This document shows positions 1 through 64,000 of a stretch of DNA of 64,000 nt, one piece after another. The first letter of the stretch is position 1; each line of letters starts with the position of its first letter. The translations under genes were made by a program, and so were the position numbers. The stretch covers positions 21,179 through 85,178 of the forward strand of contig JBAYJV010000003.1 in the NCBI GenBank assembly GCA_041664925.1, in the 5' to 3' direction. Under the pieces are notes generated by a model. That model saw nothing but the letters and a program-made list of their open reading frames with translations, ran no database searches and was not told where the DNA came from. The DNA comes from Minisyncoccota bacterium (lineage in GTDB: Bacteria > Patescibacteriota > Minisyncoccia > JBAYJV01).

Positions 1-278
1 GCACGAATTTTGTCCCAGATGCAAAGAAAATAAGAAAAAAATTGTCTGCGAAGTCTATTCTAGGGTAGTCGGTTATCTTCGCCCAGTTAGTCAATGGAAT
101 AAAGGCAAGCAACAAGAATTCAAAGATCGCGTAATGTATAATAAACAGCTAGTAAATTAAAAATGCAAAGTGAAAAATGCCTGCCTGCCGGTAGGCAGGT
201 AAAATATTGAAAGAATTCATTATTTTAAGTTATTAATTGTTGTTTTTCGCTTTTCGTTTTGAGTTTTTCATTTAATCC

Positions 279-974
279 ATGCGTATTGGTGGTTTTCAAA
301 AAATTTCCCTTATTGATTATCCTGAACACCTTTCTTCGATCGTCTGGACACCGACTTGCAATTTCAGGTGTCCTTTTTGTTATAACAAAGACCTAGCTTT
401 AGGTGATGCTGGTCTTTTTTCCGAAGACGAAGTTTTACAAACTCTTAAAGAAAGACAAGGTAAGATTGAAGCAGTTGTTATTACTGGCGGCGAGCCGACG
501 CTTCAAAAAGATTTAAAAGATTTTATAAAAAAAATAAAAGCGTTAAATTATTTAGTCAAACTTGATACGAATGGCACTAACCCAGAAATTATAAGAGATC
601 TTTTAGAAGAAAAATTTATTGATTATATTGCCATGGATATTAAAGCGCCTAGAGGTAAATATAAAACTTTATCGGGTATTGAAAATTCTGATATTCAAAA
701 TATTCAATCATCAATTGAAATTATAAAAAAACTAGCGCCTGACTACGAATTTCGCACAACTATCGTTCCGGATTTATTAAATAAAGACGACATTCTTTCT
801 ATTGCGGAGTGGCTTAGCGGTTCAAAGCGCTATATTCTCCAACAGTTTGCTGTTCCTGGGGAACTAATAGACAAAAACTTAGCCAAATCTAAGTCTTATC
901 CAAAAGAATTTTTTGATGATTTAAAATCAGCCATTAAAGATTATTTTACCTTTTGCGAAATTAGGGGATTTTAA
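279..974 (+). CDS. Radical SAM activating enzyme, glycyl-radical-enzyme activase family (NrdG/PflA-like)
   Basis: CNFRCPFCYN cluster (CxxxCxxC) near the N-terminus. GGEPTLQ and KLDTNGT motifs. About 230 aa, typical of anaerobic RNR or PFL activases. Confidence 0.6.
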   Translation: MRIGGFQKISLIDYPEHLSSIVWTPTCNFRCPFCYNKDLALGDAGLFSEDEVLQTLKERQGKIEAVVITGGEPTLQKDLKDFIKKIKALNYLVKLDTNGTNPEIIRDLLEEKFIDYIAMDIKAPRGKYKTLSGIENSDIQNIQSSIEIIKKLAPDYEFRTTIVPDLLNKDDILSIAEWLSGSKRYILQQFAVPGELIDKNLAKSKSYPKEFFDDLKSAIKDYFTFCEIRGF

Positions 975-1532
975 CCAATAATAATTTTATCATGTTTTAC
1001 ATAGAGATTAATTCTCTACGTTTTTTTTGTGCAAAATAACCATAAACTATTGCATTTTGTAAGATAATATGATATAATTTAAAGTGAGAAATAATTAAGC
1101 TTGCTTGTACAAGGAGGGACAATGCAACTGCTTTGTGAAGTTGCTCGAATCGTTGGCGATGTTAATGACATCAATGCGTTTAGGCAAGAAGTAGCAGAGG
1201 CACAGAAAGGAATTGAACATGGATCAATTCCCGAATGTCCCGGATGTCGTTCCAATGAACAAGTTGGGCTTGTGGGAAGGGATCACAAAACATGGTATTG
1301 TTTCGAGTGTCGTAGTGGTTTCTGAAGCGACTAAGGCGAAAGAGCAAGAAGAAAAGCAGTGGTGCGAATTGGAAGCGAGTGAACAAGAAGGGGTTTGCGA
1401 TCAATTCGCCAAAACGTGGCAGACAGATCGCAAACCCTCTTTTTTTATTCAAGGAATATTGCTTTATTGACAATTGAAAATTTAGTAGTATGATTTAACC
1501 AGATCTTTAGAAAACAGAAAAAGGAGGTAGAG

Positions 1533-1934
1533 ATGCTAAAAAATGAAAATGTGTGTATCAGCATTTCTGCTACTAGCGGTAAGTTAGAGTTTGTGGAGAT
1601 TGCGTTTAATCTATTTCCAGGTTATCCAGATGAGGGCACAACGATAACGGGTAGTCGTTTAAAGAAACTTGGTTATGCAACACCCCATGCAGAATGGTTG
1701 TTTTTGTATGTAATCGGGCTTTGCGAAAGTAGTCAAGAACCATTATTTAAAACTGTTTACATCATTGGAAGAGATAAGGTCTGGAGAATTCATTATGATA
1801 TGCATGGCACCGTTAGGTTTACCGATGGATTGAAGCTTAGCGATAAGATTCCAACCATTGGAACGCATGTGCTTCGATTTACTCCCAGTAAGCCAACTAG
1901 AAGAATTAGACAATCTAAAAAAAGGAAAACTTAA
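1533..1934 (+). CDS. hypothetical protein
   Basis: 133-aa ORF with an AGGAGG RBS 6 nt upstream. No recognisable motif. Confidence 0.3.
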   Translation: MLKNENVCISISATSGKLEFVEIAFNLFPGYPDEGTTITGSRLKKLGYATPHAEWLFLYVIGLCESSQEPLFKTVYIIGRDKVWRIHYDMHGTVRFTDGLKLSDKIPTIGTHVLRFTPSKPTRRIRQSKKRKT

Positions 1935-2111
1935 AGCGCGAACAGAAGGTTTACGTGTAAGAAACTTAAATCTCTTAGTAAAAAATCTGACAGTAAATCT
2001 GCTAGTAGAATATATGAGGAGCCCTGGGCTCCTCGTTTTTTTATCCGCAAATTTTTGTTAAAATAAGCATACCGAATTTATTTAATCACCGAATTAATCT
2101 TTAAATCTTGT

Positions 2112-2131
2112 GTAGATGTCCGACATCTACA
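2112..2131. repeat. Perfect palindrome GTAGATGTCCGACATCTAC (REP-like). Second copy at about 19031-19051
   Basis: Seen directly. Lies immediately upstream of the RAYT-like gene at 2156. Confidence 0.8.
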
Positions 2132-2155
2132 ACATTTATACGATTTAGTAAAAAT

Positions 2156-2884
2156 ATGCAAAGAAATTTTTTGGTTGATGATTATGTGCATGTTTATAAT
2201 CGTGGCATAAAAAAGATGCCAATAGTTTATAACGAAGATGACAAATGGCGCTTTTTGAAAATTTTACGTTATTTTAATAATAATTTTTCAATTCCCAATG
2301 TTTTTCGTGATCTTGAATTGTCTACTCAAGAAGAAAAATATAAAAATTTTGAATGGCTTTCGACGTGGACACCTCAAGAACATTTGGTAAAAATCATAGC
2401 CTATCATTTATCTACTAATCACTTTCATTTGCTTTTGAAAGAAATTAAAAAAGGAGGTATTAGTAAATTTATGAAAAAATTTGGCAATGCTCTTACTGGT
2501 TATATTAATACTAAATATAGTGAAACAGGGAGATTATTTCAGGGAATTTACAAAGCAAAAACAGTAGAAAATCAGAGAAGTTTGGGATATATAGATACCT
2601 ATATTCAAGTACTGAATGCTTTCGAACAGTATGAGGGTGGAATCAGAGGTGCTATGAACAATTTTGACGAAGCATTTGATTTTGCCTTAAAATATCCATT
2701 CTGTAGCCTTGGAGAGAGTTTTGGATACAGAAAGCTAAATATTATAGATCGTGATATTTTAAAAAATATGTTTCCAAGCTTAAGTATATACAAAGAGGTT
2801 GTTCGCGAAGCTTTAATTATTAGACAAAACAGAGATTTCTTAGAAAACAATAATAACTCAAATTATTTCAACATTGAGTTTTAA
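2156..2884 (+). CDS. IS200/IS605-like HuH Y1 transposase-like protein, REP-associated tyrosine transposase (RAYT)-like, copy 1
   Basis: HVYNRG N-terminal motif. HuH motif NHFHLLL. GRLFQG plus a conserved Tyr region (GYINTKY). Paralogous to the copies at 40428 and 55442. Likely start is the ATG at 2156, not the track's TTG at 2108, which lies inside the palindrome. Confidence 0.7.
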   Translation: MQRNFLVDDYVHVYNRGIKKMPIVYNEDDKWRFLKILRYFNNNFSIPNVFRDLELSTQEEKYKNFEWLSTWTPQEHLVKIIAYHLSTNHFHLLLKEIKKGGISKFMKKFGNALTGYINTKYSETGRLFQGIYKAKTVENQRSLGYIDTYIQVLNAFEQYEGGIRGAMNNFDEAFDFALKYPFCSLGESFGYRKLNIIDRDILKNMFPSLSIYKEVVREALIIRQNRDFLENNNNSNYFNIEF

Positions 2885-2964
2885 TATAGATTCGGTGTTT
2901 AGGTCTCGGTGTTTAGGTTAGACCTAAACACCAAGTTAGAGTGTGATATATATGAATCATCTAT

Positions 2965-4470
2965 ATGAATAAGCTATATCATATACCTTTTTTGTTTTGT
3001 ATTTGCCTGATTATTGGCGCGGGAGTTGGATCGTGGTTTTCTGTTATTAACCAGACTATGGTACTGACAATTTTTATTGGATCGGCGCTTTTTGCGCTTT
3101 TATTTTTTTTAAGAAAGGAACCGATTTATATTTTAGCGGGATTTAGTTTAATAGGCATTTTGCTGGGCGGATTTCTTTCAAATCAAGCCTCAATTCGTCT
3201 TGGTCAAATTCGTCAAATTGAAAATACTTCTAAACAGGTAAACGTTAAAGCTATGGTTGTCTCAGAAAAAGATGAAAGAGAAAAGTACAATAACTATATT
3301 ATTGAATCAAATAAAGAAAGAATTTTGCTTTTAACTGACAAATACAATGACTTTTCTTATGGCGACACATTGGAGATAAAAGGAGCACAAGAGGTGCCAA
3401 AAAACTTTGCTGATTTTGATTATCAAGGATATTTAGCAAAAGATGGAATTTATGCCATGATGCGCTTTCCAGAAGTAAGTCTGATTGGTCGCGACACCTC
3501 ACCGTTGGTAAACTTTTTTCGGGGATTATTCAACATCAAGGCTCAAATCAGATATAACCTTGTAAAAAATTTTCCTCAAAACGAATCCGATTTTATTCGA
3601 GCTTTAATTTTGGGTGACAAAGGAACTGTCAGTCAAGATTTGCGCACTGCTTTTTCTCGCACGGGCACTTCTCATGTCATTTCTATTTCAGGGCTTCATC
3701 TTTCAATCATGACGGTTTTTATGTTTAATATTTTTCTGGTATTGGGTTTTTGGCGCAAACATGCGACAATTGCAACGATTTTTATGCTTTTTTTGTTTTT
3801 AATCTTTATTGGACCAATTGCGCCGCTTGTTAGATCGGTTATTATGTCTATATTGTTTTTGATCTCAATGTCTTCGGGTAAAGTTTTCCGCAGTACGCGT
3901 ATAATCACTTATGCTGCCATCATTATGTTGATATTAAATCCGCTTCTTTTAAGATACGATGTTGGCTTCGAACTTTCTTATTTGGCGCTTCTTGGAATCA
4001 TGCTTTTTAAACCAATGTTTGATTATTTCCTTAAAAAACTTTCTATTCCCAAAATCATTAATGACATGATTACCACAACTTTGTCAGCGCAAATTCTCAC
4101 TCTTCCAATAATTATTTCCAATTTCAAAATTATTTCTCTTGTTGCTCCAATAGTTAATCCTTTGGTTTTATTTCTTTTTCCGGTTCTCCTTAATCTTAGT
4201 TTTTTATGGGCATTCTTATCGCTTCTTTTTAATGTTTCATTTTTAGCAATTCTTCTTTATCCGATTACCAATCTAACTTTATGGATAGTTAAATGGTTTG
4301 GCGATCTTTCTTTTTCAGCCAAGCAATTATCAAACACATCATCATTATTTTATTTTAGTATAATCTATTTATTTTTTTCTCTGGCAATTTTATTCTGGTG
4401 GAAAAATTTTTATGCTCGCAATTTAACGCCACTAGCTGAATGGCGAAAATGGAAAGACCATGAAGAATAA
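2965..4470 (+). CDS. comEC: ComEC/Rec2 competence protein, membrane channel (competence) domain
   Basis: Polytopic membrane protein with the LILGDKGTVSQDLRTAFSRTGTSHVISISGLHLSI competence-domain signature. Confidence 0.8.
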   Translation: MNKLYHIPFLFCICLIIGAGVGSWFSVINQTMVLTIFIGSALFALLFFLRKEPIYILAGFSLIGILLGGFLSNQASIRLGQIRQIENTSKQVNVKAMVVSEKDEREKYNNYIIESNKERILLLTDKYNDFSYGDTLEIKGAQEVPKNFADFDYQGYLAKDGIYAMMRFPEVSLIGRDTSPLVNFFRGLFNIKAQIRYNLVKNFPQNESDFIRALILGDKGTVSQDLRTAFSRTGTSHVISISGLHLSIMTVFMFNIFLVLGFWRKHATIATIFMLFLFLIFIGPIAPLVRSVIMSILFLISMSSGKVFRSTRIITYAAIIMLILNPLLLRYDVGFELSYLALLGIMLFKPMFDYFLKKLSIPKIINDMITTTLSAQILTLPIIISNFKIISLVAPIVNPLVLFLFPVLLNLSFLWAFLSLLFNVSFLAILLYPITNLTLWIVKWFGDLSFSAKQLSNTSSLFYFSIIYLFFSLAILFWWKNFYARNLTPLAEWRKWKDHEE

Positions 4471-5326
4471 TTCCTCAAAAATCATTCTTGTTATGGTTCT
4501 TCTGATTATCAATATTTTTGTTTGGAGAGAAATTATTCTGACTGATCGTGATTCAAATATTTTAACGATCAGATTTCTTGATGTTGGAGAGGGGGACGCA
4601 ATTCTTATTGATGATTCTTATGGTAATCAAATTTTAATTGACGGTGGAATGGGCGATAATATTTTGGAAAAACTCGACAAATATTTACCTTTTTACGACA
4701 GAACAATCGAAATGATTGTTTTGACTCACGCTGACTTTGATCATTTGGGCGGAGTTTTAAAAGCATTAGAAAGCTATAAAGTAGAGAATTTTCTTTATTC
4801 GGGCACCGTTTTAATGGGTAAGTCATATCAAGAATTTATCAATCTTCTTAATAAGGAAAAATTAGAAATAATTCCTGCCCAGATAGGACAAAGTGTTGTT
4901 TTAGGCAATGGCGCCAGTTTGAATGTTCTATATCCCGACGAAGCCGTTAATGGACTTGAAGTTGAAAATGCCAATGAGTATTCAGTTGTCACAAAGTTGA
5001 TTTTCGATGATTTTTCTTTATTATTGCCTGGCGATGCTGGCCGGCGGCTTGAGGCGCATCTTTTGAATGCTGGCCTAAATTTGAAATCAGATGTTTTGAA
5101 AGTCGGTCATCATGGCTCAAAATATTCAACCCATCCATTGTTTTTTCTTCGGATTAATCCAGAATTAGCGGTGATTTCAGTAGGGAAAAATAGCTATAGT
5201 CATCCAACCCAGGAAGTTTTAAATATTCTTAAAAATATTTTAACTCTAAGAACTGATTTGAATGGGGATGTGACGATAAAGACAGACGGTAAAAAGATGC
5301 AAATTTTAACGGAAAAGAGTCAATAA
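4460..5326 (+). CDS. ComEC C-terminal metallo-beta-lactamase-fold domain protein, separate ORF overlapping the previous gene by 11 nt
   Basis: HADFDHLGG and GDAG motifs of the MBL fold. Immediately follows and overlaps the channel-domain ORF. Confidence 0.75.
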   Translation: MKNNSSKIILVMVLLIINIFVWREIILTDRDSNILTIRFLDVGEGDAILIDDSYGNQILIDGGMGDNILEKLDKYLPFYDRTIEMIVLTHADFDHLGGVLKALESYKVENFLYSGTVLMGKSYQEFINLLNKEKLEIIPAQIGQSVVLGNGASLNVLYPDEAVNGLEVENANEYSVVTKLIFDDFSLLLPGDAGRRLEAHLLNAGLNLKSDVLKVGHHGSKYSTHPLFFLRINPELAVISVGKNSYSHPTQEVLNILKNILTLRTDLNGDVTIKTDGKKMQILTEKSQ

Positions 5327-5459
5327 GCTTAAAGCTCAAATCTTAAAGCGCAAAGCCAAAATTAAAAATTAAAAACTGATAAACTATAATTTTTAATAGT
5401 TATTAAGTTTTGAGTTGTAGTTTTGAGATTTAAACTTTGAATTTTAAGTTTTCCTTCTA

Positions 5460-5487
5460 TTGACTTTTATAAAAACTGCTATACAAT
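5460..5487 (+). promoter_or_regulatory. Sigma70-like promoter: TTGACT, 16-nt spacer, TACAAT
   Basis: Consensus-like hexamers seen directly. Drives the two small ORFs below. Confidence 0.4.
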
Positions 5488-5516
5488 ATTTATTGCAGTA
5501 GAAGGGGGAACAGGCA

Positions 5517-5597
5517 ATGAAGGAAATCTTAGGCGTACTGGCGCTCCTGCTTGTTCGAGGAGTAACAGGAATTTTGGACGATTGGAGAGTTCCATAG
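5517..5597 (+). CDS. small ORF, 26 aa (MKEILGVLALLLVRGVTGILDDWRVP), hydrophobic
   Basis: GGGGGA RBS 8 nt upstream of the ATG. Below the ORF-track size cutoff. GC-richer than its surroundings. Confidence 0.25.
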   Translation: MKEILGVLALLLVRGVTGILDDWRVP

Positions 5598-5607
5598 GAG
5601 CTGTCTC

Positions 5608-5772
5608 ATGAAGGAGAGACTAGTCGCGATAGTTGGGATAGCAATGATCGGCTTAGATCTGCTTCTTATCTACTTGTTGTTGTCTGTTGGTAGGATCTAT
5701 AGGCGAACTTATAGATTTTTTCGCCCTCCTCTTAGGAAGACGAGGGAAGCCACGGAGGCGATAACTGAGTAA
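5608..5772 (+). CDS. small ORF, 54 aa, one predicted TM helix followed by an Arg-rich tail
   Basis: AGGAG RBS 7 nt upstream. MKERLVAIVGIAMIGLDLLLIYLLLSVGRIYRRTYRFFRPPLRKTREATEAITE. Confidence 0.3.
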   Translation: MKERLVAIVGIAMIGLDLLLIYLLLSVGRIYRRTYRFFRPPLRKTREATEAITE

Positions 5773-6007
5773 ATATTCTTTCGACAGATAGCTGTCGAGA
5801 ATCCCGGTAGAAGGAGCTACTGGGATTTTTTAATTGACGAAAAGATATTTTTTGCTAAAATAGGACAAAACTGTCTTATATTTAAACTTAAAACGCAAAA
5901 TTCAAAGCGTAAAGCCACAGTTTAAAACCTAAAAACTTTTATCTAGTTTCGTTTTAAGATTTTGGTTTTGGTTTTTACTTTTAAGCTTTTAGCTTTGAGC
6001 TAATTTT

Positions 6008-6484
6008 ATGCCAACACATAAACACGAACGGACATTAATTATTATTAAACCAGATGCTTTACAGAGAAATCTTTTGGGCGAAATTATTCAAAGATTTGAG
6101 AGGAAAGGATTGAAAATCATCGGACTTAAAATGACTCGTCTAGACGATGTCCTTTTGAGCGAACATTATGCTCATCATAAGGATAAGCCATTTTTTGAAG
6201 GCATAAAGAGATATATGAAAAGCGCGCCAGTAATTATGATAGCTTTGGAAGGACTAGAGGTTGTTAAAGCGGTTCGCTTGATTACAGGCATCACAAAAGG
6301 CAGAGAAGCCGATGCCGGGACAATTAGGGGAGATTTTGCAATGAGCAGTCAATGCAATATGATCCATGCATCTGACTCAGTAGAAAATGCTGAAAAGGAA
6401 ATTTATCGTTTCTTCAATGAAGACGAACTTTTTGATTATAAAAGACTAGATTTTGATTTTATTTATGGAGAAGATGAACGCTAA
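6008..6484 (+). CDS. ndk: nucleoside diphosphate kinase
   Basis: TLIIIKPDALQRNLLGEIIQRFERKGLKIIGLKM and the NMIHASDS region are canonical NDK. Confidence 0.9.
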   Translation: MPTHKHERTLIIIKPDALQRNLLGEIIQRFERKGLKIIGLKMTRLDDVLLSEHYAHHKDKPFFEGIKRYMKSAPVIMIALEGLEVVKAVRLITGITKGREADAGTIRGDFAMSSQCNMIHASDSVENAEKEIYRFFNEDELFDYKRLDFDFIYGEDER

Positions 6485-7345
6485 GCGTTCCTAAAATTCG
6501 AATATCAAAATTCGAATTTCGAAACCCCGTAAAATTCTTGTTGAGCAAAAGCGAAACTAGAATTTAGAGAGTCCCGCGAACTTCAATATTGATTCGATAA
6601 AATATAAATGAATTCACAGGGTCTTCGCAAAAACTATCACTCGTTTATGCTCGTTAAGTTTTGCGGGACAATATTTAAACCTAAAATTCTAAACTCCAAA
6701 CAGTTTAGGATTTTTTGTTTTAATGCTCAGAATCCTTATTTATGATAGGTAGTGTTTCGTATTTCGTGCTTCGGGTTTCGAGTTTAGCGTTGCTGGGGAT
6801 AACTTTTTTGACTGATTAGCAATTTAGTTTTAAAATAGCAATGTTTAATTATAAAAGAGTTTATACACATGAGGCCATCTGATTTTATTTTAGATCCCGA
6901 TAGACTAGACGATATTATTGGTTATATATTAACTGTTTTATTGTCTCTGTGGATGCTAGCTATTTGTTCTTTTATAAAAAGCAGAAAAAAGATAGCTTTA
7001 GTATATAAGCGTATTGTTTAAAAGTAAGTAATTGTGCACAAAGGGGATTTTCCTCTTTTTTTGTTATTTAAAAATGATACAATAAAGATGACTTTGATTA
7101 TGGAGATTGCTTTGGATCTTGGATTATAGACTCAAAAGGGAGTTCTATATTATCTGTTCCTTTGGGGACAAGATTGCGAACACCCCCGCCTTCGCTAAGC
7201 CCAAAGCTTAGTATGTCTGATGATAGGACTATAATCTCGCTTTTAGCGGGTGAGAAGGCACTGGTTTTTTACCAGGAGTCCCAAAGTTTTCTCCCAATCA
7301 AAGTCAATAAAAAATCTCTCATACGAGGGATTTTTTAATTTCGCA

Positions 7346-7378
7346 AATATGTGGGAGGCTCAGCCTCCCACATATTTC
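7346..7378. repeat. Palindromic REP-like element ATATGTGGGAGGCTCAGCCTCCCACATAT, copy 1 of 7
   Basis: Perfect 29-bp palindrome. Further copies at about 29213, 30948, 44961, 46148, 55376 and 56086. Confidence 0.85.
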
Positions 7379-7407
7379 ATTTGATATTTGAATTTATTTG
7401 TTTTTAA

Positions 7408-7935
7408 CTAATCTTTCTTTGTTGCTTTGATAATTAGGAAAGCGATGATGCCTCCCATAATGGCAGTTATCAGTTGAGGCCAAGACATTATTTGTGCTAC
7501 TTTGGTCGCAACCTCTTTTTTCAAGAGGAGATTGATAACAATTGAACTTGTTACAAAAAGGAAGACAAATTTCAGGATACTGGCAAAAATCATACCTATC
7601 CAATAATTCTTTTTTCTAAATGCGCCAAAAATCATGACAAGCAAAGCATTTGACATCATAATAAACGGGACTATTGGCGCCAAGGCAGGCGATAACAATC
7701 CAAATGAAAGAGCGATTAAGCTAGGAATAAGCCCGATTATTATTGCTGATTCCCGACCAAGAATTATTGTTGATGCAAATAAGATTGCATTAATAATCGG
7801 ACCGGTAATGAATTGTTGATGAATAAGGGCAGGGAGAATTGTGGCGACAGAAAGAAAAACAGAGAAAACGATTGATTTAGCAATAACGGTTTTTGCGAGA
7901 GTTTTATCTAGGGAGATAACTTTAGTTTTGAGCAT
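7408..7935 (-). CDS. polytopic membrane protein, possibly an ECF-transporter S-component-like protein
   Basis: Five or six predicted TM helices in about 175 aa. No diagnostic motif. Confidence 0.35.
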   Translation of the reverse strand: MLKTKVISLDKTLAKTVIAKSIVFSVFLSVATILPALIHQQFITGPIINAILFASTIILGRESAIIIGLIPSLIALSFGLLSPALAPIVPFIMMSNALLVMIFGAFRKKNYWIGMIFASILKFVFLFVTSSIVINLLLKKEVATKVAQIMSWPQLITAIMGGIIAFLIIKATKKD

Positions 7936-7998
7936 GACATTAAATTAAAAATTTAAAATTAAAAGTGAAAAGTCACAGTGAAAAATTAAAAATTAAAA

Positions 7999-9729
7999 TC
8001 AACTTATAGTTTTAATTTTTCCCCTTTTTTGTCTATGGTAACTAGTATGTAAAATTGAATGCGCTAAGTGCTTATCTTTATCAAGAAATTCGGCATAGAT
8101 TTTTTTAACAATGGGATTTTCGTGGGCTCTTCTGATCTCTAGTTTATCATCAATTTCATAAAGACCATTGGCGCGCGCTAATCTGATTTCATCACTTACC
8201 GGTAGTGGCTGTCCGCCACCGCCAATACATCCTCCTCGGCAGGCCATTACTTCTATGCAGGTATATTTTTTGTCGGGATTTGATTTTAATTTTTCAACAA
8301 ATTCTTTGGCGTTTCCTAGTCCATTGATGACCGCGATTCTATATGACTGGTCGCCAATAGCTAATTTCGCTTCTTTCGTTCCTTCAAGTCCTCTAATGGA
8401 CTCAAACTCAATCTTTTCTAACTTTGTTTTTGTTAATTTTTCGTAAGTTGTTCTAAAAGCTGATTCCATGACGCCGCCAGATGCGCCATAAATTACTCCT
8501 GCGCCAGAAGGTTCACCGAAAATATTATCAATCTTTTGCGGTTTTAATTTATCAAAATTAATTTTATGTTTTTTTAAAAGACGAGCTAATTCTCTCGTGG
8601 TTAAAACATAGTCAACAGATGACATTCCTTTGATGCTCAGCTCTGATCGGGAAATTTCAAATTTTTTGGCGGTACAGGGCATGATTGAAACAACTCTAAT
8701 TTTCTTTGAATTGATTTTTTGTTGTTTTGCCCAGTAGGTTTTTATAAGACCACCCAAAATTTCTTGAGGTGACCTGACAGTCGTCAAATTAGGAATAAAT
8801 TCTGGATAATAATACTCAATGTACCTGACCCACGATGGACAGCACGACGTAAGGATTGGTAATTTTTTTCCTGACGCGATTCTTTCTACAACCTCTTTTG
8901 ATTCCTCGGCTGTTGTAAAATCTGCGCCGACAGATGTATCAAAAACATAATCAAAACCAAGTTTCTTAAGCGCAGAAACAATTTTTTCTGTTACTACTTT
9001 CCCATATTCTATGCCGAATTCTTCGCCAATACTGGTACGGATTGATGGAGCAAATTGAGCAACAACAATTTTATCTTTTTCCAGAAGAGGTCGTTCGATT
9101 TCTTCAAATTCGCCAATCGCTTCAAAAGAACCGGCAGGGCAGTGATTAATGCATTGACCGCAATAAATGCAATCAATATGTTTTTTTTCAGTTGGCAGGA
9201 TTTTCATTTCATGGCCGCGCTTGTAAATTTCTAAATAGCCAACGCCTTGATTTTTACAAACTTCAACGCAATTCCTGCAATCAATACATTTTGAACTATC
9301 GAATTCAATCACGCCATTAAAACTATAAATCGGATAATCGGTTTTTCGATCTTCAAATCGATTAATTGTTGCCTTATTTTCTTCGGCCAGTTTTAGAAGC
9401 TGGCAATTAGAAAGCCAAATGCAATCAGAACACTCTTCTTTGTGTTGAGCAAAAAGAAGTTCTAGATTGATTTTTCTGGCTTTTTTTACGCGAGGGCTGG
9501 CAGTTAGAATTTCCATACCATCTGACGCAATAGTCGAACAAGCAGGCGCTAATCTTTTTTGGCCTCGCACTTCAACTGAGCAAACCCGACAATTGGGCTT
9601 TATTTTTAAATCAGGATGATTGCAAAGCAAAGGAATATAAATGCCATTTTCTTTTGCGACCTGCGCAATCGTTTTTCCTGGGTCGGTCGCAACTTTTATA
9701 TTATTTATTTTTAATGTCAGTTTTGCCAT
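7999..9729 (-). CDS. hydA: [FeFe]-hydrogenase catalytic subunit (HydA-like) with N-terminal 2Fe-2S and 4Fe-4S ferredoxin domains
   Basis: H-cluster motifs TSCCPSW, MPCTAKK and EVMACRGGCIGGGGQP. N-terminal CxxC ferredoxin clusters. Start set at MAKLTL (9729) rather than the track's extension. Confidence 0.85.
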   Translation of the reverse strand: MAKLTLKINNIKVATDPGKTIAQVAKENGIYIPLLCNHPDLKIKPNCRVCSVEVRGQKRLAPACSTIASDGMEILTASPRVKKARKINLELLFAQHKEECSDCIWLSNCQLLKLAEENKATINRFEDRKTDYPIYSFNGVIEFDSSKCIDCRNCVEVCKNQGVGYLEIYKRGHEMKILPTEKKHIDCIYCGQCINHCPAGSFEAIGEFEEIERPLLEKDKIVVAQFAPSIRTSIGEEFGIEYGKVVTEKIVSALKKLGFDYVFDTSVGADFTTAEESKEVVERIASGKKLPILTSCCPSWVRYIEYYYPEFIPNLTTVRSPQEILGGLIKTYWAKQQKINSKKIRVVSIMPCTAKKFEISRSELSIKGMSSVDYVLTTRELARLLKKHKINFDKLKPQKIDNIFGEPSGAGVIYGASGGVMESAFRTTYEKLTKTKLEKIEFESIRGLEGTKEAKLAIGDQSYRIAVINGLGNAKEFVEKLKSNPDKKYTCIEVMACRGGCIGGGGQPLPVSDEIRLARANGLYEIDDKLEIRRAHENPIVKKIYAEFLDKDKHLAHSILHTSYHRQKRGKIKTIS

Positions 9730-10699
9730 TGATAAGTTTATTATAAAGAGAAGAGATTGAACCCCCCGCAATCATTCCCAAAGGACAAAGTGTCGTATCT
9801 TCAAGAATAGAAAAAAGATCTGTGAGAATTTTTTGATCAGGTGTCTTCTTGAAAAATTCTTCGAATAACCGATAAGTCCCTTCACGACAAGGTGTACATT
9901 TATCGCAGTTTTGATAAATAACAAATTTCAAAATCTTTTGAGCCAACAAGACAGAATTTGTAATTCTTTTATCGTAGACAACGATAGATCCAAGACCATT
10001 AACGGGCTGATCAATCTCATTTTCAAGCAAAAATTTTCCTAAAGTTCCGCCAGATTGAACAAAGAATTCATATTGAGGCAAGTTTTTAGTTTCTTTAAGG
10101 ATTTCTCTTATTGTTTGTTGGTCTTTAAGCTTAAAAACGCCTTTGTTTTTTATGTCTCCCGCGAGACAATAAAATCTTTCACCACGATATTGGTTCTTTG
10201 CAATTTGACTGACAAAATAGAAAGTTTCAACATTGTTTATTAAAGTTGGTTTTCCAAAGATTCCTTTTTCTGAAGGATAAGGCGGCTTTGGTCTTGGTTC
10301 GGGATTTTTGCCTTCAATCACTTCAAGAATTGTCGTTTCTTCGCCGGCTAAATAATGGCCAGGTTTCTCAAATGGCGCAATGGGGAGATCTTTGGCAATT
10401 TTCTTTATCTGGCTAGAATATTTTTTGTAATAATCTTTCTTTAGATAAAAATAAGCCCGAGATCCAGGAAAAGTACTTAGGGCAATTTCAATACCACAAA
10501 TAACATCTTCTAGATGGTGTTTTAAAATATAACCGTCTTTTGACAATTGAGGATCGCCTTCGGAAGCATTGCAAACAATATATTTTAAATTACCTTTCGT
10601 GGCTTTAAAAATTTCCCACTTTGAAGCAGTGGAAAAGCCAGCTCCTCCACGACCGAGCAAATTAGCATCTTTTATTTTTTTTATAATATCACTCGCCAC
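9701..10699 (-). CDS. NuoF-like NADH-binding flavoprotein, hydrogenase diaphorase subunit
   Basis: GRGGAGFSTASKWE matches the FMN site GRGGAGFPTG. C-terminal CDKCTPCREGT 4Fe-4S motif. Its 3' end overlaps the hydA start. Confidence 0.8.
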   Translation of the reverse strand: MASDIIKKIKDANLLGRGGAGFSTASKWEIFKATKGNLKYIVCNASEGDPQLSKDGYILKHHLEDVICGIEIALSTFPGSRAYFYLKKDYYKKYSSQIKKIAKDLPIAPFEKPGHYLAGEETTILEVIEGKNPEPRPKPPYPSEKGIFGKPTLINNVETFYFVSQIAKNQYRGERFYCLAGDIKNKGVFKLKDQQTIREILKETKNLPQYEFFVQSGGTLGKFLLENEIDQPVNGLGSIVVYDKRITNSVLLAQKILKFVIYQNCDKCTPCREGTYRLFEEFFKKTPDQKILTDLFSILEDTTLCPLGMIAGGSISSLYNKLINGKTDIKNK

Positions 10700-10890
10700 A
10701 AGTTTAAAGTTTAAATTTTAAAGTGAAAAGTCAAAGTTAAAAATTTAAAATTGAAACATACAGTCAAAGATTCAGAATTAAAAGTGCAAAGTCAAAATGT
10801 AAAGTTAAAAATTAAAAACAGTACAATTAAAAATTTAAAATGCAAAATTAAGAGTCAAAGTTAAAAATTCAAAATTAAGACACAAAACCA
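10700..10890. repeat. AT-rich degenerate simple-repeat array of (A)AAGTN/TTAAAA-type motifs, for example aaagtgaaaagtcaaagttaaaaatttaaaattgaaa
   Basis: Seen directly. An inverted counterpart lies at about 11265-11330 on the other side of the four-helix-bundle gene. Similar arrays occur in many intergenic spacers (about 5330-6000, 7940-8010, 12100-12160, 21850-22020, 48430-48470, 53440-53510, 63525-63700). Confidence 0.6.
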
Positions 10891-10894
10891 GAAA

Positions 10895-11263
10895 CTACTT
10901 CTTGCCCCTTAATGATAAAATACTAGAACCTAGCATATTGGATAATTCACAGGCTTCTTTAAGTAATGCTTCTACTTTCTCCTCACTTACTTTCTGACTG
11001 TCTCTCGATAACGCGAGCCAATATTTAGTTTCATTAGAGGACTTTAGGGCGTGATTGATAAAATTGGTAAAATCCTTTTTAGACGATGATGCTTGTGCCT
11101 CGATTATATTAGCTCCAATGCTTGTAGCGCTTCTTATTAATTGTCGGGCAATAATCTCTAAGGAGAAATCTTTTCGCGTGAAGGTATCTATAAATTTAAT
11201 AATTTCCAAAGAAAACTTATAAGATCTCTTAATTAGCATTTCCTTATAAGATTTGTTTTCCAT
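10895..11263 (-). CDS. four-helix-bundle protein, 23S rRNA intervening-sequence protein family
   Basis: About 120 aa, predicted all-alpha. The SATSIGANIIEA ... KYWLALSRDS pattern is typical of the family. Confidence 0.65.
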   Translation of the reverse strand: MENKSYKEMLIKRSYKFSLEIIKFIDTFTRKDFSLEIIARQLIRSATSIGANIIEAQASSSKKDFTNFINHALKSSNETKYWLALSRDSQKVSEEKVEALLKEACELSNMLGSSILSLRGKK

Positions 11264-11420
11264 AACTTTTCACTTTCAACTTTAACTTTGCAATTTTAAC
11301 TTTAAATTTTTAACTTTCTCCATTTTATCATTTTTTAGAATTTTTTGCCAAGAACATGCAATCCCATTGACAATATGGTAATTATGAGATAGGATGTAAG
11401 CAGAAATAAAGGAGGTAGTT

Positions 11421-11963
11421 ATGGATGGTTGTTGTCCAATGGGTTGCGGTCATCGTTGCGGGTCAGCATGTTGCAGTTTAGCCAGATTGTCTGAGACGCT
11501 TGATGATACAACAAAGAGGATAAAGGCTAGTATCGAAGAAAGGAGAAGAGATCATAAAGAATTTTGCAAAGGTCTCAGCTTACAAATAAAAGACTTGTTA
11601 CAGTTAAGATTTGATATAGAGGTTCCAGGAGAGTTTAAGATCAGAGTTTACGGTGTCGACTGTTCTACTAAAATCAGAATGCAGGCTGATAGCAAAAGAT
11701 GCTTGGTGTTGGTTTCTTTTGTCGGTATTTTCGATAAGAAACATGATCTAGTGAGTCTTATGATGGCACACATGAAGCGGGTAAAAGAACTTCATCGATC
11801 ATTAGGAATTTCTTGCCCCATGATAGTACCGAATTTCTTTGAGGACAGCCTTTGGCTTGAGCTTGAAGTTTCAGGATTATTTATTGGCGAGGCATTGTCA
11901 GACGAGGTATGTCGCGCTATTATCGAACAAACTCAAACATTACTTCCTGAGCGGAAGCAATAG
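11421..11963 (+). CDS. hypothetical protein with a Cys-rich N-terminus (MDGCCPMGCGHRCGSACCS)
   Basis: AGGAGGT RBS. No family recognised. Confidence 0.4.
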   Translation: MDGCCPMGCGHRCGSACCSLARLSETLDDTTKRIKASIEERRRDHKEFCKGLSLQIKDLLQLRFDIEVPGEFKIRVYGVDCSTKIRMQADSKRCLVLVSFVGIFDKKHDLVSLMMAHMKRVKELHRSLGISCPMIVPNFFEDSLWLELEVSGLFIGEALSDEVCRAIIEQTQTLLPERKQ

Positions 11964-12156
11964 ACAAGAAAAACAAAGCTCCGAGACAGCGTTCCCGGAG
12001 CATTTTTTGTTTATATTTTTGTTGATTTAGTTTTAACCTTATATTACTTAACGATTAATTCATATTCTCTAGATTTCATTTGTGTTGAACGGCATAATAA
12101 TTTTTAATTTTCAACTTTAACTTTGCACTTTTCACCTTTAATTTTAAATTTTTTAG

Positions 12157-12909
12157 TTATTTCTCCAAAAGCAACATCGATAACATAGCTACGATACCGA
12201 AAATGAAGAAAAGTAGCTGAAGAAGAGATTTTGATGTTTTAAGTTCTTTGTGAAGCTCAGGAATAAGATCGGAACCGGCAATATAAATGAAACTTCCTGC
12301 AGCAAAAGGAATAAGAAAAGTTGTCAGTCCTTTTGTGTAGTGATTTAGAAGAAGGGAGATAATTACACCCAAAAAGGCAGTTAGTGCAGTTAAGAAATTT
12401 AAAAACAACGCTTTCTTTTTTGAAAATCCGCCGTAAACCAAGACACCGAAATCGCCAATTTCTTGAGGGATTTCATGAACAATAACCGCAATTGTTGTTG
12501 TGATGCCAAGAGGAATGCTTGCTAAATAGGTGGCGCCTAAAATAAGCCCATCAATTAAATTATGAATGCTGTCGCCGACTAAACTCATTAAAGAAGCTTG
12601 GTGAATATGAGTTTTATTGATAGGCAAATGGCAGTGACGCCAATGAATAATTTTTTCTACAAAAAAAGAAAAAACAATTCCTGAGATAACAAAAAGAGAA
12701 ATATTAATACCAAAACCGTTTTCTTTGACCGCTTCGGGCAAAAGATGAATAAAGGCGCCGCCAAAAAGTCCGCCAGCTGAAAAACTGACTAAATACAGCA
12801 AAAACTTCTTTAATCTTTCTTCTCTTAGACCTATAAAAAGCACACCAATGAAAGAAATAAGACTGACAATTAAAACACTGACGAGAGAATAAAGCCAAAT
12901 AATACTCAT
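12157..12909 (-). CDS. ZIP family metal transporter (ZupT-like)
   Basis: HEIPQEIGDFGVL matches the ZIP signature HExPxExGD. Eight predicted TM helices. Confidence 0.8.
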   Translation of the reverse strand: MSIIWLYSLVSVLIVSLISFIGVLFIGLREERLKKFLLYLVSFSAGGLFGGAFIHLLPEAVKENGFGINISLFVISGIVFSFFVEKIIHWRHCHLPINKTHIHQASLMSLVGDSIHNLIDGLILGATYLASIPLGITTTIAVIVHEIPQEIGDFGVLVYGGFSKKKALFLNFLTALTAFLGVIISLLLNHYTKGLTTFLIPFAAGSFIYIAGSDLIPELHKELKTSKSLLQLLFFIFGIVAMLSMLLLEK

Positions 12910-13176
12910 GTTATTTAATAAAACAGATATTGATATTTTATCATTAAACCATTTTTAAGTCCAAAAGGCTTGTAAAAAACACGCAAACCATTGATTTTTA
13001 ATAAGTTATGTGGTATAATGTAGAAAAGAAGGTAGTTGAGTGTAGAATGAGGTAGTCCCGCACCAGAGCCCTGACACCAGAATAAATTCGGTGCATGGCA
13101 AGCAAAGCACGGTGCGGGATGTAAGAGTTTCTAAGCTCACTTCATTCGCGAAGAATCTCTAACAGAGGAGGCGACT

Positions 13177-13296
13177 ATGAAAGAGGTTTGTAACTATCAC
13201 GAGACAGTTCCAGCGGAAGTGAGGCGGGAAGTTGAAGAGAGTCTGGTTGATGAAATTGACCCGACTCGTGAAGACAACGACGATCTCGGGCTGTAA
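13177..13296 (+). CDS. small ORF, 39 aa, acidic
   Basis: GGAGG RBS 7 nt upstream. Preceded by a copy of the conserved GTAAGAG leader element. Confidence 0.3.
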   Translation: MKEVCNYHETVPAEVRREVEESLVDEIDPTREDNDDLGL

Positions 13297-13645
13297 AGAG
13301 ATCAAAAGAATGTCCGCCTTCGCTTTTGGCTACGGCGAGACTTAAGATTTCGTACTGCTCACAGGTTCGCAAACGAAATCTAAAGGAGGTAGGATAGGTC
13401 TTGGAGATTGGATTATCATCGGAGGGTTCGTTGCGTTCGTCGCATTTCTCGTGATCATGCTTCGGAGACCGAAGCTGAGAGGAGTGAGGAGTCGTCGAAC
13501 CAAGGCGGGGTAGATTACCCCGCCCTTTTTGTTTTACAAACTTATCAACTTTAAAAACCGCTCTTGTATTTATATTTTCAAGGGTTTAACATTAAAGTGT
13601 AAAATGTAATTTGTTATTTATTATAAAAAGAAAGGAATTAAAAAT

Positions 13646-14077
13646 ATGTCAATTGGCGAACCAGGAGAACCACAACCAAACGTAGAATTTGATCCGGAAA
13701 AACATGTAAAAATTCCTGAAGAGGAAGGCGGAGGTTTTGTTAAAAAAGAAGCATATGAAACACAAGAGTTAGCAAAACTTTCTGCAACTTACGCTAAAGC
13801 CCTAGAAAGACAACAAGAGATTACGGGGAAGGAAACTAATTTCCAAGATATATTACATAATGAGGCAAATAAAGAAAACAAAGAAAGTGATTTATCAGAA
13901 GAAGAGAAGCTCATAGAAAGAGTTAAGGATGGTAGAGCTAATTATCGAGACTTGCCAGAATATCAAAGGAGAAACCTTAAGGTTATACAAGTAGCCTTAG
14001 AACGAAATGCAAGATTCATTAACTTTGTTCCAGATGATATTAGGGAAAAAATAGAAAAAGGAACACAAGGATTGTAA
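13646..14077 (+). CDS. hypothetical acidic protein
   Basis: 143-aa ORF with an AAGGAA RBS. Confidence 0.4.
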   Translation: MSIGEPGEPQPNVEFDPEKHVKIPEEEGGGFVKKEAYETQELAKLSATYAKALERQQEITGKETNFQDILHNEANKENKESDLSEEEKLIERVKDGRANYRDLPEYQRRNLKVIQVALERNARFINFVPDDIREKIEKGTQGL

Positions 14078-14268
14078 AAATTTGATATTTTTCCGTTTTT
14101 AATTTTGAAAAAGCAGAAAAAACTGAAGAGAAATAATGATTTTTAATATTTATAAGAACTCTAATGTAATCCTTCAATTGCACTCAGGATATAAGGTTTC
14201 TATTTCTCGCTTATAGCTCGAAAAGAAATTCTAATAAAAGAGCGCGGAGTCTTTCCGCGCTGTTTTGT

Positions 14269-14664
14269 TTAGACCACTTTTTGGTCTTCTTTTTTGCTAT
14301 CAGGGTAGAAATTGTAGAGGATTCCTGCAATGATAAGCGAAGCAAAGAACCCACAGAAAGCAACCTTAAATACAACAACAGGAAGTCCATCATACCGACA
14401 ACTAAACCAATTAGTACCAATCATGATTATTCCAAAAATCACAAATCCAGATAAACTTACTTTCGCTCCTTTATTCTTCAAAACAGTATCAATGATACTC
14501 AGGAAGAACAATAACACATAAATTGAATTTAACGCATAGATGCCGTCAAATGACTTGTTGGGAGATCCGTTAAAAGAAATAAACCCTGCAATGAGGATGC
14601 CAACTATGAAAAAAAAAGCATTGTACTTGCAAACCACTCTAATGACTTTTCTCAAAGAACTCAC
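14269..14664 (-). CDS. hypothetical membrane protein
   Basis: Four predicted TM segments. Confidence 0.35.
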   Translation of the reverse strand: MSSLRKVIRVVCKYNAFFFIVGILIAGFISFNGSPNKSFDGIYALNSIYVLLFFLSIIDTVLKNKGAKVSLSGFVIFGIIMIGTNWFSCRYDGLPVVVFKVAFCGFFASLIIAGILYNFYPDSKKEDQKVV

Positions 14665-14899
14665 CTCCCTAGGTTAATTTAATTGTAACTCTTATAGACA
14701 AAAAATCAATATAAAACAATAAATTTGACTTATCGTCTTTTTTTAAATATGCAAGGCAATTTAAAACATTGACAAGTAATCATGTTTATGATAGAATGGG
14801 CAACGGTTGGCAAAAGATTTGCTTTTGTCAAAGTTCTTATGACAAAAGATTGGCTTTTGTCAAAGTTCTTATAAAAATAAATAGGAAAAGGGAGGAAAA

Positions 14900-16270
14900 A
14901 TGCAAGAGAAACACGAGAGGAAGCCGCATTTTGAGACAGATGGCATTCATCATGCCACTATCAGAGGACATCGGTTCCATCTGAGATTAAAGGATCCGAT
15001 CAGTGACAACTATCTTTGGATTGATGGTAAAACCTTACTTGTTATTGGTCCAAGAGATGCAAATTTTGTCCGTTATATCATTGAAGCAATGTGGAAGTTT
15101 TTAAATGGCGAAGGTGATCGGATTGAAGAAGCTGCTAATTGGATTGTTGATCAGATGAAAAAGATGTATCCCAAAGTTAATCGTCGTCGAATTCGCAAGG
15201 ATCTTGACAGGATTTTTGACACCTTAATGGCGATTGCCGAAAGCGGATGTCCGGTTGAGGTCCTAGGAGAAGATGATGTTCGCGAAGTGCGATACGATAA
15301 ATGGGTCGCGCCAGCGCGCATGGATCTTGCAGTCACTGGCCGTTGTAATCTGAATTGTGGAAAATGTTATCGAGGCGGTAGCCAGATTATTCAAGAATTA
15401 GATCTTGATGCGTGGCGTAAGGCTTATGGCATTCTTTGGAATGCTGGGGTTCACCAGATTGTTTTTACTGGTGGAGAGCCAACTCTGCGCGACGATATTG
15501 TTAAGCTAGTCAGCGAAGCAGATGAGTTTGTCACAGGGCTTGTAACTAACGGAACGAATCTTGAAGCATTAGCAGAAGAATTATTTGCAGCGAGCCTTGA
15601 TTATGTTCAAGTAACGATTGAGTCTTGGACTTCTGCGATTCATGATGCAATGACTAATACTCCTGGCTCTCATGTCAGGACGGTTGCTGGCATCAAGAAA
15701 GCGCTTGAGGTTGGTCTGAGCGTCTCAACAAACACGACGCTTACCAAACAAAGCGCAGCAGGATTTCTTGAAACTATCAGATTCTTGCATTCGCTTGGCG
15801 TAAAACATGTTGCCTGTAATAGTCTTATTTGCAGCGGGCGTGGAACTGCTTGCAAGATAGAGAATGGTCTTAGTGACCAGGAACTTGCAGGAATTCTTGA
15901 ACAAGCTTGCGAATTAGCTGATGAACTTGGAATGGAATTCCAATGGTATTCGCCGACGTGCTACACTCTTGGCGTAAATCCCATTGATCTGGGATTAGGT
16001 GTTAAGACTTGTTCAGCGGCGTCATATAATATGACGATTGAGCCAAATGGTTCTGTGCTTCCTTGCCAATCCTGGCCGGAGAGTGTCGGAAACATTCTCG
16101 TGGATGATTGGAAGAAGATCTGGGAACATCCGGTTTGCGTTCAGTTGCGCAATCATGCGATGAAAGCGCTTGGATGCGGAGGATGCGCTCACGAAACTAC
16201 TTGTGCGGGTGGGTGTCCGCTCGACAAGACACCGCGCCAAAAGACGACCAGCAAAAAGGAGTGTGCGTAG
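14900..16270 (+). CDS. Radical SAM protein with a C-terminal SPASM/twitch Cys-rich domain (peptide- or protein-modifying maturase type)
   Basis: TGRCNLNCGKCY (CxxxCxxC) and GGEPTLRDD. C-terminal clusters CNSLICSGRGTAC and CGGCAHETTCAGGC. Confidence 0.75.
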   Translation: MQEKHERKPHFETDGIHHATIRGHRFHLRLKDPISDNYLWIDGKTLLVIGPRDANFVRYIIEAMWKFLNGEGDRIEEAANWIVDQMKKMYPKVNRRRIRKDLDRIFDTLMAIAESGCPVEVLGEDDVREVRYDKWVAPARMDLAVTGRCNLNCGKCYRGGSQIIQELDLDAWRKAYGILWNAGVHQIVFTGGEPTLRDDIVKLVSEADEFVTGLVTNGTNLEALAEELFAASLDYVQVTIESWTSAIHDAMTNTPGSHVRTVAGIKKALEVGLSVSTNTTLTKQSAAGFLETIRFLHSLGVKHVACNSLICSGRGTACKIENGLSDQELAGILEQACELADELGMEFQWYSPTCYTLGVNPIDLGLGVKTCSAASYNMTIEPNGSVLPCQSWPESVGNILVDDWKKIWEHPVCVQLRNHAMKALGCGGCAHETTCAGGCPLDKTPRQKTTSKKECA

Positions 16271-16272
16271 CC

Positions 16273-17232
16273 ATGAAAAAGCTCTATCTGTTGGCAACGC
16301 TTGTTTTGCTCTGTGTCTTCGGCGCGTGCGTTTTTGCCGATGACACCGGAACCTATAAGATTATTGATTATAAAGTAACCTTAAATCCACAGATAGACGG
16401 ATCGTTTTTGCTGGGTTGTTACCAGAAATGGGAAGTAACTAGTGGCCATATCCCTTGGATTACCGTAGGACTTCCTAATAGCGGATTTAGTATCAAGAAT
16501 TCAGGACTTAATGTTAAAACCATTAAATCTGATAATTCTAGTGATTGGTCAGGAGTCAGAATTGACCTTGATAATGATTATAAGCCTGGACAAACATTCG
16601 AGGTTTCCTTTGAAGTTAGCGTCAAGCTTCTTGGTCAAACAAAGGAAGGATATCGGATTAGCTATACTCCCGGTTGGTATGATCGGGCAGTAACAGATAG
16701 GCTAACGATCGTTCTGGATTTGACCACGCTTACCAGCGATACGTCGGGCATTAAGACCAATCCACAACCAACATCAACTAATGCTTCTCAGCTTACCTGG
16801 GAAAAGACTGGTTTAACAAAAGGCGAACACTTTGCAATTACTATTGACTTGCCAAAGACAATCTTTCCTGAAGTTGATCAAAAGAATGTTCATAAAGGAT
16901 TGTCAGGCGTAGCATGGTTTTTCATCATTATTGGAATAATCGCCGGTGTTATCATTATAGCTTTCCTTATTGGTGCTATGGATGATGGCGGTTATTCCGG
17001 CGGTGGCGGCATCTTTGTTGGCGGAAGTGGTGGTGGCGGTGGAAGAAGCTCGGGTGGCGGTGGCGGGTTCGGCGGCGGAGGATTCTCCTGCGCTTGTGCC
17101 TGTGCCTGCGCTTGTGCTGGTGGCGGCGGAGCGGGTTGTTCTCGCAAAGCTGACCATACTTGTCCGCTATGCCGGGACTCTCGTCAGAAAAGGAATAGAA
17201 TCAATCTTTTTAAAAGGAAGCGCCATGAATAA
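16273..17232 (+). CDS. DUF2207-like membrane protein: signal peptide, extracellular domain, one TM helix, Gly-rich cytoplasmic tail
   Basis: Architecture and tail GGYSGGGGIFVGGSGGGGGRSSGGGGGFGGGGFSCACACACACAGGGG. The CACACACACA stretch is encoded by an in-frame (TGY GCY)5 repeat. Confidence 0.55.
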   Translation: MKKLYLLATLVLLCVFGACVFADDTGTYKIIDYKVTLNPQIDGSFLLGCYQKWEVTSGHIPWITVGLPNSGFSIKNSGLNVKTIKSDNSSDWSGVRIDLDNDYKPGQTFEVSFEVSVKLLGQTKEGYRISYTPGWYDRAVTDRLTIVLDLTTLTSDTSGIKTNPQPTSTNASQLTWEKTGLTKGEHFAITIDLPKTIFPEVDQKNVHKGLSGVAWFFIIIGIIAGVIIIAFLIGAMDDGGYSGGGGIFVGGSGGGGGRSSGGGGGFGGGGFSCACACACACAGGGGAGCSRKADHTCPLCRDSRQKRNRINLFKRKRHE

Positions 17233-17785
17233 GAAGTACGTGGTATTTCTCTTAATGGCAATCCTATTTCTGACAGCTTGTAATAGTAATCAGGGCGGTC
17301 AGGATGCTGGAAACGTATCGATTCCTGAAGGTTGTCCTCCTTTTACTCATTTAGGACAGTATTGGGTGATTGACAATGCCAATGTTCTCAATCTGAGCAC
17401 TATTGTTTATGCTGATGCGATTTTCCAGAAGCTCAAACAAGATGGTATTGCCGAGATCGTGGTTTTGATTCAGCCAGGCGTTAAAGATAGCGCTTTGCTG
17501 ACATACGCCACGCACTATGGCAGATGGTTAGGGCTTGGAAAAACCGGTCCCAGTTCTCTAGGCGGCAATAATGGTATCGTATACCTGATTGTGCCAGAAC
17601 TAGAGAGTAAGCTGACGATTGAGCCAGGAAGAGGCATGTTTAAGTTTACTATCAGTGATTTTGGCCCGATCGTGGAACGAGTCGCGATGGATTTTCTTAA
17701 CTATGGTGACTATGACGGAGGTGTCAAAACTCTAGCAGACGAAACTGATAGGGTTTTAAGAGAGATCTATAAACCAGGGAGCTAA
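17225..17785 (+). CDS. TPM-domain lipoprotein (TLP18.3/Psb32-like phosphatase fold)
   Basis: Lipobox LTAC. YWVIDNANVL-type TPM signature. Overlaps the DUF2207 stop with ATGA-type coupling. Confidence 0.5.
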   Translation: MNKKYVVFLLMAILFLTACNSNQGGQDAGNVSIPEGCPPFTHLGQYWVIDNANVLNLSTIVYADAIFQKLKQDGIAEIVVLIQPGVKDSALLTYATHYGRWLGLGKTGPSSLGGNNGIVYLIVPELESKLTIEPGRGMFKFTISDFGPIVERVAMDFLNYGDYDGGVKTLADETDRVLREIYKPGS

Positions 17786-17798
17786 AAAGGAGGCTCAA

Positions 17799-18422
17799 AT
17801 GAAGGTCGTAGGTTGGGTATTGCTTGGGTTGGTGTTTTTGGCAGGAATTATTGTTGTGGCAACTTGGAATAGTTTAAACACGAAAAATCAAGCGGTGCTT
17901 GGAGGAAAATCACTTTGTTCCTCTGCGCTTGCTAACTGTACCGAGAAGATTAAGATGGTTTGGACTGCTAATCAGCAGCAATTCGAATTCGAGAAAGAAA
18001 CTCTTCGGGTAGTAACCGAAGCGCGAAATAGTTTTGAAGCAGCGATGAAAGCGTTCAATGATGCAGCTGCCAAGAGTGGCGAGACAGATACTCAAAAACT
18101 GACTCAGTTAGCTGATGCAGCTTATAGGAGTGCTCTCGCGGTGAATGTTCAGATTGAGGCTTATCCAGAACTTCATTCATCCGAGATTACTAAAGAAAAC
18201 GCGCGAAACATGGAAGCATCGGTTGATCAGGTTAAGGCCGCATTTGACGATTGGATCGTTGCGATTCAGAGATACAATACTACACGTGGCGGTTTCTTTA
18301 CTACTATTGTAGCCAGTTTGTTTAGCGGTCGTTTCCCAGAGTCCTATGCTTACTACGAGGGTCCGGTTAACGAGCTTAATACGGACTTGCTTAATCCTCA
18401 GGCAGCAGGGGGAACTAAGTAG
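17799..18422 (+). CDS. LemA family protein
   Basis: N-terminal TM helix followed by WNSLNTKNQ. AYPEL and YNTTRGGFFTTIVASLF LemA-like motifs. Confidence 0.6.
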   Translation: MKVVGWVLLGLVFLAGIIVVATWNSLNTKNQAVLGGKSLCSSALANCTEKIKMVWTANQQQFEFEKETLRVVTEARNSFEAAMKAFNDAAAKSGETDTQKLTQLADAAYRSALAVNVQIEAYPELHSSEITKENARNMEASVDQVKAAFDDWIVAIQRYNTTRGGFFTTIVASLFSGRFPESYAYYEGPVNELNTDLLNPQAAGGTK

Positions 18423-18431
18423 CAAATCAAA

Positions 18432-18465
18432 AAGGACGCATCCAGCGTGGTGCGTCCTCTTTTTT
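18432..18465 (+). terminator. rho-independent terminator after the LemA gene
   Basis: AGGACGCA-loop-TGCGTCCT hairpin followed by a T8 run. Confidence 0.6.
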
Positions 18466-18692
18466 TATTGACAAATGATTTTGTTTCTGTTAGGGTGTTA
18501 ATAGTGTTGTTCTTCAACCCTTCAACTAAGTTTAGGGCAAGCAAGTTCAGGATGTAATCCTCCTTCGCTATCTCCTACGCTAAACCTGTCTACCGTCAGG
18601 CAGGGCTACGGAAGATCGAGGAAAGCTTCGGAAGGATCTAAGAGTTTTTAACTTTCGCAATGCTCAAGAAAAAACTCTAAGAGGAGGGCAGA

Positions 18693-18968
18693 ATGTGGTG
18701 GATTCCTTGCATTATAATCTCTGCGTGGTTGGTTGCGGGAATATTCGCCTATGCCATTAAGAAGCACACCTACAAAATCCACTATGAAAGATGTCGTCCA
18801 AGAGGACATACAAGTAAGAATGAACGCTACTGCTGTTATTGCATACCCTTTGGGTTAATAGGGTTGATTGTGGCTCTTGACTATAAACGTTATAATCTTG
18901 AACCATTCGGTCTTTGTTGGAAAATGCCAAAAGTGCTACTGGCAAATCCACAAAACAGAAGGCGCTAG
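18693..18968 (+). CDS. small membrane protein
   Basis: Two TM helices. GAGGAGGG RBS. Confidence 0.35.
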   Translation: MWWIPCIIISAWLVAGIFAYAIKKHTYKIHYERCRPRGHTSKNERYCCYCIPFGLIGLIVALDYKRYNLEPFGLCWKMPKVLLANPQNRRR

Positions 18969-19067
18969 AACGCAAGTGGAACTCGCAAAAGATCGCGAGT
19001 TCTTTTTTAATCCGCAATAAAAATAAAATGGTAGATGTCCGACATCTACACTAAAAAAAGGAGTCCC

Positions 19068-19697
19068 TTAGGACTCCTTGACTTTTGTGCCTTCTTTGGC
19101 GACTATGTTCTCTAGACGATAGGTTATCGCATTCACTACCGATAATGGAGATCCAGTATCTATGAATTGTCGAATGCGGTTTCTAGTTATATTATCAGAA
19201 ATAAGTTGACTTCCAAGAACTTTTCTTAAGATGATCCTAAGGTACACAACGCGAGACTGATCGGAAAGATTCGGCTTATTGCGAAGCTTTCTGAACTGAT
19301 CAAGGAAATAAGCAGGAAGAGTTCTGTGGATAATTGCCAGATATTCTTCTTCTTGTGTGTTTCTGGCAGTTTGGTCATCTCCCAAACCATAAAGCAATTT
19401 TCTCTTAATAGTCCTAATTTCTTTAGAAGTATAGCCATACCTTAGTATTTCATCAATTAGCGCGAGGCTAGGGTCTAGGTCAATACCATTTTCTTTTGCC
19501 CACTCTCCAAGAGTTTTATTACCATCATATCTAGCAGTAAGACCAAAATAGGGAATGGAACTTTTGGCATGAGAATCAATTCTTGCCTGTTTGATTCTTT
19601 TGATACCAGAATTTTCAAGATATTCAATCAAAACTTTTTCCCAATCATCTCTTGAATTAATCGGTCCATGCCCATTGAAATAGAACGGTAACCACAT
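19068..19697 (-). CDS. hypothetical protein
   Basis: 209-aa ORF with no recognisable family. Sits next to the tRNA/GIY-YIG insertion site. Confidence 0.4.
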   Translation of the reverse strand: MWLPFYFNGHGPINSRDDWEKVLIEYLENSGIKRIKQARIDSHAKSSIPYFGLTARYDGNKTLGEWAKENGIDLDPSLALIDEILRYGYTSKEIRTIKRKLLYGLGDDQTARNTQEEEYLAIIHRTLPAYFLDQFRKLRNKPNLSDQSRVVYLRIILRKVLGSQLISDNITRNRIRQFIDTGSPLSVVNAITYRLENIVAKEGTKVKES

Positions 19698-19905
19698 TTT
19701 GTCGCCTCCTTTGGAACTAGCCCTATTCTATATTCTTTATAAAATAATGTCAATGAAAATGGGTAGAAGCTAGAAGTTGGAAGATAGAGGTTAGAATAAT
19801 ACCATATGGCGAATACGAGATTTTTCGCTTGGTTCGACAAGCTCATCATAAATCACTCAGAATGACAGACAAAAATCGGAGGCTAAGACTCCGATTTAAC
19901 GATAT

Positions 19906-19967
19906 CGGGCTGGGGAGACTTGAACTCCCGACCTCACGGTCGCCTCAGGCGACCGCTAGTCAACTAC
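19906..19967 (-). pseudogene. Partial tRNA-like sequence. Its first 32 nt are a direct repeat of the 3' region of tRNA-Pro at 20233, and the remainder is diverged
   Basis: cgggctggggagacttgaactcccgacctcac is shared with 20233-20264. The 5' acceptor strand is missing. Confidence 0.5.
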
Positions 19968-20207
19968 ATGTTTAACATTTACATCTAGCCATTCTCTTCC
20001 CTTGCCAGATTTCAAGAATTTTTCTCTTCTAACTGCATCAATCCTTGTTTCGAATTTCTCTGTATATTCTAAAGAAAATGGTAGTTGGAATCTTATTGAT
20101 TTAGTTAATCCAAGATTATGCTCATCAATCCTTCTTTCTAAGTTGTTAGTTTGTCCGATATAGCGATAACCGTTTTTCTTACTTCTTAACACATATACAT
20201 AGTACAT
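19956..20207 (-). CDS. GIY-YIG nuclease-domain minigene
   Basis: YVYVLRSKKNGYRYIGQTNNLERRIDEHN is a classic GIY-YIG fold signature. About 84 aa. Start taken at MYYVYV, because the track's N-terminal extension overlaps the tRNA. Confidence 0.75.
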   Translation of the reverse strand: MYYVYVLRSKKNGYRYIGQTNNLERRIDEHNLGLTKSIRFQLPFSLEYTEKFETRIDAVRREKFLKSGKGREWLDVNVKHVVD

Positions 20208-20232
20208 TTTTAAGCTAAGATTATTATTTTCT

Positions 20233-20305
20233 TGTATCGGGCTGGGGAGACTTGAACTCCCGACCTCACGCACCCCATGCGCGCGCGCTAGCCAACTGCG
20301 CCACA
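20233..20305 (-). tRNA. tRNA-Pro (anticodon GGG inferred)
   Basis: The reverse complement folds as a cloverleaf: acceptor CGGGCTG/CAGCCCG, T-arm GGGAG-TTCAAGT-CTCCC, anticodon loop AUGGGGU. No encoded CCA. Confidence 0.7.
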
Positions 20306-20423
20306 GCCCGTCATTCTTATAATATATAATTATTGAACGAAAATCAATAATTTTTATTGATCCTTGACAATTTTATGGAAAAGAGTAGGATAAAGACAGC
20401 TTTAACGTTCCAAAGGAGGAACA

Positions 20424-20852
20424 ATGACAAAGAAGGAGCAACTGGTGTGGTTTGACAGTACCGGAGAGATTTCTTCTGGCGAAAAGCCTTTTCGCCGTAG
20501 AATCATCGCTATCGCTGAAGCTCGAAGTCTTTTAGGAGAGGCAATAAGGCTTCGTAAGAATTGGTCTATAGACGATCTTCCAGTTAGTGCTTGGTTGCGG
20601 GCAACACCAAGCAAAAGAAGATTTAGCATTGTCATCGGTGGTTTTAGAGGAGATCTGCGCCTTATTAGAAATGTTCGGTTAGTTAAGAAAGATATTTGCT
20701 TATATGCCCATGTACCAAGTATTGTCAAAAAAAGTTTTGGTAAATGGGAAGATGTTGCAGAATTTGAAGATGAAGACGGCAATCGTCTTTACGTTAGACT
20801 CATTTACATAGCTAAATACAGCGGAGCTAAGCCCTATATTGTTTCTGAGTAA
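20424..20852 (+). CDS. hypothetical protein
   Basis: 142-aa ORF with an AAGGAGG RBS. Terminator hairpin at about 20858-20882. Confidence 0.4.
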   Translation: MTKKEQLVWFDSTGEISSGEKPFRRRIIAIAEARSLLGEAIRLRKNWSIDDLPVSAWLRATPSKRRFSIVIGGFRGDLRLIRNVRLVKKDICLYAHVPSIVKKSFGKWEDVAEFEDEDGNRLYVRLIYIAKYSGAKPYIVSE

Positions 20853-20902
20853 AGCAAAGAGGTCCAGACGGACCTCTTTTTAATTTTATGTAATAAAAAA
20901 GA

Positions 20903-21088
20903 TTAGACTTTGCTTTTTTTGGCGATTGTTCGAAGGCAGCGCGTACAAACCTTAATTTGTTCGCCTTCAATTTGAGTTGTTTGAATATTCGCCCTTTTCC
21001 ATTTATTGGCAGTTGGGTTATTTTTTCCTCTAAGCTTCTTTCTGAGCCCACCCATCATCGAGGTTTTGTCGCAAATTTGACATCTCAT
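20903..21088 (-). CDS. rpmB: 50S ribosomal protein L28
   Basis: 61 aa with a zinc ribbon (CQICDK ... CTRCL) and a basic core. Matches bacterial L28 in length and pattern. Confidence 0.75.
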   Translation of the reverse strand: MRCQICDKTSMMGGLRKKLRGKNNPTANKWKRANIQTTQIEGEQIKVCTRCLRTIAKKSKV

Positions 21089-21179
21089 AGATATATAGAA
21101 TAAACTTATTAGTAAGAGGGTTTGTTTTGTTTACCTCAAGTTTTTCTATTTTAACTAAAAATTTATCAAATATCAATAC

Positions 21180-21800
21180 ATGACAAGTATTTTCATTGTT
21201 TTTCAGCTAATCGTTCTGATTTTTTCAGCGATTATCCATGAAATTTCTCATGGCGCAATGGCAAATCGTCTTGGCGATCCGACCGCAAAATCAATGGGAA
21301 GATTAAGTTTAAATCCCCTGAAACACCTTGAGTTTTTCGGCTCTTTTCTGGTGCCAGTAATGTTGTGGGTGCTCACTAAAGGAAGTTTTGTTTTTGGTTG
21401 GGCAAAACCAGTTCCAATTAATCCTTATAATATTCAAGATCAGAAACGTGGTCTAGCGAAAGTTGCCTTGGCGGGACCAGCATCAAATCTTATTATGGCG
21501 ATAGTTTTTGGCATGATTTTAAGATTTTTGCCTCAAACAAATCCGCAATTGATTCTTTTTGGGACATTCTTAAGCATTATAGTTCAGGTAAATATATTGT
21601 TAGCGGTTTTCAATCTTATTCCGGTTCCGCCGCTTGATGGCTCAAAAATTGTTTTTGCCTTTTTGCCAGCCAAGTATTATCAATGGGAACAGAAAATGGA
21701 GCAAAATAAATTTATTGTTTTGGCGATCGTCTTAATTTTTGCGCCCTATATTCTCTGGCCGGTGATTTCAGGAATTTATAGATTAATTATCGGGGTGTAA
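21180..21800 (+). CDS. site-2 protease family (peptidase M50) membrane metalloprotease
   Basis: HEISH (HExxH) lies in a TM helix. LNPLKHLEFFG motif. Polytopic. Confidence 0.7.
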   Translation: MTSIFIVFQLIVLIFSAIIHEISHGAMANRLGDPTAKSMGRLSLNPLKHLEFFGSFLVPVMLWVLTKGSFVFGWAKPVPINPYNIQDQKRGLAKVALAGPASNLIMAIVFGMILRFLPQTNPQLILFGTFLSIIVQVNILLAVFNLIPVPPLDGSKIVFAFLPAKYYQWEQKMEQNKFIVLAIVLIFAPYILWPVISGIYRLIIGV

Positions 21801-22019
21801 AAATTGATTATTATTCCCACCGAAGCTTGATACATAAGGGGTTTGGTGATAGAATGGAAAAAAATTAAAAGTTTAAAGTGCAAAGTGAAAAGTCAAAATT
21901 AAAAGTTCAAAATTAAACTTTAACTACTTATAATTAATATTTGGAAGTCGGACTTCCAAAGGAAGACCGACTTCCTTCAAACATTTTACATTTTTCACTT
22001 TAAATTTTAAACTTGAAAC

Positions 22020-22964
22020 ATGTTGACAATTAAAGAAATTTACAATTTAGCGATAGAGCTTGGCAGAAAGGCAGATTTTCGGTCAAAGACGGAAATTGAC
22101 GCCTTACTTAAACGCGCCAAAGAAAAATATGAAAAACTTTCTCAAAAAGAGAAAGAAGTTTTTGATAAGGAAAATTTAACCAATCCTTATGGTGACAGCA
22201 GAATTCTTTTTGGCGATACTGGAAAAAAGATAAAGAAAATCATGATGGGCATTGATATGAAAGAACCAGAGCTTTTGTTGGCTGATAAACTTGGCGATAT
22301 TGACCTTGTTATTTCTCATCATCCAGCCGGTATCGGGCTTGGCGGACTAGATGAAGTTATGGAACTTCAAGCGGATGTTTTGGAGCAATACGGTGTACCA
22401 ATTAATGTGGCTGAAGGATTAATGAGAAAAAGAATTTCCGAGGTTGCCAGGGGCGTATCGGCGTCAAACCATAATCGTTCTGTTGATTTTGCCAAATTGC
22501 TTGGGATGCCATTTATGTGTCTTCATACAACTTGCGATAATTTGGCAGCTGACTTTTTAAATAAAGAAATTAAGAAAAAGAATCCGCGCTATGTTGGTGA
22601 CTTGCTGGATTTGCTTTTTGATATTCCCGAATATAAAGAAGCAGCGAAAATCAAGGCGGGACCAAGTCTTTTTGCTGGGGCCAAAGAAAATCGCTGCGGT
22701 AAAATTGCGCTGACGGAATTAACTGGAGGTACTGAAGGTTCATCAGAAATTTACGAAAGACTAGCTCATGCGGGAATCGGAACAGTCATTGGCATGCATA
22801 TGTCAGAAAAACATACTGAAGCCGCCAAAAAAGCTCATATCAATGCGGTCATTGCTGGTCATATTTCATCAGATTCAATCGGCATTAATCTTTTCTTGGA
22901 TGTATTGGAAAAAAAGGGAATTGAAGTTGTGCCGGCATCGGGATTGACAAGGGTTAGAAGATAA
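22020..22964 (+). CDS. Nif3-like (DUF34) dinuclear-metal-centre protein, tentative
   Basis: ISHHPAG and GHISSDS motifs resemble the NIF3 family. Low certainty. Confidence 0.4.
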   Translation: MLTIKEIYNLAIELGRKADFRSKTEIDALLKRAKEKYEKLSQKEKEVFDKENLTNPYGDSRILFGDTGKKIKKIMMGIDMKEPELLLADKLGDIDLVISHHPAGIGLGGLDEVMELQADVLEQYGVPINVAEGLMRKRISEVARGVSASNHNRSVDFAKLLGMPFMCLHTTCDNLAADFLNKEIKKKNPRYVGDLLDLLFDIPEYKEAAKIKAGPSLFAGAKENRCGKIALTELTGGTEGSSEIYERLAHAGIGTVIGMHMSEKHTEAAKKAHINAVIAGHISSDSIGINLFLDVLEKKGIEVVPASGLTRVRR

Positions 22965-23122
22965 ACTTAACTAAATCCGAAATACGAAGTACGAAATACG
23001 AAACAATATCTAATTTTAAAAATTATAAATTCAAAACGGTTTTGGTCATTTGGATTTAAATATTAAAATTTGTTTCGAATTTCGAAATTCGATATTCGAA
23101 TTTTGCTTGTAATTATAAATCT

Positions 23123-24544
23123 ATGACTCGTATTTACATTAAAGATACTCCAAATCATATCGGCAAAGATATTATCCTTTGCGGGTGGGTTAGGACACGC
23201 CGCGATCATGGCAAGATTATTTTTATTGATTTATGGGATGCAACGGGCATAATTCAGTGTGTTTTAGCGCCTGATCAAGAAGAGGGTTATAAAGTCGGTC
23301 AAGGCCTCAGGGGTGAATGGGTGGTTAAATTTGAGGGTGAAGTCAAAAAGCGTCCCGACAAAATGGTCAATGACAAAATCGCAACCGGGGGCGTTGAATT
23401 TCTTGTAAAAAAAGTAGAAGTTTTCTCAGAAGCAGGTGAATTACCACTGGATATTAAAGGCGATGGAACTGATATTAAAGAAGATTTTCGCCTTAAATAT
23501 CGCTATTTGGATTTAAGGCGCGAGAGAATGCAAGAAATTATGAGAATTCGCTCAAGGGCAAAAACTTGGGTGATGAATTATCTTTCTGAAAAAGGTTTTA
23601 CTGAGATAGAAACGCCTCTCATGACAAAATCGACCCCCGAAGGCGCGCGCGACTTCATTATTCCTTCGCGATTACAAGCAGGTAAATTTTATGCTCTTCC
23701 TCAGAGTCCGCAACAATACAAACAGCTTTTGATGGTTGCGGGTATGGAAAAGTATTTTCAATTTGCCCGTGTTTTCCGCGATGAAGATTTGAGAGCGGAT
23801 AGGCTTTTTGAGCATACTCAACTTGATATTGAAATGAGCTTTGCCAGCCAAGAAGATATTTTGGGAATCATTGAACCGATGATTATTGAAATGTCAGAAA
23901 AAGTTTTTGGAAAAACCATTCAAGAAAAACCTTTTCCCAGAATCACTTATCAAGATGCGATGGAAAAATATGGCAATGACAAACCCGATATGAGAAAAGA
24001 TAAAAATAATCCTGATGTTTTGGCATTTTGCTGGGTGATTGATTTTCCCATGTTTGAAGTTTTGGAAGATGGTTCGATTGATGCGGTCCATCACCCCTTT
24101 ACAGCGATGAAAGATGAAGATTTGGCGATTTTCGACAAAATCAATCCAGAAAAAATTACAGAAGCTGACAGAAAAAACTTAATGAAGATTCGCGCTAAGC
24201 AATATGACTTGGCGTTAAACGGCATGGAAGTGATGGGCGGATCAGTCAGAACTCATGATGCGAAAATTTTGAAGAAAGTTTTTCAAATGTTAGGGCATAG
24301 CGCTGAAAATGTTGAGAAACAATTTGGTCATTTACTTGAAGCTTTCAGTTATGGCGTGCCTCCGCATGGCGGGATTGCTGCTGGTTTTGACAGAATGCTT
24401 CAAGCGATTTTAGGACAAAAAAGCATTCGCGAAACCGTTGCTTTTCCCACTTCGACTTCAGGTATAACTTCGGTCATGGACGCACCGTCGGAAGTGGACG
24501 AAAAACAGCTCAAAGAACTAGGAATCAAAGTTGTCAAAAAATAA
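23123..24544 (+). CDS. aspS: aspartyl-tRNA synthetase, short form lacking the bacterial GAD insertion
   Basis: N-terminal OB fold. QSPQQYKQLLMVAG ... FRDEDLRADRLFEHTQLDIEMSF class-II motif 2 matches AspRS (FRDEDLRADRQPEFTQID). GGSVRTHD motif 3. Confidence 0.85.
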   Translation: MTRIYIKDTPNHIGKDIILCGWVRTRRDHGKIIFIDLWDATGIIQCVLAPDQEEGYKVGQGLRGEWVVKFEGEVKKRPDKMVNDKIATGGVEFLVKKVEVFSEAGELPLDIKGDGTDIKEDFRLKYRYLDLRRERMQEIMRIRSRAKTWVMNYLSEKGFTEIETPLMTKSTPEGARDFIIPSRLQAGKFYALPQSPQQYKQLLMVAGMEKYFQFARVFRDEDLRADRLFEHTQLDIEMSFASQEDILGIIEPMIIEMSEKVFGKTIQEKPFPRITYQDAMEKYGNDKPDMRKDKNNPDVLAFCWVIDFPMFEVLEDGSIDAVHHPFTAMKDEDLAIFDKINPEKITEADRKNLMKIRAKQYDLALNGMEVMGGSVRTHDAKILKKVFQMLGHSAENVEKQFGHLLEAFSYGVPPHGGIAAGFDRMLQAILGQKSIRETVAFPTSTSGITSVMDAPSEVDEKQLKELGIKVVKK

Positions 24545-24551
24545 TAAATTA

Positions 24552-24582
24552 AAATATTTGGAAGTCTCACTTCCAAATATTT
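24552..24582. repeat. Palindrome AAATATTTGGAAGTCTCACTTCCAAATATTT. Second copy at about 28004-28034. Related GAAGTCGGACTTC-core palindromes at about 21949-21975 and 29651-29667
   Basis: Seen directly. Lies upstream of paralogous genes 1 and 3 of the MxREGEQF family. Confidence 0.75.
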
Positions 24583-24642
24583 GTTTAATGAACCTTAAAA
24601 ATATGTTTGAGGTCTCACCTCTAACATATTTCTCATATTGCT

Positions 24643-27183
24643 ATGTTTAGAGAAGGAGAACAATTTTTACATAAAAGAGACAGTCAACTGCACACTTCTG
24701 GTCCGGTGGAGCATGAAAAATATCGCAAAGAAATGGCAGGCGAGGAAACTTCACAAAAACCAGTCGACAAGATCGCTGATTGGCTGAAAGTTATTGAAAA
24801 AACTCATCTGGAACATCGGGATGATCCAAGAGTTTTAGAAAGAATCAAGGAGTATTACCACGATCAGTTTGTCATTAAACCAGAAGATGTTCCTGAGAGT
24901 TATTATGAAAATCAAAAAAGAATAGCTCGAGAACAAGGTCATGGCGATATTGAAATTCCTGAACGGATAAGAGAACAAGGAAGAGAGGTAATTATTAATG
25001 ATCAAAAATCTACTCTGGATAATTGGGTAGATTATTTTATTTCTCATGATTCTGAAAGTTTTCCAATGTGGGCAAAGTATTGGGCATTTAATGGGATGCT
25101 CAAACTCTCAACTTTTGATAAAGAAAAACATGTTTTTGGAAAACGAGATAAAAATACAGTTGCCCCTTTTCCTGATCTTAATCGCGAAGCCCTAGCCTAT
25201 GTGATTGATGCTATTATTAAGAAAGCCAAGAATGAGAACATACCAATAGCGCAAGATAATCCAGAACTTCAGAAGCTTCTTGAAGGAGCCAATTTTGGCA
25301 AGCTATATATCTATGCGATTGAAAAAGTAACTCCCACAGAAACAAATGAACTTTTAAAAACAGAAGGAGAATGGGTTAGATATCCTCAAGAATCTGACCA
25401 TATGCCATTAGTCGAATCTCTCCAGGGCTATGGTACGGGTTGGTGTACAGCTGGAGAAAACACAGCAAAGGCCCAATTAGAAAGCGGTGATTTTTATGTA
25501 TATTATTCCCACGACAAAGAAGGCAACCCAACTATTCCCAGAGCAGCGATCAGGATGGAAGGAGAAAATATTGCCGAAGTCAGAGGCATTGGTCCACAAC
25601 AAAATCTTGATCCATATATTAGCGATGTTGTTGAGAAAAAATTAGTAGAATTTCCTGACGGTCAAGCTTACAAGAAAAAAACAGCTGACATGAAACGGCT
25701 GACAGAAATTGAAAAAAGAAATCTCAAAGGAGAAGAATTAACAAAAGAAGACCTAAGGTTTTTATATCAATTGGACACAAAGATTGAAGGATTTGGCTAT
25801 GGAAAAGATCCAAGGATTGAAGAGATTTTGAAAAAAAGAGATATTAAATCCGATCTTTCTTTAGCAACAGGATATTCAAAAGAGCAAATTAGCACAACAG
25901 GACAGGAGGCTTTTCAAAACAATATTGAAATTCATTACGGCGATATTTTTATTAATGATTTTGATCTTGAAGAATTGAGTTATTCTTTTGATAAACTGAA
26001 ATTTCCAAAAATAGTAACTGGAAGCATTTCATTGTCTAATCTAAACCATTTTGATCGAGTGGAGTTTCCAGAGGAAATCAAGGGTAATCTTGGGCTTGGT
26101 GATATTGTGTTTGTGGAAGGGATAAAACTGCCTAAAATCGTAGGCGGGAATCTTGATCTTGGTAGTATTGAGTCTGCCGTTGGTCTCGAATTACCAGAAG
26201 TAATAGATGGAAACTTATATCTTGGAGGTTTAGAATCTCCAGAAGGATTGAAATTGCCAAAAAAAATAGGCGGCACTCTTTATCTTAGCGGTCTTAAGTC
26301 TGCAGAAGGATTGGAATTGCCAGAAGTAGTAGGTGGTAGTTTGATACTTTATGGTCTTGAGTCTGCCAAAGGCCTAAAATTACCCAAAACAATTGGTGGA
26401 GAATTAGATCTTAATGGTCTAGAGTCTCAAGAAGGACTAGAATTACCAGAAACAGTAAATGGCAATCTTGGACTTAATAGTCTTAAGTCTGTCAAAGGTC
26501 TTAAATTACCAAAAATAGTTAAAGGATATCTTCATCTTAGCAGTCTTGAGTCTACTAATGGTTTAGAATTACCAGAAATACTAGGCGGACTTTCTTTGGG
26601 CGGAATTGATAATGTGAAAGATTTGAAATTACCAAGAACAATGAGCGAAAACCTTAATCTTGTTGGCCTTACATCTGCAGAAGGATTAGAATTTCCAGAA
26701 ACAGTAGGTGGTACTATTTATCTTAATTCTCTTGAGTCTGCTAAGGGGTTAAAATTACCGAAAACAGTAGGCGGAGGGATTCGCCTCAATGCTCTTAAGT
26801 CTGCTGAAGGATTAGAATTACCAGAAATAGTAAACGGTGACCTTGATCTTAGAGGCCTTATTTTTCCTCAGGGATTAAAATTGCCAAGGATAATAAAAGG
26901 AGATCTTTTACTCAATGGTCTTAAGTCTGCAGAAGGATTAGAATTTCCAGAAACAGTAAATGGCGAACTTGATCTTAATGGCCTTGTGTATCCTCAGGGA
27001 TTAAAATTGCCAAGGACGATAAAAGGAAATCTTTCGCTTAATGGTCTTAAATCTGTTGAAGGATTAGAATTTCCAGAAACAGTTGGTTTGACAATTTATC
27101 TCAATGGTCTTCCACGAACTATCAGGTTTGAAGAGATAAGAAGATTAAGAAAACAATACCCTGAATTAGCTTTTCATTATTAA
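24643..27183 (+). CDS. large protein with about 25 tandem 21-residue leucine-rich-repeat-like units at its C-terminus
   Basis: Repeats LP(E/K)xVxGxLxLxGL(E/K)SxEGL(E/K) alternate between LELPE and LKLPK types. The N-terminal MFREGEQF is shared with the next two genes. Confidence 0.6.
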   Translation: MFREGEQFLHKRDSQLHTSGPVEHEKYRKEMAGEETSQKPVDKIADWLKVIEKTHLEHRDDPRVLERIKEYYHDQFVIKPEDVPESYYENQKRIAREQGHGDIEIPERIREQGREVIINDQKSTLDNWVDYFISHDSESFPMWAKYWAFNGMLKLSTFDKEKHVFGKRDKNTVAPFPDLNREALAYVIDAIIKKAKNENIPIAQDNPELQKLLEGANFGKLYIYAIEKVTPTETNELLKTEGEWVRYPQESDHMPLVESLQGYGTGWCTAGENTAKAQLESGDFYVYYSHDKEGNPTIPRAAIRMEGENIAEVRGIGPQQNLDPYISDVVEKKLVEFPDGQAYKKKTADMKRLTEIEKRNLKGEELTKEDLRFLYQLDTKIEGFGYGKDPRIEEILKKRDIKSDLSLATGYSKEQISTTGQEAFQNNIEIHYGDIFINDFDLEELSYSFDKLKFPKIVTGSISLSNLNHFDRVEFPEEIKGNLGLGDIVFVEGIKLPKIVGGNLDLGSIESAVGLELPEVIDGNLYLGGLESPEGLKLPKKIGGTLYLSGLKSAEGLELPEVVGGSLILYGLESAKGLKLPKTIGGELDLNGLESQEGLELPETVNGNLGLNSLKSVKGLKLPKIVKGYLHLSSLESTNGLELPEILGGLSLGGIDNVKDLKLPRTMSENLNLVGLTSAEGLEFPETVGGTIYLNSLESAKGLKLPKTVGGGIRLNALKSAEGLELPEIVNGDLDLRGLIFPQGLKLPRIIKGDLLLNGLKSAEGLEFPETVNGELDLNGLVYPQGLKLPRTIKGNLSLNGLKSVEGLEFPETVGLTIYLNGLPRTIRFEEIRRLRKQYPELAFHY

Positions 27184-27204
27184 ATACATAAAGGCAATAT
27201 ATCT

Positions 27205-27978
27205 ATGCTTAGAGAAGGAGAACAATTTGATCAAACAGAAACGGGCGAGTTTGTTGAACAAAAAGTTGAGGATATAGAACCTGACGCTTTTTCTTTGAGT
27301 CCTGAATCGCGACAAACATTAGAAGATTTAAAATTAAAACTACAAGATTTTCGAGATCGTTTTGTTTCGTCTGATACTCAAAAAATTCCGTTTACCGAAC
27401 CGGGCGGCGAACAAGATATTGCAAGAAAAATGACAGCGCTTCAAAAAGAAAAAATTCCACAAATATTTAAGGAAACGGATTTTGAAAGCTCTCATCTAGC
27501 TATTCATGAAACCCAAAAAGAGAAAAATTCCTGCCAATTAGCTTCTGTGAGTAATATTCTTGGAGCACTTGGCATAGAGGTCTCAGAAAAAGAGATTGCC
27601 GGAGAGATTGGCAAGAGCGGAGAATTTGCGGATATATGGCCAGACCAATTAGTTAAGTATTTAAGAGACAAAGGACTAGATGTAACTAGAATAAACGATA
27701 CCCTAGAAGCGATTGATGTGCTTATAAGGGGCGGGAAAATTGTTTTATTTCTTTTGCCTCCGAAATATCCAGTTGCACACGCTGTCGCCATTTCTGGAGT
27801 AAAAATTAATCATGGGAAAATTGAGTTTTATGTTAATGATCCCCAATACAAAAATTACGCGGAAACTCTTTCTTTGGATGACCTTGTCGATATTATAATT
27901 CCTTATTCTTTTAATAGAATTACTCTCCCTTACGCTGTATTAAAAGGGAGGCATTACCAAAATAAATCTGAAAAATAG
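27205..27978 (+). CDS. protein with the shared N-terminal MLREGEQFDQTETGEFVEQKVEDI and a C39/papain-like cysteine-peptidase-like C-terminal domain (tentative)
   Basis: Putative catalytic Cys in NSCQLASVSNILG and His in HAVAISG. The spacing resembles C39-type peptidases. Confidence 0.4.
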   Translation: MLREGEQFDQTETGEFVEQKVEDIEPDAFSLSPESRQTLEDLKLKLQDFRDRFVSSDTQKIPFTEPGGEQDIARKMTALQKEKIPQIFKETDFESSHLAIHETQKEKNSCQLASVSNILGALGIEVSEKEIAGEIGKSGEFADIWPDQLVKYLRDKGLDVTRINDTLEAIDVLIRGGKIVLFLLPPKYPVAHAVAISGVKINHGKIEFYVNDPQYKNYAETLSLDDLVDIIIPYSFNRITLPYAVLKGRHYQNKSEK

Positions 27979-28037
27979 ACTTAAGCTGATTGATATATTT
28001 TGGAAGTCTCACTTCCAAATATTTGTTTAACATATCC

Positions 28038-29189
28038 ATGCTTATAGAAGGAGAACAATTTAATCAGACAGAAACGGGCGAAATTGTTGAACAAAAAGTT
28101 GAAGATATAAGAGCTGAAGAACATTGTTTTGGAGAAGATGAGGGCGAACTTGTTTTAAATTATTTGAAAGGATACATTGAGAGACACAATACGCCTCCAT
28201 CAGAAAACGATGTCTATGCTTTTCTTTCCGGAAAACCCCTTTCTGGCGAACAAATGGGAAAGGTTTATGAAGAATGGCAGCAACAACCTACTACCACAAA
28301 ATGGGCGGAAGATTTGAAACGATTTTATGACGAAAGAGAAGAAGACGGATTATCAAAAATGACAGGATGGATTCATTTTGATACGGCTTGGACAAAAAGA
28401 GGCGAGCAGGAAAAAAGGGAAGAAACTAAATATCGTTTTTATTTCAATCCGAAAGATGAATATGTCGGTACGGTATTTCAGAATTTAATTACGCTTTTAG
28501 AAGGCGACCCAAATTTGGGATTTGGAATTAAAACACATTCTGTTTTTACGGGCGAGCTTCCGGAAGGAGAAAAAAGATTAGTGCCCGAAGAGGCTTTTAG
28601 GGCAAAGGACAGAATCGTTCTTTATGTTGAAGAAAAATCAGCTAATCAAGTTTTGGGATTATTGCGAGATTATGTAGAAAGTCACAAAGATTGGTTTAAC
28701 GAGGATGCGCTTCCTTTTTCTGCGAAAATTAAAGATAAGACTGGTGTGGAAAAATTACCTGGCATCTCAATGGCTGGAGAGCTTGATCGTGAATCCCAAG
28801 GCCGCAACCCGACCTCTTTTACGGGAATTCAGGCAAGGATTATTCAAAGAGGATTAAAAGAAATGGCGGACTTGATCGAAAATCCGGATGGACATGATCC
28901 TATTAAAGCTGATTATCTAGGAACATTCAGTCAAGATTCAGAAATCCAACAATGGGCTTTGCGAATTCAAGAGGAATATAAAAAAAGAAAAAGCGAACTT
29001 CAAGGAAGGTGGATTGATAAGGAGCGTTTGATTCACGAATGCGTTGTCGACGATCCGCAAAGCGCCAAGATTTTTCCCAAAGTTTTTCGCCATTTTTATG
29101 AAAGATTTGCTACGCTTTATGGCATTGATTTAAAAAATATCGCTTTCTATGATGAAGAAAGGCAAAAATTAATGAAGGACGTGCAATAA
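28038..29189 (+). CDS. hypothetical protein, third member of the shared N-terminus family (MLIEGEQFNQTETGEIVEQKVEDI)
   Basis: The N-terminal 24 aa and the underlying DNA are almost identical to those of 27205. The C-terminal domain is unrelated. Confidence 0.45.
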   Translation: MLIEGEQFNQTETGEIVEQKVEDIRAEEHCFGEDEGELVLNYLKGYIERHNTPPSENDVYAFLSGKPLSGEQMGKVYEEWQQQPTTTKWAEDLKRFYDEREEDGLSKMTGWIHFDTAWTKRGEQEKREETKYRFYFNPKDEYVGTVFQNLITLLEGDPNLGFGIKTHSVFTGELPEGEKRLVPEEAFRAKDRIVLYVEEKSANQVLGLLRDYVESHKDWFNEDALPFSAKIKDKTGVEKLPGISMAGELDRESQGRNPTSFTGIQARIIQRGLKEMADLIENPDGHDPIKADYLGTFSQDSEIQQWALRIQEEYKKRKSELQGRWIDKERLIHECVVDDPQSAKIFPKVFRHFYERFATLYGIDLKNIAFYDEERQKLMKDVQ

Positions 29190-29295
29190 ACTCTAAACTT
29201 TAAATAAATTGACATATGTGGGAGGCTGAGCCTCCCACATATGTCTTATTGACAATTGGTTATCTGTGTATTAATGTTGTAGTAAGGAGGGCGAT

Positions 29296-29571
29296 ATGCG
29301 TATTAAAAAGGCTAGCAAGGGATGGCGAGGCAATGTTACTCTTGATACTAGAATAAAACACGATCCTCAAGAAGACGATCCCAAATTGGGACCAATCATT
29401 AAACAAGCTTACGAAGAAGCATGTATTACAGTGTGCGGAGAGAAAAAGCCTCGAAAACTAGAGCTTGGTCAGAATCACGCTATTTGGGGAAAACAAAAAG
29501 AGATCCTGAGAGCACAAGGCATTAGTTGGAAAACTCCAGCGGAAATGACTCCAGGAACAATGATAGATTAA
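29296..29571 (+). CDS. hypothetical protein
   Basis: Promoter TTGACA ... TATTAAT. RBS AGGAGGG. Terminator hairpin at 29588-29615. Confidence 0.35.
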   Translation: MRIKKASKGWRGNVTLDTRIKHDPQEDDPKLGPIIKQAYEEACITVCGEKKPRKLELGQNHAIWGKQKEILRAQGISWKTPAEMTPGTMID

Positions 29572-29715
29572 GAATTGTTCTTTGCCCGACACAGAAGAAA
29601 GTGTCGGGTTTTTTGATAGATATTTACTTTTTATTGCAAAACACAATCTTACGAAGTCGGACTTCGTAAAATTGTTATATCTCATTGGCATTCACAAGAA
29701 AATCTAATAAAAAGC

Positions 29716-29744
29716 TTGCATTTTGGAGTGGAATGTGGTATAAT
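29716..29744 (+). promoter_or_regulatory. Cassette promoter P1: TTGCAT, 17-nt spacer, TGgTATAAT (extended -10). The same module occurs at 31089, 31648 (TTGATT), 32428 (TTGATT), 38505, 38788, 43387, 44181 and 53655
   Basis: Near-identical sequence (aaaacYcTTGCATTTTA...TGTGGTATAAT) occurs at least 9 times. The ORF track's apparent start codons at 29716, 31089 and 38505 are the TTG of the -35 box. Confidence 0.7.
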
Positions 29745-29811
29745 GAATAGTGAAAGAGAGATTAGGAGTTTCTCAGTTCAAAAACACTCAAACAAGAAGG
29801 AGAGGAAGAAG

Positions 29812-30129
29812 ATGGATCACGCGAAAGCCAGCGAAGCGATTCGTTCTTTGGTCCAAGGAAAGCCGGCGCGCTTGCAGCTCATTTTCCGAAAGGGAAAAGA
29901 CTCGATCACGGGCCTGCGACGCCTGATGGTTCGGAAGGGCGAGTGGTTCACCTACGACGACATGACCGAGATGATCATTCTCGCGGTCGTCCAGTCGAAC
30001 GATTGGGACAATGACGAGAACCGAAAGGTCGTCATTGACATCCCGGTCGTCTGCTGGGAGTTCGTCAACTGGTTCTTGCAGAGCAGCGGGATCGTGAAAG
30101 ACCTCGAGAGCATCGCGGTGGTGCACTAG
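29812..30129 (+). CDS. cassette ORF, about 105 aa (MDHAKASEAIRSL...), GC-rich, paralog of 31248
   Basis: AAGGAGAGG RBS. About 85 percent identical to 31248..31562. Terminator at 30159-30189. Confidence 0.55.
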   Translation: MDHAKASEAIRSLVQGKPARLQLIFRKGKDSITGLRRLMVRKGEWFTYDDMTEMIILAVVQSNDWDNDENRKVVIDIPVVCWEFVNWFLQSSGIVKDLESIAVVH

Positions 30130-30158
30130 GCTTGAGTCTTCACGAGTACAAGTACGGT

Positions 30159-30189
30159 GGGCGGTCAGAGGATCGCCCATCTTTTTTTT
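30159..30189 (+). terminator. Cassette terminator type 1: GGGCGGTC-AGAG-GATCGCCCATC hairpin followed by a T8 run. Repeated at about 30892, 31589 and 32377
   Basis: Four nearly identical copies lie downstream of four different cassette ORFs. Confidence 0.75.
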
Positions 30190-30369
30190 ATTATGCCTAG
30201 GTCTTGGTGTTGAGGTTAGACCTCAATAGCCACCCTAATAACCAAGTTTTGTTTATTTTGTTATTTTTAGTAAGGAGAAAAGACAAAAAAACACCAAAAA
30301 GCTTGACTTTTTAATTAAATATAGTACAATTTGTGACAGAAGTAGATAAAACCAAAGAGGAGGAAAAAC

Positions 30370-30870
30370 ATGGAAACGCGCAATGTAAGGGTACTGATTT
30401 TTGAGAAGCAAGGATGCGTGAGTGGAGTATTCGAGATCATTCCGTTTGTCTACGATTCTAGCAATACAAGTGATGAAGACCTCAAGGCTTTTGTAAGGAG
30501 ACAGGTAATCGAGACAATTCGTTCACGCGGCAGTGATTTAAGTGAAAAAGGAGAATTGGATAAAGCTCGATTCTTCCGTCCTGCTGCAGTTGAGAAGCAG
30601 AAGATTTACAGACAACTTCCATATAAAGTTGGGGATTCTTATGTTATCATTGATGCGTTTGTTTCTCGCGGTTTCAATTTCAAGCTTGATTGTCCCTGTG
30701 TTTTTGTCGAAGTTTGTCAGTCGCGAATCAATGATAATGATTTTTGGGTGAATATTTATGATGTTGACGATGCACAAGTCCCAATCTGTGTGATTCTCGT
30801 AGAAGAATATGTTTTTATTGGACCAATCTCCGATGTTGGTGACAAAGAGAAAGTTTGCGCGGGAGCGTAA
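30370..30870 (+). CDS. cassette ORF, 166 aa, hypothetical
   Basis: Own promoter TTGACT-16-TACAAT at about 30303. AGAGGAGG RBS. Type-1 terminator at 30892. Confidence 0.5.
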   Translation: METRNVRVLIFEKQGCVSGVFEIIPFVYDSSNTSDEDLKAFVRRQVIETIRSRGSDLSEKGELDKARFFRPAAVEKQKIYRQLPYKVGDSYVIIDAFVSRGFNFKLDCPCVFVEVCQSRINDNDFWVNIYDVDDAQVPICVILVEEYVFIGPISDVGDKEKVCAGA

Positions 30871-31247
30871 ATCAATCGTTAGTGAAGTTTTGATGGGCGG
30901 TCAGAGGATCGCTCATCTTTTTTTATTACATTAATTTTTAACATGACAATGTGGGAGGCTCAGCCTCCCACATATTTCTTATTTAGATGTAATCCTTCGA
31001 CTTTGCTCAGGATATATCCTTCAATAGATTCAGGACAAGAAATTTTCTATATTTCATCATAATTCAACAAGAAAATCTAATAAAAAGCTTGCATTTTGGA
31101 GTGGAATGTGGTATAATGGTTGTTAAGAAGAGAGTTGTGTATGAGTTAGTCCTTCGACTGCGTCGCGTCAAACGCGACTCCGCTCAGGATGTAAGAGCTT
31201 CTAGATTCGATAGAAGCTCATCAAGAATCTCTAACAGGAGGAAGAAG

Positions 31248-31562
31248 ATGGATCACGCGAAAGCCAGCGAAGTGCTTCGTTCTTTAGCCCAAGGAAAGCC
31301 GGCGCGTTTGCAGCTCGTTTTTCGAAAAGGAAGGGACTCGATCACGGGCCTGCGGCGCCTGATGATGCGGAAGGGCAAGTGGTTCACCTACGACTACATA
31401 ACCGAGATAATCATTCTCGCGGTTCATGAGTCGAACGATTGGGACAATGACGAGAACCGAAATGTCGTCATCAACATCCCAGTCGTCTGCGGGGAGTTCA
31501 TCGAATGGTTCTTGCAGAGCGAGATCGTGAGGGACCTCGAGAGCATCGCAGTGGTGCACTAG
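31248..31562 (+). CDS. cassette ORF, about 104 aa, paralog of 29812 (MDHAKASEVLRSL...)
   Basis: Same promoter module at 31089. The leader carries an inserted GTAAGAG-type element. Type-1 terminator. Confidence 0.55.
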   Translation: MDHAKASEVLRSLAQGKPARLQLVFRKGRDSITGLRRLMMRKGKWFTYDYITEIIILAVHESNDWDNDENRNVVINIPVVCGEFIEWFLQSEIVRDLESIAVVH

Positions 31563-31711
31563 GCTCGAGTCTTTACGAGTACAAGTACGGTGGGCGGTCA
31601 GAGGATCGCTCATCTTTTTTTAAAAATATTAAAATTACCTAAAACTCTTGATTTTTGTAGCGATGTGTGGTATAATGAGTAGTAGGAATTTGGGACTAAG
31701 AAGGAGGAAAG

Positions 31712-32356
31712 ATGACAGATCGAAGAGTTGTGCAAACGGGAAGGTACCATGGAGAGTTGTTGGATGCTTTGACTTTCGTTGAGCAACTCAACGCAGGGGG
31801 GTGGGTTGCCTCGGCGGGTATACCATGGAAGCTTCAGGAGCTTCCGGTAACCAAAGCGTCGCTTAGCGGAGAGACATTGAAGATTGAAGTTGGAGGGCAC
31901 AGTTTTGAGCTTCCGAGCGATCGCATTCTCCTTGTCGATCCTTGGACTGTCAAGGTTCTTCATACAGTCATGCGGAGACAACAGCGCAAGATGATCGACG
32001 GTGGTGGTTGGCACGAAGTGCCTGGTATAGGGGTTGCTTTTAGTGTGCGGAATCCTGCACTTGAAGAGAGTATCCGCAGGGTTCGAGATGAGAAGGCTCG
32101 ACGCGAAGAAGAAGAGCGACAGCGCCGCGAAGCTGCAGAGCACGAAGCAAAGCGCCAGGAGTTTGTCGCGCGACTCACGCAAGACTTTGTTGGCAAGAAG
32201 CTGGCAAGAATCGATGTTGTCGGCGAAGATCTCCATCTCGAGTTCGATGATGGTTCTAAGTTGTCGATCGAGCTTGCCGGTGGAGATACATATGACGCGT
32301 GGATCGATGTGAACGGAATCTCACTTCATTGTTTCAAAGCCGACACTTATCGTTGA
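31712..32356 (+). CDS. cassette ORF, 214 aa, hypothetical, GC-rich with an Arg/Glu-rich helix
   Basis: Promoter TTGATT-17-TGTGGTATAAT at 31648. AAGGAGG RBS. Type-1 terminator. Confidence 0.5.
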   Translation: MTDRRVVQTGRYHGELLDALTFVEQLNAGGWVASAGIPWKLQELPVTKASLSGETLKIEVGGHSFELPSDRILLVDPWTVKVLHTVMRRQQRKMIDGGGWHEVPGIGVAFSVRNPALEESIRRVRDEKARREEEERQRREAAEHEAKRQEFVARLTQDFVGKKLARIDVVGEDLHLEFDDGSKLSIELAGGDTYDAWIDVNGISLHCFKADTYR

Positions 32357-32456
32357 GTTTTCGCAAATCAAAGTGGTGGGCGGTCAGAGGATCGCCCATC
32401 TTTTTTATGGCAAAAACACCATTTTGCTTGATTTTTGGAGTGAGGTGTGGTATAAT

Positions 32457-32594
32457 AGGGAGTGAGAAGAGAGTTGGGATTTATGCAATACCTCTTGGCA
32501 ATGATGTGGTTGGAATGTAAAAATTCTTACTAGATCGCTGCCAAGATGGTAGCTTCCGGTGAAGTACCGGAGAATCCCGAGATGGGAGGAAACC
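32457..32594 (+). ncRNA. Long conserved 5' leader of three cassettes (GGTTGGAA, ATTCTTACTA, three hairpins, GGGAGGAAAC RBS), candidate cis-regulatory RNA. Paralogous leaders at about 44210-44337 and 54752-54861
   Basis: Blocks are conserved across three loci. Paired positions show compensatory changes (GCTGTtgaaacgACAGC versus GCTGCCaagatGGTAGC, and CCGGTggagTACCGG versus CCGGTgaagTACCGG). Confidence 0.4.
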
Positions 32595-32996
32595 GTGACG
32601 CAAAGAAAGAGTGGACAAGAGATTCTTCTCTCTAAGTCAGTCTGTTTTGCCTTGGAAATGGTACGCATCTGCCTGTGGCAAGTGCCGACGGGAGTTTATC
32701 TTCTCAATGGACCATGGATGCAGATGAATATGGCGTCCAGCCTTATGGGGAACGAAAACCATGGATGTCGGCTTGTAACATTTTCAATTCTTGTCCATCC
32801 AAACACTCGCATCAGTGCTACCTGCAATGTTCGTTGTGTGAGTGGTGAATGGAGGACGGGTACGGTCGAGATCTGGCTGCTTGATGCCGAAGGCAAAAGG
32901 CGGGATGATAAGCGCTGGAAGTTCGATTGTCGATTCAACGAGAACGGCGATGGCGGGTGGAATATCCGTTGGTTGGATCCAATCAAGAGTCAGTAG
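32595..32996 (+). CDS. cassette ORF, about 133 aa with a GTG start, distant paralog of 44338 and 54862 (the C-terminus ...WNIRWLDPIKSQ matches ...WNPKWELVPLPKKSQ)
   Basis: The GTG directly follows GGGAGGAAACC, exactly analogous to GGGAGGAAAC-ATG at 44338. Type-2 terminator at 33008. Confidence 0.45.
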   Translation: MTQRKSGQEILLSKSVCFALEMVRICLWQVPTGVYLLNGPWMQMNMASSLMGNENHGCRLVTFSILVHPNTRISATCNVRCVSGEWRTGTVEIWLLDAEGKRRDDKRWKFDCRFNENGDGGWNIRWLDPIKSQ

Positions 32997-33007
32997 GAGT
33001 AAGAAGT

Positions 33008-33047
33008 GCGGCTCGGCGACAGAGGTTGCCGGGCCGTTTTTTTTGTC
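33008..33047 (+). terminator. Cassette terminator type 2: GCGGCTCGGCGAC-AGAG-GTTGCCGGGCCG hairpin followed by T8. Copies at about 38702 and 39178
   Basis: Three near-identical copies. Confidence 0.7.
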
Positions 33048-33303
33048 TAAAAAGGCAAAAAAAGTTTTTTATTTTAGGAGAAAATTAGATATAATGGCAT
33101 ATATAATGTAATTTCAAATTTTAAAATCCAAATTACAAACACGGGATTCTTCCCCTGTACCATACGGTACAGGGTCAGAATGACCCTCCTTCGCCCATCC
33201 TTCGTTAAAACTACGGATTGGCAAGCAAGACTACGGAAGGGCGAGGCAATAATTTCTGGATTTCTGCTTTCGCAGGAATGACACAATATATATAAATAAA
33301 ATT

Positions 33304-33810
33304 ATGGAAGAAGAAAATACTTCGACAAGCTCAGTACAAGTTGCTTCGACAAGCTCAGCACAAGTTGAAAATACAGAAGATATGGGGGATATAAGAGAGA
33401 AGAGGGATACGGGAGTAGCTCTTGGACAAGACTCAGGGCAAGTGGTTGAGGAAATACAAGTTGAATCGCAAGCAGATTCATCGCAACCATCTTCGCCTGA
33501 AATTACTGAGCCGGTTTTGCCGACGGTTCAGGTTGAGGAGACGCCAGTTGTTGCGCCGACGCAAAGCGCGAATTTTGATTTGCAAGGATTGGCAGAAAAA
33601 ATGAAGGCGGCGATTTTTGGAAGACGCGAGAAAAAATTGGCGAAAATTTTAGATTATTTGAATGCGAATGGGAAAATTAAAAATGAGGAGATTAGAAAAT
33701 TAGTCAGAGTTTCCAGCGCAACCGCTACGAGATATATGAATATTTTAGAAGAAAGAAAACAAGTTGAACAAATTAGAACAAAAAGACATGCTTTTTATAA
33801 GAAAATTTGA
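33304..33810 (+). CDS. hypothetical protein with a C-terminal winged-helix-like DNA-binding region
   Basis: Acidic, low-complexity N-terminus. C-terminus LAKILDYLNANGKIKNEEIRKLVRVSSATATRYMNILEE is HTH-like. Confidence 0.4.
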   Translation: MEEENTSTSSVQVASTSSAQVENTEDMGDIREKRDTGVALGQDSGQVVEEIQVESQADSSQPSSPEITEPVLPTVQVEETPVVAPTQSANFDLQGLAEKMKAAIFGRREKKLAKILDYLNANGKIKNEEIRKLVRVSSATATRYMNILEERKQVEQIRTKRHAFYKKI

Positions 33811-34126
33811 GATAGCTCTATGGCTCACATTGCGGGTTTGAATGGAGATTTCTATGGCTCAAATGGAAGAAATGAGCCATAGGGTGAGCCATTAAAAATA
33901 TAATAGAATATAGAAGTTAGAAGATAGAGGATAGAAGATAGAATAATTACAAACATCAAACATTAAATACGGGATGACATTTTTGTCCCCGGCGAGCCGG
34001 GGCCTCATAAAACCAATGATTCTCTCGCCTTTGGCGGATCATCAGGTTTTATGGGTTGTCCTCTTGTTATCTGGGGGCGTTTACTGGTAAAATAGGAACA
34101 GGTTTGCGTTTTGTTATTTACTTGAT

Positions 34127-34624
34127 TTGTGTTTTATTAACATGGGATTTTTAGATAAGATATTTGCAATGTTTAAAAAAGAATCGCCGATCGAAGGCAG
34201 TATTGATGGCGGTCCGATTGTGACGGGTGGCAGCGCTGATGGAGCGGAAATTGTTGGCGATCAAGGCGCAGCGAAAACCGTTGATTTTCCGGAGCAACCG
34301 GTGCAGCCTGGGAAACCGGAACAATCTGAGCAGTCTGAGCAACCTGAGCAGCCGAAAGAGGATGTTGTGGATATGGCGGGAGGGGCGGTTGGTGACGAGG
34401 CAGGGGTTATTGCGGAAAAACCTGTTGAACCTGAAACGGTTGAAAAAGAAGTAGCTAGTGTTGAGGTAGAACCGTTGGAAAAAGTAGAAGAAGTTAAGCA
34501 AGCTCCGGTATCAAATCCAGCGACTTCGATCGAAGAGTTGGAAGCGAAGATTGGGACTGGCGCAGAACCAGAGATTATGGCTCAAGAGGGCGGGCCAGAG
34601 GAAATGGATAAACCGGAAGAATAA
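34127..34624 (+). CDS. acidic, Pro/Glu-rich low-complexity protein
   Basis: Repeats of PEQ, SEQ and PEQ. Predicted disordered. Confidence 0.35.
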   Translation: MCFINMGFLDKIFAMFKKESPIEGSIDGGPIVTGGSADGAEIVGDQGAAKTVDFPEQPVQPGKPEQSEQSEQPEQPKEDVVDMAGGAVGDEAGVIAEKPVEPETVEKEVASVEVEPLEKVEEVKQAPVSNPATSIEELEAKIGTGAEPEIMAQEGGPEEMDKPEE

Positions 34625-34747
34625 TTTGTTTTGTTATATTAAATTAAAAAAATGATTAAATTAAAAAAAGCCAATCATGGCGCACGACCGGCATTAAGAA
34701 AAGCCCTTAAAAAGCACAAGAGAAAATAATATTAATTAAAATATATT

Positions 34748-35209
34748 ATGCCTGAAGATAAATTAAAAACACAGGAGGGAGTTGATAAATCCAAAGATTT
34801 GGAAAGAAATGTTTTAGTAGAACCAATCGGCGAAGGAGTTGTTGTTGAAAAAGAAATTAGCCCAGAAGAAGCAAGAGAAAAAGAGAGAATAACAGAAAAA
34901 AGAAAAGAAGCGATTAGAAAAACTGTTGAGGAAAAAGAAGTTGGCGAGGAACAGAGAGAAACAATTGATGAGATAAAAAAAGAAGCGCGAAAATCGGGAA
35001 CTTGGGAGGTTTTTAATGATGACCAAATCGTAGAAAGGCTAATTTTAGCGATAAAAGATGACGATAATCGCCATAATTTAGAAAATGCTTTGCAAGCAGC
35101 AAGAGAAATGGGAGAATCTGTGTTCGATAATTTAATTGGCGAACTTGCGGGCAATGACGAAGTTTGGGAAATCTTAAAAGAAAAAGGATACATAGATTAT
35201 CCTGAATAA
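34748..35209 (+). CDS. acidic hypothetical protein
   Basis: 153-aa ORF with a Glu/Lys-rich helix. Confidence 0.35.
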   Translation: MPEDKLKTQEGVDKSKDLERNVLVEPIGEGVVVEKEISPEEAREKERITEKRKEAIRKTVEEKEVGEEQRETIDEIKKEARKSGTWEVFNDDQIVERLILAIKDDDNRHNLENALQAAREMGESVFDNLIGELAGNDEVWEILKEKGYIDYPE

Positions 35210-35224
35210 TAATTAGGTATTTTT

Positions 35225-37648
35225 ATGGAGAAATTCTTTTTTGGAGCTGTTTTTGTGATTGTTATTGGCGCTTTGTTTTTTGCTGGGCGGATTATTTTCA
35301 AAAAAAGAAAGAAGGGACACCTGGGAAATCTCTTGGGAATGTCTCTTTTTTTAATTAGGCTACCGAAAAACGAAAGAAAACTTAAAGAGGGCGAGACGAG
35401 CAGGGATTTTCGCGAAAAAATTGGTGCGATTGAACAATTTTATGCGAGTTTTTCAGGTTTGACTCGCAAGGGATGGAAAAAGTTTATTTATGGGTTACCC
35501 AGAATAACAGTTGAGATAGCTAATACAATTCAACAAGAAGAAGTCGGTTTTTATATTTCTGTGCCAAAGGGACTCGAGGCTCAAGCCAAGAAACATCTTC
35601 AGGGAATTTATCCGGAAGCTGAAATCGATCGCTGCGAAAAAGATTATAATCCATTTGTTCCTCAAGGAGAATCGGCTGGAGGGTATTTTGTTTTGAGAAA
35701 AGATATTTTATTGCCCTTGAATACTTATACAAATCTCAAAATTGATCCATTAGCGCAAATCACCAATACGCTTAGCAATATTTTTCCAGAAGAAGGAGCG
35801 GCGGTTCAACTGGTGATCAGGCCAGCTAATAATAAATGGAATGAAAAAGCCAAAGAAGCGGTCAAACAACTAGGCGAAGGCAAGAAATTTTCGGATATAA
35901 AAAAAGGCATGAATATACCTGCTGGACTTGGAAGCGAATTTAAAAAACTTGTAACCATGGAGAATAAAGATGAAGAAGAAAAGGTTCAAAGAGTTGATGA
36001 GACTACTCTGGAATTGGTAAAGAATAAATCCCAAAAAACATTATTCGAAGCAAATATTAGAATTGTAGCATCATCACAAGATAAGATGTCTGTCAAGAGA
36101 ATTCTCGATGCTTTGGTCGCAGCTTTTGGTCAATATGATTTGAATCAGGGAAATTCTTTGGAATTTATCAATCTTAAGAAAAAACCATTGAAGCAGATGT
36201 TTTATAATTTTAGTCTGCGATTTTTTGATACGAAAAAAATAGTTATTTTGAATGCGGAAGAATTGGCAAGCATTTTTCATTTATCGATTGAAAATCTTAG
36301 AACGCCAAAGATAAAAACCCTAAAAACCGCGAAGGCGCCTATACCTGTCGAACTTCCCGATGCTGGACCAGTTATTTTGGGTGAGGCAACATTTAGAGAA
36401 GAAACGAAAAAAGTTTATTTTGCGACCGATAACGATCGCCGCAGACATTTTTATATTATTGGACAAACCGGTACTGGTAAAACATCTCTCTTAAAAGAAA
36501 TGATCCGTCAAGATATTGAGGCTGGTCGGGGCGTTGGTGTGGTTGATCCTCACGGAGATTTGATTGAAGATACGCTATCGAATATTCCGCTTCATCGCCG
36601 AGACGATGTCGTTCTATTTGAACCATTTAATACGGAAAATCCAGTGGGACTAAATATGCTTGAATATGACACAGAGGAACAAAAAGATTTTGCGGTTCAG
36701 GAAATGGTTGCGATTTTCCAAAAACTTTTCCCGCCAGAAATGATCGGGCCGATGTTCGAACATTATATGAGAAATGCGATGTTGGCGCTAATGGCTGACA
36801 AAGATGATCCGGGAACGCTAGTCGAAATTCCAAGAATCTTTACCGATGATTTATACATGGAAGAACGACTAGCTAAAGTTAAAGATTTGGTAGTGAGGCA
36901 ATTCTGGGAAAAAGAATGGAAGAAAACAACAGGACAAACCAGATCTGATATGCTTGGCTATGTTGTCTCCAAAGTTGGCCGATTTGTCGAAAATGCGATG
37001 ATGCGCAACATTATTGGTCAAGCGCATTCGGGTGTCAACTTGTCCGACATCATGGACAAAGGAAAAATCTTTCTGGCGAATCTTTCCAAAGGTCAAACTG
37101 GCGAGGTTAATAGTTCTTTGCTTGGACTTATTCTTGTCAGTAAATGTCAAATGGCAGCCATGAGGCGAGGCAATATTCCGGAAGATCAAAGACGAGATTT
37201 TTACTTGTATGCCGATGAGTTTCAAAACTTTACCACCGATTCAATTCCGACGATTTTATCAGAGGCTCGCAAATATAGACTCAATCTAATTTTATCTCAT
37301 CAATTTATTGCCCAACTTCAAGACAATATCAAAGACGCGGTCTTCGGGAATGTCGGCTCAATTTTATCGTTCAGAGTTGGCGTTGAGGACGGCGAGAGAT
37401 TGGAAAAGCAATTTGAGCCGGATTTTACAAGACAAGACATCATCAATCTGCCAAACTACGAGGCGATTATAAAACTGATGATTAATGGCCAAGTCAGCTC
37501 GTCTTTCCGCATGAAAACCACTGCGCCCAAGATTGGCGACAGAGCTCAAATCCAAGCAATTAAAGATATTTCAAAATTAAAATATGGAAGAAAAAAGGAA
37601 GAAGTTGAAAAAGATATTGCCAGGAGGGCAAAGTTAGGAAGTTTATAA
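35225..37648 (+). CDS. Membrane-anchored P-loop ATPase of the TraG/TraD/VirD4-like coupling-protein or AAA_10-like type
   Basis: N-terminal TM helix. Walker A IIGQTGTGKTSLL. Walker-B-like LYADEFQNF. 807 aa. Confidence 0.5.
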   Translation: MEKFFFGAVFVIVIGALFFAGRIIFKKRKKGHLGNLLGMSLFLIRLPKNERKLKEGETSRDFREKIGAIEQFYASFSGLTRKGWKKFIYGLPRITVEIANTIQQEEVGFYISVPKGLEAQAKKHLQGIYPEAEIDRCEKDYNPFVPQGESAGGYFVLRKDILLPLNTYTNLKIDPLAQITNTLSNIFPEEGAAVQLVIRPANNKWNEKAKEAVKQLGEGKKFSDIKKGMNIPAGLGSEFKKLVTMENKDEEEKVQRVDETTLELVKNKSQKTLFEANIRIVASSQDKMSVKRILDALVAAFGQYDLNQGNSLEFINLKKKPLKQMFYNFSLRFFDTKKIVILNAEELASIFHLSIENLRTPKIKTLKTAKAPIPVELPDAGPVILGEATFREETKKVYFATDNDRRRHFYIIGQTGTGKTSLLKEMIRQDIEAGRGVGVVDPHGDLIEDTLSNIPLHRRDDVVLFEPFNTENPVGLNMLEYDTEEQKDFAVQEMVAIFQKLFPPEMIGPMFEHYMRNAMLALMADKDDPGTLVEIPRIFTDDLYMEERLAKVKDLVVRQFWEKEWKKTTGQTRSDMLGYVVSKVGRFVENAMMRNIIGQAHSGVNLSDIMDKGKIFLANLSKGQTGEVNSSLLGLILVSKCQMAAMRRGNIPEDQRRDFYLYADEFQNFTTDSIPTILSEARKYRLNLILSHQFIAQLQDNIKDAVFGNVGSILSFRVGVEDGERLEKQFEPDFTRQDIINLPNYEAIIKLMINGQVSSSFRMKTTAPKIGDRAQIQAIKDISKLKYGRKKEEVEKDIARRAKLGSL

Positions 37649-37667
37649 TAAATTTTAAAATAAAATC

Positions 37668-38177
37668 ATGCCATCACCAGAACAATTCGGATTAAGGACA
37701 ATCGAAACACAAGGAAGTTTTCATGAGGTTGAACGCGAAAGGTCATTCGGTAGTGCTGCCGAAGATCTTTTTATTGAAGCGCTAAGAAATCATCCGGCCA
37801 TTGATAAAGTTGAACATGCCTCGAGAGAAGATGATGAAGTGGGAAAAACTGACATTTTAGTTTATTTTAAAGGAGAATCAGGGCCGATAAAAGTGCAATT
37901 ATTCGCTGGAAAAAACGAAGAAATTTTAGACAAAAAAGAAACAACCTTGCCAAGGGGGGTCACCTTGGTTCATGACAAAGGAACACTATCAAGAGCGCTA
38001 AGAAGAAGCGGCGACGATTGGTCAGAAAATGGCATCAGAAATGCGGCTGCATCTTTAGGTCAGCATGAAATAAGCGAGCTCTTTGGTCAAATTCTTGATG
38101 GCATGCCAAGAAATGAAAGGGCGGCTTTATTAATGAGACTACAAGGACGGCTCACAACAAGGACATCAAAAAACTAG
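37668..38177 (+). CDS. hypothetical protein
   Basis: 169-aa ORF. A bidirectional hairpin terminator follows at about 38180-38205. Confidence 0.35.
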   Translation: MPSPEQFGLRTIETQGSFHEVERERSFGSAAEDLFIEALRNHPAIDKVEHASREDDEVGKTDILVYFKGESGPIKVQLFAGKNEEILDKKETTLPRGVTLVHDKGTLSRALRRSGDDWSENGIRNAAASLGQHEISELFGQILDGMPRNERAALLMRLQGRLTTRTSKN

Positions 38178-38205
38178 TCAGCCCTGGGTTGACTAGTTTT
38201 GTGGT

Positions 38206-38367
38206 TTATCCACCAATTTTTACTCGTAGTGCTGCGCCTCCCTTTGTATCAATTACGAAAGATCCGTCTTTTCTTTCAGAGATGCCTCTGATTTTTTCTC
38301 CATCTACAAGACTGCCATCTGTCACAATCTTACGAAGTCTTTCAATCAACTCTTCTTTGCTTGCCAT
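38206..38367 (-). CDS. small protein, 53 aa
   Basis: AAGGAGG RBS on the minus strand. Start taken at MASKEEL. Confidence 0.3.
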   Translation of the reverse strand: MASKEELIERLRKIVTDGSLVDGEKIRGISERKDGSFVIDTKGGAALRVKIGG

Positions 38368-38877
38368 TTCGTCCTCCTTGTTTTGACGAAAAGAACTTAC
38401 TATAACACTAGCATACAAACATCCCTTTGTCAATACTTATATCGATATATCGGAGGCTAAGCCTTCGATTTTTTTGTTAAAAAGAATAAAATTACCCAAA
38501 ACCCTTGCATTTTAATATTAATTGTGGTATAATAGGTAATGAAAGAAGGTTAGGGTTCAGCAACTCAAAAGTACTCAAACATCAAGCAAGAAGGAGGAAG
38601 TACGAAAGCACTAAAATGGGTTCTGATTATCGGCGGCATTGTGGGATTGATCTTCGGAGTTGGTTGCGCATTACTATGGATGGGTGTAGGCGGATAAGAA
38701 GTGCGGTCTGGCGACAGAGGTTGCCGGGCCGTTTTTTTATTAAAATCTGTCGAGGACGGTCCTAGACAGTTTTTATACCCAAAACACTTGCATTTTAGAT
38801 TAAGGTGTGGTATAATAGATAATGAAAGAAGGTTAGGGTTTTCACTCAAAAGCGCTCAAAGAAGGAGGAAGAGAGAA

Positions 38878-39171
38878 ATGATAAAGGCGACCGTTGATCT
38901 TCACGGTTTTGGTGCTAGAGGCAATAATGCAGAGATCATGGCTCAGCAGATTTTCGACGAGTTCGGCGACGATCTCAGGAAGAGTGTGATCGTGGTGCCA
39001 TGCGAATCGCAGCCTCTCAAAGAGGACATGTTCGCAGAGCCATTCGTCAGGGTCTTTGCTGACAGTCCCGAGACTGCGTCAAAGATCAAGAAAGCAATCG
39101 GGCGAGTGAATTTCAAACTCAGCGTTCAGGTGGTGTCCGCTGATTCTGAGTTCTACTCAGCGAGCGATTAG
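38878..39171 (+). CDS. cassette ORF, 97 aa, acidic (MIKATVDLHGFGARG...)
   Basis: Promoter module at 38788. AAGGAGGAAG RBS. Type-2 terminator at 39178. Confidence 0.5.
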   Translation: MIKATVDLHGFGARGNNAEIMAQQIFDEFGDDLRKSVIVVPCESQPLKEDMFAEPFVRVFADSPETASKIKKAIGRVNFKLSVQVVSADSEFYSASD

Positions 39172-39214
39172 TGGAAGTGCGGTCCGGCGACAGAGGTTGC
39201 CGGGCCGTTTTTTT

Positions 39215-39360
39215 TATTCCCCCGTCAAAAAAAGCATTTTTTTTATTCTCCCGCCAAAAAAATCTGAAGTTCTGTTTCAGATTTTTTTATTCTCCCTGCC
39301 AAAAAAGTATTTTTTTATTCTCCCGTCAAAAAAACACCAAATTATTTATAAACAAAATTA
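39215..39360. repeat. Four tandem T7-A7 tract repeats of about 33 bp (TTTTTTTATTCYCCYGYCAAAAAAA)
   Basis: Seen directly. They sit between convergent genes, and one unit carries an internal palindrome. Confidence 0.6.
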
Positions 39361-39366
39361 GTTTTT

Positions 39367-40296
39367 TTATTTTAAAAATTCTTTAACTAATTTTTCGGCC
39401 TCTAATAAATCTTCAATCCAATGGATTTCTGAATCGCGCTTGAACCAAGTAATTTGTCGTCTTGCGTACGCATGCGTGGCAAACTTTATTTTCTGAGGCA
39501 ATTCTCTCTCGTTTATTTTTCCATCCAAATATTCTATGACTTGTTTATACCCGATTCCGGAAAACGCTGGCGCAGATTTGGGATATAATTTTAATAGGTT
39601 TTCCACTTCGCTAACCAGTCCATTTTCCATCATTTCATCAACTCTTTTATCAATTCTTTTATAAAGATCTTTTCTCTCTGATTTTATAGCAATTTTTAAA
39701 ACATCAAACAATCTTTCTCCTTTTTTTTGATTTTGAGAAAAAGTTGTATTTCCTAAGAGACAAACTTCAAGGGCGCGCACCAATCGGCGCTTATTATTTT
39801 TATCAATATTTTTCAATGAGTCAGGATCAAATAGTTCCAGTTGTTTTACTAATTCCTCATTACTTTTTTCCTCCAGTTTTTTTCGTAATGCCAAATTTGG
39901 TTTGATTTTAGGAATTTCTAAATTATTAATAAGAGTATCAATATATAAACCAGTACCGCCAACTAAAAATGGCAATTTTTTTTGAGCGATAATTTTTTTT
40001 ATTTCATCAATTGCTAACGATTTAAATTCAGATGAAGAAAAAGTTTTTAGAGCATCTAAAAATTGAACGAGGTAATGGGGAATACCGCTAGAAATATAAA
40101 CATCATTTTTCCATTCGCCCTGAACCAATCCTGAACCAATGACAAAATCGCGATAAATTTGACGCGAATCAACGGAAACAATTTCTCCATCAAATTTTTT
40201 CGCCAGTTTTATCGCCAAATCCGACTTTCCCGACCCCGTCGGCCCCAAAATGGTAATTATTTTTGGCATTATTTTTTGCAACATAAATTCTAACAA
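39367..40296 (-). CDS. miaA: tRNA dimethylallyltransferase
   Basis: P-loop GPTGSGKS plus DSRQIYRDFVIGSGL. The whole length is MiaA-like. Confidence 0.85.
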   Translation of the reverse strand: MLEFMLQKIMPKIITILGPTGSGKSDLAIKLAKKFDGEIVSVDSRQIYRDFVIGSGLVQGEWKNDVYISSGIPHYLVQFLDALKTFSSSEFKSLAIDEIKKIIAQKKLPFLVGGTGLYIDTLINNLEIPKIKPNLALRKKLEEKSNEELVKQLELFDPDSLKNIDKNNKRRLVRALEVCLLGNTTFSQNQKKGERLFDVLKIAIKSERKDLYKRIDKRVDEMMENGLVSEVENLLKLYPKSAPAFSGIGYKQVIEYLDGKINERELPQKIKFATHAYARRQITWFKRDSEIHWIEDLLEAEKLVKEFLK

Positions 40297-40307
40297 TTAA
40301 AACCTTC

Positions 40308-40336
40308 AATTTATCGAAGTCCGACTTCGATAAATT
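40308..40336. repeat. Palindrome AAATTTATCGAAGTCCGACTTCGATAAATT. Inverted-identical copy at about 41165-41194 on the other side of RAYT copy 2
   Basis: Seen directly. Confidence 0.85.
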
Positions 40337-40427
40337 TTAACAAAAAACATCAAATTTTCCTATGATTTTAAATATGCTTTATGCTAAAATTAACCTTATT
40401 GTATTATTATAGTTAAATAAACTAATT

Positions 40428-41132
40428 ATGAAAAGGCCAGAATTTTTTTGTAATAAAATATATCATATTTATAACCGCGGCGTTGATAAGAGAAATATAT
40501 TTTTAGACGACATTGATAGATTTCGTTTTATTCACGATTTATTTGAATTCAATGATATTAATCCGGTATTTAATGCTGGTTATAATTTTAGAAACAAATC
40601 TATTGAAGTCGGACTTCAATATATTGATAATAAAAATAAACCGAGAAAATTATTGGTTGAGATTTTGGCTTTTTGTTTAATGCCGAATCATTTTCACTTA
40701 CTTTTGAGACAGAGAAAAGAGAATGGAATTACTGAATTTATGAGAAAATTAGGAACCGGTTATACCAATTATTTTAATCAAAAATATACAAGATCTGGCG
40801 TCTTGTTTCAGGGTAAATTTAAAGCTTTACTAATAGAAAAAGAAACTCATTTTATATATCTTCCACATTATATCCATACAAATCCACTAGACCTGACAGA
40901 TGCTAAGTGGCGACAAGATGGTATTTCAGGCTTAAATAAAATATTAAAGTTTTTAGAAGAATACCGTTGGAGCAGTTTACCCGATTATTTAAATAAGAAA
41001 AATTTTCCTTCAATTACTCAGCGTAATTTTCTTTTAGAAATTTTCGGAGGAGAGAAACAATACAAAAAAGATTTAACAGATATTATAAAAAATGGAAATT
41101 TTGAGGAAATAAAAGATTTAGTTTTTGAATAG
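40428..41132 (+). CDS. IS200/RAYT-like HuH tyrosine-transposase-like protein, copy 2
   Basis: YHIYNRG, PNHFHLLL (HuH), SGVLFQGKFKA and YIHTNPLD motifs. Confidence 0.75.
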   Translation: MKRPEFFCNKIYHIYNRGVDKRNIFLDDIDRFRFIHDLFEFNDINPVFNAGYNFRNKSIEVGLQYIDNKNKPRKLLVEILAFCLMPNHFHLLLRQRKENGITEFMRKLGTGYTNYFNQKYTRSGVLFQGKFKALLIEKETHFIYLPHYIHTNPLDLTDAKWRQDGISGLNKILKFLEEYRWSSLPDYLNKKNFPSITQRNFLLEIFGGEKQYKKDLTDIIKNGNFEEIKDLVFE

Positions 41133-41266
41133 CTCTTGAATATTTAATAACAAAGTTATTACTAAATTTATCGAAGTCCGACTTCGATAAATTAGTTTTT
41201 TTACTAGACTAGCTCATTCTTTCTTTTTTTTTGACAAAGAAATCTTATCTGGTAACATTGTTGTAT

Positions 41267-42496
41267 ATGAAAAATCTTAATAATATTTCACAAGATTTAT
41301 ATAATTTAGTCAAGAGCGAAGAAAAGCGTCAACAAGAGATGATTAGTTTGATCGCTTCGGAAAATTATGTTTCAAAAGCTGTACTTGAAGCAGCAGGTTC
41401 TGTTTTGACAAATAAATATTCTGAAGGCTATCCAGGAAGACGATATTATCCTGGTAATTTTTATATTGATAAAATTGAGGAAGTTTGCAAGGCAAAAGCT
41501 AAGGAAATTTTTGGTCTTGGCGATGATTGGCAAGTCAATGTCCAACCTTACTCTGGCGCTCCTGCCAATTTAGAAGTTTATTTTGCATTGCTTGAGCCAG
41601 GAGAAAAGATTCTATCGCTCAAGCTTTCTCATGGGGGCCACCTAAGCCATGGCCATAAAGTTAATGCCTCGTCCCATTTCTACCAGATTGTTCATTATGG
41701 CGTGAATAGCGAAGGATTAATCGATTACGACGAAGTTGAAAAATTAGCGATTGCAGAAAAACCAAAAATTATTATTTCAGGAGCTACGGCCTATAGCCGA
41801 GAAATTGATTTTAAAAGATTTGGCGAAATTGCTAAAAAAGTTGGCGCTTATCATTTGGCTGACATTTCTCATATTGCCGGATTAATTGTTGCTGGTCTTC
41901 ATCAATCGCCATTTTCTTGTGCTGACATCGTTATGACAACGACTCACAAAACTTTGCGCGGGCCAAGATCAGCAGTTATTTATTCTAAATCAGAAATCGC
42001 AGAAAAAATTGATAAGACGGTTTTCCCCGGTTTCCAGGGCGGACCCCACGAACATATTATTTTAGCTAAAGCGATTGCCTTTGAAGAAGCGCTCAAGCCC
42101 GAGTTTAAAGAATACCAAAAACAAATAATCAAAAATGCCAAAGTTCTAGCCGATGAGCTTATCGTAAAAGGATTCAAGCTTGTTTCAGGCGGCACCGACA
42201 ATCACCTAATCTTAATGGATTTAAGAGGCGTCATTGATGCGTCGGAAGCTGAAAAACTTTTGGAAGAATCAAATATTTTAGCTAATAGAAACACGATTCC
42301 TGATGATCCATCGCCTTTCAAACCATCGGGCCTGCGACTGGGAACGCCTGCCACAACAACACGAGGCATGAAAGAATCAGAAATGAAAATCATCGCTCAA
42401 TTTATCACAAAAATTTTAAAAAAGGAGGGGACACCTTTGGAAATAAAGCCTCAGGTGATTGATCTGTGTAAAAAATTCCCCATCTATGAAAATTAA
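41267..42496 (+). CDS. glyA: serine hydroxymethyltransferase
   Basis: The SHGGHLSHG and TTTHKTLRGPR (PLP lysine) motifs. The start was moved to the ATG at 41267, because the track's TTG at 41231 is the -35 TTGACA. Confidence 0.9.
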   Translation: MKNLNNISQDLYNLVKSEEKRQQEMISLIASENYVSKAVLEAAGSVLTNKYSEGYPGRRYYPGNFYIDKIEEVCKAKAKEIFGLGDDWQVNVQPYSGAPANLEVYFALLEPGEKILSLKLSHGGHLSHGHKVNASSHFYQIVHYGVNSEGLIDYDEVEKLAIAEKPKIIISGATAYSREIDFKRFGEIAKKVGAYHLADISHIAGLIVAGLHQSPFSCADIVMTTTHKTLRGPRSAVIYSKSEIAEKIDKTVFPGFQGGPHEHIILAKAIAFEEALKPEFKEYQKQIIKNAKVLADELIVKGFKLVSGGTDNHLILMDLRGVIDASEAEKLLEESNILANRNTIPDDPSPFKPSGLRLGTPATTTRGMKESEMKIIAQFITKILKKEGTPLEIKPQVIDLCKKFPIYEN

Positions 42497-43121
42497 ACTG
42501 ATTGCTTCAACTCCCAATCCGGAAAAGATCGTTTACTTGGCTGCGCGTCAAAGCAGGTATGCTGATGGAGTAGGCGATATTCCTAAAAAAGAAATCACAG
42601 ATCAAAAAGTCAAAGATTTAATAAAAAAACTTTTAGAATGGGGGCATTTCGGACCTTTTGAGCACCCTCATTTTACTTTCGTTCTCTCTGAAGTTTCCCG
42701 AGCATTCACTCATCAATTAGTCCGGCATCGAATGGCGACATACGATCAGCAATCGCTTCGTTATGTCAACAAGTCTGGTCGCAACCTCGAAACGGCATTT
42801 CCCCAGAAAATATCTAGCCAAAATAAAAAAGCAATTGAAGAATTTAATCGCCAATCAATTACGCTTTATGAAAAATTAGTCAAAGATGGCGTGCCAGCCG
42901 AAGACGCAAGATTTGTTTTGCCAATTGGCACAAAAACCGCTATCGTGATGACAATGAACGCCAGGTCAATGATGCATTTTCTAAAATTGCGCTTAGACAA
43001 ATCAGCTCAATGGGAAATTCGTGAAGGCGCAAAGGAAATTTTAAAAATAATGAAAAAAGAAATGCCGACAACCTTTGGTTGGTTCGCTAAGAATTGGGAA
43101 AAGCTAAAACTAACTCCTTAA
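42486..43121 (+). CDS. thyX: flavin-dependent thymidylate synthase
   Basis: ThyX motif RHR in FTHQLVRHRMATYDQQSLRY. Overlaps the glyA stop. Confidence 0.85.
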   Translation: MKIKLIASTPNPEKIVYLAARQSRYADGVGDIPKKEITDQKVKDLIKKLLEWGHFGPFEHPHFTFVLSEVSRAFTHQLVRHRMATYDQQSLRYVNKSGRNLETAFPQKISSQNKKAIEEFNRQSITLYEKLVKDGVPAEDARFVLPIGTKTAIVMTMNARSMMHFLKLRLDKSAQWEIREGAKEILKIMKKEMPTTFGWFAKNWEKLKLTP

Positions 43122-43475
43122 AATTTTATAATAAATCATAAAGAACTAGCAGTAATTGCTAGTTTTTTATTGAAAAAAATTCATACTTGCCCTTCCGAAG
43201 CCTTGGCGTAGGAGGGCTTGTCCGTCCGAAGTCCCGGCTCGCCGGGACGAAGGAGGGTCATTCTGACCCCGGCAAGCCGGGGGAAGAATCTCTGAATTAT
43301 AGCTTTGAATTTTAAGTTATGGTTTTCCTGCCTGCCGGTAGGCATGGGAGTTTTGCGCTTTGAATTTTGATTTTTCACTCAAACTCTTGCATTTTATGCT
43401 TAATTGTGATATAATAGGTAATGAAAGAAGAGTTAGGGTTTCGTCAAACACACAAGCGAAAGAAGGAGGAAGAGA

Positions 43476-44027
43476 ATGGAGCGTTCGGTTTTCATGAAAG
43501 ATGGCGGAAATTGGGTTTGCACAAGTGGGCCGGACGAGATGTTTGTTTCTTCTGCGGTTCGGTCGGTTTTGACAGCTTTCTCAACTTCGGCGATAAATCT
43601 TGTTCGCACTTCAGACGGCGATCTGGTGATCGAGACTGAGGGTTGGGATGTTGTTCGTCGAAACAAGGTGATTTATCGAGGAGCATATCATGGGTTTTTC
43701 GATCTACAGAATGTCGGCGAAGTTGTCGCGGAATTGAAGGAGGCTTTGTTCTCACGATCTGTTCAGATCGGTGTTCTTGAGAGCTCAGAGATCAATGATC
43801 TCGTTTTCGATTTCATATCGAGGTTTCTTGACAGCCCGGAAAACGACATCGAGAAGAAGTTCAAAGCGGTTCTCGTCGTGATCCACGGAGGCGCGAGGAC
43901 GCGAGAAGAAGTCGAGCGTCTTGTCGAGCTTGAGTGGTGGAAGCTTCTGGCTGCGGTTCAACTTGCTCGTTCGGAGCAGATGAGCGCAGTCGAAGTTCTC
44001 GACCTTCTCGAACCAGTCGCCGCTTAG
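43476..44027 (+). CDS. cassette ORF, 183 aa, paralog of 54128
   Basis: Promoter module at 43387. AAGGAGG RBS. Conserved C-terminus AVEVLDLLEPVAA. Type-3 terminator. Confidence 0.55.
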   Translation: MERSVFMKDGGNWVCTSGPDEMFVSSAVRSVLTAFSTSAINLVRTSDGDLVIETEGWDVVRRNKVIYRGAYHGFFDLQNVGEVVAELKEALFSRSVQIGVLESSEINDLVFDFISRFLDSPENDIEKKFKAVLVVIHGGARTREEVERLVELEWWKLLAAVQLARSEQMSAVEVLDLLEPVAA

Positions 44028-44061
44028 GAGAGCGGTTCGTACTGGTAGAATTGGTGGATCC

Positions 44062-44096
44062 GTCCCGGTAGAAGTTTACCGGGACGTTTTTTTTAT
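44062..44096 (+). terminator. Cassette terminator type 3: conserved GCTTAGGAGAGCGG block, then a GTCCCGGTA-GAAGTT-TACCGGGAC hairpin and a T-run. Copies at about 44829 and (variant) 54681
   Basis: Three copies. The stop codon is embedded in the conserved GCTTAGGAGAGCGG block. Confidence 0.7.
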
Positions 44097-44337
44097 TTCT
44101 GTCATTCTGAATGGTTCGACAAGCTCACCATAAATTCCACGAAGAATCTCATGTTTTACAATTGATTTTCATCAAATCCATTGCATTTTACACTTAATTG
44201 TGGTATAATAGATGATAAGAGAAGAGTTTGGGGTTTTCTTTCAATAGCGACTTGGTTGGAAATTTATTCTTACTAATTCGCTGTTGAAACGACAGCCTTC
44301 GGTGGAGTACCGGAGAAATCCCGAAACGGGAGGAAAC

Positions 44338-44784
44338 ATGTCAAAAAAGATTACACTCACGAACACAACGGCGTTGGCACTGCAGATGGCGCAGGCATGC
44401 GCTGTACGTGCGTATGGCGAGTTGGAGAATCGTTTGTTCCTGCACTCGGAATACGATCCAATGGATTTTGTCTGGCAGGATGGCAATGGTGAAAGGATTG
44501 TTGACGGATCAATATGGTTCTATCCCCAGGACAGTGTTTCCATTAACTTCAAGTGTACTCTTAACTACGAGTACAGGAAGTTCACAGAAGCAACAGTTGT
44601 GATTAGGAGATGGGAGAAAGAAGACAAGAAGTTCATTTGTACCATTGAGGCCGGTGAGTTGCGGGTAGTTGACTGCAACGCCGAAGCTAAGAAGACTGAA
44701 GAAGTACCTGTTTCTCGTGGATTCTGGCGATCACTCGCCGATTTCTTCACGAGAAAACATGGTGCGAAGAAACTCTCGGTCTAG
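44338..44784 (+). CDS. cassette ORF, 148 aa (MSKKITL...), behind the long structured leader
   Basis: The ATG directly follows GGGAGGAAAC. Type-3 terminator. Confidence 0.5.
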   Translation: MSKKITLTNTTALALQMAQACAVRAYGELENRLFLHSEYDPMDFVWQDGNGERIVDGSIWFYPQDSVSINFKCTLNYEYRKFTEATVVIRRWEKEDKKFICTIEAGELRVVDCNAEAKKTEEVPVSRGFWRSLADFFTRKHGAKKLSV

Positions 44785-45110
44785 TCACTGCTTAGGAGAG
44801 CGGTTCGTCCCGGTAGAATTGGCGGACCCGTCCCGGTAGAAGTTTACCGGGACGCTTTTTTTATTGAAATTTATGTCATTCTTGCGAAGGCAGGAATCCA
44901 GTAACAATAAACAAAAACCGTCTAGGACCGTCCCGATAAAATAAATCCTCGACAGTTTTTGACATATGTGGGAGGCTGAGCCTCCCACATATGTCAGGGA
45001 AAATGGTATTGAGGTCAAACCTCAACACTTTCTTAATCTTATTTTGCTCGTCCTGCTTGGTTCGGTGGATTCGATAAACTCACCACAAACAAGCTCACCA
45101 TAAACTCCAC

Positions 45111-45316
45111 GAAGGAACTTGTCCTGAGAGAAGTCGAAGGAACTTGTCCTGAGAGAAGTCGAAGGAACTTGTCCTGAGAGAAGTCGAAGGAACTTGTCCT
45201 GAGAGAAGTCGAAGGAACTTGTCCTGAGCGAAGTCGAAGGAACTTGTCCTGAGCGAAGTCGAAGGAACTTGTCCTGAGCGAAGTCGAAGGAACTTGTCCT
45301 GAGCGGAGTCGAAGGA
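45111..45316. repeat. Tandem array of 8 units of 25 bp (GAAGGAACTTGTCCTGAGAGAAGTC), the reverse complement of the dispersed CCTTCGACTTCKCTCAGGACAAG motif
   Basis: Seen directly. The overlapping minus-strand ORFs in the track are judged repeat artefacts. Confidence 0.8.
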
Positions 45317-45449
45317 TTGACTTTTCTCCATTAAGCATATACACTAAAATTAGTTCTTCAAAAAGTCCGCCTACGCCTTTTGGCTACGGCGAGACGTAAG
45401 AGCTTGTAAATTCGCAGGCTCATCAACAATCTCTAACGGAGGCGATACA

Positions 45450-45878
45450 ATGGCAGGAGGATCTCAGTTTGCGTTTGCGATAATATTAGGCATTTTCAGT
45501 GTTTTCTCATTTGTTGGTCATGTATTGATTCTGGGAATCGTCTTGGCAGTTTTGGCGGTTTTGATGATTATAAGGGGAATAAGAATATCGTCTGTAGTTC
45601 TTAGCGGCGATCATCCCGAAAGAAGAAAAGACGAAGTTTTTACAGGCAATGTCTATACTGACGATTTTGATGATCTTAGAGGGCTATATGGCTCAGGAGT
45701 TCGTTTCGGAGGGGTAGCCTATACTACTGACGGGGAATCGCTTGCCGGTACGCGCTTACGTCCTTGTTTCAGGACTATTGAATCTGTTGAAGCATTTGAA
45801 AAGAGACGAGCAACAGAAGAAACAGAAGCAATCATGAGAACCTTACGAGATGGTGGCGGACACGTGATTATCGCATAA
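45450..45878 (+). CDS. hypothetical membrane protein
   Basis: Two N-terminal TM helices. RBS ACGGAGG, which is part of the conserved leader. Confidence 0.4.
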   Translation: MAGGSQFAFAIILGIFSVFSFVGHVLILGIVLAVLAVLMIIRGIRISSVVLSGDHPERRKDEVFTGNVYTDDFDDLRGLYGSGVRFGGVAYTTDGESLAGTRLRPCFRTIESVEAFEKRRATEETEAIMRTLRDGGGHVIIA

Positions 45879-46391
45879 GGAGGAGGAATGGGTAAAGACA
45901 TGACTTCGCGGTTTTCAAAAAAGCGTAGTGTTTTTTCTTCCAGAGAAACAAGAGAACCGCAGTTGCCATTGCCGGCAACGCCAAGCGAAATTCGTTCTTT
46001 CAGAGAAGGGCTTAATGCGTCTTGTTAAAGACAAAGAGGACGCAATCAAAAATTGTCGATGCGATCTCCGGACAGAGAAACTTTGATTGTGAGGGCGACT
46101 AGTTAGCCGCCCTTTTTTAATTTAAATGAAAATATACAAAAAAGTGAAATATGTGGGAGGCTGAGCCTCCCACATGTGTCTGAGAAAATAGAAATGATTT
46201 TAAGTTTTGCCCTTTCGATTGATTTTTCCCGAAGAATATTATATATTAAAATTAAGTTCTTTAAAAAACAAAAGGAGATAATGTGATATACGGCGCAGTA
46301 GAAAATGCTAAACGCACAGTAGTAAAGGAAATGAGTGTAATAGGACCAATGATTCAAACAATTGCCACAAGACAATCAAAGGAGAGAAGAA

Positions 46392-46670
46392 ATGAAGCTG
46401 CTAACAAACATTTGGCGTAGGATTACGGGAAGAAATCTTCCTCAAGAATTTTATCAAGGAATCAACGTTAATTTAATCGGTACAATGCCCGACACAAGGA
46501 AAAATGATCCGAATCTTACTTCTGAGGAAATGGCATTGCGAGCTAAAGAAAATAGGGAAAAAATAGAGAGAATGTTTATTGAAAGTATGCTTAAAAGAGA
46601 AAAGATATTACATAAAACAACTTTTCATACACCATACAGTCGTGGAATAAGATATAAGGCAGCAGCATAG
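46392..46670 (+). CDS. small hypothetical protein, 92 aa
   Basis: AAGGAGAG RBS. Confidence 0.35.
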   Translation: MKLLTNIWRRITGRNLPQEFYQGINVNLIGTMPDTRKNDPNLTSEEMALRAKENREKIERMFIESMLKREKILHKTTFHTPYSRGIRYKAAA

Positions 46671-46781
46671 TTCATCCTTACTTTTAGTTTCGGCGAGACG
46701 TAAGTCCTTCGACTTCGCTCAGGACGTAAGATTTTTCATTTTTTCGTTAACACTCAAAAGCAAAATCTAACGGAGGGAGGA

Positions 46782-46976
46782 ATGGAGCTAATGAAGGTCG
46801 ATGCAAGTAAGGTTGATGTATTAAGGAAATTACCAGATAGCGTAAGAAGGGAATACGAAAAAGACCCAGAAGGATTTAGAAATAGAAGAATTACTTTAGC
46901 GAGACACAAGGATGAGAAATCTGGCAACATCAAGACGACTTGTGCGACAGTAGGCAAGAGTCGTAGAAAAACATAG
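46782..46976 (+). CDS. small hypothetical protein, 64 aa
   Basis: ACGGAGGGAGG RBS in the conserved leader. Confidence 0.3.
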   Translation: MELMKVDASKVDVLRKLPDSVRREYEKDPEGFRNRRITLARHKDEKSGNIKTTCATVGKSRRKT

Positions 46977-46991
46977 ACAAGGAGAGAGAAA

Positions 46992-47165
46992 ATGAAGAAA
47001 AAGAAAGGATTTTTGAAGTCTAGGACTCCTGGAGGAAAAGCGGCAAGACAACGAAGGCGGATGGTTAGGAAGACACTGATTGCTGGCGACAAAGAACTTA
47101 AGCCAGAGAGAGATCGAGCGATTTTTGGTGGCCCAAATCCAAGAGACATAATTGTTGATGGATAA
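46992..47165 (+). CDS. small basic protein, 57 aa
   Basis: AAGGAGAG RBS. Lys/Arg-rich. Confidence 0.25.
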   Translation: MKKKKGFLKSRTPGGKAARQRRRMVRKTLIAGDKELKPERDRAIFGGPNPRDIIVDG

Positions 47166-47173
47166 GGAGGAAA

Positions 47174-47506
47174 ATGGAAGAGAGACAAGGTGATCAGAAA
47201 GAAAGAGATTTACAGACTCGATTGGGTTCTGAATTTCAAAGAGATCCCCATGCAACTGTTGAAGGGTTTCTGAGAGGGGCTAAGGAAAGGCACGATCGTT
47301 TTCAGAGAATCTGTGATGGATTTCAAGGAATGCCAAAACCGATAAGAGATTTGCGATTTGAGACATTAGTTCATTCGGTTGCGACCATTAACCTTGATGA
47401 ACTAGAAAGAGAGATTACTGAAACTATTCAAACAGAAGAAGATAAGTTAAGAGATCAGCATCCTGACTGGCAAAGAATTCCAGTCGAAGCCCAGAGCGTT
47501 CCGTAA
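47174..47506 (+). CDS. hypothetical protein, 110 aa
   Basis: TAAGGAGG RBS. Confidence 0.35.
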   Translation: MEERQGDQKERDLQTRLGSEFQRDPHATVEGFLRGAKERHDRFQRICDGFQGMPKPIRDLRFETLVHSVATINLDELEREITETIQTEEDKLRDQHPDWQRIPVEAQSVP

Positions 47507-47724
47507 AGCGGAACGCTTTTTTTGATTTTTGATTTTTTAATGATAAGATAAGGAAAGTTCTTTGAAAATATATAATTAATATAGTCCTTCGACTGGAACT
47601 GCAAATAGCGATACCCTCCTTCTCCCGCCTGCCTGCCGGTAGGCAGGGCAAGCCGGGATACGGAAGGGTGTAAGTTTTTCTATTTTCTCTCTTATGGTTC
47701 GAAAAGAAAAACTAACAACGGAGG

Positions 47725-48390
47725 GTGAAAATGCAGACGAGATACGGTGGAATTGATGCAGTACTTTTTGATGTCAGCGGAGTCTTAATTGATGACATGA
47801 GAGCGGTTTACGAAACTAACATGAGAACGATTGAAGCTCATGGACAAAAAAGAATTACCTTTGAAGAGTGGCAAAGGATGCAGCCAATTACCTTAAAGAA
47901 ACTTCTTGAAAAACTTGGCGTTATCATGGAGCAAGAAGAAATCAATCGAGATTTTGAAAGAGTTTTTCTTGAAGTGCGTAAAGATCCAAGATTCGATCTA
48001 ACTTTGATTGACGGCGCCGTAGAAGCACTAGCCAAGCTTGAGCGTTCAGGCATTAAGCTTTTTGTGGTGAGCGCTCACGCAAAAGGTACCCTAGAACTAG
48101 AACTTGCAAGACTTGGTATTAGAAACTTTTTTGCGGATGTCATTGGCGGGACAAGTCAAGATAAAGCAACCGCAATTAAGAAATTGCTCCGATCAAATAA
48201 TTTGGATCCAAAAAGAGTTATTTTTATAGGAGATACAATTCATGATCTTATTTCAGGGAAGATTGCCGGAGTTAAAACTGCGGCAGTTTCGACGGGATAT
48301 AACACTCACGAAACATTAATTGCGCAGAATCCAACGATTTCTGTTTCTCGTTCTTTAGATGAGTTTCTCAAAGAACTTGGCATTGATTAG
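47725..48390 (+). CDS. HAD-superfamily hydrolase (phosphatase-like)
   Basis: DAVLFDVSGVL (the DxD nucleophile motif) and FIGDTIHD (motif IV). Confidence 0.7.
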   Translation: MKMQTRYGGIDAVLFDVSGVLIDDMRAVYETNMRTIEAHGQKRITFEEWQRMQPITLKKLLEKLGVIMEQEEINRDFERVFLEVRKDPRFDLTLIDGAVEALAKLERSGIKLFVVSAHAKGTLELELARLGIRNFFADVIGGTSQDKATAIKKLLRSNNLDPKRVIFIGDTIHDLISGKIAGVKTAAVSTGYNTHETLIAQNPTISVSRSLDEFLKELGID

Positions 48391-48462
48391 CAATCTACGG
48401 AATAACAAAACCCACCTAAGAGTTAGGCGGGTTTTTTAAGTTTAAAATTTAAAGTTAAAAGT

Positions 48463-50211
48463 TCAAAGTGAAGGTAGGATTTTTTCCAAAAAATCCTTAA
48501 TTTTCATTTCCCCAATATCTCCCTTGCCTCTTTCTCTGATTCTAACTGTTTTTGCGCCAACTTCCTGATCGCCAATCACGAAAATATAAGGAGTTTTTTG
48601 CATTTCTGCTTCTCTGATTTTCTTGCCAATCGTTTCGTTTCTTTCGTCGAGTTCAACTCTAATTTTTGAAGCCTTTAACTCTTTGACAATTTCTCTTCCA
48701 TAATCAAGGTGTTTATCTGATATGGGCAAAATCTTTACTTGGACAGGAGAAAGCCACATGGGAAAAGCGCCGCCGTAATTTTCAATCAAAACGCCCATGA
48801 ATCTTTCAAGCGACCCCAAAAGGGCGCGATGAACGACAAAAGGTCTTTCTTTTTCACTTTTTGCATTAATAAATGAAAGATCAAATTTTTCCGGCAAATT
48901 AAAATCAATCTGAATAGTTGATATTTGCCAGGTTCTTCCGAGTTCGTCTTTAACTTTAATATCAATCTTTGGTCCGTAAAAAACTGCTTCGCCTTCGTCG
49001 CGCTGGAATTTCCATTTTTCTTGCTCAAGTGCCTTTTCAAGAGTAGCTTCGGCGTCATTCCAACCCTCTTCGGATCCTAAGTATTTATCTTTATTTTTTG
49101 AATCACGAACACTTAATCTCACTTCGTATTCTTTGAAATCAAACTTTGTGAGAATTTCTTTAGTGAGGCGAACGACATTTATTACTTCGCTTAATAATTG
49201 ATCTTTGCCAGCACAGAAAATATGAGCATCGTCTTGAGTAAAGCCGCGAACGCGAACCAATCCATGCAAAGTGCCTGATTTTTCATAACGATAAACTGTT
49301 CCTAGTTCTGTGTAGCGGATAGGAAATTCGCGATAACTTCTCAAACTCGATTTATAAATCTTCATATGAAATGGGCAGTTCATCGGCTTGAGCTGATAGT
49401 CGCCCTTTTCTTCCTTGTCGATTTCTGCCATATGAAAAGATGGAAACATGCTGTCTTTATAAAACCCGGTGTGTCCGGAAGTTTTCCAGAGTTTTAAATT
49501 AGCAATATGAGGGGTATTTAGCAGCTGATATCCTTCTTCAAGATATCTATCCAAAACATAAGTTTCAATAATGCGTTTGAGTAGCGCTCCTTTAGGATGC
49601 CACAAAATCAGTCCCGGACCAACTTCATCATCAATATGAAAAAGATCGAGTTGTTGTCCTAAAAGACGATGATCTCTTTTCTCAATTTCTTCCTGAAGTT
49701 TTAAATAAATATCCAGTTTATCTTTTGATTCAAAAGCAACGGCATAGATTCTTTGAAGCTGGGCGTTGTTTTCGCTTCCCTTCCAGTAGGCGCCAGCAAG
49801 CTTGGTTAGTTTAAATCCTTCCGGATCAATTTCCTTAGTATTTTCTATATGAGGACCCTTGCACAGGTCGACAAAATCGCCGGTTCTATAAATAGAAACT
49901 TTCTTTTCACCCTCTTCTTTTAAATCATGAATGAGTTCCAATTTATAGGGCTCATTTTTGAAAATCTTTTCTGCTTCTGAAAAGGATTTTTCTTCTTTAA
50001 TAAAATCAAGATTTTGTTTTATGATTTTCTTCATCTCTTTTTCGATTTTCAGAAGATCAGCTTCTGTTATTTTAGAAGATAAATCAAAATCATAATAAAA
50101 GCCGTTTTCAATTGTCGGTCCGATGCCAAAAATTACTTTCGGATAAAGTTTTTTAACCGCCATTGCCATAATGTGAGATAAGCTATGGCGTATATTTTCT
50201 ATATTAGACAT
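48463..50211 (-). CDS. thrS: threonyl-tRNA synthetase, form lacking the N-terminal TGS/editing extension
   Basis: Class-II catalytic core followed by the C-terminal anticodon-binding HRALLGSLERFMGVLIE ... VKILPISDKH region. 582 aa. Confidence 0.85.
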   Translation of the reverse strand: MSNIENIRHSLSHIMAMAVKKLYPKVIFGIGPTIENGFYYDFDLSSKITEADLLKIEKEMKKIIKQNLDFIKEEKSFSEAEKIFKNEPYKLELIHDLKEEGEKKVSIYRTGDFVDLCKGPHIENTKEIDPEGFKLTKLAGAYWKGSENNAQLQRIYAVAFESKDKLDIYLKLQEEIEKRDHRLLGQQLDLFHIDDEVGPGLILWHPKGALLKRIIETYVLDRYLEEGYQLLNTPHIANLKLWKTSGHTGFYKDSMFPSFHMAEIDKEEKGDYQLKPMNCPFHMKIYKSSLRSYREFPIRYTELGTVYRYEKSGTLHGLVRVRGFTQDDAHIFCAGKDQLLSEVINVVRLTKEILTKFDFKEYEVRLSVRDSKNKDKYLGSEEGWNDAEATLEKALEQEKWKFQRDEGEAVFYGPKIDIKVKDELGRTWQISTIQIDFNLPEKFDLSFINAKSEKERPFVVHRALLGSLERFMGVLIENYGGAFPMWLSPVQVKILPISDKHLDYGREIVKELKASKIRVELDERNETIGKKIREAEMQKTPYIFVIGDQEVGAKTVRIRERGKGDIGEMKIKDFLEKILPSL

Positions 50212-50227
50212 GATGTAAATTAAAAAC

Positions 50228-53200
50228 TTATTTTAATTCTTGCACTTTTTCGCAGATCATTTTTGCGACATCACTCCTGGTGTCAATTTTACCTTCAACC
50301 AAGATAATCTTATCTTCTACCCAGATACTAGGATCTCTGCGCAACATCTTAGGAAAGACAATCACCTCTATTTTCCCGGTTAAATCTTCCAGTTCTACAA
50401 ACACCATTTGATCGCCTTTCTTTGTAACAACTCTTTTGATCGAGCTGATGATGCCGCCGATTTTCTGAGTGCTGCCATTAAACCCAAAGCTAGTATCTAT
50501 ATTATCTATCGGAAAGGTCTTTTTTTCAAGAGTTTTACGGTATTTTTCAAGAGGGTGAGATGAAACATATAACCCAAGAAGTTCTTTTTCCCAACGAAGC
50601 GTTTCTTGGCCATCGACATCTGGATATTTTTTAAGCTTAAGATTTAGGTCTTTTACATCTTGTCCTGAAAAAAGACTGGTTTGGCCATTAGCTTTATTTT
50701 TTTGATTTTCTTTAGCAATTTTAAGAATATTTTCAACGTTTCCCAAGAGCGTGCTTCTTGATTCAAAACTATCAAGAACCCCGGCTTTTATAAGGGATTC
50801 TAGTGATTTTTTATTTAAATCTTTATGATTGACTCTTTCAATAAAATCTTCGATATTTTTATACGGTCCGTCAGTTTTTCTTTCCTGAATCATAGCGTCA
50901 ATAAGATGATCGCCGACATTTTTAATAGCTGTCAGCCCGAAACGAATCTTATTAGGAGATGAGTTTTCTTTTTCCGGTTTGACGATTGTGAAGTTTTCCC
51001 ATGATTCATTAATATCTGGCGGAAGAACTTCAATCCCCATATCGCGAGTAGCATCAACCAATTTAGCAATTCGATCAATATTGGCGCTTTCCGAAGTCAT
51101 CAAAGCAGCCATAAATTCAGCCGGAAAATGAGCTTTCAAATAGGCAGTTTCGTAAGCAATATGCGCGTAGCAAGCAGCATGGGATCGGTTAAAACCATAT
51201 CTTGCAAAGGGCTTGATGAATTGCCATATCTGACGAGCAATATTTTTGTCAATGCCATTTTTGATCATCCCTTCAATCAATTTCTTTTCCTGGGCTGCAA
51301 GAAGTTTTTCAATTTTTTTACCTACCGCTTTTCTTAATTGATCTGCTTCAGTATAAGTCAATCCGCCCAATTCTTGAGCCAGCTGAATGATCTGTTCCTG
51401 ATAGACGATAATGCCATAAGTTCTCTCAAGGCCTTTTTTTAATTTAGGGTGGATGTATTCTGGCGCCTCAAGACCATGTTTTCTTCTAATAAAACTAGGA
51501 ATAAGTTCCATGGGACCAGGTCGATAAAGAGCCACCATCGCGATAATATCTTCCATTTCTGTCGGCTTAAGCTGTTTTAGATAACGCGTCATTCCTCCAG
51601 ATTCAAGCTGGAAAATGCCGATGGTTTTGCCATCGCGCAAAAGCTTAAAAGCCTTATCATCATCCAGAGGAATGTCGGAAACTTTGATGCGCTGTCCGCG
51701 AGTAGCTTTTACAATCTTAAGAGTATTTTCAATAACAGTTAAGTTTTTCAGTCCCAAAAAGTCCATTTTCAAAAGTCCTAGCGATTCAACGGCGTGCATT
51801 TCATATTGGGTAACAATAGTTTTATCACTTTGAGAGGCATACTGAAGAGGGGTGAAATTTGAAAGCGGATCTTCTGTGATGACAACGCCGCAAGCGTGAG
51901 TAGAAGCATGGCGAACCACGCCCTCAAGTTTTTTTGCATATTTAATCAGTTTTTTAGCGTTTTCATCTTTTTCACAAAGGTCTCTGAGCTCGGTAACTTC
52001 TTCAAGCGATTGTTTAAGCGAATAACCAAAGGGAATCATTTTAGCAATTTGATCGCAGAAAGAATAAGAAATTCCTAAGGCGCGACCGACATCTCGAATC
52101 GCCATACGCGATGCCATTGTTCCAAAAGTAATAATTTGTGCGACTCTATCTTGGCCATATCTTTGACGCGCATATTCAATCACCTCATCACGCCTCATGT
52201 CGGTAAAATCAATATCAATATCTGGCATGGAAATTCTGTCGGGACTCAAGAATCTTTCAAACATCAGATCGTATTCCAAAGGATTAACATCGGTAATGTT
52301 CAAAGCATAAGAAACCAAACTTCCCGCCGCGCTTCCTCTTCCTGGTCCCACAACAATTCCGTTATTCTTTGCCCAGTTAATAAAATCTTGAACAATTAAA
52401 AAATATGAAGCATAACCGGTTTTTTCAATGATTGAAAATTCATAATTGATTCTATCTTTAACGACTTTTGTGTCAGCCTCTTTTTTAAGGCGCTTCTTTA
52501 TGCCAACATCAACCAACTTTCTAAGATACAAAAGAAGATCGGTTTCTCCTTCTGGCAAATCAAACTTTGGCAAATGAATTGTTTCCAAATCAAGTTTGAC
52601 GTCGCATTTCTTCGCAATATCTTGGGTTGTTTCAATTGAAGAAGGGTAATCCTTGAAGCTCTTTGTCATTTCTTCTGGAGATTTTAATGAAAAATCGTAA
52701 TTCTTCATCGTCATTCTGTCTTCATCGTAAACCTTATTTCCCGTTTGAACTGCCACCAAAATATCTTGAGCAAGCGCATCGTCGGGATTGATATAATGCG
52801 AATCCTGAGTGGCAACAATCTGCACATCAAGTTCTTTTGCAAGCTTCGCCATCGCTTTATTGACAATTTCCTGTTCTTCAAGTCCAGGATGATGTTGAAG
52901 TTCCAAATAAAAATCGCCTTTTTTGAAGATTTCCTTCATTCGCAAAATAATCTTTTTCGCTTCATCAATTTTTCCTGAAAGGATTGTTTTGGGAATATGT
53001 CCTGAAAGACATCCTGACAGTGCAATGACGCCTTCCGAGTAATTTTCCAGCAGATCGTAATCAACGCGCGGCCTATAATAAAAACCCTCTAAATGAGCGA
53101 GGGTTGTCAGTTTTAAAAGATTTTTATAACCTTTTTCGTTTTTGGCGAGAAGCGTCAAGTGATAATTAAGCGCATCTGACTTTGATTGCTTATTTTTCAT

Positions 53201-53428
53201 ACCGCCCGGCGCAACATAAGCCTCAACGCCAATAATCGGTTTGATGTTTCGAGCCTTGGCTTTTTGATAGAACTCAATAGCGCCGTACATGACGCCATGA
53301 TCAGTCAGCGCAATTGCTTCCATTCCATCTTTTTCGCATTTATCGAGAATTTCATCAATCTTGGAAAGCCCATCAAGCAAGGAATAATGGGAGTGGACAT
53401 GCAAATGTGTAAACAAAGATTTCGCCAT
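50228..53428 (-). CDS. dnaE: DNA polymerase III alpha subunit
   Basis: N-terminal PHP domain HLHVHSHYSLLDG. 1066 aa. The whole length is polIII-alpha-like. Confidence 0.9.
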   Translation of the reverse strand: MAKSLFTHLHVHSHYSLLDGLSKIDEILDKCEKDGMEAIALTDHGVMYGAIEFYQKAKARNIKPIIGVEAYVAPGGMKNKQSKSDALNYHLTLLAKNEKGYKNLLKLTTLAHLEGFYYRPRVDYDLLENYSEGVIALSGCLSGHIPKTILSGKIDEAKKIILRMKEIFKKGDFYLELQHHPGLEEQEIVNKAMAKLAKELDVQIVATQDSHYINPDDALAQDILVAVQTGNKVYDEDRMTMKNYDFSLKSPEEMTKSFKDYPSSIETTQDIAKKCDVKLDLETIHLPKFDLPEGETDLLLYLRKLVDVGIKKRLKKEADTKVVKDRINYEFSIIEKTGYASYFLIVQDFINWAKNNGIVVGPGRGSAAGSLVSYALNITDVNPLEYDLMFERFLSPDRISMPDIDIDFTDMRRDEVIEYARQRYGQDRVAQIITFGTMASRMAIRDVGRALGISYSFCDQIAKMIPFGYSLKQSLEEVTELRDLCEKDENAKKLIKYAKKLEGVVRHASTHACGVVITEDPLSNFTPLQYASQSDKTIVTQYEMHAVESLGLLKMDFLGLKNLTVIENTLKIVKATRGQRIKVSDIPLDDDKAFKLLRDGKTIGIFQLESGGMTRYLKQLKPTEMEDIIAMVALYRPGPMELIPSFIRRKHGLEAPEYIHPKLKKGLERTYGIIVYQEQIIQLAQELGGLTYTEADQLRKAVGKKIEKLLAAQEKKLIEGMIKNGIDKNIARQIWQFIKPFARYGFNRSHAACYAHIAYETAYLKAHFPAEFMAALMTSESANIDRIAKLVDATRDMGIEVLPPDINESWENFTIVKPEKENSSPNKIRFGLTAIKNVGDHLIDAMIQERKTDGPYKNIEDFIERVNHKDLNKKSLESLIKAGVLDSFESRSTLLGNVENILKIAKENQKNKANGQTSLFSGQDVKDLNLKLKKYPDVDGQETLRWEKELLGLYVSSHPLEKYRKTLEKKTFPIDNIDTSFGFNGSTQKIGGIISSIKRVVTKKGDQMVFVELEDLTGKIEVIVFPKMLRRDPSIWVEDKIILVEGKIDTRSDVAKMICEKVQELK

Positions 53429-53738
53429 AGCCTACAGGGTTAAAAAAGTTTAAAGTTTAAAGTGAAAAGTTCAAAATTACAGTGTAAAATTTAAAATCAT
53501 AAATTCTTCCAACATTTTGCACTTTTCCATCTTCCGCCAAGGTTCTCCGACATTTTGTCGGAGGTTCTTCCTTTTAACTTTTCACTTCCTTTCTATTCTA
53601 AACTTTTTTATACTAACTTCAATTGGGGATAAGTGTCAAAATTCCACAAAACTCTTGCATTTTACACAATATTGTGCTATAATGTATAGTGAAAGAAAGG
53701 TTAGGGTTTTCGGTTTGAAAATACGCTAAGGAGGCAAA

Positions 53739-54131
53739 GTGAAAGACGGCAAAGTTGTGATTCTTGTCGTGGATGACAGTTTTCCCGACTGGAAACACGA
53801 ATGGGAACATGAGCTTCCCGATGGCGTTGAGGTCGTTTCGACTATGGAGCTTGAGGAAGGCAGGAGGCTTTTCCAGGAGCGCAAGAACGAAATCGACATC
53901 ATCGTCATTGATTATCAGGTCATCGGCGGAACGACGCCGGATCTGATTCGTGAAATCAAAGCATCGGGATTTAAGGGAGTGGTAATTGGCGTGTCTTACA
54001 CGACAATTCAACCGCTCATCGACGCTGGTTGCGATTACACTTGTGACCGCAAGTGTCTGTTCCACGATCGTGAACTTAACATCTTCGGTCACCTCGAGGA
54101 AGAAATCGCGAAAGCGAGGAGGGCGGAATGA
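53739..54131 (+). CDS. stand-alone receiver (REC/CheY-like) domain protein, GTG start
   Basis: ILVVDD acidic pocket. IIVIDYQ places a candidate phospho-Asp. Transcribed from cassette promoter module 53655. Translationally coupled (ATGA) to the next ORF. Confidence 0.5.
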   Translation: MKDGKVVILVVDDSFPDWKHEWEHELPDGVEVVSTMELEEGRRLFQERKNEIDIIVIDYQVIGGTTPDLIREIKASGFKGVVIGVSYTTIQPLIDAGCDYTCDRKCLFHDRELNIFGHLEEEIAKARRAE

Positions 54132-54670
54132 GGGTTACGTTCTTGAGGCAAAGAAAAGGTATACAGATGGAGACTGTCAGAGGAGCCGACAGTATCGGTT
54201 CCTACGATGTCGTAAGGAGAATTGTGGAACTCCTGGAAAGTTCGGCAACGAACTTGATCAGGGCGGGTAAAGACAATCTATTCCTCTACTCCTACGATAC
54301 CGTCACGGATGAACCAGTTTGTGATGTGTACCATGGATTTTTCGATAGTGATCGTAGATACTTACTCATCATTCTTCTGTATCAGGAATTGGACAGGAGA
54401 TTGAGAGATAAAAATCTCAATGGGTTTGAGGAGGGATTCGTCGGTGTTTACATGCCGGGACTTCTCGATAATCCAGAGATTAGTATCGAAACAAAGTTCA
54501 AGACGGTTGCTGCCGTTCTCTATGGCGGGGCGCGGCGACGAAGTGATGTCGAGCGTCTCATGGAGAAGGATTGGAAGGATCTCATCGCGGCGATCCGAAT
54601 CGCTCAGAGTGAGGGAATCGGCGCGGTCGAGGTTCTCAATTTCATCGAACAACAACCAGTTGCCGCTTAG
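54128..54670 (+). CDS. cassette ORF, 180 aa, paralog of 43476
   Basis: The shared C-terminus AVEVLNFIEQQPVAA matches AVEVLDLLEPVAA. Type-3-like terminator at 54681. Confidence 0.5.
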   Translation: MRVTFLRQRKGIQMETVRGADSIGSYDVVRRIVELLESSATNLIRAGKDNLFLYSYDTVTDEPVCDVYHGFFDSDRRYLLIILLYQELDRRLRDKNLNGFEEGFVGVYMPGLLDNPEISIETKFKTVAAVLYGGARRRSDVERLMEKDWKDLIAAIRIAQSEGIGAVEVLNFIEQQPVAA

Positions 54671-54861
54671 GAGAGCGGCCTGTCCCCCGGTAAACGACCG
54701 GGGGACTTTTTTATTGAAAAATATTGCATTTTATTAATTATATAGTATGATAAATTTGTTTCTTGATAGCGAATTGGTTGGAAAATATTCTTACTAATTT
54801 GCTGTCAAGACAGACAGTTATCTAGCAATCGGGCTGGATATTCCCAAGACAGGGAGGGTGT

Positions 54862-55287
54862 ATGGATTTTGTAAGTCGTGTCAATCAAAATCAGTCTAAA
54901 CATACTGCTCTTTTGGTGGCAGAACAGGCCTTTCGTCATAATTTTCCTGACGCCAAAATCATTGGAATTGATGGAGTGTTCAATTTTCTTTATATGGACG
55001 AGACGATACCACATTTGCTTGCGATTATTGATTACAGTTTTGAGACGGAAGAATGGCAGTGCCGAAAAGGAAAAAAGTATAACCAAGTTAGGATCTCTGT
55101 TAGTTTAAGAATGCATAGAGATTTTCCAACCTGGGTTCCTGTTGAAACGGTTAAAGTCATAAAGTTAGAAGAGTTTATTGAAGTCGATATCAAAACAGCT
55201 GAGTTTATTGTCAAAACAAGTCATGATGCCATGAGAGAATGGAATCCTAAGTGGGAACTTGTTCCTTTGCCGAAAAAAAGCCAATAG
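54862..55287 (+). CDS. cassette ORF, 141 aa, distant paralog of 32595 and 44338
   Basis: Third copy of the long leader. Variant promoter TTGCAT-16-TATGAT at about 54724. Hairpin terminator at about 55296-55328. Confidence 0.45.
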   Translation: MDFVSRVNQNQSKHTALLVAEQAFRHNFPDAKIIGIDGVFNFLYMDETIPHLLAIIDYSFETEEWQCRKGKKYNQVRISVSLRMHRDFPTWVPVETVKVIKLEEFIEVDIKTAEFIVKTSHDAMREWNPKWELVPLPKKSQ

Positions 55288-55441
55288 AGTTTCATTCAGG
55301 GGAGTCAGCGTGCTTCCCTGTTTTTTTGATTAAAAAAACTTATGTTATTTTATATTATTTCTATACCACTAATGAAATATGTGGGAGGCTCAGCCTCCCA
55401 CATATTTCAAATTCAAATATTAAATATGATATAATTTTAAT

Positions 55442-56125
55442 ATGAGAAAAATAGAATTCATAACATCCGATATATACTTATATCACATCTACAATCGTGG
55501 AGTAGACAAGCGAAACATTTTTTTAGAAAATGATGATTATGTTCGTTTTATTCATGATCTTTTTGAGTTTAACGATACAAGACCGGCTAGAGAATTTTCT
55601 CGTGCAAAAAATATAATTATTGATCAAGAGAAAAGAAAATTGAAAGTTGAAATTCTTGCTTTCTGTCTTATGCCAAATCATTTTCATTTATTATTAAAGC
55701 AAAAAGAAGATAGGGGAATTAAAGAATTTATGCATAAAATAGGAACTGGATATACGATGTATTTTAATAGGAAAAACAAGAGATCGGGAGTATTATTCCA
55801 GGGTAGATTTAAGGCAAAACTTATAGACAATGAACCATATTTCAAGTATATGCCCCACTATATTCATGCCAATGCGTTGGATTTATTCCAGTCTGATTGG
55901 CGTGAACAAAGCATAAAAAACATAAAACAAGCATTAGAATTTTTAAAAAAATATCGTTGGTCTAGTTGTTCAGATTATTTGGGGAAAAAGAATTTTCAAT
56001 CGGTTATATCAAAGAATTTTATTGATAGCATGTGGGGGAATTCAGAACATTATCAACAAGACCTTGAAGAATATATCAAAAATAGAGATATGTGGGAGGC
56101 TGAGCCTCCCACATATCTCGGATGA
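55442..56125 (+). CDS. IS200/RAYT-like HuH tyrosine-transposase-like protein, copy 3
   Basis: YHIYNRG, PNHFHLLL and SGVLFQGRFKA motifs. Flanked by the 29-bp GGGAGGCTCAGCCTCCC palindrome at about 55376 and about 56086, and the second copy forms the gene's 3' end. Confidence 0.75.
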   Translation: MRKIEFITSDIYLYHIYNRGVDKRNIFLENDDYVRFIHDLFEFNDTRPAREFSRAKNIIIDQEKRKLKVEILAFCLMPNHFHLLLKQKEDRGIKEFMHKIGTGYTMYFNRKNKRSGVLFQGRFKAKLIDNEPYFKYMPHYIHANALDLFQSDWREQSIKNIKQALEFLKKYRWSSCSDYLGKKNFQSVISKNFIDSMWGNSEHYQQDLEEYIKNRDMWEAEPPTYLG

Positions 56126-56206
56126 ATTCAAAACAAGTATTGAATATTTATCATTCAGAACGATTGACTTTTGAAGTTAAATAGAATAAAATATTACTAT
56201 AATTAT

Positions 56207-56253
56207 GCCCAGGTGGCGGAATTGGTAGACCTGCCGGCAGGCAGGCGCGCAAG
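56207..56253 (+). pseudogene. 5' fragment of a tRNA-Leu-like gene (acceptor GCCCAGG, D-arm), separated from its 3' part by the GIY-YIG insert
   Basis: Direct repeat of 56613-56657. Its 5' acceptor strand is complementary to the 3' end CTTGGGC at about 56701-56707. Confidence 0.4.
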
Positions 56254-56271
56254 TCTCATTAACAGAAAATT

Positions 56272-56514
56272 ATGGCAGATAAATATTGTATATATGTTAT
56301 TAAGAGTATTTCTCATAAGTACATATATGTAGGGTTAACTAATAATTACGAAAGAAGAATTAATCAACATAACAAAGGCAAGGAAAGAACGACAAGACAT
56401 TATCGTCCTTTTAAATCGGTTTTAACAGAAGAGTTTAAGACTCGAATAGAAGCGAGAAAAAGAGAAAAGTATCTTAAATCAGGTATTGGCAAGGAATATT
56501 TAAAATCAATATAA
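56272..56514 (+). CDS. GIY-YIG nuclease-domain minigene, 80 aa
   Basis: CIYVIKSISHKYIYVGLTNNYERRINQHN GIY-YIG signature. Paralog of 19956..20207. Confidence 0.75.
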   Translation: MADKYCIYVIKSISHKYIYVGLTNNYERRINQHNKGKERTTRHYRPFKSVLTEEFKTRIEARKREKYLKSGIGKEYLKSI

Positions 56515-56521
56515 TGTTTAT

Positions 56522-56605
56522 GCCGGGGTGGCGGAATTGGCAGACGCGCACGACTCAAAATCGTGTGAGATTACTCTCATGTGGGTTCGATTCCCACCTC
56601 CGGCA
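56522..56605 (+). tRNA. tRNA-Leu (anticodon CAA), with a long variable arm
   Basis: GCCGGGG acceptor, D-arm GCGGAATTGGCAGAC, anticodon loop CUCAAAA, variable arm GAGATTACTCTCAT, T-arm GTGGG-TTCGATT-CCCAC. The track ORFs at 56514 and 56528 here are artefacts. Confidence 0.75.
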
Positions 56606-56611
56606 TATTAT

Positions 56612-56707
56612 AGCGGAATTGGTAGACCTGCCTGCCGGCAGGCAGGCGCGCAGGTCTCAAAAACCTGTGAGATTACTCTCATGTGGGTTCGATTCCCACC
56701 TTGGGCA
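56612..56707 (+). pseudogene. tRNA-Leu(CAA)-like sequence that lacks the 5' acceptor strand and carries the CTGCCTGCCGGCAGGCAGG palindrome in the D-region. Disrupted second tRNA copy
   Basis: The anticodon stem-loop CAGGT-CUCAAAA-ACCTG covaries with the intact copy. The 3' end CTTGGGC pairs with the fragment at 56207. Confidence 0.45.
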
Positions 56708-56734
56708 CGAGTTTTATTTTTTTAAAGGAAAATT

Positions 56735-64000: not shown

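Follow-up and report, generated by a model that had tools for sequence, protein, structure and literature searches.

The window, i.e., the whole 64-kb stretch of DNA analyzed here, contains three intact Y1/HuH tyrosine transposase genes, each bracketed by a palindrome family of its own that also occurs as solo intergenic copies. We conclude that a REP/RAYT-type system (a REPtron or TIRtron-like system) is probably present in this Patescibacteria genome. This reading, proposed in a preliminary description of the sequence, is supported by the catalytic residues, the fold match, the bracketing and solo copies, and the conserved gene-palindrome pairing. Public records assign the host to Candidatus Paceibacterota, in agreement with its earlier description as CPR-like. 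The same DNA was found in independent assemblies (ENA, JGI, and NCBI; 99.995-100% identity over 18.5 kb); therefore, the locus is not an assembly artefact.

Transposase genes and palindrome families

The three genes were located exactly where the preliminary description had placed them:
2156-2884, + strand: RAYT1, divergent Y1/HuH tyrosine transposase homologue, 242 aa
40428-41132, + strand: RAYT2, Y1/HuH tyrosine transposase homologue, 234 aa
55442-56125, + strand: RAYT3, Y1/HuH tyrosine transposase homologue, 227 aa

The ATG start of RAYT1 was confirmed by an identical public protein (P0121, 242 aa). All three proteins scored 37-41 bits for Pfam Y1_Tnp (PF01797; cutoff 23), with 37.9 bits for RAYT1; this was their only Pfam domain, and the proteins end approximately 80 aa past the Tyr. 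Both HuH histidines and the Tyr are intact in RAYT1, RAYT2, and RAYT3, which removes the earlier reservation that the catalytic Tyr might be missing. These residues align with those of E. coli TnpAREP and ISDra2 (Y132) and were invariant across a 90-sequence alignment; their invariance over thousands of homologues indicates purifying selection on catalysis. The motifs are NHFH, FQG, YIHTNP, and a WSS tail in RAYT2 and NHFH, FQG, YIHANA, and WSS in RAYT3; RAYT1 has NHFH as its HuH motif and its Tyr within 'TYIQV'. The NP of the class-2 Y---NP motif is missing after the Tyr of RAYT1 and is replaced by NA in RAYT3. RAYT1 shares 28-33% identity with RAYT2 and RAYT3, and since the paralogues overall are just 28-54% identical to one another, they are not recent gene copies. 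No tnpB was seen in the gene neighbourhoods inspected. A Foldseek search of the PDB with the AF2 model of RAYT2 (pLDDT 89.7) returned 4ER8, E. coli TnpAREP with a REP hairpin, as the best match (E 5e-7), ahead of the IS608 and ISDra2 structures; the window proteins are predicted from this model to have a TnpAREP-like fold.

About 23 perfect or near-perfect palindromes were identified in the 64 kb, including all those reported earlier. Three core families can be distinguished, A (GGAGGCTNAGCCTCC), B (GAAGTCNGACTTC), and C (GATGTCNGACATC, including the variant C'); each brackets one gene and has solo intergenic copies. The palindromes (unstranded) are as follows.

Family C and C' (RAYT1):
2111-2131: family C TGTAGATGTCCGACATCTACA, GTAG...CTAC 'double foot', 24 nt upstream of RAYT1
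2908-2932: C' GGTGTTTAGGTTAGACCTAAACACC, 24 nt downstream of RAYT1; a half copy lies ahead of it at 2894-2907
19031-19049: solo family C, between convergent genes, adjoining a canonical terminator
30203-30233: solo C'-like copy TAGGTCTTGGTGTTGAGGTTAGACCTCAATAGCC
45003-45031: solo C'-like copy GGTATTGAGGTCAAACCTCAACAC, adjoining a family A copy

Family B (RAYT2):
40308-40336: AATTTATCGAAGTCCGACTTCGATAAATT, between the divergently oriented miaA and RAYT2, 91 nt upstream of the latter
40601-40621: in-frame copy TATTGAAGTCGGACTTCAATA inside RAYT2, codons 58-65, peptide SIEVGLQY
41165-41193: same sequence as the copy at 40308, 33 nt downstream of RAYT2
21940-21974: tandem pair, solo copy TTTGGAAGTCGGACTTCCAAA (main copy, 21940-21960) and adjoining degenerate copy (21962-21974)
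24552-24582: solo loop variant AAATATTTGGAAGTCTCACTTCCAAATATTT, 8 nt after an AsnRS-like gene
24597-24629 (approximately): imperfect palindrome ATATGTTTGAGGTCTCACCTCTAACATAT, listed here as neighbour of the 24552 copy
27999-28019: solo copy TTTGGAAGTCTCACTTCCAAA
29649-29669: solo copy TTACGAAGTCGGACTTCGTAA

Family A (RAYT3):
55373-55409: TGAAATATGTGGGAGGCTCAGCCTCCCACATATTTCA, 32 nt upstream of RAYT3
56085-56119: within the RAYT3 3' end, encoding ..DMWEAEPPTYL
7345-7377: solo, directly past a conserved canonical terminator
29211-29245: solo
30949-30973: solo, 32 nt past a canonical terminator (30892-30917 plus T-run)
44960-44996: solo, at the edge of a strain-variable segment
46151-46175: solo, within the strain-variable segment
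19873-19897: A-core variant with ATCGG foot AAATCGGAGGCTAAGACTCCGATTT, one mismatch
38449-38469: A-core variant ATCGGAGGCTAAGCCTTCGAT, one mismatch

The bracketing of RAYT2 by its own palindrome was as previously proposed, and the GAAGTC and GGAAGTCTCAC palindromes, earlier listed as related, constitute one family tied to this gene. For RAYT1, the preceding palindrome and its recurrence at approximately 19031 were recovered (GTAGATGTCCGACATCTAC at 2112-2130 and 19031-19049), and the downstream partner proved to be the variant C'. The latter occupies the position filled by family C in the related strain L025, whose RAYT1 orthologue has the same neighbourhood and family C on both gene sides. The claimed bracketing of RAYT3 and its five solo copies also stood, with the refinement that the downstream palindrome sits inside the ORF, in its last 41 nt, and encodes the C-terminus. 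Its centre base is inverted relative to that of the upstream copy, and all four RAYT3 orthologues show the same arrangement.

One hundred dinucleotide-preserving shuffles gave no palindrome match (0 expected by chance). Only 2 of the 23 palindromes lie in real coding sequence, both within transposase genes; the intergenic bias was significant (binomial P = 2.6e-8) even with a conservative count of 4 palindromes inside ORFs of at least 100 aa in a window that is 74% coding. DNA folding predicted stable ssDNA hairpins (z -6 to -10), as for the palindromes upstream of RAYT1 (-6.5 kcal/mol, z -6.5) and RAYT3 (-18.4 kcal/mol, z -9.7). Family A is a 35-nt unit with sharp boundaries (n = 22 non-redundant copies) and a single variable stem position that mostly co-varies (A.T, G.C, or C.G); the ATCGG-foot variant is common beside family A copies in the related contigs L006, L008, L012, L013, and L017. 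The GT[AG]G foot is present in families A and C, and family B lacks the canonical form. Copy numbers cover the 64 kb plus fragments; a 23-mer matched 13 metagenome stretches only and was absent from the species-representative genome collection.

In-frame palindromes and cognate pairing

The in-frame copy inside RAYT2 had escaped the preliminary description. At the DNA level, an in-frame copy of the gene's own palindrome family was present at codons 49-63 in all seven RAYT2-type genes examined, which come from several lineages (the window, L018, L027, L021, L022, L023, and L024; L019, another contig from the strain of L018, repeats its sequence and is not an extra gene). The arms are perfect over 10-22 nt, third codon positions included, and the sequence is identical only in the close-strain orthologue L018. 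In the AF2 model, this palindrome encodes a low-confidence surface loop at one fixed position between the first helix and the HuH strand. Of 117 homologue loops, 71% could be back-translated to a palindrome whose arms span 11 nt or more, vs. 14% of shuffled loops and 8% of other regions, and the palindrome-capable hotspot was a single 10-residue bin. Palindromes predicted from the loop peptide of P0014 were then found: the internal and upstream copies matched the prediction, and the downstream ones had the GAAGTC core in common but different feet. The intragenic copy may have a role, e.g., in autoregulation. RAYT3 has no loop palindrome.

Gene-palindrome pairing was examined at the DNA level in 17 genes, and the palindrome sequence co-varied with the adjacent Y1 paralogue. 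Family A always accompanies the RAYT3 orthologues, which lie in the same neighbourhood in L001, L005, L016, and L020; a paralogue of approximately 56% identity (P0003 in L020 and the second gene of L005) is accompanied by a compensated variant (GTTGGAGGCT..AGCCTCCAAC). The RAYT2 orthologues of L018 and L027 have the GAAGTC core with compensated feet (TATTGAAGTC..GACTTCAATA upstream of the gene in L018), and the foot of the 29649 copy in the window recurs in the palindromes that flank the L027 orthologue and in the one within it. The idea of one palindrome family per subtype, in three pairs, was thus upheld in the orthologues of related genomes.

Relatives at 75-88% nt identity have the same neighbour genes, and RAYT2 lies between miaA and glyA in the window, L018, L019, and L027. 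The three genes are apparently immobile and vertically inherited. The between-strain comparison suggested earlier revealed turnover of solo copies, which appear, disappear, or give way to others at orthologous positions. The otherwise conserved L013 spacer lacks the family C copy found at 19031 in the window; three genomes have three different palindrome sets at site 7345; and family B at site 24552 corresponds to a degenerate family A in the L018 spacer. Centre bases were also flipped between strains at orthologous sites. In the distant homologues L021-L024, palindromes were seen upstream of, inside, and downstream of the gene, with almost none in the rest of the surrounding +/-10 kb, which may mean that dispersal is specific to certain lineages.

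Comparison with known systems

Proteobacterial REPtrons (E. coli TnpAREP/YafM with REP-BIME; Pseudomonas and Stenotrophomonas RAYTs; Nunvar 2010; Bertels & Rainey 2011; Ton-Hoang 2012; Messing 2012) resemble the window system in their single-copy, vertically inherited Y1/HuH gene with flanking and dispersed hairpins, in having one repeat family per gene and several pairs per genome, in clusters of different palindromes resembling BIMEs, and in the GT[AG]G foot, with 4ER8 as the best structural match. Each Pseudomonas or Stenotrophomonas RAYT reportedly has its own REP/REPIN class. However, the window proteins score 39-46 bits against NCBIfam REP_Tyr_transpos (cutoff 80) and are longer by approximately 70 aa and carry a WSS tail; instead of a foot with an imperfect stem, the repeats form perfect 'double-foot' palindromes around a 1-3 nt loop; and the host is a CPR bacterium. 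BLASTP of the window proteins gave E values of 0.1 for E. coli b228, approximately 1e-6 for Pseudomonas RAYTs, and 1e-17 to 1e-24 for TIRYTs. Judged by sequence, the enzymes are not classical E. coli/Pseudomonas RAYTs, and the TIRYT/subclass 2.1 branch is closest.

The best sequence similarity was to the TIRYTs gbm2474, sml4509, dau2153, rba2408, and pca3049 (25-31% identity over most of the length). TIRYTs (subclass 2.1) are said to equal group 1 of the Bertels 2017 RAYT grouping. TIRtrons/TIRYTs (Di Nocera et al. 2013, PMC3733652) correspond to TnpAY1 subclass 2.1 (Quentin et al. 2018, PMC6006769), with which the window proteins share the signature NH[YF]H / FQ / Y[IV]H.NP / WSS. TIRtron flanking repeats may overlap the gene 3' end and be self-complementary, as for S. 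maltophilia ORF 1152 (PMC3733652), and both features recur in the window. Unlike TIRYTs, the window proteins have no distal C-terminal HTH/DnaA_C-like domain, are flanked by short perfect palindromes instead of long TIRs with GGGGWSAS, and include a palindrome-encoded loop insertion of about 20-30 aa. REP-like sequences were not found for subclass 2.1 by automatic and manual search (Quentin et al. 2018, PMC6006769), whereas they are obvious and dispersed in the window. Subclass 2.4 of Cyanobacteria/Bacteroidetes combines 'double foot' REPs with REP copies inserted in frame into tnpAREP (PMC6006769), comparable to the GT[AG]G...C[TC]AC palindromes and frame-keeping copies described here; however, the insertion in the window lies upstream of HuH, at the fixed loop position given above, and the motifs are FQ and YIHTNP instead of WQ and YIxNNP.

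IS200/IS605 TnpA (IS608 and ISDra2, with subterminal hairpins) shares the fold, the catalytic HuH/Tyr, and hairpins bracketing the enzyme gene, and the gene-plus-hairpins unit superficially resembles an IS200-type element. The window genes differ in their Y---NP rather than Y---Q motif, in not being multicopy, and in their stable synteny, lack of tnpB, and dispersed solo hairpins. Rickettsia palindromic elements (RPEs) are likewise tolerated in frame within ORFs, but they are 100-150 bp long and occur in many unrelated genes, whereas only cognate transposase ORFs are affected in the window. We know of no cognate enzyme for RPEs.

Proposed mechanism and alternatives

We propose that the three proteins are old, diverged ssDNA HuH/Y1 endonuclease-ligases, each of which would recognise the hairpin form of its own palindrome family: RAYT3, GGAGGCT-N-AGCCTCC with a GTGG...CCAC foot; RAYT2, GAAGTC-N-GACTTC; and RAYT1, GATGTC-N-GACATC (GTAG...CTAC foot) plus the C' variant. 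The 20-37 nt palindromes would behave as non-autonomous elements whose copies multiply, disappear, give way to others, and flip within intergenic spacers, often landing beside real terminators and beside each other. The genes stay in place and are inherited vertically. The RAYT2-type clade keeps its cognate palindrome in frame within the disordered surface loop noted above, and a palindrome copy forms the ORF 3' end in the RAYT3 clade. The anatomy, catalytic residues, fold, kept cognate pairing, strain polymorphism of solo copies, and perfect arms in coding DNA are direct observations, and we infer that these hairpins are bound and cut by the Y1 proteins, which would also drive palindrome spread and homogenisation.

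The three hairpin-gene-hairpin units might instead be autonomous IS200/IS605-like insertion sequences, with solo palindromes as remnants of decayed copies. As in IS200, like hairpins bracket each gene at 13-91 nt from the ORF; distant homologues have different gene neighbourhoods, and the palindromes of L021-L024 are almost limited to the gene. This explanation is nevertheless very unlikely because neighbours are unchanged in relatives down to about 75-80% nt identity, the paralogue divergence excludes recent copies, no tnpB is nearby, and the Tyr motif is class-2 Y---NP, not the Y---Q of IS200 (Quentin 2018). Moreover, solo palindromes outnumber genes by approximately 6:1, with sharp 35-nt boundaries and no gene remnants around them. 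Spread or upkeep independent of the transposases, by hairpin-templated repair, replication slippage, or gene conversion, with the Y1 genes as landing sites or inactive relics, is unlikely. Intrastrand pairing self-corrects perfect palindromes, centre-base flips and arm co-variation are the expected outcome of such processes, and the NP motifs of RAYT1 and RAYT3 are degenerate; however, the conservation of HuH/Tyr noted above argues against relics, one-gene/one-family pairing with compensated variants in close paralogues is hard to reconcile with passive targets, and the closest solved structure is that of an enzyme binding exactly such hairpins.

The preliminary description had also allowed that the palindromes might be the organism's generic terminators. 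We rejected this candidate because separate canonical terminators exist, and certain palindromes are found ahead of genes or within ORFs; hairpins of other sequence with T-runs directly precede the copies at 7345, 19031, 30949, and 55373. More broadly, the palindromes could be host cis-elements (bidirectional terminators, mRNA-stabilising 3' hairpins, or regulator sites) whose adjacency to Y1 genes is incidental. Most copies lie 8-85 nt past a stop codon in co-directional or convergent spacers, several were flagged by a simple terminator scan, and E. coli REPs are known as 3'UTR elements. We consider this highly improbable: structure would suffice for such functions and 29-37 nt of identical sequence would be needless, copies occur upstream of all three RAYT genes and within two ORFs, families are gained, lost, and swapped between strains in orthologous spacers, and the palindrome sequence tracks the adjacent Y1 paralogue in the 17 genes. 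Within the REP/RAYT-type system proposed here, the palindromes may also serve a secondary host function.

Y1/HuH genes and their cognate palindromes

The preliminary description placed three Y1 transposase ORFs in the window. All three were recovered exactly, and each scored above the curated cutoff (23 bits) of the Pfam family PF01797 (Y1_Tnp).

Y1/HuH tyrosine-transposase genes of the window
RAYT1: 2156-2884, + strand; PF01797 Y1_Tnp, 37.9 bits; neighbours, a radical-SAM activase gene and comEC
RAYT2: 40428-41132, + strand; PF01797 Y1_Tnp, 37.2 bits; neighbours, miaA and glyA
RAYT3: 55442-56125, + strand; PF01797 Y1_Tnp, 41.0 bits; neighbours, dnaE upstream and an adjacent tRNA-Leu

The catalytic HuH histidines and tyrosine (H88, H90 and Y148 in RAYT2 numbering) were intact in RAYT1-3 and invariant across an alignment of 90 sequences; they aligned to HMH and Y(IYINP) of E. 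coli b228 and to HVH and the Y132 region of ISDra2. The Y---NP signature of class 2 TnpAY1 (RAYT sensu lato; Quentin 2018) read YIHTNP in RAYT2, YIHANA in RAYT3 (P lost) and YIQVLN in RAYT1 (no NP). The paralogues were 28-54% identical to one another, RAYT1 being the divergent relative (28-33% identity) with the smaller family (330 matches). An AlphaFold (AF2) model, made for RAYT2 alone, had a pLDDT of 89.7 and a pTM of 0.86, and its low-confidence stretch (residues ~50-70) was the loop encoded by a palindrome. In a Foldseek search with this model, the best solved structure was 4ER8, E. coli TnpAREP with a REP hairpin (E 5e-7), followed by IS608 and ISDra2 TnpA (E ~1e-4). A profile search of the PDB gave only a weak ISDra2 match (E 0.05), and the RAYT3 sequence searched by itself matched nothing in the PDB but cyclins, which were spurious. 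More than 7,800 homologues were found at E<=1e-5 in a database clustered at 90% identity, and 1,538 and 15,039 clusters at E<=1e-30 and E<=1e-10, respectively, in a 50%-identity library; the named members of the clade were mostly Patescibacteria. The database protein P0029, considered as a fourth paralogue on the 327-kb contig, was rejected as such since it is RAYT2 itself.

An exhaustive perfect-hairpin scan and then a search for the core motifs with one mismatch allowed revealed approximately 23 palindromes in three core families within the 64 kb of the 327-kb contig that was covered. Every palindrome listed in the preliminary description was found in its place, and dinucleotide-preserving shuffles gave no match to the palindrome motifs.

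Palindrome families of the window (solo copies lie in intergenic DNA away from the Y1 genes)
Family A, paired with RAYT3: core GGAGGCT-N-AGCCTCC, foot GTGG..CCAC; seven copies with the full unit GANATATGTGGGAGGCTSAGCCTCCCACATATNTC and two with an ATCGG foot; five solo copies plus two variants
Family B, paired with RAYT2: core GAAGTC-N-GACTTC, foot ATCG, TTTGG or TTACG; eight copies including the loop variant GGAAGTCTCACTTCC; five solo copies, or six with a degenerate tandem partner at 21962-21974
Family C, paired with RAYT1: core GATGTC-N-GACATC, double foot GTAG..CTAC; two copies, one of them solo
Family C', related to C: GGTGTTKAGGT-TAG-ACCTMAACACC; three copies, two of them solo

Bracketing of each gene by its own palindrome held for RAYT2, with the same 29-nt B palindrome on either side (91 nt before the ORF and 33 nt after it), and for RAYT3, with an A copy 32 nt upstream and a second one forming the last 41 nt of the ORF (encoding ...DMWEAEPPTYL). 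RAYT1 had C 24 nt upstream but the related C' 24 nt downstream; its orthologue in the related contig L025 had C on both sides, the downstream copy overlapping the stop codon. No consistent orientation of the centre base was seen among upstream, internal and downstream copies.

Across 17 genes with available DNA, from orthologous and paralogous loci in public assemblies, the palindrome core of the flanks matched the gene clade. The RAYT3 orthologues of four relatives always carried family A, with the downstream copy within the 3' coding end, and a paralogue ~56% identical to RAYT3 (P0003 in L020 and the second gene of L005) carried a doubly compensated variant, ATATGTTGGAGGCT.AGCCTCCAACATAT. 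RAYT2 orthologues kept the GAAGTC core and changed the foot with compensation, from ATCG..CGAT in the window to ATTG..CAAT in L018 and CTTACG..CGTAAG in L027. Distant homologues from Nealsonbacteria, other Patescibacteria and an 'Omnitrophica' MAG had palindromes of their own (CTTACGAGGC.., CTTACGAGGTT.. and TTTGGAAGTC..). Within +/-10 kb of the distant homologues sampled, nearly all palindromes lay at the gene itself; scattering through intergenic DNA may be peculiar to certain lineages, that of the window among them.

The neighbours of all three genes were unchanged in relatives at 75-88% nucleotide identity; judged by this synteny, RAYT1-3 are vertically inherited and not mobile. The L025 orthologue of RAYT1 (10001-10702) shared 71% protein and 75% nucleotide identity with window positions 2156-2884, and the flanking genes shared 83-88% nucleotide identity, which suggests that RAYT1 is evolving faster than its neighbours. 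Directly downstream of RAYT3, at 56272-56514 and 56521-56646, lie a small GIY-YIG ORF (80 aa) and tRNA-Leu(CAA) with, after them, a perfect 20-nt palindrome, CCTGCCTGCCGGCAGGCAGG (56627-56646), which recurs at unrelated Patescibacteria loci (L021 17366-17389 and L022 3098-3117).

Distribution and turnover of the dispersed copies

The palindromes were described as seeming to tile intergenic DNA, and the bias was strong (P = 2.6e-8) even with two further palindromes in start-codon-extended ORFs counted as coding; just two lie in real coding sequence, each within a transposase gene. Their predicted folding energies as single-stranded DNA ranged from -5.6 to -18.4 kcal/mol, with z-scores between -6 and -10. 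A comparison of 22 non-redundant family A copies showed sharp boundaries of a 35-nt unit, with one stem position mostly co-varying; beyond this unit, neither a conserved flanking target or cleavage motif nor a target-site duplication was observed.

Whether the palindromes are generic terminators was also considered. This possibility was rejected on four lines of evidence. The canonical terminators differ in sequence from the palindromes, having a G+C-rich stem, a 4-nt loop and then T7 (e.g., GGTGGGCGGTCAGAGGATCGCCCATC at 30156, 30892, 31589 and 32375); they immediately precede the palindromes at 7345, 19031, 30949 and 55373 and are conserved in relatives with or without the palindrome. Several palindromes lie upstream of genes or within ORFs, and the identity of copies over 29-37 nt argues for copying rather than convergent structure. 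The terminators themselves form two near-identical families, GGTGGGCGGTCAGAGGATCGCCCATC+T7 (30156-30181, 30892-30917, 31589-31614 and 32375-32400) and GCGGTCCGGCGACAGAGGTTGCCGGGCCGT+T7 (33008-33037, 38703-38732 and 39179-39208). Both trail a series of small ORFs on the + strand, an arrangement suggestive of paralogous cassettes of small genes with common 3' ends.

Comparison between strains showed that solo copies had been gained, lost or swapped at orthologous sites. The C copy at 19031 was missing from the orthologous spacer of L013, where both flanking terminators were conserved. Three genomes differ at the site following the conserved terminator at ~7300: A stands by itself in the window, a GTAG-type palindrome accompanies A in L013, and TGTGCATGACTCGGTCATGCACA is joined by a B-like copy in L025. 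Behind the AsnRS-like gene, a decayed A in L018 takes the place of the B copy and second palindrome seen in the window. At orthologous sites the unpaired centre base was flipped between C and G with the flank orientation kept, as expected from reinsertion or re-templating of a perfect palindrome.

Two larger regions also varied. A strain-variable island of ~10 kb (~24640-34700), which contains an 846-aa ORF, many small ORFs and five solo palindromes, corresponds to ~2.6 kb in L018 (2000-4600), with short stretches alone aligning. Positions 44030-47700 (3.7 kb) are reduced to 0.4 kb in L001 (2760-3157); this segment includes a duplicated 26-nt hairpin, CGTCCCGGTAGAAGTTTACCGGGACG (44061 and 44829), around a 166-aa ORF, two family A copies and a 25-bp tandem repeat (~45121-45315). 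A third stretch, at about 59200-61750, holds many internal repeats of 60-200 nt at low identity (68-85%) that are also repeated in a related strain (L001, ~13800-16300); this could be a gene for a repetitive protein or an array of intergenic repeats.

Public records assigned the genome, described as CPR-like, to Candidatus Paceibacterota (Patescibacteria/CPR), and the 327-kb contig occurred in several independent assemblies, 99.995-100% identical across an 18.5-kb overlap. A search of metagenomes with the family A 23-mer recovered 13 related stretches bearing more family A copies; in a species-representative genome collection, the only match was a chance one in Nocardia. No relatives were found among the viral contigs scanned, so nothing pointed to carriage by phages. 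Copies of different families in related contigs were often 25-50 nt apart, forming small BIME-like arrays. One arrangement, AAATCGGAGGCTNAGCCTCCGATTT with family A ~25 nt further on, recurred at fixed spacing in L006 (6143-6225), L008 (1087-1169), L012 (2113-2286, with an additional B-type copy) and L017 (5589-5671).

Relation to known REP/RAYT and TIRtron systems

In Proteobacteria it is established that a Y1 gene is associated with a single hairpin family, both flanking it and dispersed, and that a genome can contain several such pairs, and REP/RAYT systems have been characterised almost solely there; we found no description of such a system in CPR/Patescibacteria in the literature searched. 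The window resembles REPtrons in that each Y1 gene has a repeat on both flanks (for RAYT1, C on one side and the related C' on the other), in that repeats of these families are dispersed in intergenic DNA away from the genes, and in that the genes are single-copy and not themselves mobile. The REP-RAYT-like reading is thus supported by core-to-clade pairing, dispersed solo copies and conserved synteny, and the available sequences support a system of the REP/RAYT (TIRtron-like) kind in CPR bacteria, with putative action of the enzymes on the palindromes. The 5' GT[AG]G foot of REPs is matched by GTGG in family A and GTAG in family C, whereas family B has other feet.

The enzymes nevertheless differ from classical RAYTs of the E. 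coli type (subclass 2.2), missing the equivalog cutoff of NCBIfam NF047646 (REP_Tyr_transpos; 80 bits) with scores of 39.0 for RAYT2 and 45.7 for RAYT3 and no match for RAYT1. In BLASTP comparisons with the published RAYTs and TIRYTs of Di Nocera et al. (PMC3733652), the best matches were the TIRYTs gbm2474, sml4509, dau2153, rba2408 and pca3049 (E 1e-17 to 1e-24); matches to Pseudomonas RAYTs were at ~1e-6 and that to E. coli b228 at E ~0.11. TIRYTs (TnpAY1 subclass 2.1) are therefore the closest relatives by BLASTP, and the motifs NHFH, FQG, YIHTNP and WSS agree with the subclass 2.1 signature NH[YF]H / FQ / Y[IV]H.NP / SS tabulated by Quentin et al. 2018 (PMC6006769). Unlike TIRYTs, however, RAYT1-3 are without the distal C-terminal HTH domain (Bac_DnaA_C / HTH_23 / HTH_28-like): no Pfam family besides Y1_Tnp was detected at E<=0.01, and the alignment to TIRYTs ended ahead of their C-terminal extension. 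The flanks in the window are perfect palindromes of 21-37 nt rather than long TIRs, and GGGGWSAS was not seen in the flanks of RAYT1-3. Some TIRtrons do have flanking repeats overlapping the gene end and self-complementary TIRs. Compared with IS200/IS605 elements, the genes have no Y---Q motif, no near-identical multiple copies (the paralogues being divergent) and no tnpB in the gene tables.

In subclass 2.1, REP-like sequences were found by neither automatic nor manual search (Quentin et al. 2018, PMC6006769). The branch of RAYT1-3 (TIRYT / subclass 2.1 / group 1) was reported as REP-free, yet a very large clade has clear cognate palindromes. A streamlined CPR genome tolerates approximately one palindrome per 3 kb, with three enzyme/repeat pairs coexisting in 64 kb, and these putative pairs of a compact, specific ssDNA hairpin and its enzyme are offered for biochemistry.

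In-frame palindromes of RAYT2-type genes

Besides its two flanking copies, RAYT2 has a B palindrome within the gene (TATTGAAGTCGGACTTCAATA), occupying codons 58-65 in frame. All seven RAYT2-type genes with available DNA carried a perfect in-frame palindrome of their own family (arms of 10-22 nt, codons 49-63), situated in the variable loop that connects the first helix to the HuH strand. The loop peptides of homologues were mostly palindrome translations, such as ..SYEVQPRKI.., ..SEVRLPKI.., ..YEAKPRK.. and ..FGGSTSE... When 117 homologue loops were searched by exact back-translation, palindromes were encodable by 71% at an arm length of 11 nt or more and by 41% at 14 nt or more, against 14% and 3% of shuffled loops and 8% and 2% of other regions of the same proteins. 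In a scan along the protein, the signal was a single 10-residue bin at 66%, with a background of <=9% elsewhere apart from an artefactual peak ~100-119 residues after HuH. This second hotspot was dismissed as an artefact of the conserved KKNFPS peptide (an A/T-rich pseudo-palindrome); no real DNA palindrome was present in RAYT2 at that peptide. Among 133 more diverse cluster representatives, the hotspot was weaker, at 11-21% per bin across three bins.

The target of a RAYT could therefore be predicted from protein sequence alone, and this succeeded for two database homologues. For P0014, CTTACGAAGTCGGACTTCGTAAG was predicted and found in the DNA within and upstream of the gene; for P0055, arms of 23 nt were predicted and 22 nt were found, with matching flanks. 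RAYT3 and its orthologues had no loop palindrome, having the 3'-end copy instead, and the back-translation scan revealed no intragenic hotspot in the RAYT1 family. In-frame REP copies within tnpAREP have been reported for subclass 2.4 only, between HuH and Y (Quentin 2018, PMC6006769), whereas the palindrome of RAYT2-type genes lies upstream of HuH. The conservation of an in-frame cognate palindrome within the gene of its enzyme is apparently an undescribed feature.

The intragenic copy could be a neutral passenger that a tolerant loop accommodates, or else a cis-regulatory or self-recognition element. Its arms were perfect at third codon positions in genes merely 53-60% identical in protein, so the palindrome is maintained at the DNA level and not via the peptide; its retention in one fixed loop of the enzyme's own ORF gives a handle on enzyme/target co-evolution. 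That it is a conserved cis-element, allowing a domesticated Y1 enzyme to recognise the gene encoding it, rather than a tolerated accident, is a tentative proposal that we consider somewhat unlikely. If the cis-element reading were true, the gene would belong to the very population of repeats it maintains. Autoregulation would be possible, for instance if the protein bound the hairpins of its gene or cut and religated them, as would continuous re-templating, with enzyme specificity and target co-evolving as one unit. A large Patescibacteria-wide TIRYT-like clade, thought to be REP-free, would then run a REP system in which the coding sequence of the enzyme harbours the oldest and most conserved copy.

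An outer stem, AATCTTAYGARG...CYTCRTAAGATT, recurred in RAYT2-type palindromes of different lineages (L021, L023, L027 and many predicted loops) and accounts for the widespread 'SYE..PRKI' peptide. This stem contains TTAC, the cleavage tetranucleotide of IS608, a likeness that may be coincidence.

Follow-up and report, generated by a model that had tools for sequence, protein, structure and literature searches.

A strain-variable three-gene block in Candidatus Paceibacterota whose shared gene start is probably a product of local recombination

Introduction

Polymorphic toxin and effector families such as Rhs, CDI, LXG and MafB combine a constant N-terminal trafficking domain with variable C-termini. 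The three adjacent genes described here, g1, g2 and g3, resemble them in that an identical start continues into unrelated downstream sequence, but their constant part is only 8–24 residues long, is not a trafficking domain and occurs on no more than two or three linked genes, and the block has no immunity genes, orphan C-terminal cassettes or cognate secretion system.

The downstream parts of the three proteins recall other systems. Tandem Leu-rich units of 20–22 residues are found in the LPX-type leucine-rich repeats (LRRs) of IpaH, SspH1, SlrP and YopM, in SDS22-like LRRs and in the FNIP/IP22 repeats of giant viruses and Dictyostelium, and the repeats of g1 resemble all of these. As in the short LRR solenoids of bacteria, g1 has a Leu-Pro motif and a predicted solenoid of short stacked β-strands, whereas it lacks the LxxLxLxxN/C core and the Asn/Cys ladder of canonical LRRs. 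With peptidase family C39 and its C39-like relatives (PF13529, PF03412), g2 shares a Gln-x5-Cys motif and a downstream His. In the C39 bacteriocin-processing systems the peptidase is fused N-terminally to an ABC exporter or is encoded next to one and has a substrate with a double-glycine leader, whereas g2 stands alone, has no double-glycine substrate gene nearby and carries an N-terminal extension with the shared patch. The HopA1 effector and LanY belong to a family of phospho-Ser/Thr lyases that includes CaoY, LxmY and TvaD, and the conserved catalytic Arg, Lys and Tyr of CaoY are R187, K219 and Y236 (PMC9486802). The orthologues of g3 match the HopA1 model with a score below the cut-off, and g3 has no kinase, precursor-peptide or type III partner nearby, unlike the LanY systems of RiPPs and the HopA1 effectors. 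Finally, REP/RAYT systems (REPtrons) comprise perfect hairpins with 14–18-bp arms at gene ends, in several families, some of which flank Y1_Tnp genes. The hairpins around our locus are REP-like by sequence and also score like intrinsic terminators, but the type that brackets g1 and g2 is present in only two copies in the window and at no Y1 gene.

A preliminary description had read the three genes as a family with a common N-terminal address and swapped C-terminal modules, following the logic of polymorphic toxins or of a secretion signal. Here, we analysed the block within a 64,000-nt stretch of DNA (the window). We consider it probable that this is a strain-variable accessory block in which the shared start is a product of local recombination and not a general targeting tag.

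Results

The block encodes three unrelated proteins

The window comes from a metagenome genome of Candidatus Paceibacterota, an uncultured, ultra-small bacterium of the candidate phyla radiation (CPR). g1, g2 and g3 are accessory genes that lie side by side on one strand downstream of aspS (Table 1), with spacers of 21 nt (g1-g2) and 59 nt (g2-g3). Neither spacer contains a small ORF, and we found no immunity-like ORF by the block and no orphan C-terminal cassettes for it. A signal peptide or transmembrane segment is absent from all three proteins. In a Pfam scan of the ORFs of at least 120 aa across the 64-kb window, no dedicated secretion system was recognised beside the block and no ABC transporter among its neighbouring genes; a TrwB/VirD4-like coupling ATPase is encoded 6 kb downstream. 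The three products are unrelated proteins of cytoplasmic type. The housekeeping genes of this genome have no Shine-Dalgarno (SD) sequence while its island genes have strong AAGGAGG sequences, by which its ribosome probably does recognise the SD.

Table 1 Coordinates of the genes, shared segments and hairpins in the window.
Feature	Position	Strand	Description
g1	24643..27183	+	846 aa
g2	27205..27978	+	257 aa
g3	28038..29189	+	383 aa
Shared 24-nt start in g1 (MFREGEQF)	24643..24666	+	GGAGAACAATTT = GEQF, native to the g1 family
89-nt 5' patch of g2 (−9 to +80)	27196..27284	+	88% identity to the g3 patch
89-nt 5' patch of g3	28029..28117	+	88% identity to the g2 patch
g1 repeat array	25996..27129	+	18 units of 63 nt (one of 60 nt)
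Hairpin hp1, AAATATTTGGAAGT-CTC-ACTTCCAAATATTT	24552..24582	.	Directly after the aspS stop codon; the 31-bp palindrome
hp1 second copy and 3' flank	27999..28030	.	Hairpin at 27999-28024, shorter and weaker, between g2 and g3
Hairpin hp2, AAATATGTTTGAGGT-CTC-ACCTCTAACATATTT	24599..24631	.	Upstream of g1
GGGAGGCT-type hairpin, GACATATGTGGGAGGCT-G-AGCCTCCCACATATGTC	29211..29245	.	After g3, at the end of the three-gene block

g1 belongs to a large family of repeat proteins

The first ~430 residues of g1 make up a conserved N-domain in which a Trp-Cys pair (GTGWCTA) is invariant. We found 2,908 homologues, the best 120 of which all have E < 1e-200, and the family is present in at least 573 GTDB species, spread over the CPR, Bdellovibrionales and small-genome gut Bacilli. 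g1 is a member of this very large, uncharacterised family of repeat proteins, for which no consistent Pfam family emerged from g1 or its homologues. None of the homologues in 80 other genomes has a g2- or g3-like neighbour.

The N-domain is followed at residues 452–829 by eighteen LRR-like repeats of 21 residues (one has 20), fewer than the ~25 counted previously. The strict alternation of the LELPE and LKLPK registers was described correctly: L[KR]-type units (LKLPK) alternate with E-type units (LELPE) throughout, and the super-repeat is a 126-nt double unit. This alternation is particular to the g1 of the window and is not a feature of its family. The repeat unit, with the consensus LxLPxx[VI]xGxLxLxxLxSxEG (also written with a final LxSAEG), looks like two LxL half-units of ~10 and ~11 residues. 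It does not match the LxxLxLxx(N/C)xL core, and its ladder position lacks a conserved Asn or Cys. In the AlphaFold2 (AF2) model of g1 (pLDDT 88.2), the repeats fold into short stacked β-strands without helices, and the region is confidently predicted to be a β-solenoid, in agreement with the solenoid that had been proposed. The nearest PDB structures found by Foldseek are SDS22, SspH1 and a Leptospira LRR protein, none of them significant (E of at least 0.028), while the structural neighbours in BFVD are FNIP-repeat proteins (E 1e-5 to 1e-4, prob 1.0). Against PDB sequences, the best match of the g1-family profile is SlrP (E 0.11). In Pfam, the window g1 matches no model at E ≤ 0.1, LRR models included, and LRR_14 is matched by 6 of 61 homologues. 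The repeat matches no described LRR subtype and is not covered by Pfam, yet it is typical of its own family.

g2 is a C39-like peptidase and g3 is possibly HopA1-like

g2 matches Peptidase_C39_2 (PF13529) with 34.4 bits against a curated cut-off of 24 (E 4e-8), which upholds the Cys-His domain noted before. The matching stretch (residues 103–213) includes Q104, C110, which is the sole Cys of the protein (NSCQ), and H192, assigned as catalytic residues by their positions in the Pfam match. From this match, g2 is a predicted stand-alone C39-like cysteine peptidase. Its domain is preceded by an N-terminal extension of ~100 residues that opens with the 24 shared residues.

The module of g3, previously listed as being of unknown function, gave a borderline match. 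Residues 127–275 match HopA1 (PF17914) at E ~1e-4 with 22.2 bits, which is 0.5 bit short of the cut-off of 22.7, and the same borderline match at ~1e-4 is obtained with all three g3 orthologues. Just three close g3-type proteins are known, the AF2 model of g3 (pLDDT 44) is unusable, and its profile has no match in the PDB. A HopA1/LanY-like protein is thus a possible reading of g3. The Pfam scan of window ORFs of at least 120 aa revealed no LanK (APH-type kinase) and no type III system, and no precursor peptide was found in the neighbourhood.

Part of the shared start is native to the g1 family, and g2 and g3 share a longer patch

The near-identical DNA at the start of the three genes proved to be an exact 24-nt sequence, ATGYTTAKAGAAGGAGAACAATTT, which has exactly three copies in the window, at 24643, 27205 and 28038. 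Each copy is the start of an ORF on the same strand, and none is expected by chance, as estimated from shuffles. The 24-residue N-terminus that had been ascribed to all three genes is common to g2 and g3 only; g1 shares the first eight codons and then diverges fully, with 34–39 differences in 72 nt. The patches of g2 and g3 have sharp edges at −9 and +80, outside which there is no similarity. The downstream modules are as unrelated as stated, with nothing alike beyond +80 (g2/g3) or codon 8 (g1).

In unrelated genomes, the native N-terminus of the g1 family reads M-x2-4-GEQFLHxK..LHTS..VEHE. The codons GG(A/T)GAACAATTT-TTACAT are present in the homologues L011 and L012, exact GEQFL is found in 21 of the 63 homologue N-termini examined, and L075 has EGEQF. 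In the AF2 model, residues 4–31 of g1 lie in confident helices of the N-domain. GEQF within the eight shared residues of g1 is therefore the native, structured N-terminus of its own family. This suggests that the similarity is a copy of the 5' end of g1 and not a common tag, and the address or toxin logic, which now extends to two genes only, is not borne out.

The preliminary description had also raised the possibility that AAGGAG doubles as an internal regulatory element. In such a reading, the 24 nt, in which AAGGAG occupies +10 to +15, would act at the nucleotide level in the three mRNAs, for instance by letting the ribosome stand by or pause or as a target of a small RNA or protein. Codons 4–8 indeed show no synonymous variation in any of the six copies, and the strong SDs of the island genes make it probable that the ribosome would recognise such a sequence. 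However, the copies are recent, and GAA, GGA, CAA and TTT are the codons expected at 36% GC. In addition, AAGGAG encodes E-G-E in codons 4–6 and is not conserved in g1 homologues elsewhere (GGTGAA in L012, CCAGGTGAA), no in-frame start codon can be read at SD spacing behind it, the region is unstructured as RNA by folding and has no Rfam match, and the housekeeping genes are SD-less. We regard this reading as extremely improbable.

The patches of g2 and g3 also resemble each other within a strain. In L006, the patches of the two paralogues are separated by 3 differences in 72 nt, compared with 4–6 in 72 for orthologous patches of different strains, and both L006 patches carry GAT (Asp15) in place of the GAR (Glu) of the window and L004. 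This would be a signature of gene conversion, based on very few substitutions. Between strains, the patches are 92–94% identical compared to 82–83.5% for the gene bodies.

At the protein level, all five copies of g2 and g3, which come from three strains, have kept the 24 codons intact and in frame. The peptide changes at about the rate of the rest of the protein (83–88% identity), and the changes are synonymous (GGC/GGT, GTT/GTC, GAA/GAG, CAA/CAG) or conservative replacements only. Because the codons are kept in frame and change like the rest of the protein, some constraint acts on the peptide at the protein level, which would be superfluous for a pure by-product and which counts against local recombination as the explanation. 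It would fit a functional targeting, docking or leader peptide at the acidic N-terminus of g2 and g3 (the net charge of the extension is −7 to −8). Such a peptide could be a signal for non-Sec export or delivery to a host, or a pro-peptide removed by g2, so that two enzymatic effectors of an episymbiont would be handled together; the GEQF start of g1 may be part of the same signal. Residues 14–24 (GEIVEQKVEDI) have hydrophobic residues spaced i, i+1, i+5, i+8 as in a short amphipathic helix, and AF2 places a helix at 13–26 with very low confidence. The three bodies (an LRR-like solenoid, a cysteine peptidase and a HopA1-like protein) are effector-like, the coupling ATPase lies downstream, and C39 peptidases are by family leader-peptide peptidases, which also speaks for a leader.

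The distribution of the peptide argues against this. Searched as a profile against 1.84 billion protein representatives, it matched only the cluster of g3 itself and low-complexity noise. This search has limited sensitivity for a 24-residue motif and missed the cluster of g2 as well, presumably because the 50%-identity representative of that cluster has no, or a different, N-terminus, and other carriers could hide likewise. The DNA start pattern is absent from all 185,579 GTDB species genomes and occurs in the JGI collection on one contig, that of a sister strain. Moreover, the shared segment as read from the sequence does not end in a double-glycine motif, neither an ABC transporter nor recognisable secretion machinery is adjacent, and known type IV signals lie at the C-terminus. 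The shared residues of g1 belong to a folded domain, and the first eight codons are demonstrably borrowed from g1. A functional leader is thus unlikely, if deserving of consideration. The proviso of the preliminary description, that the identity might be confined to these local genes and the repeats be of a described LRR subtype, largely holds for the identity and does not for the repeats.

Gene content varies between strains, probably by recombination at repeated hairpins

The 31-bp palindrome reported before two of the genes is hp1. It does have two copies, which share a perfect 32-nt direct repeat (24557–24588 = 27999–28030) that flanks g1 and g2; the second hairpin is shorter, and the element is not special to these genes. 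hp1 sits where the preceding gene ends and has a terminator-like score, and it is one of several types of perfect hairpins scattered over the window. We classify it as a putative terminator/REP-like hairpin. The hp1-hp2 region folds at −28.8 kcal/mol (z = −7.3). Of the seven GGGAGGCT-type hairpins in the window, two flank a Y1 transposase gene (55442–56125), and hairpins of the TCGAAGTC type likewise lie on both sides of another (40428–41132). The window contains three Y1_Tnp genes (IS200-like), each between perfect hairpins. The hp1 type has no further copy in the window and is not found beside any of its Y1 genes.

Downstream of aspS, strains have g3 alone, g2 and g3, or all three genes; the g2 orthologue is present in L006–L009 and absent in L004/L005. 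The sister strain L004 has the sequence arrangement of the window with precisely the segment from one hp1 copy to the other missing, and the indel ends exactly at those copies. L004 keeps hp1 after aspS, where L006 has another hairpin type, and in L004 the hp1-hp2 pair is located after g3 instead. Hairpin types at orthologous intergenic sites differ among strains, and in L006, which has g2 without g1, there is no hp1 at the junction. The hp1 indel and the strain variants point to recombination at the hairpins as the source of the changes in gene content.

We also considered whether g1 and g2 are cassettes of a hairpin-bounded mobile unit that is moved or deleted by an IS200-like, RAYT-like Y1 transposase, with the repeated start as a junction scar. 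The perfect direct repeat around precisely the segment missing in L004, the strain differences in hairpin type and the hairpins at all three Y1_Tnp genes are consistent with such a unit. However, RecA-type recombination between repeats of 32–42 nt accounts for the indel equally well, hp1 flanks no Y1 gene in the window, and the junction of the L006 variant is devoid of hp1. The shared start also lies 50–60 nt from the hairpins and therefore not at a junction. We find this explanation distinctly unlikely.

Discussion

The local-recombination explanation that we favour has several parts. The ancestor of g2 and g3 would have received a copy of the first eight codons of g1 and ~9 upstream bases, of which the GEQF part is ancestral within the g1 family. 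The longer 89-nt patch with its 24 codons would have been kept alike between g2 and g3 by gene conversion. The genes are bracketed by repeated REP/terminator-like hairpins, and recombination at these would shift the gene content of the locus. As a likely consequence, all three genes would receive the same unstructured, SD-less translation-initiation region, and g2 and g3 would in addition have a short acidic N-terminal extension in common, which may be tolerated or mildly useful. The block may in this way be expressed coherently.

A borrowed start and a leader function could also be combined. The 24-residue N-terminus would then be a lineage-specific leader for Sec-independent export or host delivery, with its first eight residues taken over from the extreme N-terminus that is universally conserved in the g1 family. 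We consider this combination very unlikely. If it were true, the leader of a CPR episymbiont would mark two enzymes, one C39-like peptidase and one HopA1-like, for export or for its host cell, and the N-termini of GEQF type throughout the g1 family would be part of an unrecognised export signal in host-dependent or predatory bacteria.

A shared gene start probably native to g1

The genes g1, g2 and g3 lie next to each other, immediately after a NIF3-like gene and aspS, with spacers of 21 nt (g1-g2) and 59 nt (g2-g3). ATGYTTAKAGAAGGAGAACAATTT occurs three times in the 64 kb, each time opening one of the three genes, where no occurrence is expected by chance; the identical DNA that the preliminary description had seen at the three starts is therefore real. 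Its further claim of a shared 24-residue N-terminus holds for g2 and g3, which have in common an 89-nt patch (−9 to +80, 88% identity) with no similarity in either flank, but not for g1, in which only the first eight codons (MFREGEQF) are common and 34–39 of 72 positions then differ. Identical proteins are recorded from a metagenome contig of 327 kb (JGI 3300037810, with entries in NCBI and ENA as well), whose annotation reads "MAG: Candidatus Paceibacterota bacterium", a lineage within the candidate phyla radiation (CPR).

Coordinates of the features at the locus and in its surroundings
Feature	Position	Strand	Remark
g1	24643-27183	+	846 aa
g2	27205-27978	+	257 aa
g3	28038-29189	+	383 aa
91-aa gene	29296-29571 (upstream 29246-29295); L004 5464-5621; L006 7356-7628	+	protein MRIKKASKGWRG...
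hp1 palindrome	24552-24582		AAATATTTGGAAGT-CTC-ACTTCCAAATATTT
Shorter hp1 copy	27999-28024		with the 3' flank of both copies, perfect 32-nt direct repeat
Locus form aspS-hp1-g3	L004, L005
Locus form aspS-hairpin-g2-g3	L006-L009
Y1/IS200-like transposase (PF01797)	2108-2884	+	hairpins 2009-2041 / 2905-2935
Y1/IS200-like transposase (PF01797)	40428-41132	+	hairpins 40308-40336 / 41165-41193
Y1/IS200-like transposase (PF01797)	55442-56125	+	hairpins 55373-55409 / 56085-56119
ComEC	2965-4470
Paralogous small genes, higher-GC island	29716-30129 and 31089-31562		both begin MHFGVECGIM
Winged-helix protein, higher-GC island	33304-33810
TrwB/VirD4/HerA-like ATPase, higher-GC island	35225-37648		807 aa
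Housekeeping genes without Shine-Dalgarno (SD) sequence, examples	aspS 23123, 22020, 21180
Higher-GC genes with strong SD, examples	14900, 17799, 19068(-), 30370, 31712, 43476, 47731, 54128, 57551

The g1 homologues natively begin M-x(2-4)-GEQFLHxK(D/N)..LHTS..VEHE (for example MENLGEQFLHKRNPSLH, MKNLGEQFLHKRDDKLH and MSLEGEQFLHQKD), the DNA starts of two unrelated homologues match (GGAGAACAATTTTTACAT and GGTGAACAATTTTTACAT), and residues 4–31 form confident helices within the N-domain of the AlphaFold2 model of g1. Consequently, GEQF belongs to the ancestral structure of g1, and it is a foreign element in g2 and g3 only. In the latter two genes, GEQF is followed by 16 residues, [DN]QTETGE[FI]VEQKVEDI. 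In the simplest reading, the translation start and the first eight codons of g1 would have been copied onto the ancestor of g2 and g3, and a 24-codon patch is common to these two genes.

The patches also vary among sister strains. In L006, residue 15 is Asp (GAT) in both g2 and g3, while it is Glu (GAR) in the window and in L004. The g2 and g3 patches of L006 differ at 3 of 72 nt and orthologous patches across strains at 4–6 of 72 nt; between strains, the patches are 92–94% identical versus 82–83.5% for the gene bodies. These numbers, small as they are, point to possible concerted evolution of the two patches by gene conversion.

Few carriers of the shared N-terminus

The shared N-terminus had been proposed to be a secretion signal or the address of a polymorphic effector family with swapped C-terminal modules. 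We built a profile from the first 40 residues of g2 and of the g3 orthologues. Apart from g3's own cluster (E 8e-21), an exhaustive HMMER search of 1.84 billion cluster representatives with it brought up only five long, repetitive low-complexity proteins, matched in many short stretches, with the reservation that a motif of 24 residues is close to the limit of detection and that g2's own cluster, whose 50% representative probably differs, was also not returned. A scan for the exact DNA start pattern gave one sister-strain contig in the JGI collection and no match among 185,579 GTDB species genomes. Since a general secretion or address tag would be expected to give many matches, these few matches count against it despite the limits of sensitivity, and we rejected a widespread peptide tag on the profile search and the exact-pattern scans. 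Nor was an ABC exporter or type III, VI or VII machinery seen in the surroundings within the window.

No signal peptide or transmembrane segment was detected in g1, g2 or g3. The net charge of the first 30 residues is −8 in g2 and −7 in g3, and the acidic N-terminal extension of both genes is conserved, though confined to this lineage. That this N-terminus of g2 and g3 serves a lineage-specific leader function is conceivable but improbable. The finding is real but local, a strain-variable accessory block whose genes have a probably copied 5' patch in common.

Hairpins at the variable junctions

The palindrome hp1 stands at the 3' end of the gene before it, with a terminator-like score and a strong fold (z about −7), and its type is confined to this locus within the window. 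The g3 orthologues are 83–88% identical, and their source contigs show two forms of the locus. According to the BLAST breakpoints, L004 differs from the window by lacking precisely the stretch from one hp1 copy to the other, and a pair of hp1 and hp2, the second hairpin upstream of g1 in the window, is located after g3 in L004. The hairpin after aspS in L006 is of another type, GGAGG-like and related to the post-g3 hairpin of the window. These breakpoints and hairpin positions indicate that the hairpins, and not the shared start, are the variable junctions; the block is bracketed by REP/terminator-like hairpins where gene content changes.

Several families of perfect hairpins are present in the window. 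The type ATATGTGGGAGGCT-N-AGCCTCCCACATAT has seven sites, including both sides of the third Y1 gene, and the type AATTTATCGAAGTC is placed on both sides of the second. The hairpin-flanked Y1 genes have the REP/RAYT ("REPtron") layout, and with three of them in 64 kb this CPR genome seems to contain several REPtrons, each a RAYT with its REP hairpins. We also considered an integron-like cassette array but dropped it, in that the hairpins are perfect palindromes spread genome-wide beside housekeeping genes and Y1 transposases, and the scanned ORFs included no integrase.

A non-canonical solenoid family represented by g1

The tandem repeats of g1, put at about 25 in the preliminary description, number 18 (residues 452–829, each of 21 residues except one of 20), while their alternation of LKLPK-type and LELPE-type units is strict as described, with a matching 126-nt double unit found by TRF. 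The AlphaFold2 model (mean pLDDT 88.2) has an N-domain of mixed α/β type (residues 1–~430) and, after it, a helix-free stretch with 2–4 very short strands per 21 residues, so that the repeats are predicted to form the solenoid that had been proposed. The repeat unit, LxLPxx[VI]xGxLxLxxLxSAEG, does not have the LxxLxLxxN core of canonical leucine-rich repeats (LRRs), and g1 is therefore LRR-like rather than a canonical LRR protein.

Foldseek searches of g1 against the PDB gave only weak LRR matches (SDS22, E 0.028; SspH1; a Leptospira LRR protein) and none for the N-domain, and no significant sequence relatives of g1, g2 or g3 were found in the PDB with single sequences or profiles. Among the viral models of BFVD, g1 matched FNIP-repeat/LRR proteins (E 1e-5 to 1e-4) and, weakly, PcfJ-like proteins (E 0.04–1.5). 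A PcfJ-like N-domain was not adopted, given these weak matches and a Pfam PcfJ match in 0 of 61 homologues, and is left as a lead. No Pfam family covers g1, and the 61 homologues show inconsistent repeat noise and a few LRR_14 matches. A tblastn search of phage genomes with the N-domain gave no match, nor did PHROGs and PADLOC for a phage or defence origin of the genes.

A word-indexed search retrieved 2,908 homologues of g1 (E ≤ 1e-3), the best 120 of which all have E < 1e-200, and a genome scan placed relatives in at least 573 GTDB species. Invariant residues of the family include W267-C268 in GTGWCTA, R300 and G315. The repeat type is family-wide with a variable repeat number (proteins of 480–1139 aa), and the K/E alternation is peculiar to the window copy. 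Among the matches listed, the family is concentrated in Patescibacteria classes, Bdellovibrionales and small-genome gut Bacilli/Erysipelotrichaceae/"Tenericutes" MAGs, and many of the genomes have two copies. The solenoid, as modelled, is confirmed as non-canonical; far from being a one-off, it characterises a large and widespread family that lacks annotation.

The genomic contexts of the homologues are unrelated to each other, for example between archease and rtcB or beside parB (L012), and none of 80 other loci has a g2- or g3-like neighbour; a functional link of g1 with g2 and g3 was rejected on these grounds. Archease and rtcB normally work together, and the closest homologue (62% identity, L011 3796-8039) is located between them as if inserted into the pair. 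In another homologue, P0038, a classical signal peptide is added ahead of the conserved N-terminus. The annotated start of P0010 is truncated, and its conserved N-terminus (MKNPGEQFLHQKD...) is on a 45-aa ORF of its own that overlaps the start of the gene (L012 5904-6103), so that a frameshift or an assembly error is indicated there.

The C-terminal modules of g2 and g3

As had been suggested, g2 appears from its sequence to be a C39-like Cys-His protein; it matches Peptidase_C39_2 above the cut-off, contains Q104, C110 and H192, and is stand-alone. The module of g3, previously of unknown function, has a borderline HopA1 (PF17914) match that recurs in all of its only three close relatives, and its AlphaFold2 model from 3 sequences is not usable (pLDDT 44). 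Among the HopA1-like proteins are the LanY enzymes, phospho-Ser/Thr lyases that act in class V lanthipeptide pathways (PMC9486802). In contrast to the LanY systems, g3 has no nearby kinase partner or precursor.

Translation starts and surroundings

Two gene populations are found in the window, low-GC housekeeping genes with an AT-rich upstream region and no SD, and higher-GC genes (0.42–0.45), mostly without a Pfam match, with a strong AAGGAGG 9–13 nt upstream. The latter probably represent mobile or foreign DNA that initiates translation in a different style; g1, g2 and g3 follow the SD-less pattern. The AAGGAG within their codons, once suspected to be an internal regulatory element, shows no sign of being one. 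It encodes E-G-E and is absent in g1 homologues elsewhere, and the RNA of the start region is less structured than shuffled controls, with Rfam matching tRNAs only. A ribosome-binding site for a downstream start was rejected because no in-frame ATG, GTG or TTG stands at SD spacing, the sole nearby TTG (in g2) being out of frame with a stop after 17 codons.

A gene for a 91-aa basic protein, for which no family match was found, follows g3 and is kept in all three strain variants; a TTGACA −35-like, promoter-like box and a strong SD (TAAGGAGG) precede it. Between this gene and miaA lies a higher-GC stretch (~29.7–38.2 kb), at whose edge the sister-strain contigs end. It encodes duplicated small proteins, an HTH protein and a TrwB/VirD4-like ATPase, and this island may be a conjugative or viral element that has integrated. 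Beyond it are miaA, glyA, thyX, thrS and dnaE. In another higher-GC stretch, the gene of a radical SAM/SPASM-domain protein (14900-16270, +), preceded by a strong SD, is followed by overlapping unannotated ORFs (16108-17785), and together they may be a peptide-maturase cassette.

If the reading of a copied patch is right, the locus would be a small, clear example of adjacent accessory genes that gained a working start by copying the 5' end of a neighbour in a reduced CPR genome, and the repeated hairpins would drive presence/absence variation among strains, a useful lesson but no surprise. Of greater value is a by-product, the g1 family, with its confidently folded ~430-residue N-domain, invariant Trp-Cys and predicted non-canonical 21-residue β-solenoid, whose distribution in episymbiotic CPR, predatory Bdellovibrionales and small-genome gut Bacilli suggests a function in cell-cell interaction.

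Follow-up and report, generated by a model that had tools for sequence, protein, structure and literature searches.

Organization of the cassettes

The window, i.e. the whole 64-kb stretch of DNA that was analysed, is chromosomal DNA from a MAG of Candidatus Paceibacterota (CPR), a tiny uncultured bacterium, and its GC background lies mostly between 0.30 and 0.40. It carries short cassettes, numbered here C1 to C11 and flanked by dnaE, thrS, glyA, thyX and miaA. Each unit begins with a promoter module, followed by a strong SD and finally by one of four short intrinsic terminators. A VirD4/TrwB-like ATPase is encoded near the cassettes (35225-37648), and the genome is rich in REP/MITE-like repeats and contains two RAYT-like Y1 transposases. 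The promoters and payload genes are:

29716-29744, + strand: C1 module promoter, from -35 TTGCAT to -10 TATAAT
29812-30129, + strand: C1 payload, 105 aa, ORFan, GC3 0.81, paralog of C3
30303-30330, + strand: C2 variant promoter, TTGACT-N16-TACAAT
30370-30870, + strand: C2 payload, 166 aa, ORFan, host-like GC3 0.35
31089-31117, + strand: C3 module promoter (pattern search)
31140-31245, + strand: extra repeat in the C3 leader (hairpin, GATGTAAGAG, hairpin, AATCTCTAAC, SD)
31248-31562, + strand: C3 payload, 104 aa, GC3 0.74
31648-31676, + strand: C4 module promoter, TTGATT variant
31712-32356, + strand: C4 payload, 214 aa, ORFan, charged central stretch, GC3 0.49
32428-32456, + strand: C5 module promoter (pattern search)
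32595-32996, + strand: C5 payload, 133 aa, GTG start, "trio" family
38505-38533, + strand: C6 module promoter (pattern search)
38602-38697, + strand: C6 remnant, 31 codons of a gene for a 172-aa membrane protein with two TM segments
38788-38816, + strand: C7 module promoter (pattern search)
38878-39171, + strand: C7 payload, 97 aa, ORFan, GC3 0.61
43387-43415, + strand: C8 module promoter (pattern search)
43476-44027, + strand: C8 payload, 183 aa, founder of the "C8 family"
44181-44209, + strand: C9 module promoter (pattern search)
44338-44784, + strand: C9 payload, 148 aa, "trio" family
53655-53683, + strand: module promoter of the C10 operon (pattern search)
53739-54131, + strand: C10a, 130 aa, stand-alone receiver (REC)-like protein
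54128-54670, + strand: C10b, 180 aa, C8 family
54724-54752, + strand: C11 variant promoter
54862-55287, + strand: C11 payload, 141 aa, "trio" family, host-like GC3 0.34

The initial annotation let each module drive an ORF of 97-214 aa. This does not apply to the module at 38505 with its 31-codon remnant: when compared to the intact gene of a sister species (L168, 2807-3325) its start codon is changed from ATG to ACG and the gene is truncated. The module at 53655 serves a two-gene operon in which the start of C10b overlaps the stop of the REC gene (ATGA). The similarity to a REC domain proposed earlier is real, though weak (Pfam E=0.018, which does not reach the Pfam threshold; PDB receiver 3jte, E=2.5e-4), and no other payload is as well conserved as C10a (52-83% in 7 relatives). 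From the two paralog pairs suggested at 70-85% identity only 29812 and 31248 remain, with 81% (aa) and 89% (nt), whereas 43476 and 54128 share 37-39% at the protein level. The promoter region of C1 is identical to the C3 copy over 52 nt (29694-29745). The extra repeat of the C3 leader is missing from the C1 leader.

The promoter module

The window holds 11 copies of the pattern TTGCATTTT-N9-TGTGGTATAAT, where 0.01 would be expected, and all of them lie on the + strand (11/11). A search with TTGCATTTTA-N8-TGTGGTATAAT, in which up to 3 mismatches were allowed, recovered all nine module positions of the initial annotation (at least nine near-identical copies had been claimed), namely 29716, 31089, 31648, 32428, 38505, 38788, 43387, 44181 and 53655. 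Both variant promoters (30303 and 54724) are present as well. Two further matches lie outside the interval annotated before, and elsewhere in the 64-kb window no copies beyond these 11 were found:

1050-1078, + strand: module-like promoter with 3 mismatches and without the module leader, preceding a 67-aa CxxC...CxxC ORF (1122-1325)
12991-13019, + strand: module-like promoter preceding a 39-aa acidic ORF (13177-13296) and a 39-codon TM ORF (13394-13513)

The consensus, derived from 24 instances in the window and seven related loci, comprises an A-rich upstream stretch, the -35 element TTGCATTTT, an extended -10 element TRTGnTATAAT and the initial transcribed motif RTGAAAGArrrGTTAGGGTTT. The conserved leader described before is near-consensus in about five window copies only (29716, 38505, 38788, 43387 and 53655); as an ungapped pattern it gave just 2 matches because of a 1-nt indel. 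Within one genome the module cores are no more alike than between genomes, which points to constraint on the motif rather than to recent conversion. Between sister species the promoter and leader regions are 68-81% identical, compared with 58-74% for most other spacers and 84% for one of them. This means that constraint acts on short motifs and not on the whole 120 nt.

Promoter strength, transcription start site and co-regulation of the units are predicted from these motifs. A sigma-70/sigmaA-type holoenzyme would fire all units, and the sequences conserved upstream and from +1 to +25 probably represent a putative site for a common factor or else an mRNA 5' stabiliser or standby site. The hexamers are indeed near the sigma-70/sigmaA consensus, and the bare 20-base core is found once each in 73 unrelated viral contigs without the leader, so that an ordinary strong promoter has to be considered. 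However, the sigma-70-like matches that precede the tRNA-Leu and radical-SAM genes, like those in several other intergenic regions, are of the type TTGAC(A/T)/TTGGCA-N16-18-TAnAAT and lack TTGCATTTT, the TGTGG extension and the module leader, and the modules also share flanking and leader motifs. The generic housekeeping promoter that the initial annotation had named as its own refutation is thus not what these cassettes carry, and the reading as nothing special is largely refuted.

Terminators

30156-30187, + strand: T1 terminator, copy 1, GGGCGGTC-AGAG-GATCGCCC plus T run
30892-30923, + strand: T1 terminator, copy 2
31589-31620, + strand: T1 terminator, copy 3
32375-32406, + strand: T1 terminator, copy 4
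33008-33045, + strand: T2 terminator, copy 1, GCGGYYCGGCGAC-AGAG-GTTGCCGGGCCG plus T run
38703-38739, + strand: T2 terminator, copy 2
39179-39216, + strand: T2 terminator, copy 3
44006-44097, + strand: T3 module with the last C8 codons and their stop within the GCTTAGGAGAGCGG hairpin, then GTCCCGGTA-GAAGTT-TACCGGGAC plus T run
44774-44865, + strand: T3 module, copy 2, 89% identical to 44006-44097
54665-54713, + strand: T3-variant terminator, GCTTAGGAGAGCGG, then GTCCCCCGGT-AAAC-GACCGGGGGAC plus T run
55297-55328, + strand: fourth terminator type, ending C11, CAGGGGAG-TCAGCGTG-CTTCCCTG plus T run

The three terminator types reported before hold for T1 (four copies) and T2 (three copies), but T3 comprises two copies and one variant, and a fourth type has to be added that also closes both L090 cassettes. 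Terminator type follows the genomic neighbourhood and not the ORF family. The second T3 copy contains a C8-type 3' coding remnant which C9 reads in another frame.

Payload proteins

Differences between related payloads are most frequent at third, then at first and finally at second codon positions, and dN/dS is 0.19-0.47 (0.47 for the C1/C3 pair), which demonstrates constraint at the level of translation. The payloads are genuine protein genes. GC-rich DNA does yield long ORFs on both strands, but spurious ORFs on GC-rich non-coding RNAs, the second variant of the nothing-special reading, are hardly credible against this pattern, and no RNA family in Rfam was matched. Between species the dS of payloads (about 1.0-1.2) is near that of neighbouring genes (0.5-1.2), whereas their dN (0.19-0.32 versus about 0.05 for SHMT and ThrRS) exceeds that of the housekeeping neighbours 4-6 times. 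The suggestion of a diversifying small-protein family is supported by these values.

At least eight payload families without sequence relationship stand behind the common module, and blastp, hhalign and tblastx revealed no links between them. Relatives were found only in a handful of sister genomes: the C8 family forms 7 clusters among 1.84e9 representatives and has 3 matches among 5.8e9 proteins. Inspection by eye revealed no evident signal peptide or lipobox. The structure model of C8 predicts an N-terminal beta-sheet domain and a C-terminal 6-helix bundle.

GC-richness of the payloads was confirmed for nine of them (GC 0.47-0.56) but not for C2 and C11. Module-driven payloads have GC3 values of 0.49-0.81 compared with 0.20-0.35 in neighbouring genes, and the shift is a general one of codon and amino-acid composition, which is usually read as a sign of foreign DNA. 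Expression-ready units such as phage morons or plasmid- and integron-type cassettes could have come from a GC-richer donor and been scattered by integration; the ORFan character of the genes, the own promoter and terminator of each unit and the nearby VirD4/TrwB-like ATPase would fit. We nevertheless regard this horizontal acquisition as improbable. IMG/VR contained no viral relatives of the C8 family, C4, C1 or REC, there were zero payload matches in PHROG and PADLOC, and the best BFVD fold match (TM 0.33) was not usable. The neighbours are housekeeping genes, neither an integrase (among about 30 ORFs scanned) nor an attC-like core was detected, and the viral matches to the promoter core are single and leaderless.

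Structured leader of the trio genes

32490-32597, + strand: structured leader RNA, copy 1 (C5), 103 bits, fold z -5.7
44236-44341, + strand: structured leader RNA, copy 2 (C9), 110 bits, fold z -4.4
54758-54864, + strand: structured leader RNA, copy 3 (C11), 85 bits, fold z -5.4

The trio members are 16-27% identical and not significant by BLAST, yet this leader is common to all. Covariation analysis of 7 sequences gave 93.8% paired alignment cells and 10 compensatory pairs, compared with 4.6+/-1.5 in shuffles (0/500) and 0-3 in slid controls. An alternative helix is 100% paired, with compensatory changes in 3/6 pairs. In copy 1 the final hairpin reaches into the SD and takes up the beginning of GGGAGG by base pairing. 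In this leader of about 105 nt the 3' hairpin may occlude the SD, and the two mutually exclusive helices could act as a post-transcriptional switch. The simple leaders fold worse than shuffled sequence (z +1.24) and would stay unstructured with the SD left open.

The trio pattern together with the fast protein evolution could suggest one ancient gene family, in which whole cassettes were duplicated and the payloads diverged past recognition while their control regions were conserved. This is very doubtful, since profile-profile comparison gives zero signal between families and the modelled C8 architecture differs from the REC fold; the C8-type remnant behind C9 is, moreover, a trace of recombination.

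Sister genomes

The comparison with relatives covered loci outside the region homologous to C1-C5. The module is found at the same loci in L005/L168, L167, L170-172, L086-089 and L090-093, where it is kept in synteny and payload and copy number vary. Thus, L168 has three C8 paralogs in place of REC-C10b-C11 of the window, and at the locus syntenic to C7 the sister species has a single, different cassette. The order module, REC, C8-family gene is shared by the window, L170, L171 and L172, and L086 and L090 show module, leader, trio gene and REC. Orthologs of C9 in sister species are 69-73% identical, that of C11 in L090 68%. The C8-type 3' remnant lies downstream of the stop codons of the unrelated C9 and L5c, which means that recombination and not divergence alone joins ORFs to flanks. 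Spread by cassette duplication, as proposed initially, together with recombination is supported by this remnant and by the variation at syntenic loci. Across species, at a dS of about 1, the cassettes have kept their synteny and been passed on vertically, with GC3 of 0.5-0.6 in all, which again speaks against horizontal acquisition. Three closer GTDB relatives (74-75% DnaE identity) have no module at the dnaE locus; synteny is kept with short AT-rich spacers at the loci covered, and the payload genes are likewise missing at the loci examined. Genes and module therefore appear together.

Origin and relation to known systems

The cassettes represent a real, clade-restricted reuse of a promoter and not a new kind of mobile element. 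We consider them, with some confidence, a clade-specific co-regulated set of fast-evolving ORFans that was spread by duplication and recombination. From a few metagenomic contigs, the ancestral unit was likely one dnaE-hrcA operon of module, structured leader RNA, trio-family gene and REC gene. In the window lineage module and terminators would have been copied to further loci by local duplication and by recombination between shared flanks, which can place unrelated ORFs behind the same control region, and the payloads may have undergone gain, loss, truncation and quick divergence (birth-and-death evolution). Genetic linkage connects REC with the C8 and trio families, and a joint role of all three in signalling or regulation is probable.

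Although the initial annotation could match the pattern to no described system, the set fits what has been defined operationally in the literature as putative mobile promoters, i.e. upstream regions of at least 50 nt with at least 80% identity before non-homologous genes in one genome (Matus-Garcia, Nijveen & van Passel 2012, PMC3488235). Here, nine pairs of modules that precede non-homologous ORFs reach this length and identity. Strict promoter mobilisation, in which the promoter-leader of about 85 nt and separately the terminators moved around pre-existing resident genes, would be in line with the unrelated payload families, the abundant REP/MITE-like repeats and the two RAYT-like transposases. 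It is unlikely, however, as the payload genes are missing from the module-free relatives; their joint occurrence with the module fits expansion of a regulon or gene family better than the arrival of promoters at resident genes that were silent. Homology between modules ends about 25-30 nt upstream of the -35 element with no boundary repeats obvious by eye, and GC-rich payloads accompany the module but host-like GC3 the variant promoters. In contrast with putative mobile promoters, the window cassettes also reuse terminators, their module includes a conserved transcribed leader and is kept at syntenic loci across species, and all payloads are ORFans confined to this clade whose GC3 is aberrant.

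Phage morons and early "host-takeover" modules (for instance in Bacillus phage SPO1) are small ORFs without known function that carry a strong promoter, a strong SD and a terminator each. The window units resemble them in these own signals and in deviating from the surrounding base composition but are vertically inherited on the chromosome without phage context or viral homologs, and the earlier moron proposal is not supported. The same applies to integron-like capture. An integron cassette lacks a promoter of its own, terminates in an attC site and depends on the integrase IntI; short unrelated same-strand ORFs between repeated hairpin-forming sequences are common to both, but here each unit has its promoter, the hairpins are plain terminators (GC stems and T runs) and no integrase was seen.

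In Borrelia a near-identical promoter and 5' region precedes divergent, recombining ORFs that are co-regulated via the shared box, and the erp loci are carried by cp32 prophage plasmids, their products being surface lipoproteins. The window cassettes have the same arrangement of 5' region and ORFs; unlike erp they are chromosomal, show no lipoprotein signals evident by eye and have several unrelated folds behind the shared box. This "upstream homology box" (UHB) belongs to the erp/ospE/ospF family (Marconi et al. 1996, J Bacteriol 178:5615, as cited in PMC10016077). The 5' mRNA stabiliser STAB-SD of Bacillus thuringiensis cryIIIA (Agaisse & Lereclus 1996, as cited in PMC3997798) lies near the 5' end of a highly expressed mRNA. 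It has no counterpart of the conserved TTAGGGTTT part of the module, but the purine-rich, SD-like GAAAGAAGG near the predicted mRNA 5' end and upstream of the real SD bears a resemblance, and only a resemblance, to it.

The promoter module

The window derives from the chromosome of an uncultured Candidatus Paceibacterota (CPR/Patescibacteria) bacterium and contains eleven cassettes (C1-C11), each composed of a promoter module, a leader, one or two payload ORFs and a terminator. Members of the CPR/Patescibacteria have small genomes in which about half of the genes are without known function, and to our knowledge their promoters and regulons have hardly been described at all.

The pattern TTGCATTTTA-N8-TGTGGTATAAT (up to three mismatches) matches the window 11 times against 0.01 expected by chance, and 11 of 11 matches are on the + strand. 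All nine module positions of the initial annotation were recovered with this search, together with two further copies (1050 and 12991) outside the interval it had given. Both variant promoters (30303 for C2 and 54724 for C11) were found as well. Over 24 module instances the consensus reads c.aAAaCtc TTGCATTTTa-N-TRTGnTATAAT ..a.A.TGAAAGArrrGTTAGGGTTT. Only about five copies come near the consensus in the leader quoted at first, which contains a 1-nt indel.

A generic promoter or spurious ORFs are hardly credible as explanations. The bare 20-base promoter core does occur once in each of 73 unrelated viral contigs, in none of them (0/73) with the leader, so the hexamers alone are simply near-consensus. 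Other sigma-70-like matches in the window, found 5' of tRNA-Leu and radical-SAM genes and at several intergenic sites, follow TTGAC(A/T) or TTGGCA-N16-18-TAnAAT and have neither TTGCATTTT nor the TGTGG extension nor the leader. Judged by these sites, the predicted module promoter is distinct from the generic promoter of the organism, contrary to the housekeeping alternative raised before.

The 53-nt module core shows 60-85% identity, equal between genomes and within the genome, and orthologous 5' regions are 68-81% identical compared with 58-74% for most other spacers. Both observations suggest that short motifs are under constraint, as expected of a regulatory site in common, and that recent copying is not the cause. 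Exceptions are the modules of C1/C3 (52 nt identical) and C6/C7; apart from these two pairs the identity matrix reveals no within-genome clustering, and recent gene conversion was rejected as the source of module likeness. The promoters are presumably active and the units co-regulated, and the leader may provide a site for a common trans-factor, for which the wHTH protein at 33304-33810 is one candidate, or act as 5' stabiliser. A leader mini-ORF (ATG AAA GAA GGT TAG) directly 3' of the -10 in C6 and C7 was discarded since it is not conserved: its first codon varies among copies (ATG, GTG, TTG, ATA or TAG) and the 1-nt indel abolishes the stop. Similarity among the 24 aligned modules fades about 25-30 nt 5' of the -35, and by-eye inspection gave no obvious terminal repeats of the kind expected of a MITE/Correia-like promoter-carrying repeat.

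Terminators and cassette borders

The 3' hairpins of the cassettes have GC stems of 8-13 bp followed by T6-8, i.e., they are intrinsic terminators of recurring types:

30156, 30892, 31589, 32375: terminator T1, four copies
33008, 38703, 39179: terminator T2, three copies
44061, 44829: terminator T3, two copies, with a variant at 54683

The counts initially reported for T1 and T2 stand, and the three reported T3 copies are two copies plus this variant. C11 ends in a fourth type. The terminator type goes with the genomic neighbourhood and not with the ORF family.

A near-palindromic hairpin, CTGTCGAGGACGGTCCTAGACAG, was observed at cassette borders (window 38747-38769 and ~44925-44960; L005 5278-5305; L168 2675-2700), either immediately 5' of a module promoter or right behind a cassette terminator. 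Candidate roles are insulator, REP and recombination site.

The payload genes

The payloads fall into the following groups (start positions in the window):

29812 (C1), 31248 (C3): paralog pair
43476 (C8), 54128 (C10b): C8 family, together with their relatives
32595 (C5), 44338 (C9), 54862 (C11): trio family, 16-27% identity, non-significant by BLAST
30370 (C2), 31712 (C4), 38878 (C7), 38602 (C6 remnant), 53739 (C10a, REC-like): singletons

The proteins of the 43476/54128 pair, previously put at 70-85% identity, are in fact 37-39% identical. Similarly, the module at 38505 does not drive an ORF of 97-214 aa but carries only a 31-codon remnant, and that at 53655 drives two overlapping genes. Short ORFs at 38602-38697 and 13394-13513 encode single hydrophobic helices, lie 4 nt past GGAGG and have the near-cognate starts ACG and ATA; the former has decayed from a larger gene.

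Between the window and the sister species (L005/L168) housekeeping DnaE, SHMT, ThrRS and HAD hydrolase have 86-97% amino acid identity with dN/dS of 0.04-0.15 (dN about 0.05 for SHMT and ThrRS), whereas the syntenic payloads C8 and C9 have 56-73% identity with dN/dS of 0.19-0.27 and dN of 0.19-0.32. Synonymous divergence is alike in both classes (0.5-1.2 in housekeeping genes, 1.0-1.2 in payloads). Payloads evolve 4-6 times faster than neighbouring genes. Within the genome the C1/C3 pair shows a dN/dS of 0.47. Payload differences are most frequent at third, then first, then second codon positions, and this pattern together with dN/dS means that the payloads are translated genes under purifying selection. 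The same codon-level statistics dispose of untranslated ORFs, which had been named as a possible outcome, and of non-coding RNA as a reading of GC-rich blocks with strong promoter and terminator. A search in Rfam returned nothing but two tRNAs.

No cross-family links between payload groups were detected by blastp all-against-all, hhalign or tblastx/six-frame comparison. Divergence beyond BLAST significance does exist within the trio family, and one might imagine all payloads as members of one ancient, hyper-diverged gene family; hhalign probabilities below 1% speak against such deep common ancestry, which we regard as very unlikely. Birth of new payloads from old ones by overprinting or frame shift was likewise rejected because tblastx between families gave no match.

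Searches in Pfam, PHROGs and PADLOC yielded no significant payload match apart from a weak one of the REC-like C10a, which scores E=0.018 and 15.6 bits against Pfam PF00072, under the 30.2-bit cut-off. This protein also matches the PDB receiver 3jte (E=2.5e-4, residues 8-75), and candidates for acidic pocket and phospho-acceptor, chosen by eye, are DD at residues 12-13 and the D within IIVIDYQ. The C8 family is confined to 7 clusters in a set of 1.84 billion representative proteins; its confident AF2 model (pLDDT 84) shows a beta-sheet domain and, C-terminal to it, a helical bundle, and comparison with PDB and BFVD gave no meaningful fold match. For the trio family the AF2 model (pLDDT 48) is too low in confidence for its fold to be read.

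Gene linkage and the structured leader RNA

Among the payloads, conservation is highest for REC (52-83% identity). An operon of module, REC and C8-family gene is found in the window, L170, L171 and L172, and an operon of module, structured leader, trio gene and REC is located between dnaE and hrcA in L086 and L090. At the thyX locus C8-family and trio genes adjoin in both the window and the sister species. This linkage suggests that the REC, C8 and trio families act jointly and that the dnaE-hrcA operon could be the ancestral unit. If so, cassettes with simple leaders look like deletion derivatives in which the first ~25 nt of the leader were retained. These simple leaders have an A/G-rich sequence that folds worse than shuffled controls (z +1.24), which keeps the strong SD accessible.

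The trio leader RNA, about 105 nt in length, occurs in the window at three positions, and four more copies are known from relatives:

32490-32597: leader of C5
44236-44341: leader of C9
54758-54864: leader of C11

Three hairpins make up its structure, the first of them long and the third with UCCC paired to the first bases of the SD GGGAGG. In the alignment of seven sequences 93.8% of cells are paired, and 10 pairs have compensatory changes; shuffles give 4.6+/-1.5 (0/500) and slid controls 0-3. The base of the long hairpin has a competitor, the alternative helix GCUGUY/RACAGC, which is fully paired (100%) and carries compensatory changes in 3 of 6 pairs. Single-sequence folds have z-scores of -4.4 to -5.7. 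The leader gave no Rfam match at gathering thresholds over the whole window and none at E<=1 over 29600-33100, which includes the first copy, and strong matches of its covariance model are the known copies only. With seven sequences the case for a switch-like cis-regulatory RNA is good, though short of conclusive. Occlusion of the SD might be the switch, and the system may have a signalling role.

Weak matches of the covariance model were also noted on the opposite strand in L171 (27-115 (-), 22 bits) and L168 (18644-18729 (-), 19 bits), both in the interval from dnaE to the first cassette promoter. Remnants of a decayed leader and hairpins that arose by chance are both conceivable.

Base composition

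The payloads had been described as GC-rich, which applies to those driven by the module and not to C2 and C11. The difference is most evident at third codon positions:

GC3 of cassette ORFs and other genes
Module-driven ORFs, window: 0.49-0.81
Housekeeping genes, window: 0.20-0.35
Variant-promoter payloads C2 and C11: about 0.35
Module-driven ORFs, L168: 0.50-0.60
Module-driven ORFs, L170-172: 0.48-0.55
Module-driven ORFs, L086: 0.41-0.42
dnaK, grpE and acpP of relatives: 0.29-0.42

The compositional shift is general, with G-ending and C-ending codons both enriched, Arg up and Lys down. Simple translational selection was rejected since GC3 of chaperone and ACP genes in relatives is low and G-ending purine codons are enriched too. 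As no lineage has lost the high GC3 even at a dS of about 1, it looks maintained and less like a fading foreign signature. In a test for amelioration, polarised third-position changes, small in number and obtained by biased parsimony, were GC>AT 67 versus AT>GC 47 in cassettes and GC>AT 146 versus AT>GC 270 in housekeeping genes.

Distribution and turnover

In a comparison at strain level the window shows no difference from ENA contig ERZ27249449:k141_481756 across 20.5 kb, and its sole difference from a 327-kb JGI contig (Ga0376277_0000246) is one 25-nt repeat unit. Samples with this organism are ERZ27249449, JGI 3300037810, SRR6484324 and SRR18595301. Its genes include dnaE, thrS, glyA, thyX, miaA, an Asp/Lys-type tRNA synthetase, comEC, [FeFe] hydrogenase, a HAD hydrolase and a VirD4/TrwB-like ATPase; neither phage genes nor an integrase were seen among the window ORFs scanned. 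A tandem array of about nine copies of the 25-nt unit CGAAGGAACTTGTCCTGAGMGAAGT (45110-45330) is situated between C9 and a 142-aa membrane-protein gene, and its copy number is one unit apart in two metagenome assemblies of the same organism.

The exact promoter-plus-leader pattern has no match in 185,579 GTDB species genomes and a single locus (L005) in JGI metagenomes. Further contigs (L086-093, L167-175) were reached via homologs of C8, REC and trio, and all of them contain the module; wherever they are long enough to show flanking genes, its loci are the same as in the window. The closest GTDB genomes by DnaE (L026, L006 and L007; 74-75% identity) have kept the gene order. Neither module nor payload homolog was found in any of 80 fetched GTDB loci, these three included; the three are also free of stretches of at least 47% GC. 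L086, with a similar DnaE identity (76%), carries one unit. The module-bearing set is probably clade-restricted.

Payload content varies between close species. At the locus between miaA and the ORF at 37668 the sister species has a single cassette encoding a 172-aa two-TM protein; in the window that gene is truncated (ATG->ACG, 31 codons) and accompanied by the unrelated C7. The sister species has three C8-family paralogs 5' of dnaE, the window REC-C10b-C11. A recombination scar, i.e., the final ~22 nt of C8-type coding sequence with stop and T3 terminator, follows the stop codons of the unrelated C9 and L5c. Of the origins first proposed, duplication agrees with such turnover at the same loci, and a diversifying small-protein family with fast evolution under purifying selection.

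Comparison with known systems

The initial annotation had matched the cassettes to no described system, and here they fall under the operational definition of putative mobile promoters (PMPs), namely upstream regions that align over at least 50 nt at 80% identity or more (Matus-Garcia 2012, PMC3488235). In blastn of 170-nt upstream regions the following pairs aligned: C6-C7 (85%/88 nt), C7-C8 (83%/99), C6-C8 (90%/60), C6-C9 (82%/60), C8-C9 (84%/55), C4-C6 (81%/63), C10-C6 (82%/72), C10-C7 (82%/65) and C10-C8 (80%/61). Their downstream CDSs are non-homologous, the homologous pairs C1/C3 and C8/C10b having been excluded, and so are the upstream CDSs, which distinguishes them from segmental duplications. 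Upstream neighbours are thyX (C8), dnaE (C10) and a 169-aa ORF with an antisense ORF (C6), and in the 29.7-33 kb cluster each cassette follows another cassette. In its behaviour the set also resembles the Borrelia upstream-homology-box erp family. Strict promoter mobilisation onto resident genes would comply with these alignments and we consider it unlikely. What the cassettes add to known systems is that terminators are reused, that the leader is transcribed and conserved, that a structured leader RNA appears to be new, that REC is linked and that a GC3 anomaly looks maintained in CPR.

Horizontally acquired moron or integron-type units are quite improbable. Cassettes share with phage morons an autonomous promoter and terminator and a composition unlike the flanks. 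However, their neighbours are housekeeping genes instead of conserved phage genes of a prophage, no payload has a PHROG match, and the C8 family, C4, C1 and REC have no relatives in IMG/VR. Integron arrays depend on an IntI-type tyrosine recombinase and attI, and no integrase was present in ~30 Pfam-scanned ORFs or the called genes of L001/L002. In contrast with promoterless integron cassettes with attC ends, each unit has its own -35/-10 and its 3' hairpins are terminators.

Proposed evolution of a putative regulon

With moderate confidence we propose a clade-specific regulon of fast-evolving ORFan genes, in which module and terminators have spread from an ancestral leader-trio-REC operon. 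Duplication and recombination would have carried the control module and terminators along with genes and also from gene to gene.

In a further, rather doubtful reading the cassettes are expression sockets: promoter-leader and terminators would serve as short homology arms by which ORFs are swapped among paralogous loci, perhaps also among strains via natural transformation (a ComEC gene is present), and an incoming ORF would be expressed immediately. Frequent recombination with GC-biased repair would explain GC3 of 0.5-0.8 in the socketed ORFs only, in a genome of 0.3. This reading also includes a previously undescribed three-part REC/C8-family/trio-family system under the new switch-like leader RNA, possibly serving an episymbiotic lifestyle.

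For the proposed regulon the module represents a sequence-defined and testable signature in CPR. Its strongly signalled, rapidly evolving lineage-specific genes are of the type expected in interactions with host, phage or competitors. Promoter and terminator reuse is seen here in a clean natural case whose recombination scars are visible. The cassettes furthermore offer a candidate for a new structured leader RNA, backed by covariation, and a puzzling case of locally maintained high GC3. Current concepts are not overturned; the value lies in an experimental entry point and a well-documented propagation of a regulatory module.

Other repeats and loci

Two IS200/Y1-transposase-like (RAYT-like) genes (40428-41132 and 55442-56125) each lie between their own palindromic repeats, an arrangement suggestive of REP/RAYT systems in the genome of a CPR bacterium. 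The first is flanked by AATTTATCGAAGTCCGACTTCGATAAATT at 40308 and 41165, a member of the 7-copy GAAGTCNNACTTC family. By the second is ATATGTGGGAGGCTSAGCCTCCCACATAT, with seven window copies (7329, 29196, 30929, 44946, 46131, 55359 and 56070), those at 55359 and 56070 being adjacent to the gene.

A dispersed leader-like element is composed of a GC hairpin, (G)ATGTAAGAG, a second hairpin, AATCTCTAAC and an SD abutting the start codon:

13040-13170, 13300-13393, 31140-31245, 45350-45445: window copies
7130-7215: copy in L005

It is inserted in the C3 leader, missing in the paralog C1 and also present 5' of unrelated genes, and may be MITE-like, bringing its own ribosome-binding site. A 39-aa acidic peptide gene (13177-13296) stands behind a module-like promoter; 1.6 kb downstream lies a radical SAM/SPASM gene (14900-16270) followed by moderately GC-rich ORFs (GC 0.45-0.48). 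Together with 14900-18422 the peptide gene may form a RiPP-type locus.

Within the ORF 24643-27183 (846 aa, no Pfam match) 63-nt periodic repeats at 26054-27169 (at least 10 copies, 60-70% identity) point to a repeat protein. A GC-rich block at 60860-62650 (0.43-0.46) without long ORF contains degenerate 12/96-nt-periodic repeats around CCTTCGACTTCGCTCAGGGCAAGCCAA, and similar pieces, TCCTTCGAC...GCTCAGGA, are found at 14170, 30990 and 46706. AT-rich degenerate AAAGT/TAAAA-type repeats occupy several intergenic regions (5314-5450, 7931-7997, 10689-10879, 21851-22015 and 53435-53501), among them the spacer between dnaE and the C10 promoter.

What the first reader, a model, noticed from the sequence alone, without database searches (positions are those of the whole stretch)
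29812..54670. GC-rich payloads and rapidly diverging paralogs inside the cassettes
Cassette ORFs such as 29812..30129, 31712..32356, 38878..39171, 43476..44027 and 53739..54670 are visibly GC- and Arg/Glu-rich, with runs like gcgcgcttgcagctc and gacgaagaagagcgacagcgccgcgaagctgcag. Neighbouring core genes are about 30-35 percent GC. Paralog pairs keep their termini but are scrambled internally: MERSVFMK...AVEVLDLLEPVAA against METVRGAD...AVEVLNFIEQQPVAA, and ...WNIRWLDPIKSQ against ...WNPKWELVPLPKKSQ. This looks like horizontally acquired or diversifying-selection cargo placed behind a native promoter. A two-gene unit of REC domain plus partner (53739..54670) suggests a signalling role for at least one family.
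Basis: partly seen in the sequence, partly recalled or inferred. Interest (0 to 1): 0.55.

Follow-up and report, generated by a model that had tools for sequence, protein, structure and literature searches.

The report
GC-rich orphan gene cassettes, CPR bacterium
A small, AT-rich bacterium of the Candidate Phyla Radiation carries about a dozen tiny stand-alone gene units, each with near-identical "on" and "off" signals around an unrelated, GC-rich, fast-evolving gene of unknown function; the units look imported and are reshuffled between close relatives, much like a system known from T4-like viruses.

Summary
The compositional observation is real. Nine payload ORFs have GC 0.47-0.56 and GC3 0.48-0.81. 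Sixteen core genes have GC 0.37±0.02 and GC3 0.30±0.04, and no 300-nt core chunk exceeds GC3 0.46.

The window is chromosome of a Candidatus Paceibacterota (CPR) MAG. Eleven copies of one promoter (TTGCATTTT-N9-TGTGGTATAAT; 0.01 expected by chance) sit upstream of small orphan ORFs. All are on the + strand. Most have a conserved leader and a strong Shine-Dalgarno, and most end in one of three shared terminators.

The payloads are true genes: dN/dS is below 1 and one family gives a confident AlphaFold model. They have no Pfam, PHROG, PADLOC, PDB or viral relatives. One family has only 7 members among 1.84 billion representative proteins.

Against a syntenic relative, core proteins are 85-97% identical and cassette proteins 50-73%. 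Cassette dN is about 3-20 times higher, with dN/dS 0.19-0.47. That means relaxed purifying selection; gene-wide positive selection is not shown.

Cassette content differs between the relatives, with breakpoints at the shared flanks. Polarised changes run GC to AT (12 against 3).

Best reading: horizontally acquired, slowly ameliorating accessory genes shuffled through composite terminator-promoter modules. This works like the PeSLs and morons of phages, but sits in a cellular chromosome. "Scrambled" paralogs and a signalling role are only weakly supported.

The parts
29694..29811 (+). 5' expression module of cassette c1 (A-rich upstream tract, -35 TTGCAT, extended -10 TGTGGTATAAT at 29716-29744, purine-rich leader, SD)
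   Evidence: (D4, D12). Positions 29694-29745 are 100% identical to 31067-31118.
29812..30129 (+). c1, a 105-aa orphan ORF and the most GC-rich payload (GC .563, GC3 .81)
   Evidence: The family has only 4 members. All are GC3 .69-.81.
30156..30187 (+). Shared terminator type 1 (GGTGGGCGGTCAGAGGATCGCCCATC + T-run). Other copies lie at 30892-30923, 31589-31620 and 32375-32406, after the unrelated ORFs c2, c3 and c4.
   Evidence: (D17, 94-100% identity)
30370..30870 (+). c2, a 166-aa orphan ORF with native-like GC (.41). It has its own promoter at 30303-30330 and a type-1 terminator.
31067..31562 (+). c3 cassette: the same promoter as c1, a different leader element (31140-31247), and ORF 31248-31562 (104 aa, 81% identical to c1)
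   Evidence: D9, D12, D16; dN/dS 0.47
31648..32356 (+). c4 cassette: promoter 31648-31676 and ORF 31712-32356 (214 aa; beta-rich N domain, 45-residue Arg/Glu-rich helix, small beta C domain)
32428..33037 (+). c5 cassette: promoter 32428-32456, three-hairpin leader 32484-32594, ORF 32595-32996 (GTG start, 133 aa), type-2 terminator 33008-33037
38505..38732 (+). c6: promoter 38505-38533 plus a remnant without a start codon (ATG changed to ACG; 38602-38697, one TM helix) of the relative's 172-aa gene, then type-2 terminator 38703-38732
38788..39208 (+). c7 cassette: promoter 38788-38816, ORF 38878-39171 (97 aa, GC .507), type-2 terminator 39179-39208. There is no counterpart in the relative.
43387..44094 (+). 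c8 cassette: promoter 43387-43415, ORF 43476-44027 (183 aa; PAS/longin-like alpha/beta N domain plus six-helix C domain), type-3 terminator 44061-44086
44181..44862 (+). c9 cassette: promoter 44181-44209, three-hairpin leader 44236-44337, ORF 44338-44784 (148 aa), type-3 terminator 44829-44854. The 3' module (44774-44865) is 89% identical to the one after c8 and includes relics of c8's last codons.
   Evidence: (D20)
53655..54131 (+). c10: promoter 53655-53683 and ORF 53739-54131 (130 aa), a divergent stand-alone receiver-like (REC) domain. The gene is absent from the relative.
54128..54713 (+). c11: ORF 54128-54670 (180 aa, c8 family). Its start overlaps the c10 stop (ATGA). Terminator hairpin 54682-54706 plus T-run.
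54724..55328 (+). c12 cassette: variant promoter 54724-54751, three-hairpin leader 54757-54861, ORF 54862-55287 (141 aa, native-like GC .37), terminator about 55298-55328
45340..45878 (+). c13: second leader type (45340-45449) plus a 142-aa membrane ORF. GC3 (.32) and rate are native-like (87% identical to the relative, dN/dS 0.14). It serves as an internal contrast to the GC-rich payloads.

Best explanation
The region is chromosome of a Candidatus Paceibacterota (CPR) bacterium. Self-contained mini transcription units are interspersed among conserved housekeeping genes.

Each unit has three parts:
- a portable 5' module: an A-rich upstream tract, -35 TTGCAT, extended -10 TGTGGTATAAT, a conserved purine-rich leader or a structured leader, and a strong Shine-Dalgarno;
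- one small orphan protein gene (in one case two coupled genes);
- one of three shared intrinsic terminators.

A terminator and the next promoter often lie 11-50 nt apart, forming composite terminator-promoter junctions.

Inferred steps:
- The payloads were acquired horizontally from an unsampled, GC-richer gene pool, most likely mobile DNA circulating among CPR bacteria.
- They are now drifting toward the host's AT-richness.
- They are kept under weak purifying selection as accessory genes.
- The near-identical flanks serve as ready-made expression signals. They also serve as homology arms through which units are duplicated, replaced, truncated and lost.

This is the mechanism proposed for PeSL elements in the hyperplastic regions of T4-like phages, and it resembles phage morons.

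The biochemical roles are unknown. My guess is dispensable interaction or conflict functions, with one genome-specific pairing of a CheY-like receiver and a PAS-like/helical protein.
For: SHOWN
- Organism and chromosomal context.
- Promoter: 11 copies, all on the + strand, against 0.01 expected. Copies found by my own looser pattern scan.
- Shared 5' and 3' modules around unrelated ORFs: (D4, D12, D17, D20).
- Composition: payload GC3 .48-.81 against core .30±.04.
- Coding status: GC3>GC1>GC2 in the most GC-rich payloads, dN/dS below 1, AlphaFold pLDDT 84 for c8 from only 4 sequences.
- Extreme phyletic restriction:
  - 3, 4 and 9 word-index hits for three families among 5.8 billion proteins;
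  - 7 members of the c8 family among 1.84 billion representatives with a full profile search.
- Rates against the syntenic relative: core proteins 85-97% identical with dN .02-.08; cassette proteins 50-73% identical with dN .19-.43.
- Content flux at the flanks:
  - c6 is a start-less relic and c7 is a replacement;
  - REC is present here only;
  - the relative has an extra c8-like copy after thyX;
  - another relative has an extra 152-aa GC-rich ORF before its c1 homologue;
  - c9's 3' flank retains c8's terminal codons.
- Direction of change in c1/c3, polarised with two outgroups: GC to AT 12, AT to GC 3; at third positions 9 against 1.
- c4 homologues in two other CPR genome contexts (one annotated Magasanikbacteria, one unnamed assembly) are likewise solitary. 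Each has its own extended -10 promoter and terminator and is GC-elevated over its neighbours.
- The PeSL description matches: a stem-loop just upstream of an AT-rich tract, a sigma70-like promoter and SD, lying next to ORFans that differ between close relatives (PMC4122927).
Against: - No donor or vehicle was found. IMG/VR, INPHARED, PLSDB, PHROGs and BFVD gave nothing convincing.
- Orthologous cassettes at syntenic loci are GC-rich in both species, although core dS is about 0.5-1.2. Either the acquisitions are old and only partly ameliorated, or something maintains the GC.
- The polarised-substitution test rests on 15 changes in one family.
- Recombination through the flanks is inferred from breakpoints in two or three genomes. 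It was not observed.
- Promoter and terminator activity are sequence predictions only.
- No functional evidence exists for any payload.
Confidence: 0.55

Rival explanations
1. The cassettes are native, lineage-specific young genes rather than imports. Their high GC3 is created or maintained in place. One route is GC-biased gene conversion at loci that recombine often through their repeated flanks. Another is selection on mRNA or codon properties of very strongly expressed small genes.
For: - No donor was found anywhere.
- Syntenic orthologues stay GC-rich in both species despite dS near 1.
- The units with the clearest recent duplication or conversion (c1/c3, with 100% identical promoters) have the highest GC3.
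- The c4 family is GC-elevated in three different genomic backgrounds.
- An association between recombination and GC3 in bacteria is established knowledge (biased gene conversion hypothesis; my own knowledge, not tested here).
Against: - Polarised c1/c3 changes are 12 GC-to-AT against 3 AT-to-GC. This is decay, not build-up.
- Cassette ORFs behind the same kinds of flanks can be fully AT-rich (c2, c12, c13). Strong expression signals or flank recombination therefore do not by themselves give high GC3.
- NCG-rich codon usage in c1 (9.5% of codons against 3.5% in core) looks like the signature of a different genome.
Confidence: 0.2
2. The main driver is diversifying (positive) selection in an arms race with phages, hosts or competitors. 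This would make the payloads rapidly evolving conflict proteins.
For: - dN is about 3-20 times that of core genes.
- dN/dS is raised to 0.19-0.47 against 0.02-0.15 in core genes.
- Variability is concentrated in the N-terminal domain of the c8 family, while the C-terminal helices stay conserved.
- Copy number and content change rapidly between relatives.
Against: - Every gene-wide dN/dS is below 1 and fits relaxed constraint.
- dS is near saturation.
- There are no hits to defence or anti-defence profiles (PADLOC, PHROGs).
- One cassette is already a pseudogene, which fits dispensability.
Confidence: 0.12
3. The cassettes are decayed remnants of an integrated prophage, an integrative conjugative element or an integron-type array.
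For: - A TrwB/VirD4-like ATPase lies at 35225-37648.
- IS200-like Y1 transposases lie at 40428 and 55442.
- The tandem array c1-c5 is reminiscent of a cassette array.
Against: - The units are scattered singly or in small groups between housekeeping genes whose order is conserved in the relative.
- The TrwB-like gene is among the most conserved genes (97% identity, dN/dS .02).
- No integrase, capsid, terminase or relaxase matches were found among the roughly 60 predicted proteins scanned against Pfam (most ORFs of 85 aa or more).
- Each unit has its own promoter and a plain terminator, not a promoterless ORF followed by attC.
- There are no matches in phage or plasmid collections.
Confidence: 0.06
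4. The GC-rich stretches are not protein genes. They would be structured RNAs, or spurious ORFs that arise because stop codons are rare in GC-rich DNA.
For: - Long antisense ORFs overlap several payloads, for example 29788-30180(-), 31610-32236(-) and 53619-54092(-).
- There is no protein-family match for any payload.
Against: - Codon-position GC is strongly asymmetric on the + strand (c1.55/.33/.81).
- Consensus SD and start-codon spacing are present.
- Reading frames are conserved in relatives, with dN/dS .19-.47.
- AlphaFold models are confident.
- There are no Rfam hits at the gathering thresholds for the whole window, nor at E up to 10 in the one leader stretch scanned.
Confidence: 0.03

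Closest known systems
PeSL (promoter-early stem-loop) composite terminator/promoter elements of T4-like phages (Arbiol et al. 2010; Comeau, Arbiol & Krisch 2014, PMC4122927)
   Same: - Repeated, well-conserved intergenic modules made of a stem-loop, an AT-rich tract, a near-consensus sigma70-type promoter and an SD.
- They flank small ORFans.
- They sit in plastic segments between conserved core genes.
- Insertions, deletions and ORF replacements between close relatives have breakpoints at the modules.
- Homologous recombination between modules is the proposed mechanism (searches compared).
   Different: - This case is in a cellular CPR chromosome and not a T4-like phage. There are no phage genes nearby.
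- The module has an extended -10 and a conserved transcribed leader.
- The terminators form three sequence classes.
- The payloads are strongly GC-shifted relative to the genome.
Phage 'morons' (an independent promoter-gene-terminator unit inserted between prophage genes, typically of deviant composition; my own knowledge of Hendrix/Juhala et al. 2000)
   Same: Autonomous transcription units, with one small accessory gene per unit, base composition different from the neighbours, and presence or absence varying between relatives.
   Different: The units are not in a prophage. They share near-identical promoters and terminators with each other, which morons generally do not.
Putative mobile promoters / promoter reuse in prokaryotes (Nijveen, Matus-Garcia & van Passel 2012, PMC3575422)
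   Same: Highly similar promoter sequences occur upstream of non-homologous genes within one genome (abstract seen).
   Different: The terminator is shared as well. The promoter is tied to a specific class of orphan, compositionally foreign genes. Payload exchange at the same locus is seen between relatives.
Integron gene cassettes
   Same: Arrays of small, mostly orphan, compositionally diverse ORFs bounded by repeated hairpin-forming elements. Content varies between strains.
   Different: - No intI was found in the window.
- The hairpins are short G+C stems followed by T-runs. They are intrinsic terminators and not attC sites.
- Every unit has its own promoter, whereas integron cassettes are typically promoterless.
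Single-domain response regulators (CheY-like REC, PF00072), for c10 only
   Same: The length is about 130 aa. By eye the protein has an acidic DD pair (LVVDD), a candidate phospho-acceptor Asp (IIVID), a Ser at the Thr87 position (GVSYT) and a Lys (DRKC). Weak matches to REC structures and profiles were found.
   Different: The score is below Pfam's gathering threshold. No histidine kinase is in the window. The gene is missing in the closest relative.

Membership tests
PeSL-type composite terminator/promoter shuffling modules | Composite motif: a stem-loop just upstream of an AT-rich tract, a sigma70-like -35/-10 promoter, an SD and a start codon | tested here: met
   Terminator-to-next-promoter gaps are 28 nt (31620 to 31648), 22 nt (32406 to 32428), 50 nt (38738 to 38788), 11 nt (54713 to 54724) and 36 nt (38469 to 38505). 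The promoter is TTGCAT-N17-TATAAT with TGTG upstream, and the SD is AAGGAGG.
PeSL-type composite terminator/promoter shuffling modules | Many highly similar copies within one genome | tested here: met
   There are 11 promoter copies (0.01 expected by chance) and terminator classes with 4, 3 and 2 copies at 89-100% identity.
PeSL-type composite terminator/promoter shuffling modules | Association with ORFans and with indels or replacements between closely related genomes | tested here: met
   Every ORF directly downstream of the 11 promoter copies that was scanned lacks a significant family match (c10's REC match is below threshold; the small ORFs after the 12991 and 38505 promoters were not scanned). 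The c6/c7 replacement, the REC insertion and the c8 copy-number change are seen against the relative.
PeSL-type composite terminator/promoter shuffling modules | Located in hyperplastic regions of a T4-like phage genome | tested here: not met
   The context is a bacterial chromosome with AsnRS/AspRS, ThrRS, DnaE, SHMT, ThyX, MiaA, ComEC and HrcA. No phage-family hits were found.
Phage moron | Autonomous unit with its own promoter and terminator, and composition deviating from the neighbours | tested here: met
   (sequence-level prediction only)
Phage moron | Inserted between genes of a prophage | tested here: not met
   The neighbours are housekeeping genes in conserved synteny.
Integron cassette array | An adjacent intI tyrosine recombinase with attI and Pc | tested here: not met
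   No integrase-family Pfam hit was found among the roughly 60 predicted proteins scanned (most ORFs of 85 aa or more).
Integron cassette array | Promoterless ORFs, each followed by an attC recombination site | tested here: not met
   Each unit has its own promoter. The 3' hairpins are 24-30-nt G+C stems with T-runs. No dedicated attC model was available, so absence of attC rests on inspection.
Horizontally acquired genes (compositional and phyletic criteria) | Codon and base composition outside the range of the resident genome | tested here: met
   GC3 is .48-.81 against a core maximum of .46 in 300-nt chunks. NCG codon and Arg/Lys usage are shifted.
Horizontally acquired genes (compositional and phyletic criteria) | Patchy distribution that conflicts with vertical descent | tested here: inconclusive
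   The families have 3-9 members. The c4 family is present in Paceibacterota and in a Magasanikbacteria MAG. There are too few sequences for a phylogenetic test.
Horizontally acquired genes (compositional and phyletic criteria) | An identifiable donor or vehicle | tested here: not met
   No relatives were found in viral, phage or plasmid collections or outside this clade.
Genes under diversifying selection | dN/dS above 1 (gene-wide or at a class of sites) | tested here: not met
   Gene-wide Nei-Gojobori dN/dS is 0.19-0.47. Site models were not run because there is too little DNA and dS is about 1 or more.
Response regulator receiver domain (PF00072), c10 | Profile match above the curated threshold, with conserved phospho-acceptor pocket | tested here: inconclusive
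   Pfam gives 15.6 bits against a cut-off of 30.2 (E .018). PDB 3jte gives E 2.5e-4 over residues 8-75. Pocket residues appear present by inspection. No structure model was made.
Any Rfam family, for the c5/c9/c12 leader | Covariance-model match | tested here: not met
   No hits were found at the gathering thresholds for the whole window. Only chance-level hits appeared at E up to 10 on 44150-44400.

The most novel reading that the evidence does not exclude
The conserved promoter/leader and terminator modules may form an integrase-free capture-and-express platform of CPR bacteria. Foreign ORFs from an unsampled GC-rich mobilome, or from the organisms these episymbionts live on, would be slotted between ready-made expression signals by homologous recombination and tried out. 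This would be a cellular counterpart of phage PeSL shuffling. One subclass would be controlled by a previously undescribed three-hairpin leader RNA that occludes the ribosome-binding site.
Probability: 0.15. Interest if true: 0.75.

Novelty: new variant of a known kind. Interest (0 to 1): 0.45.

Why it matters
CPR/Patescibacteria have tiny genomes, and most lineage-specific genes in them are unannotatable. How they acquire and test new genes is poorly understood.

This window shows a concrete architecture for that process. Orphan, compositionally foreign genes sit in standardised promoter-terminator units. Those units are exchanged between close relatives at the shared flanks.

If the pattern is general, three things would follow:
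- a mechanism so far described for T4-like phages would extend to cellular genomes;
- a simple sequence signature (the module) would be available for finding the accessory genes of these organisms;
- strong native promoters, leaders and terminators would be available for future CPR genetics.

The payload proteins and the structured leader are new families without any functional annotation.

Tried and rejected
PROTEIN AND STRUCTURE SEARCHES
- Pfam, PHROGs, NCBIfam and PADLOC on all payloads gave nothing above threshold.
- Foldseek of the c8 and c4 models against PDB, and of c8 against BFVD, gave no convincing match. The best were a LOV-kinase chimera (E 1.9e-3, TM .22) and an uncharacterised Ralstonia phage RP12 protein (E 1.3e-4, TM .33).

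VIRAL, PHAGE AND PLASMID COLLECTIONS
- IMG/VR scans with the c8 and c4 family alignments and with the promoter-leader pattern gave nothing.
- INPHARED blastn and tblastn, and PLSDB tblastn, gave nothing.

PATTERN SCANS
- GTDB species representatives were scanned for the leader hairpin and for the promoter-leader pattern. Neither matched.
- The metagenome scan for the hairpin found only the known relative plus one chance match in a TARA scaffold.
- My first local promoter pattern used the wrong spacer length and found nothing. It was corrected.
- Rfam gave no family for the leaders.

REJECTED READINGS
- Integron: no intI or attC, and each unit has its own promoter.
- Prophage or ICE remnant: housekeeping synteny is conserved.
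- Diversity-generating retroelement: no reverse transcriptase, and variability is not at the C-terminus.
- 'Scrambled' paralogs: c8 and c11 align end to end.
- c5/c9/c12 as demonstrable protein paralogs: BLASTP is not significant.

Full report
WHAT THE WINDOW IS

The window is part of a 327-kb metagenomic contig (JGI 3300037810, Ga0376277_0000246). NCBI annotates it as a Candidatus Paceibacterota (Parcubacteria/CPR) MAG.

It is cellular chromosome. It encodes a class II Asp/Asn-type tRNA synthetase, ThrRS, DnaE, SHMT, ThyX, MiaA, ComEC, an FeFe-hydrogenase, a ZIP transporter, HrcA and two tRNAs.

CHECKING THE OBSERVATION

I computed GC by codon position for all plausible genes.

- Sixteen core genes average GC .370 (sd .021, range .326-.401) and GC3 .301 (sd .036).
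- Among 127 in-frame 300-nt chunks of those genes, the highest GC3 is .46.
- Payloads c1, c3, c4, c5, c7, c8, c9, c10 and c11 have GC .47-.56 and GC3 .48-.81. Every one is outside the core range.
- The shift is concentrated at third positions (c1: GC1 .55, GC2 .33, GC3 .81). It is therefore a codon-usage difference and not an amino-acid effect.
- NCG codons are over-used, and Arg replaces Lys.

Some details need correcting.
- Core genes are 33-40% GC and not 30-35%.
- Glu is not generally enriched.
- Three ORFs in cassette-type units (c2, c12, c13) are compositionally native.
- A further mildly GC-rich block lies outside the finding at 14.9-18.4 kb.

THE CASSETTE ARCHITECTURE

One promoter, TTG[C/A][A/T]TTTT-N9-TGTGNTATAAT, occurs 11 times. 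It has a near-consensus -35, a 17-nt spacer and an extended -10. All copies are on the + strand, and 0.01 are expected from shuffles. Nine of the eleven lie inside the finding's range. The module is also conserved upstream of the promoter (an A-rich tract).

Downstream of the promoter comes a leader.
- In most copies it opens with a conserved purine-rich stretch (...RTGAAAGAAGGTTAGGGTT...) and ends in a strong AAGGAGG Shine-Dalgarno (D4/D12).
- Three units instead carry a structured three-hairpin leader.
- Several others carry a second repeated leader element.

At the 3' end, unrelated ORFs share terminators.
- GGTGGGCGGTCAGAGGATCGCCCATC-Tn follows c1, c2, c3 and c4 (94-100% identical).
- GCGGYYYGGCGACAGAGGTTGCCGGGCCGT-Tn follows c5, c6 and c7.
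- A 92-nt 3' module follows both c8 and c9 (89% identical). After c9 it still contains relics of c8's last codons.

A terminator and the next promoter are often only 11-50 nt apart. They form composite terminator-promoter junctions.

ARE THE PAYLOADS GENES, AND WHAT ARE THEY?

They are protein-coding.
- They have the right SD-to-start spacing, and the most GC-rich payloads show the coding pattern GC3>GC1>GC2.
- Their reading frames are conserved in relatives, with dN/dS below 1.
- The c8 family gives a confident AlphaFold model from only four sequences (pLDDT 84, pTM .79). It shows a beta-beta-alpha-beta-beta-beta N-terminal domain followed by six helices.
- The c4 family gives pLDDT 78. It shows a beta-rich N domain, one 45-residue Arg/Glu-rich helix and a small beta C domain.

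None of the payloads matches a Pfam, PHROG, NCBIfam or PADLOC family above threshold. Foldseek against PDB and BFVD gave nothing convincing. The c8 N-domain resembles PAS/LOV/longin folds only at E of 2e-3 or worse and TM about .2.

The families are tiny.
- The word-indexed search of 5.8 billion proteins found 3 hits for c8, 4 for c1 and 9 for c4.
- An exhaustive HMMER profile search of 1.84 billion representatives found only seven c8-family members, all 173-184 aa.
- No relatives were found in IMG/VR, INPHARED or PLSDB.

COMPARISON WITH A SYNTENIC RELATIVE

A 68.9-kb contig (ENA ERZ27250602 k141_1740524) carries the same gene order from the TrwB-like ATPase to DnaE. A JGI contig carries it as well.

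- Core proteins are 85-97% identical, with dN .02-.08 and dN/dS .02-.15.
- Cassette proteins are 50-73% identical, with dN .19-.43 and dN/dS .19-.39.
- The in-genome duplicates c1/c3 give dN/dS .47.

The payloads therefore evolve about 3-20 times faster at non-synonymous sites. Every gene-wide ratio stays below 1, which is what relaxed constraint predicts. It does not demonstrate diversifying selection. dS is near saturation, so site-level tests were not possible. The relative's cassettes are GC-rich too (GC3 .54-.60 against .25-.37 for its core genes).

TURNOVER AT THE FLANKS

- Between the 169-aa gene and miaA, the relative has promoter, then a 172-aa GC-rich membrane protein, then terminator. 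The window has promoter, then a 31-codon relic of that gene whose ATG has become ACG (c6), then terminator, then a second copy of the promoter, then an unrelated ORF (c7), then the same terminator.
- Upstream of c11, the relative's promoter and SD lead directly into the c11 orthologue. The window has the 130-aa REC-like gene inserted there. Its stop overlaps the c11 start (ATGA).
- After thyX, the relative has an extra c8-like gene.
- Another relative has an extra 152-aa GC-rich ORF before its c1 homologue.
- The c1 and c3 promoters are 52/52 identical while their ORFs are 89% identical. This points to gene conversion or very recent duplication.

The evidence fits recombination through the shared modules. 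That mechanism is an inference from breakpoints and was not observed.

ORIGIN OF THE GC-RICHNESS

Two outgroup homologues were used to polarise the c1/c3 differences. This gave 12 GC-to-AT changes against 3 AT-to-GC changes, and 9 against 1 at third positions. At compositional equilibrium the two counts should be equal, so these genes are decaying toward AT.

GC3 also grades across the cassettes:
- c1 and c3: .81 and .74;
- most others: about .5-.6;
- c2, c12 and c13: .32-.35.

Homologues of c4 in two other CPR genome contexts (one annotated Magasanikbacteria) are likewise solitary, carry their own promoter and terminator, and are GC-elevated over their neighbours.

Together this favours import from a GC-richer pool followed by amelioration. 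No donor was identified. Persistence of high GC3 in both species leaves room for local maintenance, such as biased gene conversion.

THE TWO 'PARALOG PAIRS' AND THE REC UNIT

- c8 and c11 are genuine homologues: 37% identity, E 9e-29, aligned end to end. In a nine-member alignment the C-terminal half is the conserved part and the N-terminal domain is variable. Nothing is scrambled.
- c5, c9 and c12 are not significantly similar as proteins.
- They do share a leader RNA. It has a 21-bp hairpin whose invariant inner arms (GGTTGGAA and TTCTTACT) pair through conserved G-U wobbles, so the structure works only on the sense RNA.
- The outer stem of that hairpin shows 5-6 compensatory pairs.
- A second hairpin follows, and then a third that occludes part of the GGGAGG ribosome-binding site. 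Folding z-scores are -3.7 to -6.7.
- This leader matches no Rfam family. Outside this window the pattern scans found it only in the known relative.
- c10 is plausibly a divergent CheY-like receiver. It is absent in the relative, and none of the other c8-family genes whose upstream context was seen has a REC neighbour.

COMPARISON WITH KNOWN SYSTEMS

The closest described mechanism is the PeSL of T4-like phages. It is a composite of a stem-loop, an AT-rich tract, a sigma70-like promoter and an SD. PeSLs are repeated in hyperplastic regions, lie next to ORFans that differ between closely related phages, and are proposed to mediate modular shuffling by recombination (PMC4122927).

Three of the four defining features are met here. 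The fourth, a T4-like phage genome, is not. This works like PeSLs but is not a member of that family.

- It also resembles phage morons (autonomous units of deviant composition) without being in a prophage.
- It is an instance of promoter reuse (PMC3575422).
- Integron, prophage/ICE and DGR readings were rejected on missing defining parts.

VERDICT

Diversifying selection and a signalling role are unproven. The architecture is a new variant of a known kind: PeSL/moron-like units in a CPR chromosome. Payload functions remain unknown. Interest is moderate at 0.45. It would rise if module-mediated gene capture or the leader RNA were validated experimentally.

Noticed in passing
window 32484-32594, 44236-44337, 54757-54861; also L002 10786-10884: A conserved three-hairpin 5' leader lies upstream of three ORFs (c5, c9, c12) that are barely related as proteins. 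It has a 21-bp first hairpin with invariant GGTTGGAA and TTCTTACT arms paired through G-U wobbles, plus 5-6 compensatory pairs in the outer stem. The last hairpin overlaps the SD. Folding z-scores are -3.7 to -6.7. No Rfam family matches. This is a candidate new cis-regulatory RNA.
   Followed up: partly
window 40308-41193 and 55359-56133: Two IS200-like Y1 transposase genes (40428-41132 and 55442-56125) are each bracketed by their own palindromic repeat. The first is AATTTATCGAAGTCCGACTTCGATAAATT, with 100% identical copies at 40308 and 41165. The second is ATATGTGGGAGGCTSAGCCTCCCACATAT, with 7 copies in the window. This looks like two REP/RAYT systems. Several REP copies sit at cassette boundaries (29196, 30929, 44946, 55359).
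   Followed up: partly
window 13040-13182, 13296-13400, 31140-31252, 45340-45454: A second repeated leader element has four copies. It consists of a GC-rich hairpin, then GTAAGAG..TTCTA, a small hairpin, and AAGAATCTCTAACAGGAGG. It supplies the Shine-Dalgarno for small ORFs, including c3 and c13. SD-less relatives appear to lie at about 14160 and about 30990.
   Followed up: partly
window 12991-13520: Another unit with the same promoter lies outside the finding's range. It carries two tiny ORFs: a 39-aa acidic peptide (MKEVCNYHETVPAEV...) and a roughly 37-aa single-TM peptide. About 1.4 kb downstream lies a mildly GC-rich block (14900-18422, GC .45-.48) encoding a radical SAM/SPASM enzyme, a TPM-domain protein and LemA. 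A possible peptide-maturation context was not examined.
   Followed up: no
window 1050-1445: The eleventh promoter copy (one mismatch) drives a 67-aa ORF (1123-1326) with two CxxC pairs, like a zinc ribbon. GC is about .45, and the unit has its own terminator.
   Followed up: no
window 45060-45334: A tandem array of about 9 copies of a 25-nt unit (CGAAGGAACTTGTCCTGAGAGAAGT) lies just upstream of the c13 leader. Related 'CCTTCGACTTCGCTCAGGRC' motifs recur at 30990, 31150, 46706 and 60955-62644.
   Followed up: no
window 60867-61776: A dense region of degenerate repeats (GGCAA(T/C)AA...GGCGAGC units; spacings are multiples of 12 nt), with GC .43-.46 and no long ORF on either strand. Its nature is unknown.
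   Followed up: no
window 26054-27169, inside ORF 24643-27183: Ten copies of a 63-nt (21-aa) periodic repeat lie inside an 846-aa protein with no Pfam match. It is followed by a C39-like peptidase gene (27205-27978).
   Followed up: no
window 42459-43121 compared with L002 7486-8952: The thyX gene differs between the two relatives. It is 220 aa here and 488 aa in the relative. The two show no tblastn similarity at E below 1e-3, although both hit Pfam Thy1, and nucleotide homology stops at 42480. This may be a non-orthologous replacement right next to a cassette hotspot.
   Followed up: no
window 5314-5451, 7931-7997, 10689-10879, 11248-11331, 12097-12172, 21851-22015, 53435-53501: A/T-rich intergenic blocks are built from degenerate AAAGTGAAAAGT/AAAATTAAAA units on either strand. 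They mostly lie between divergently or convergently arranged core genes.
   Followed up: no
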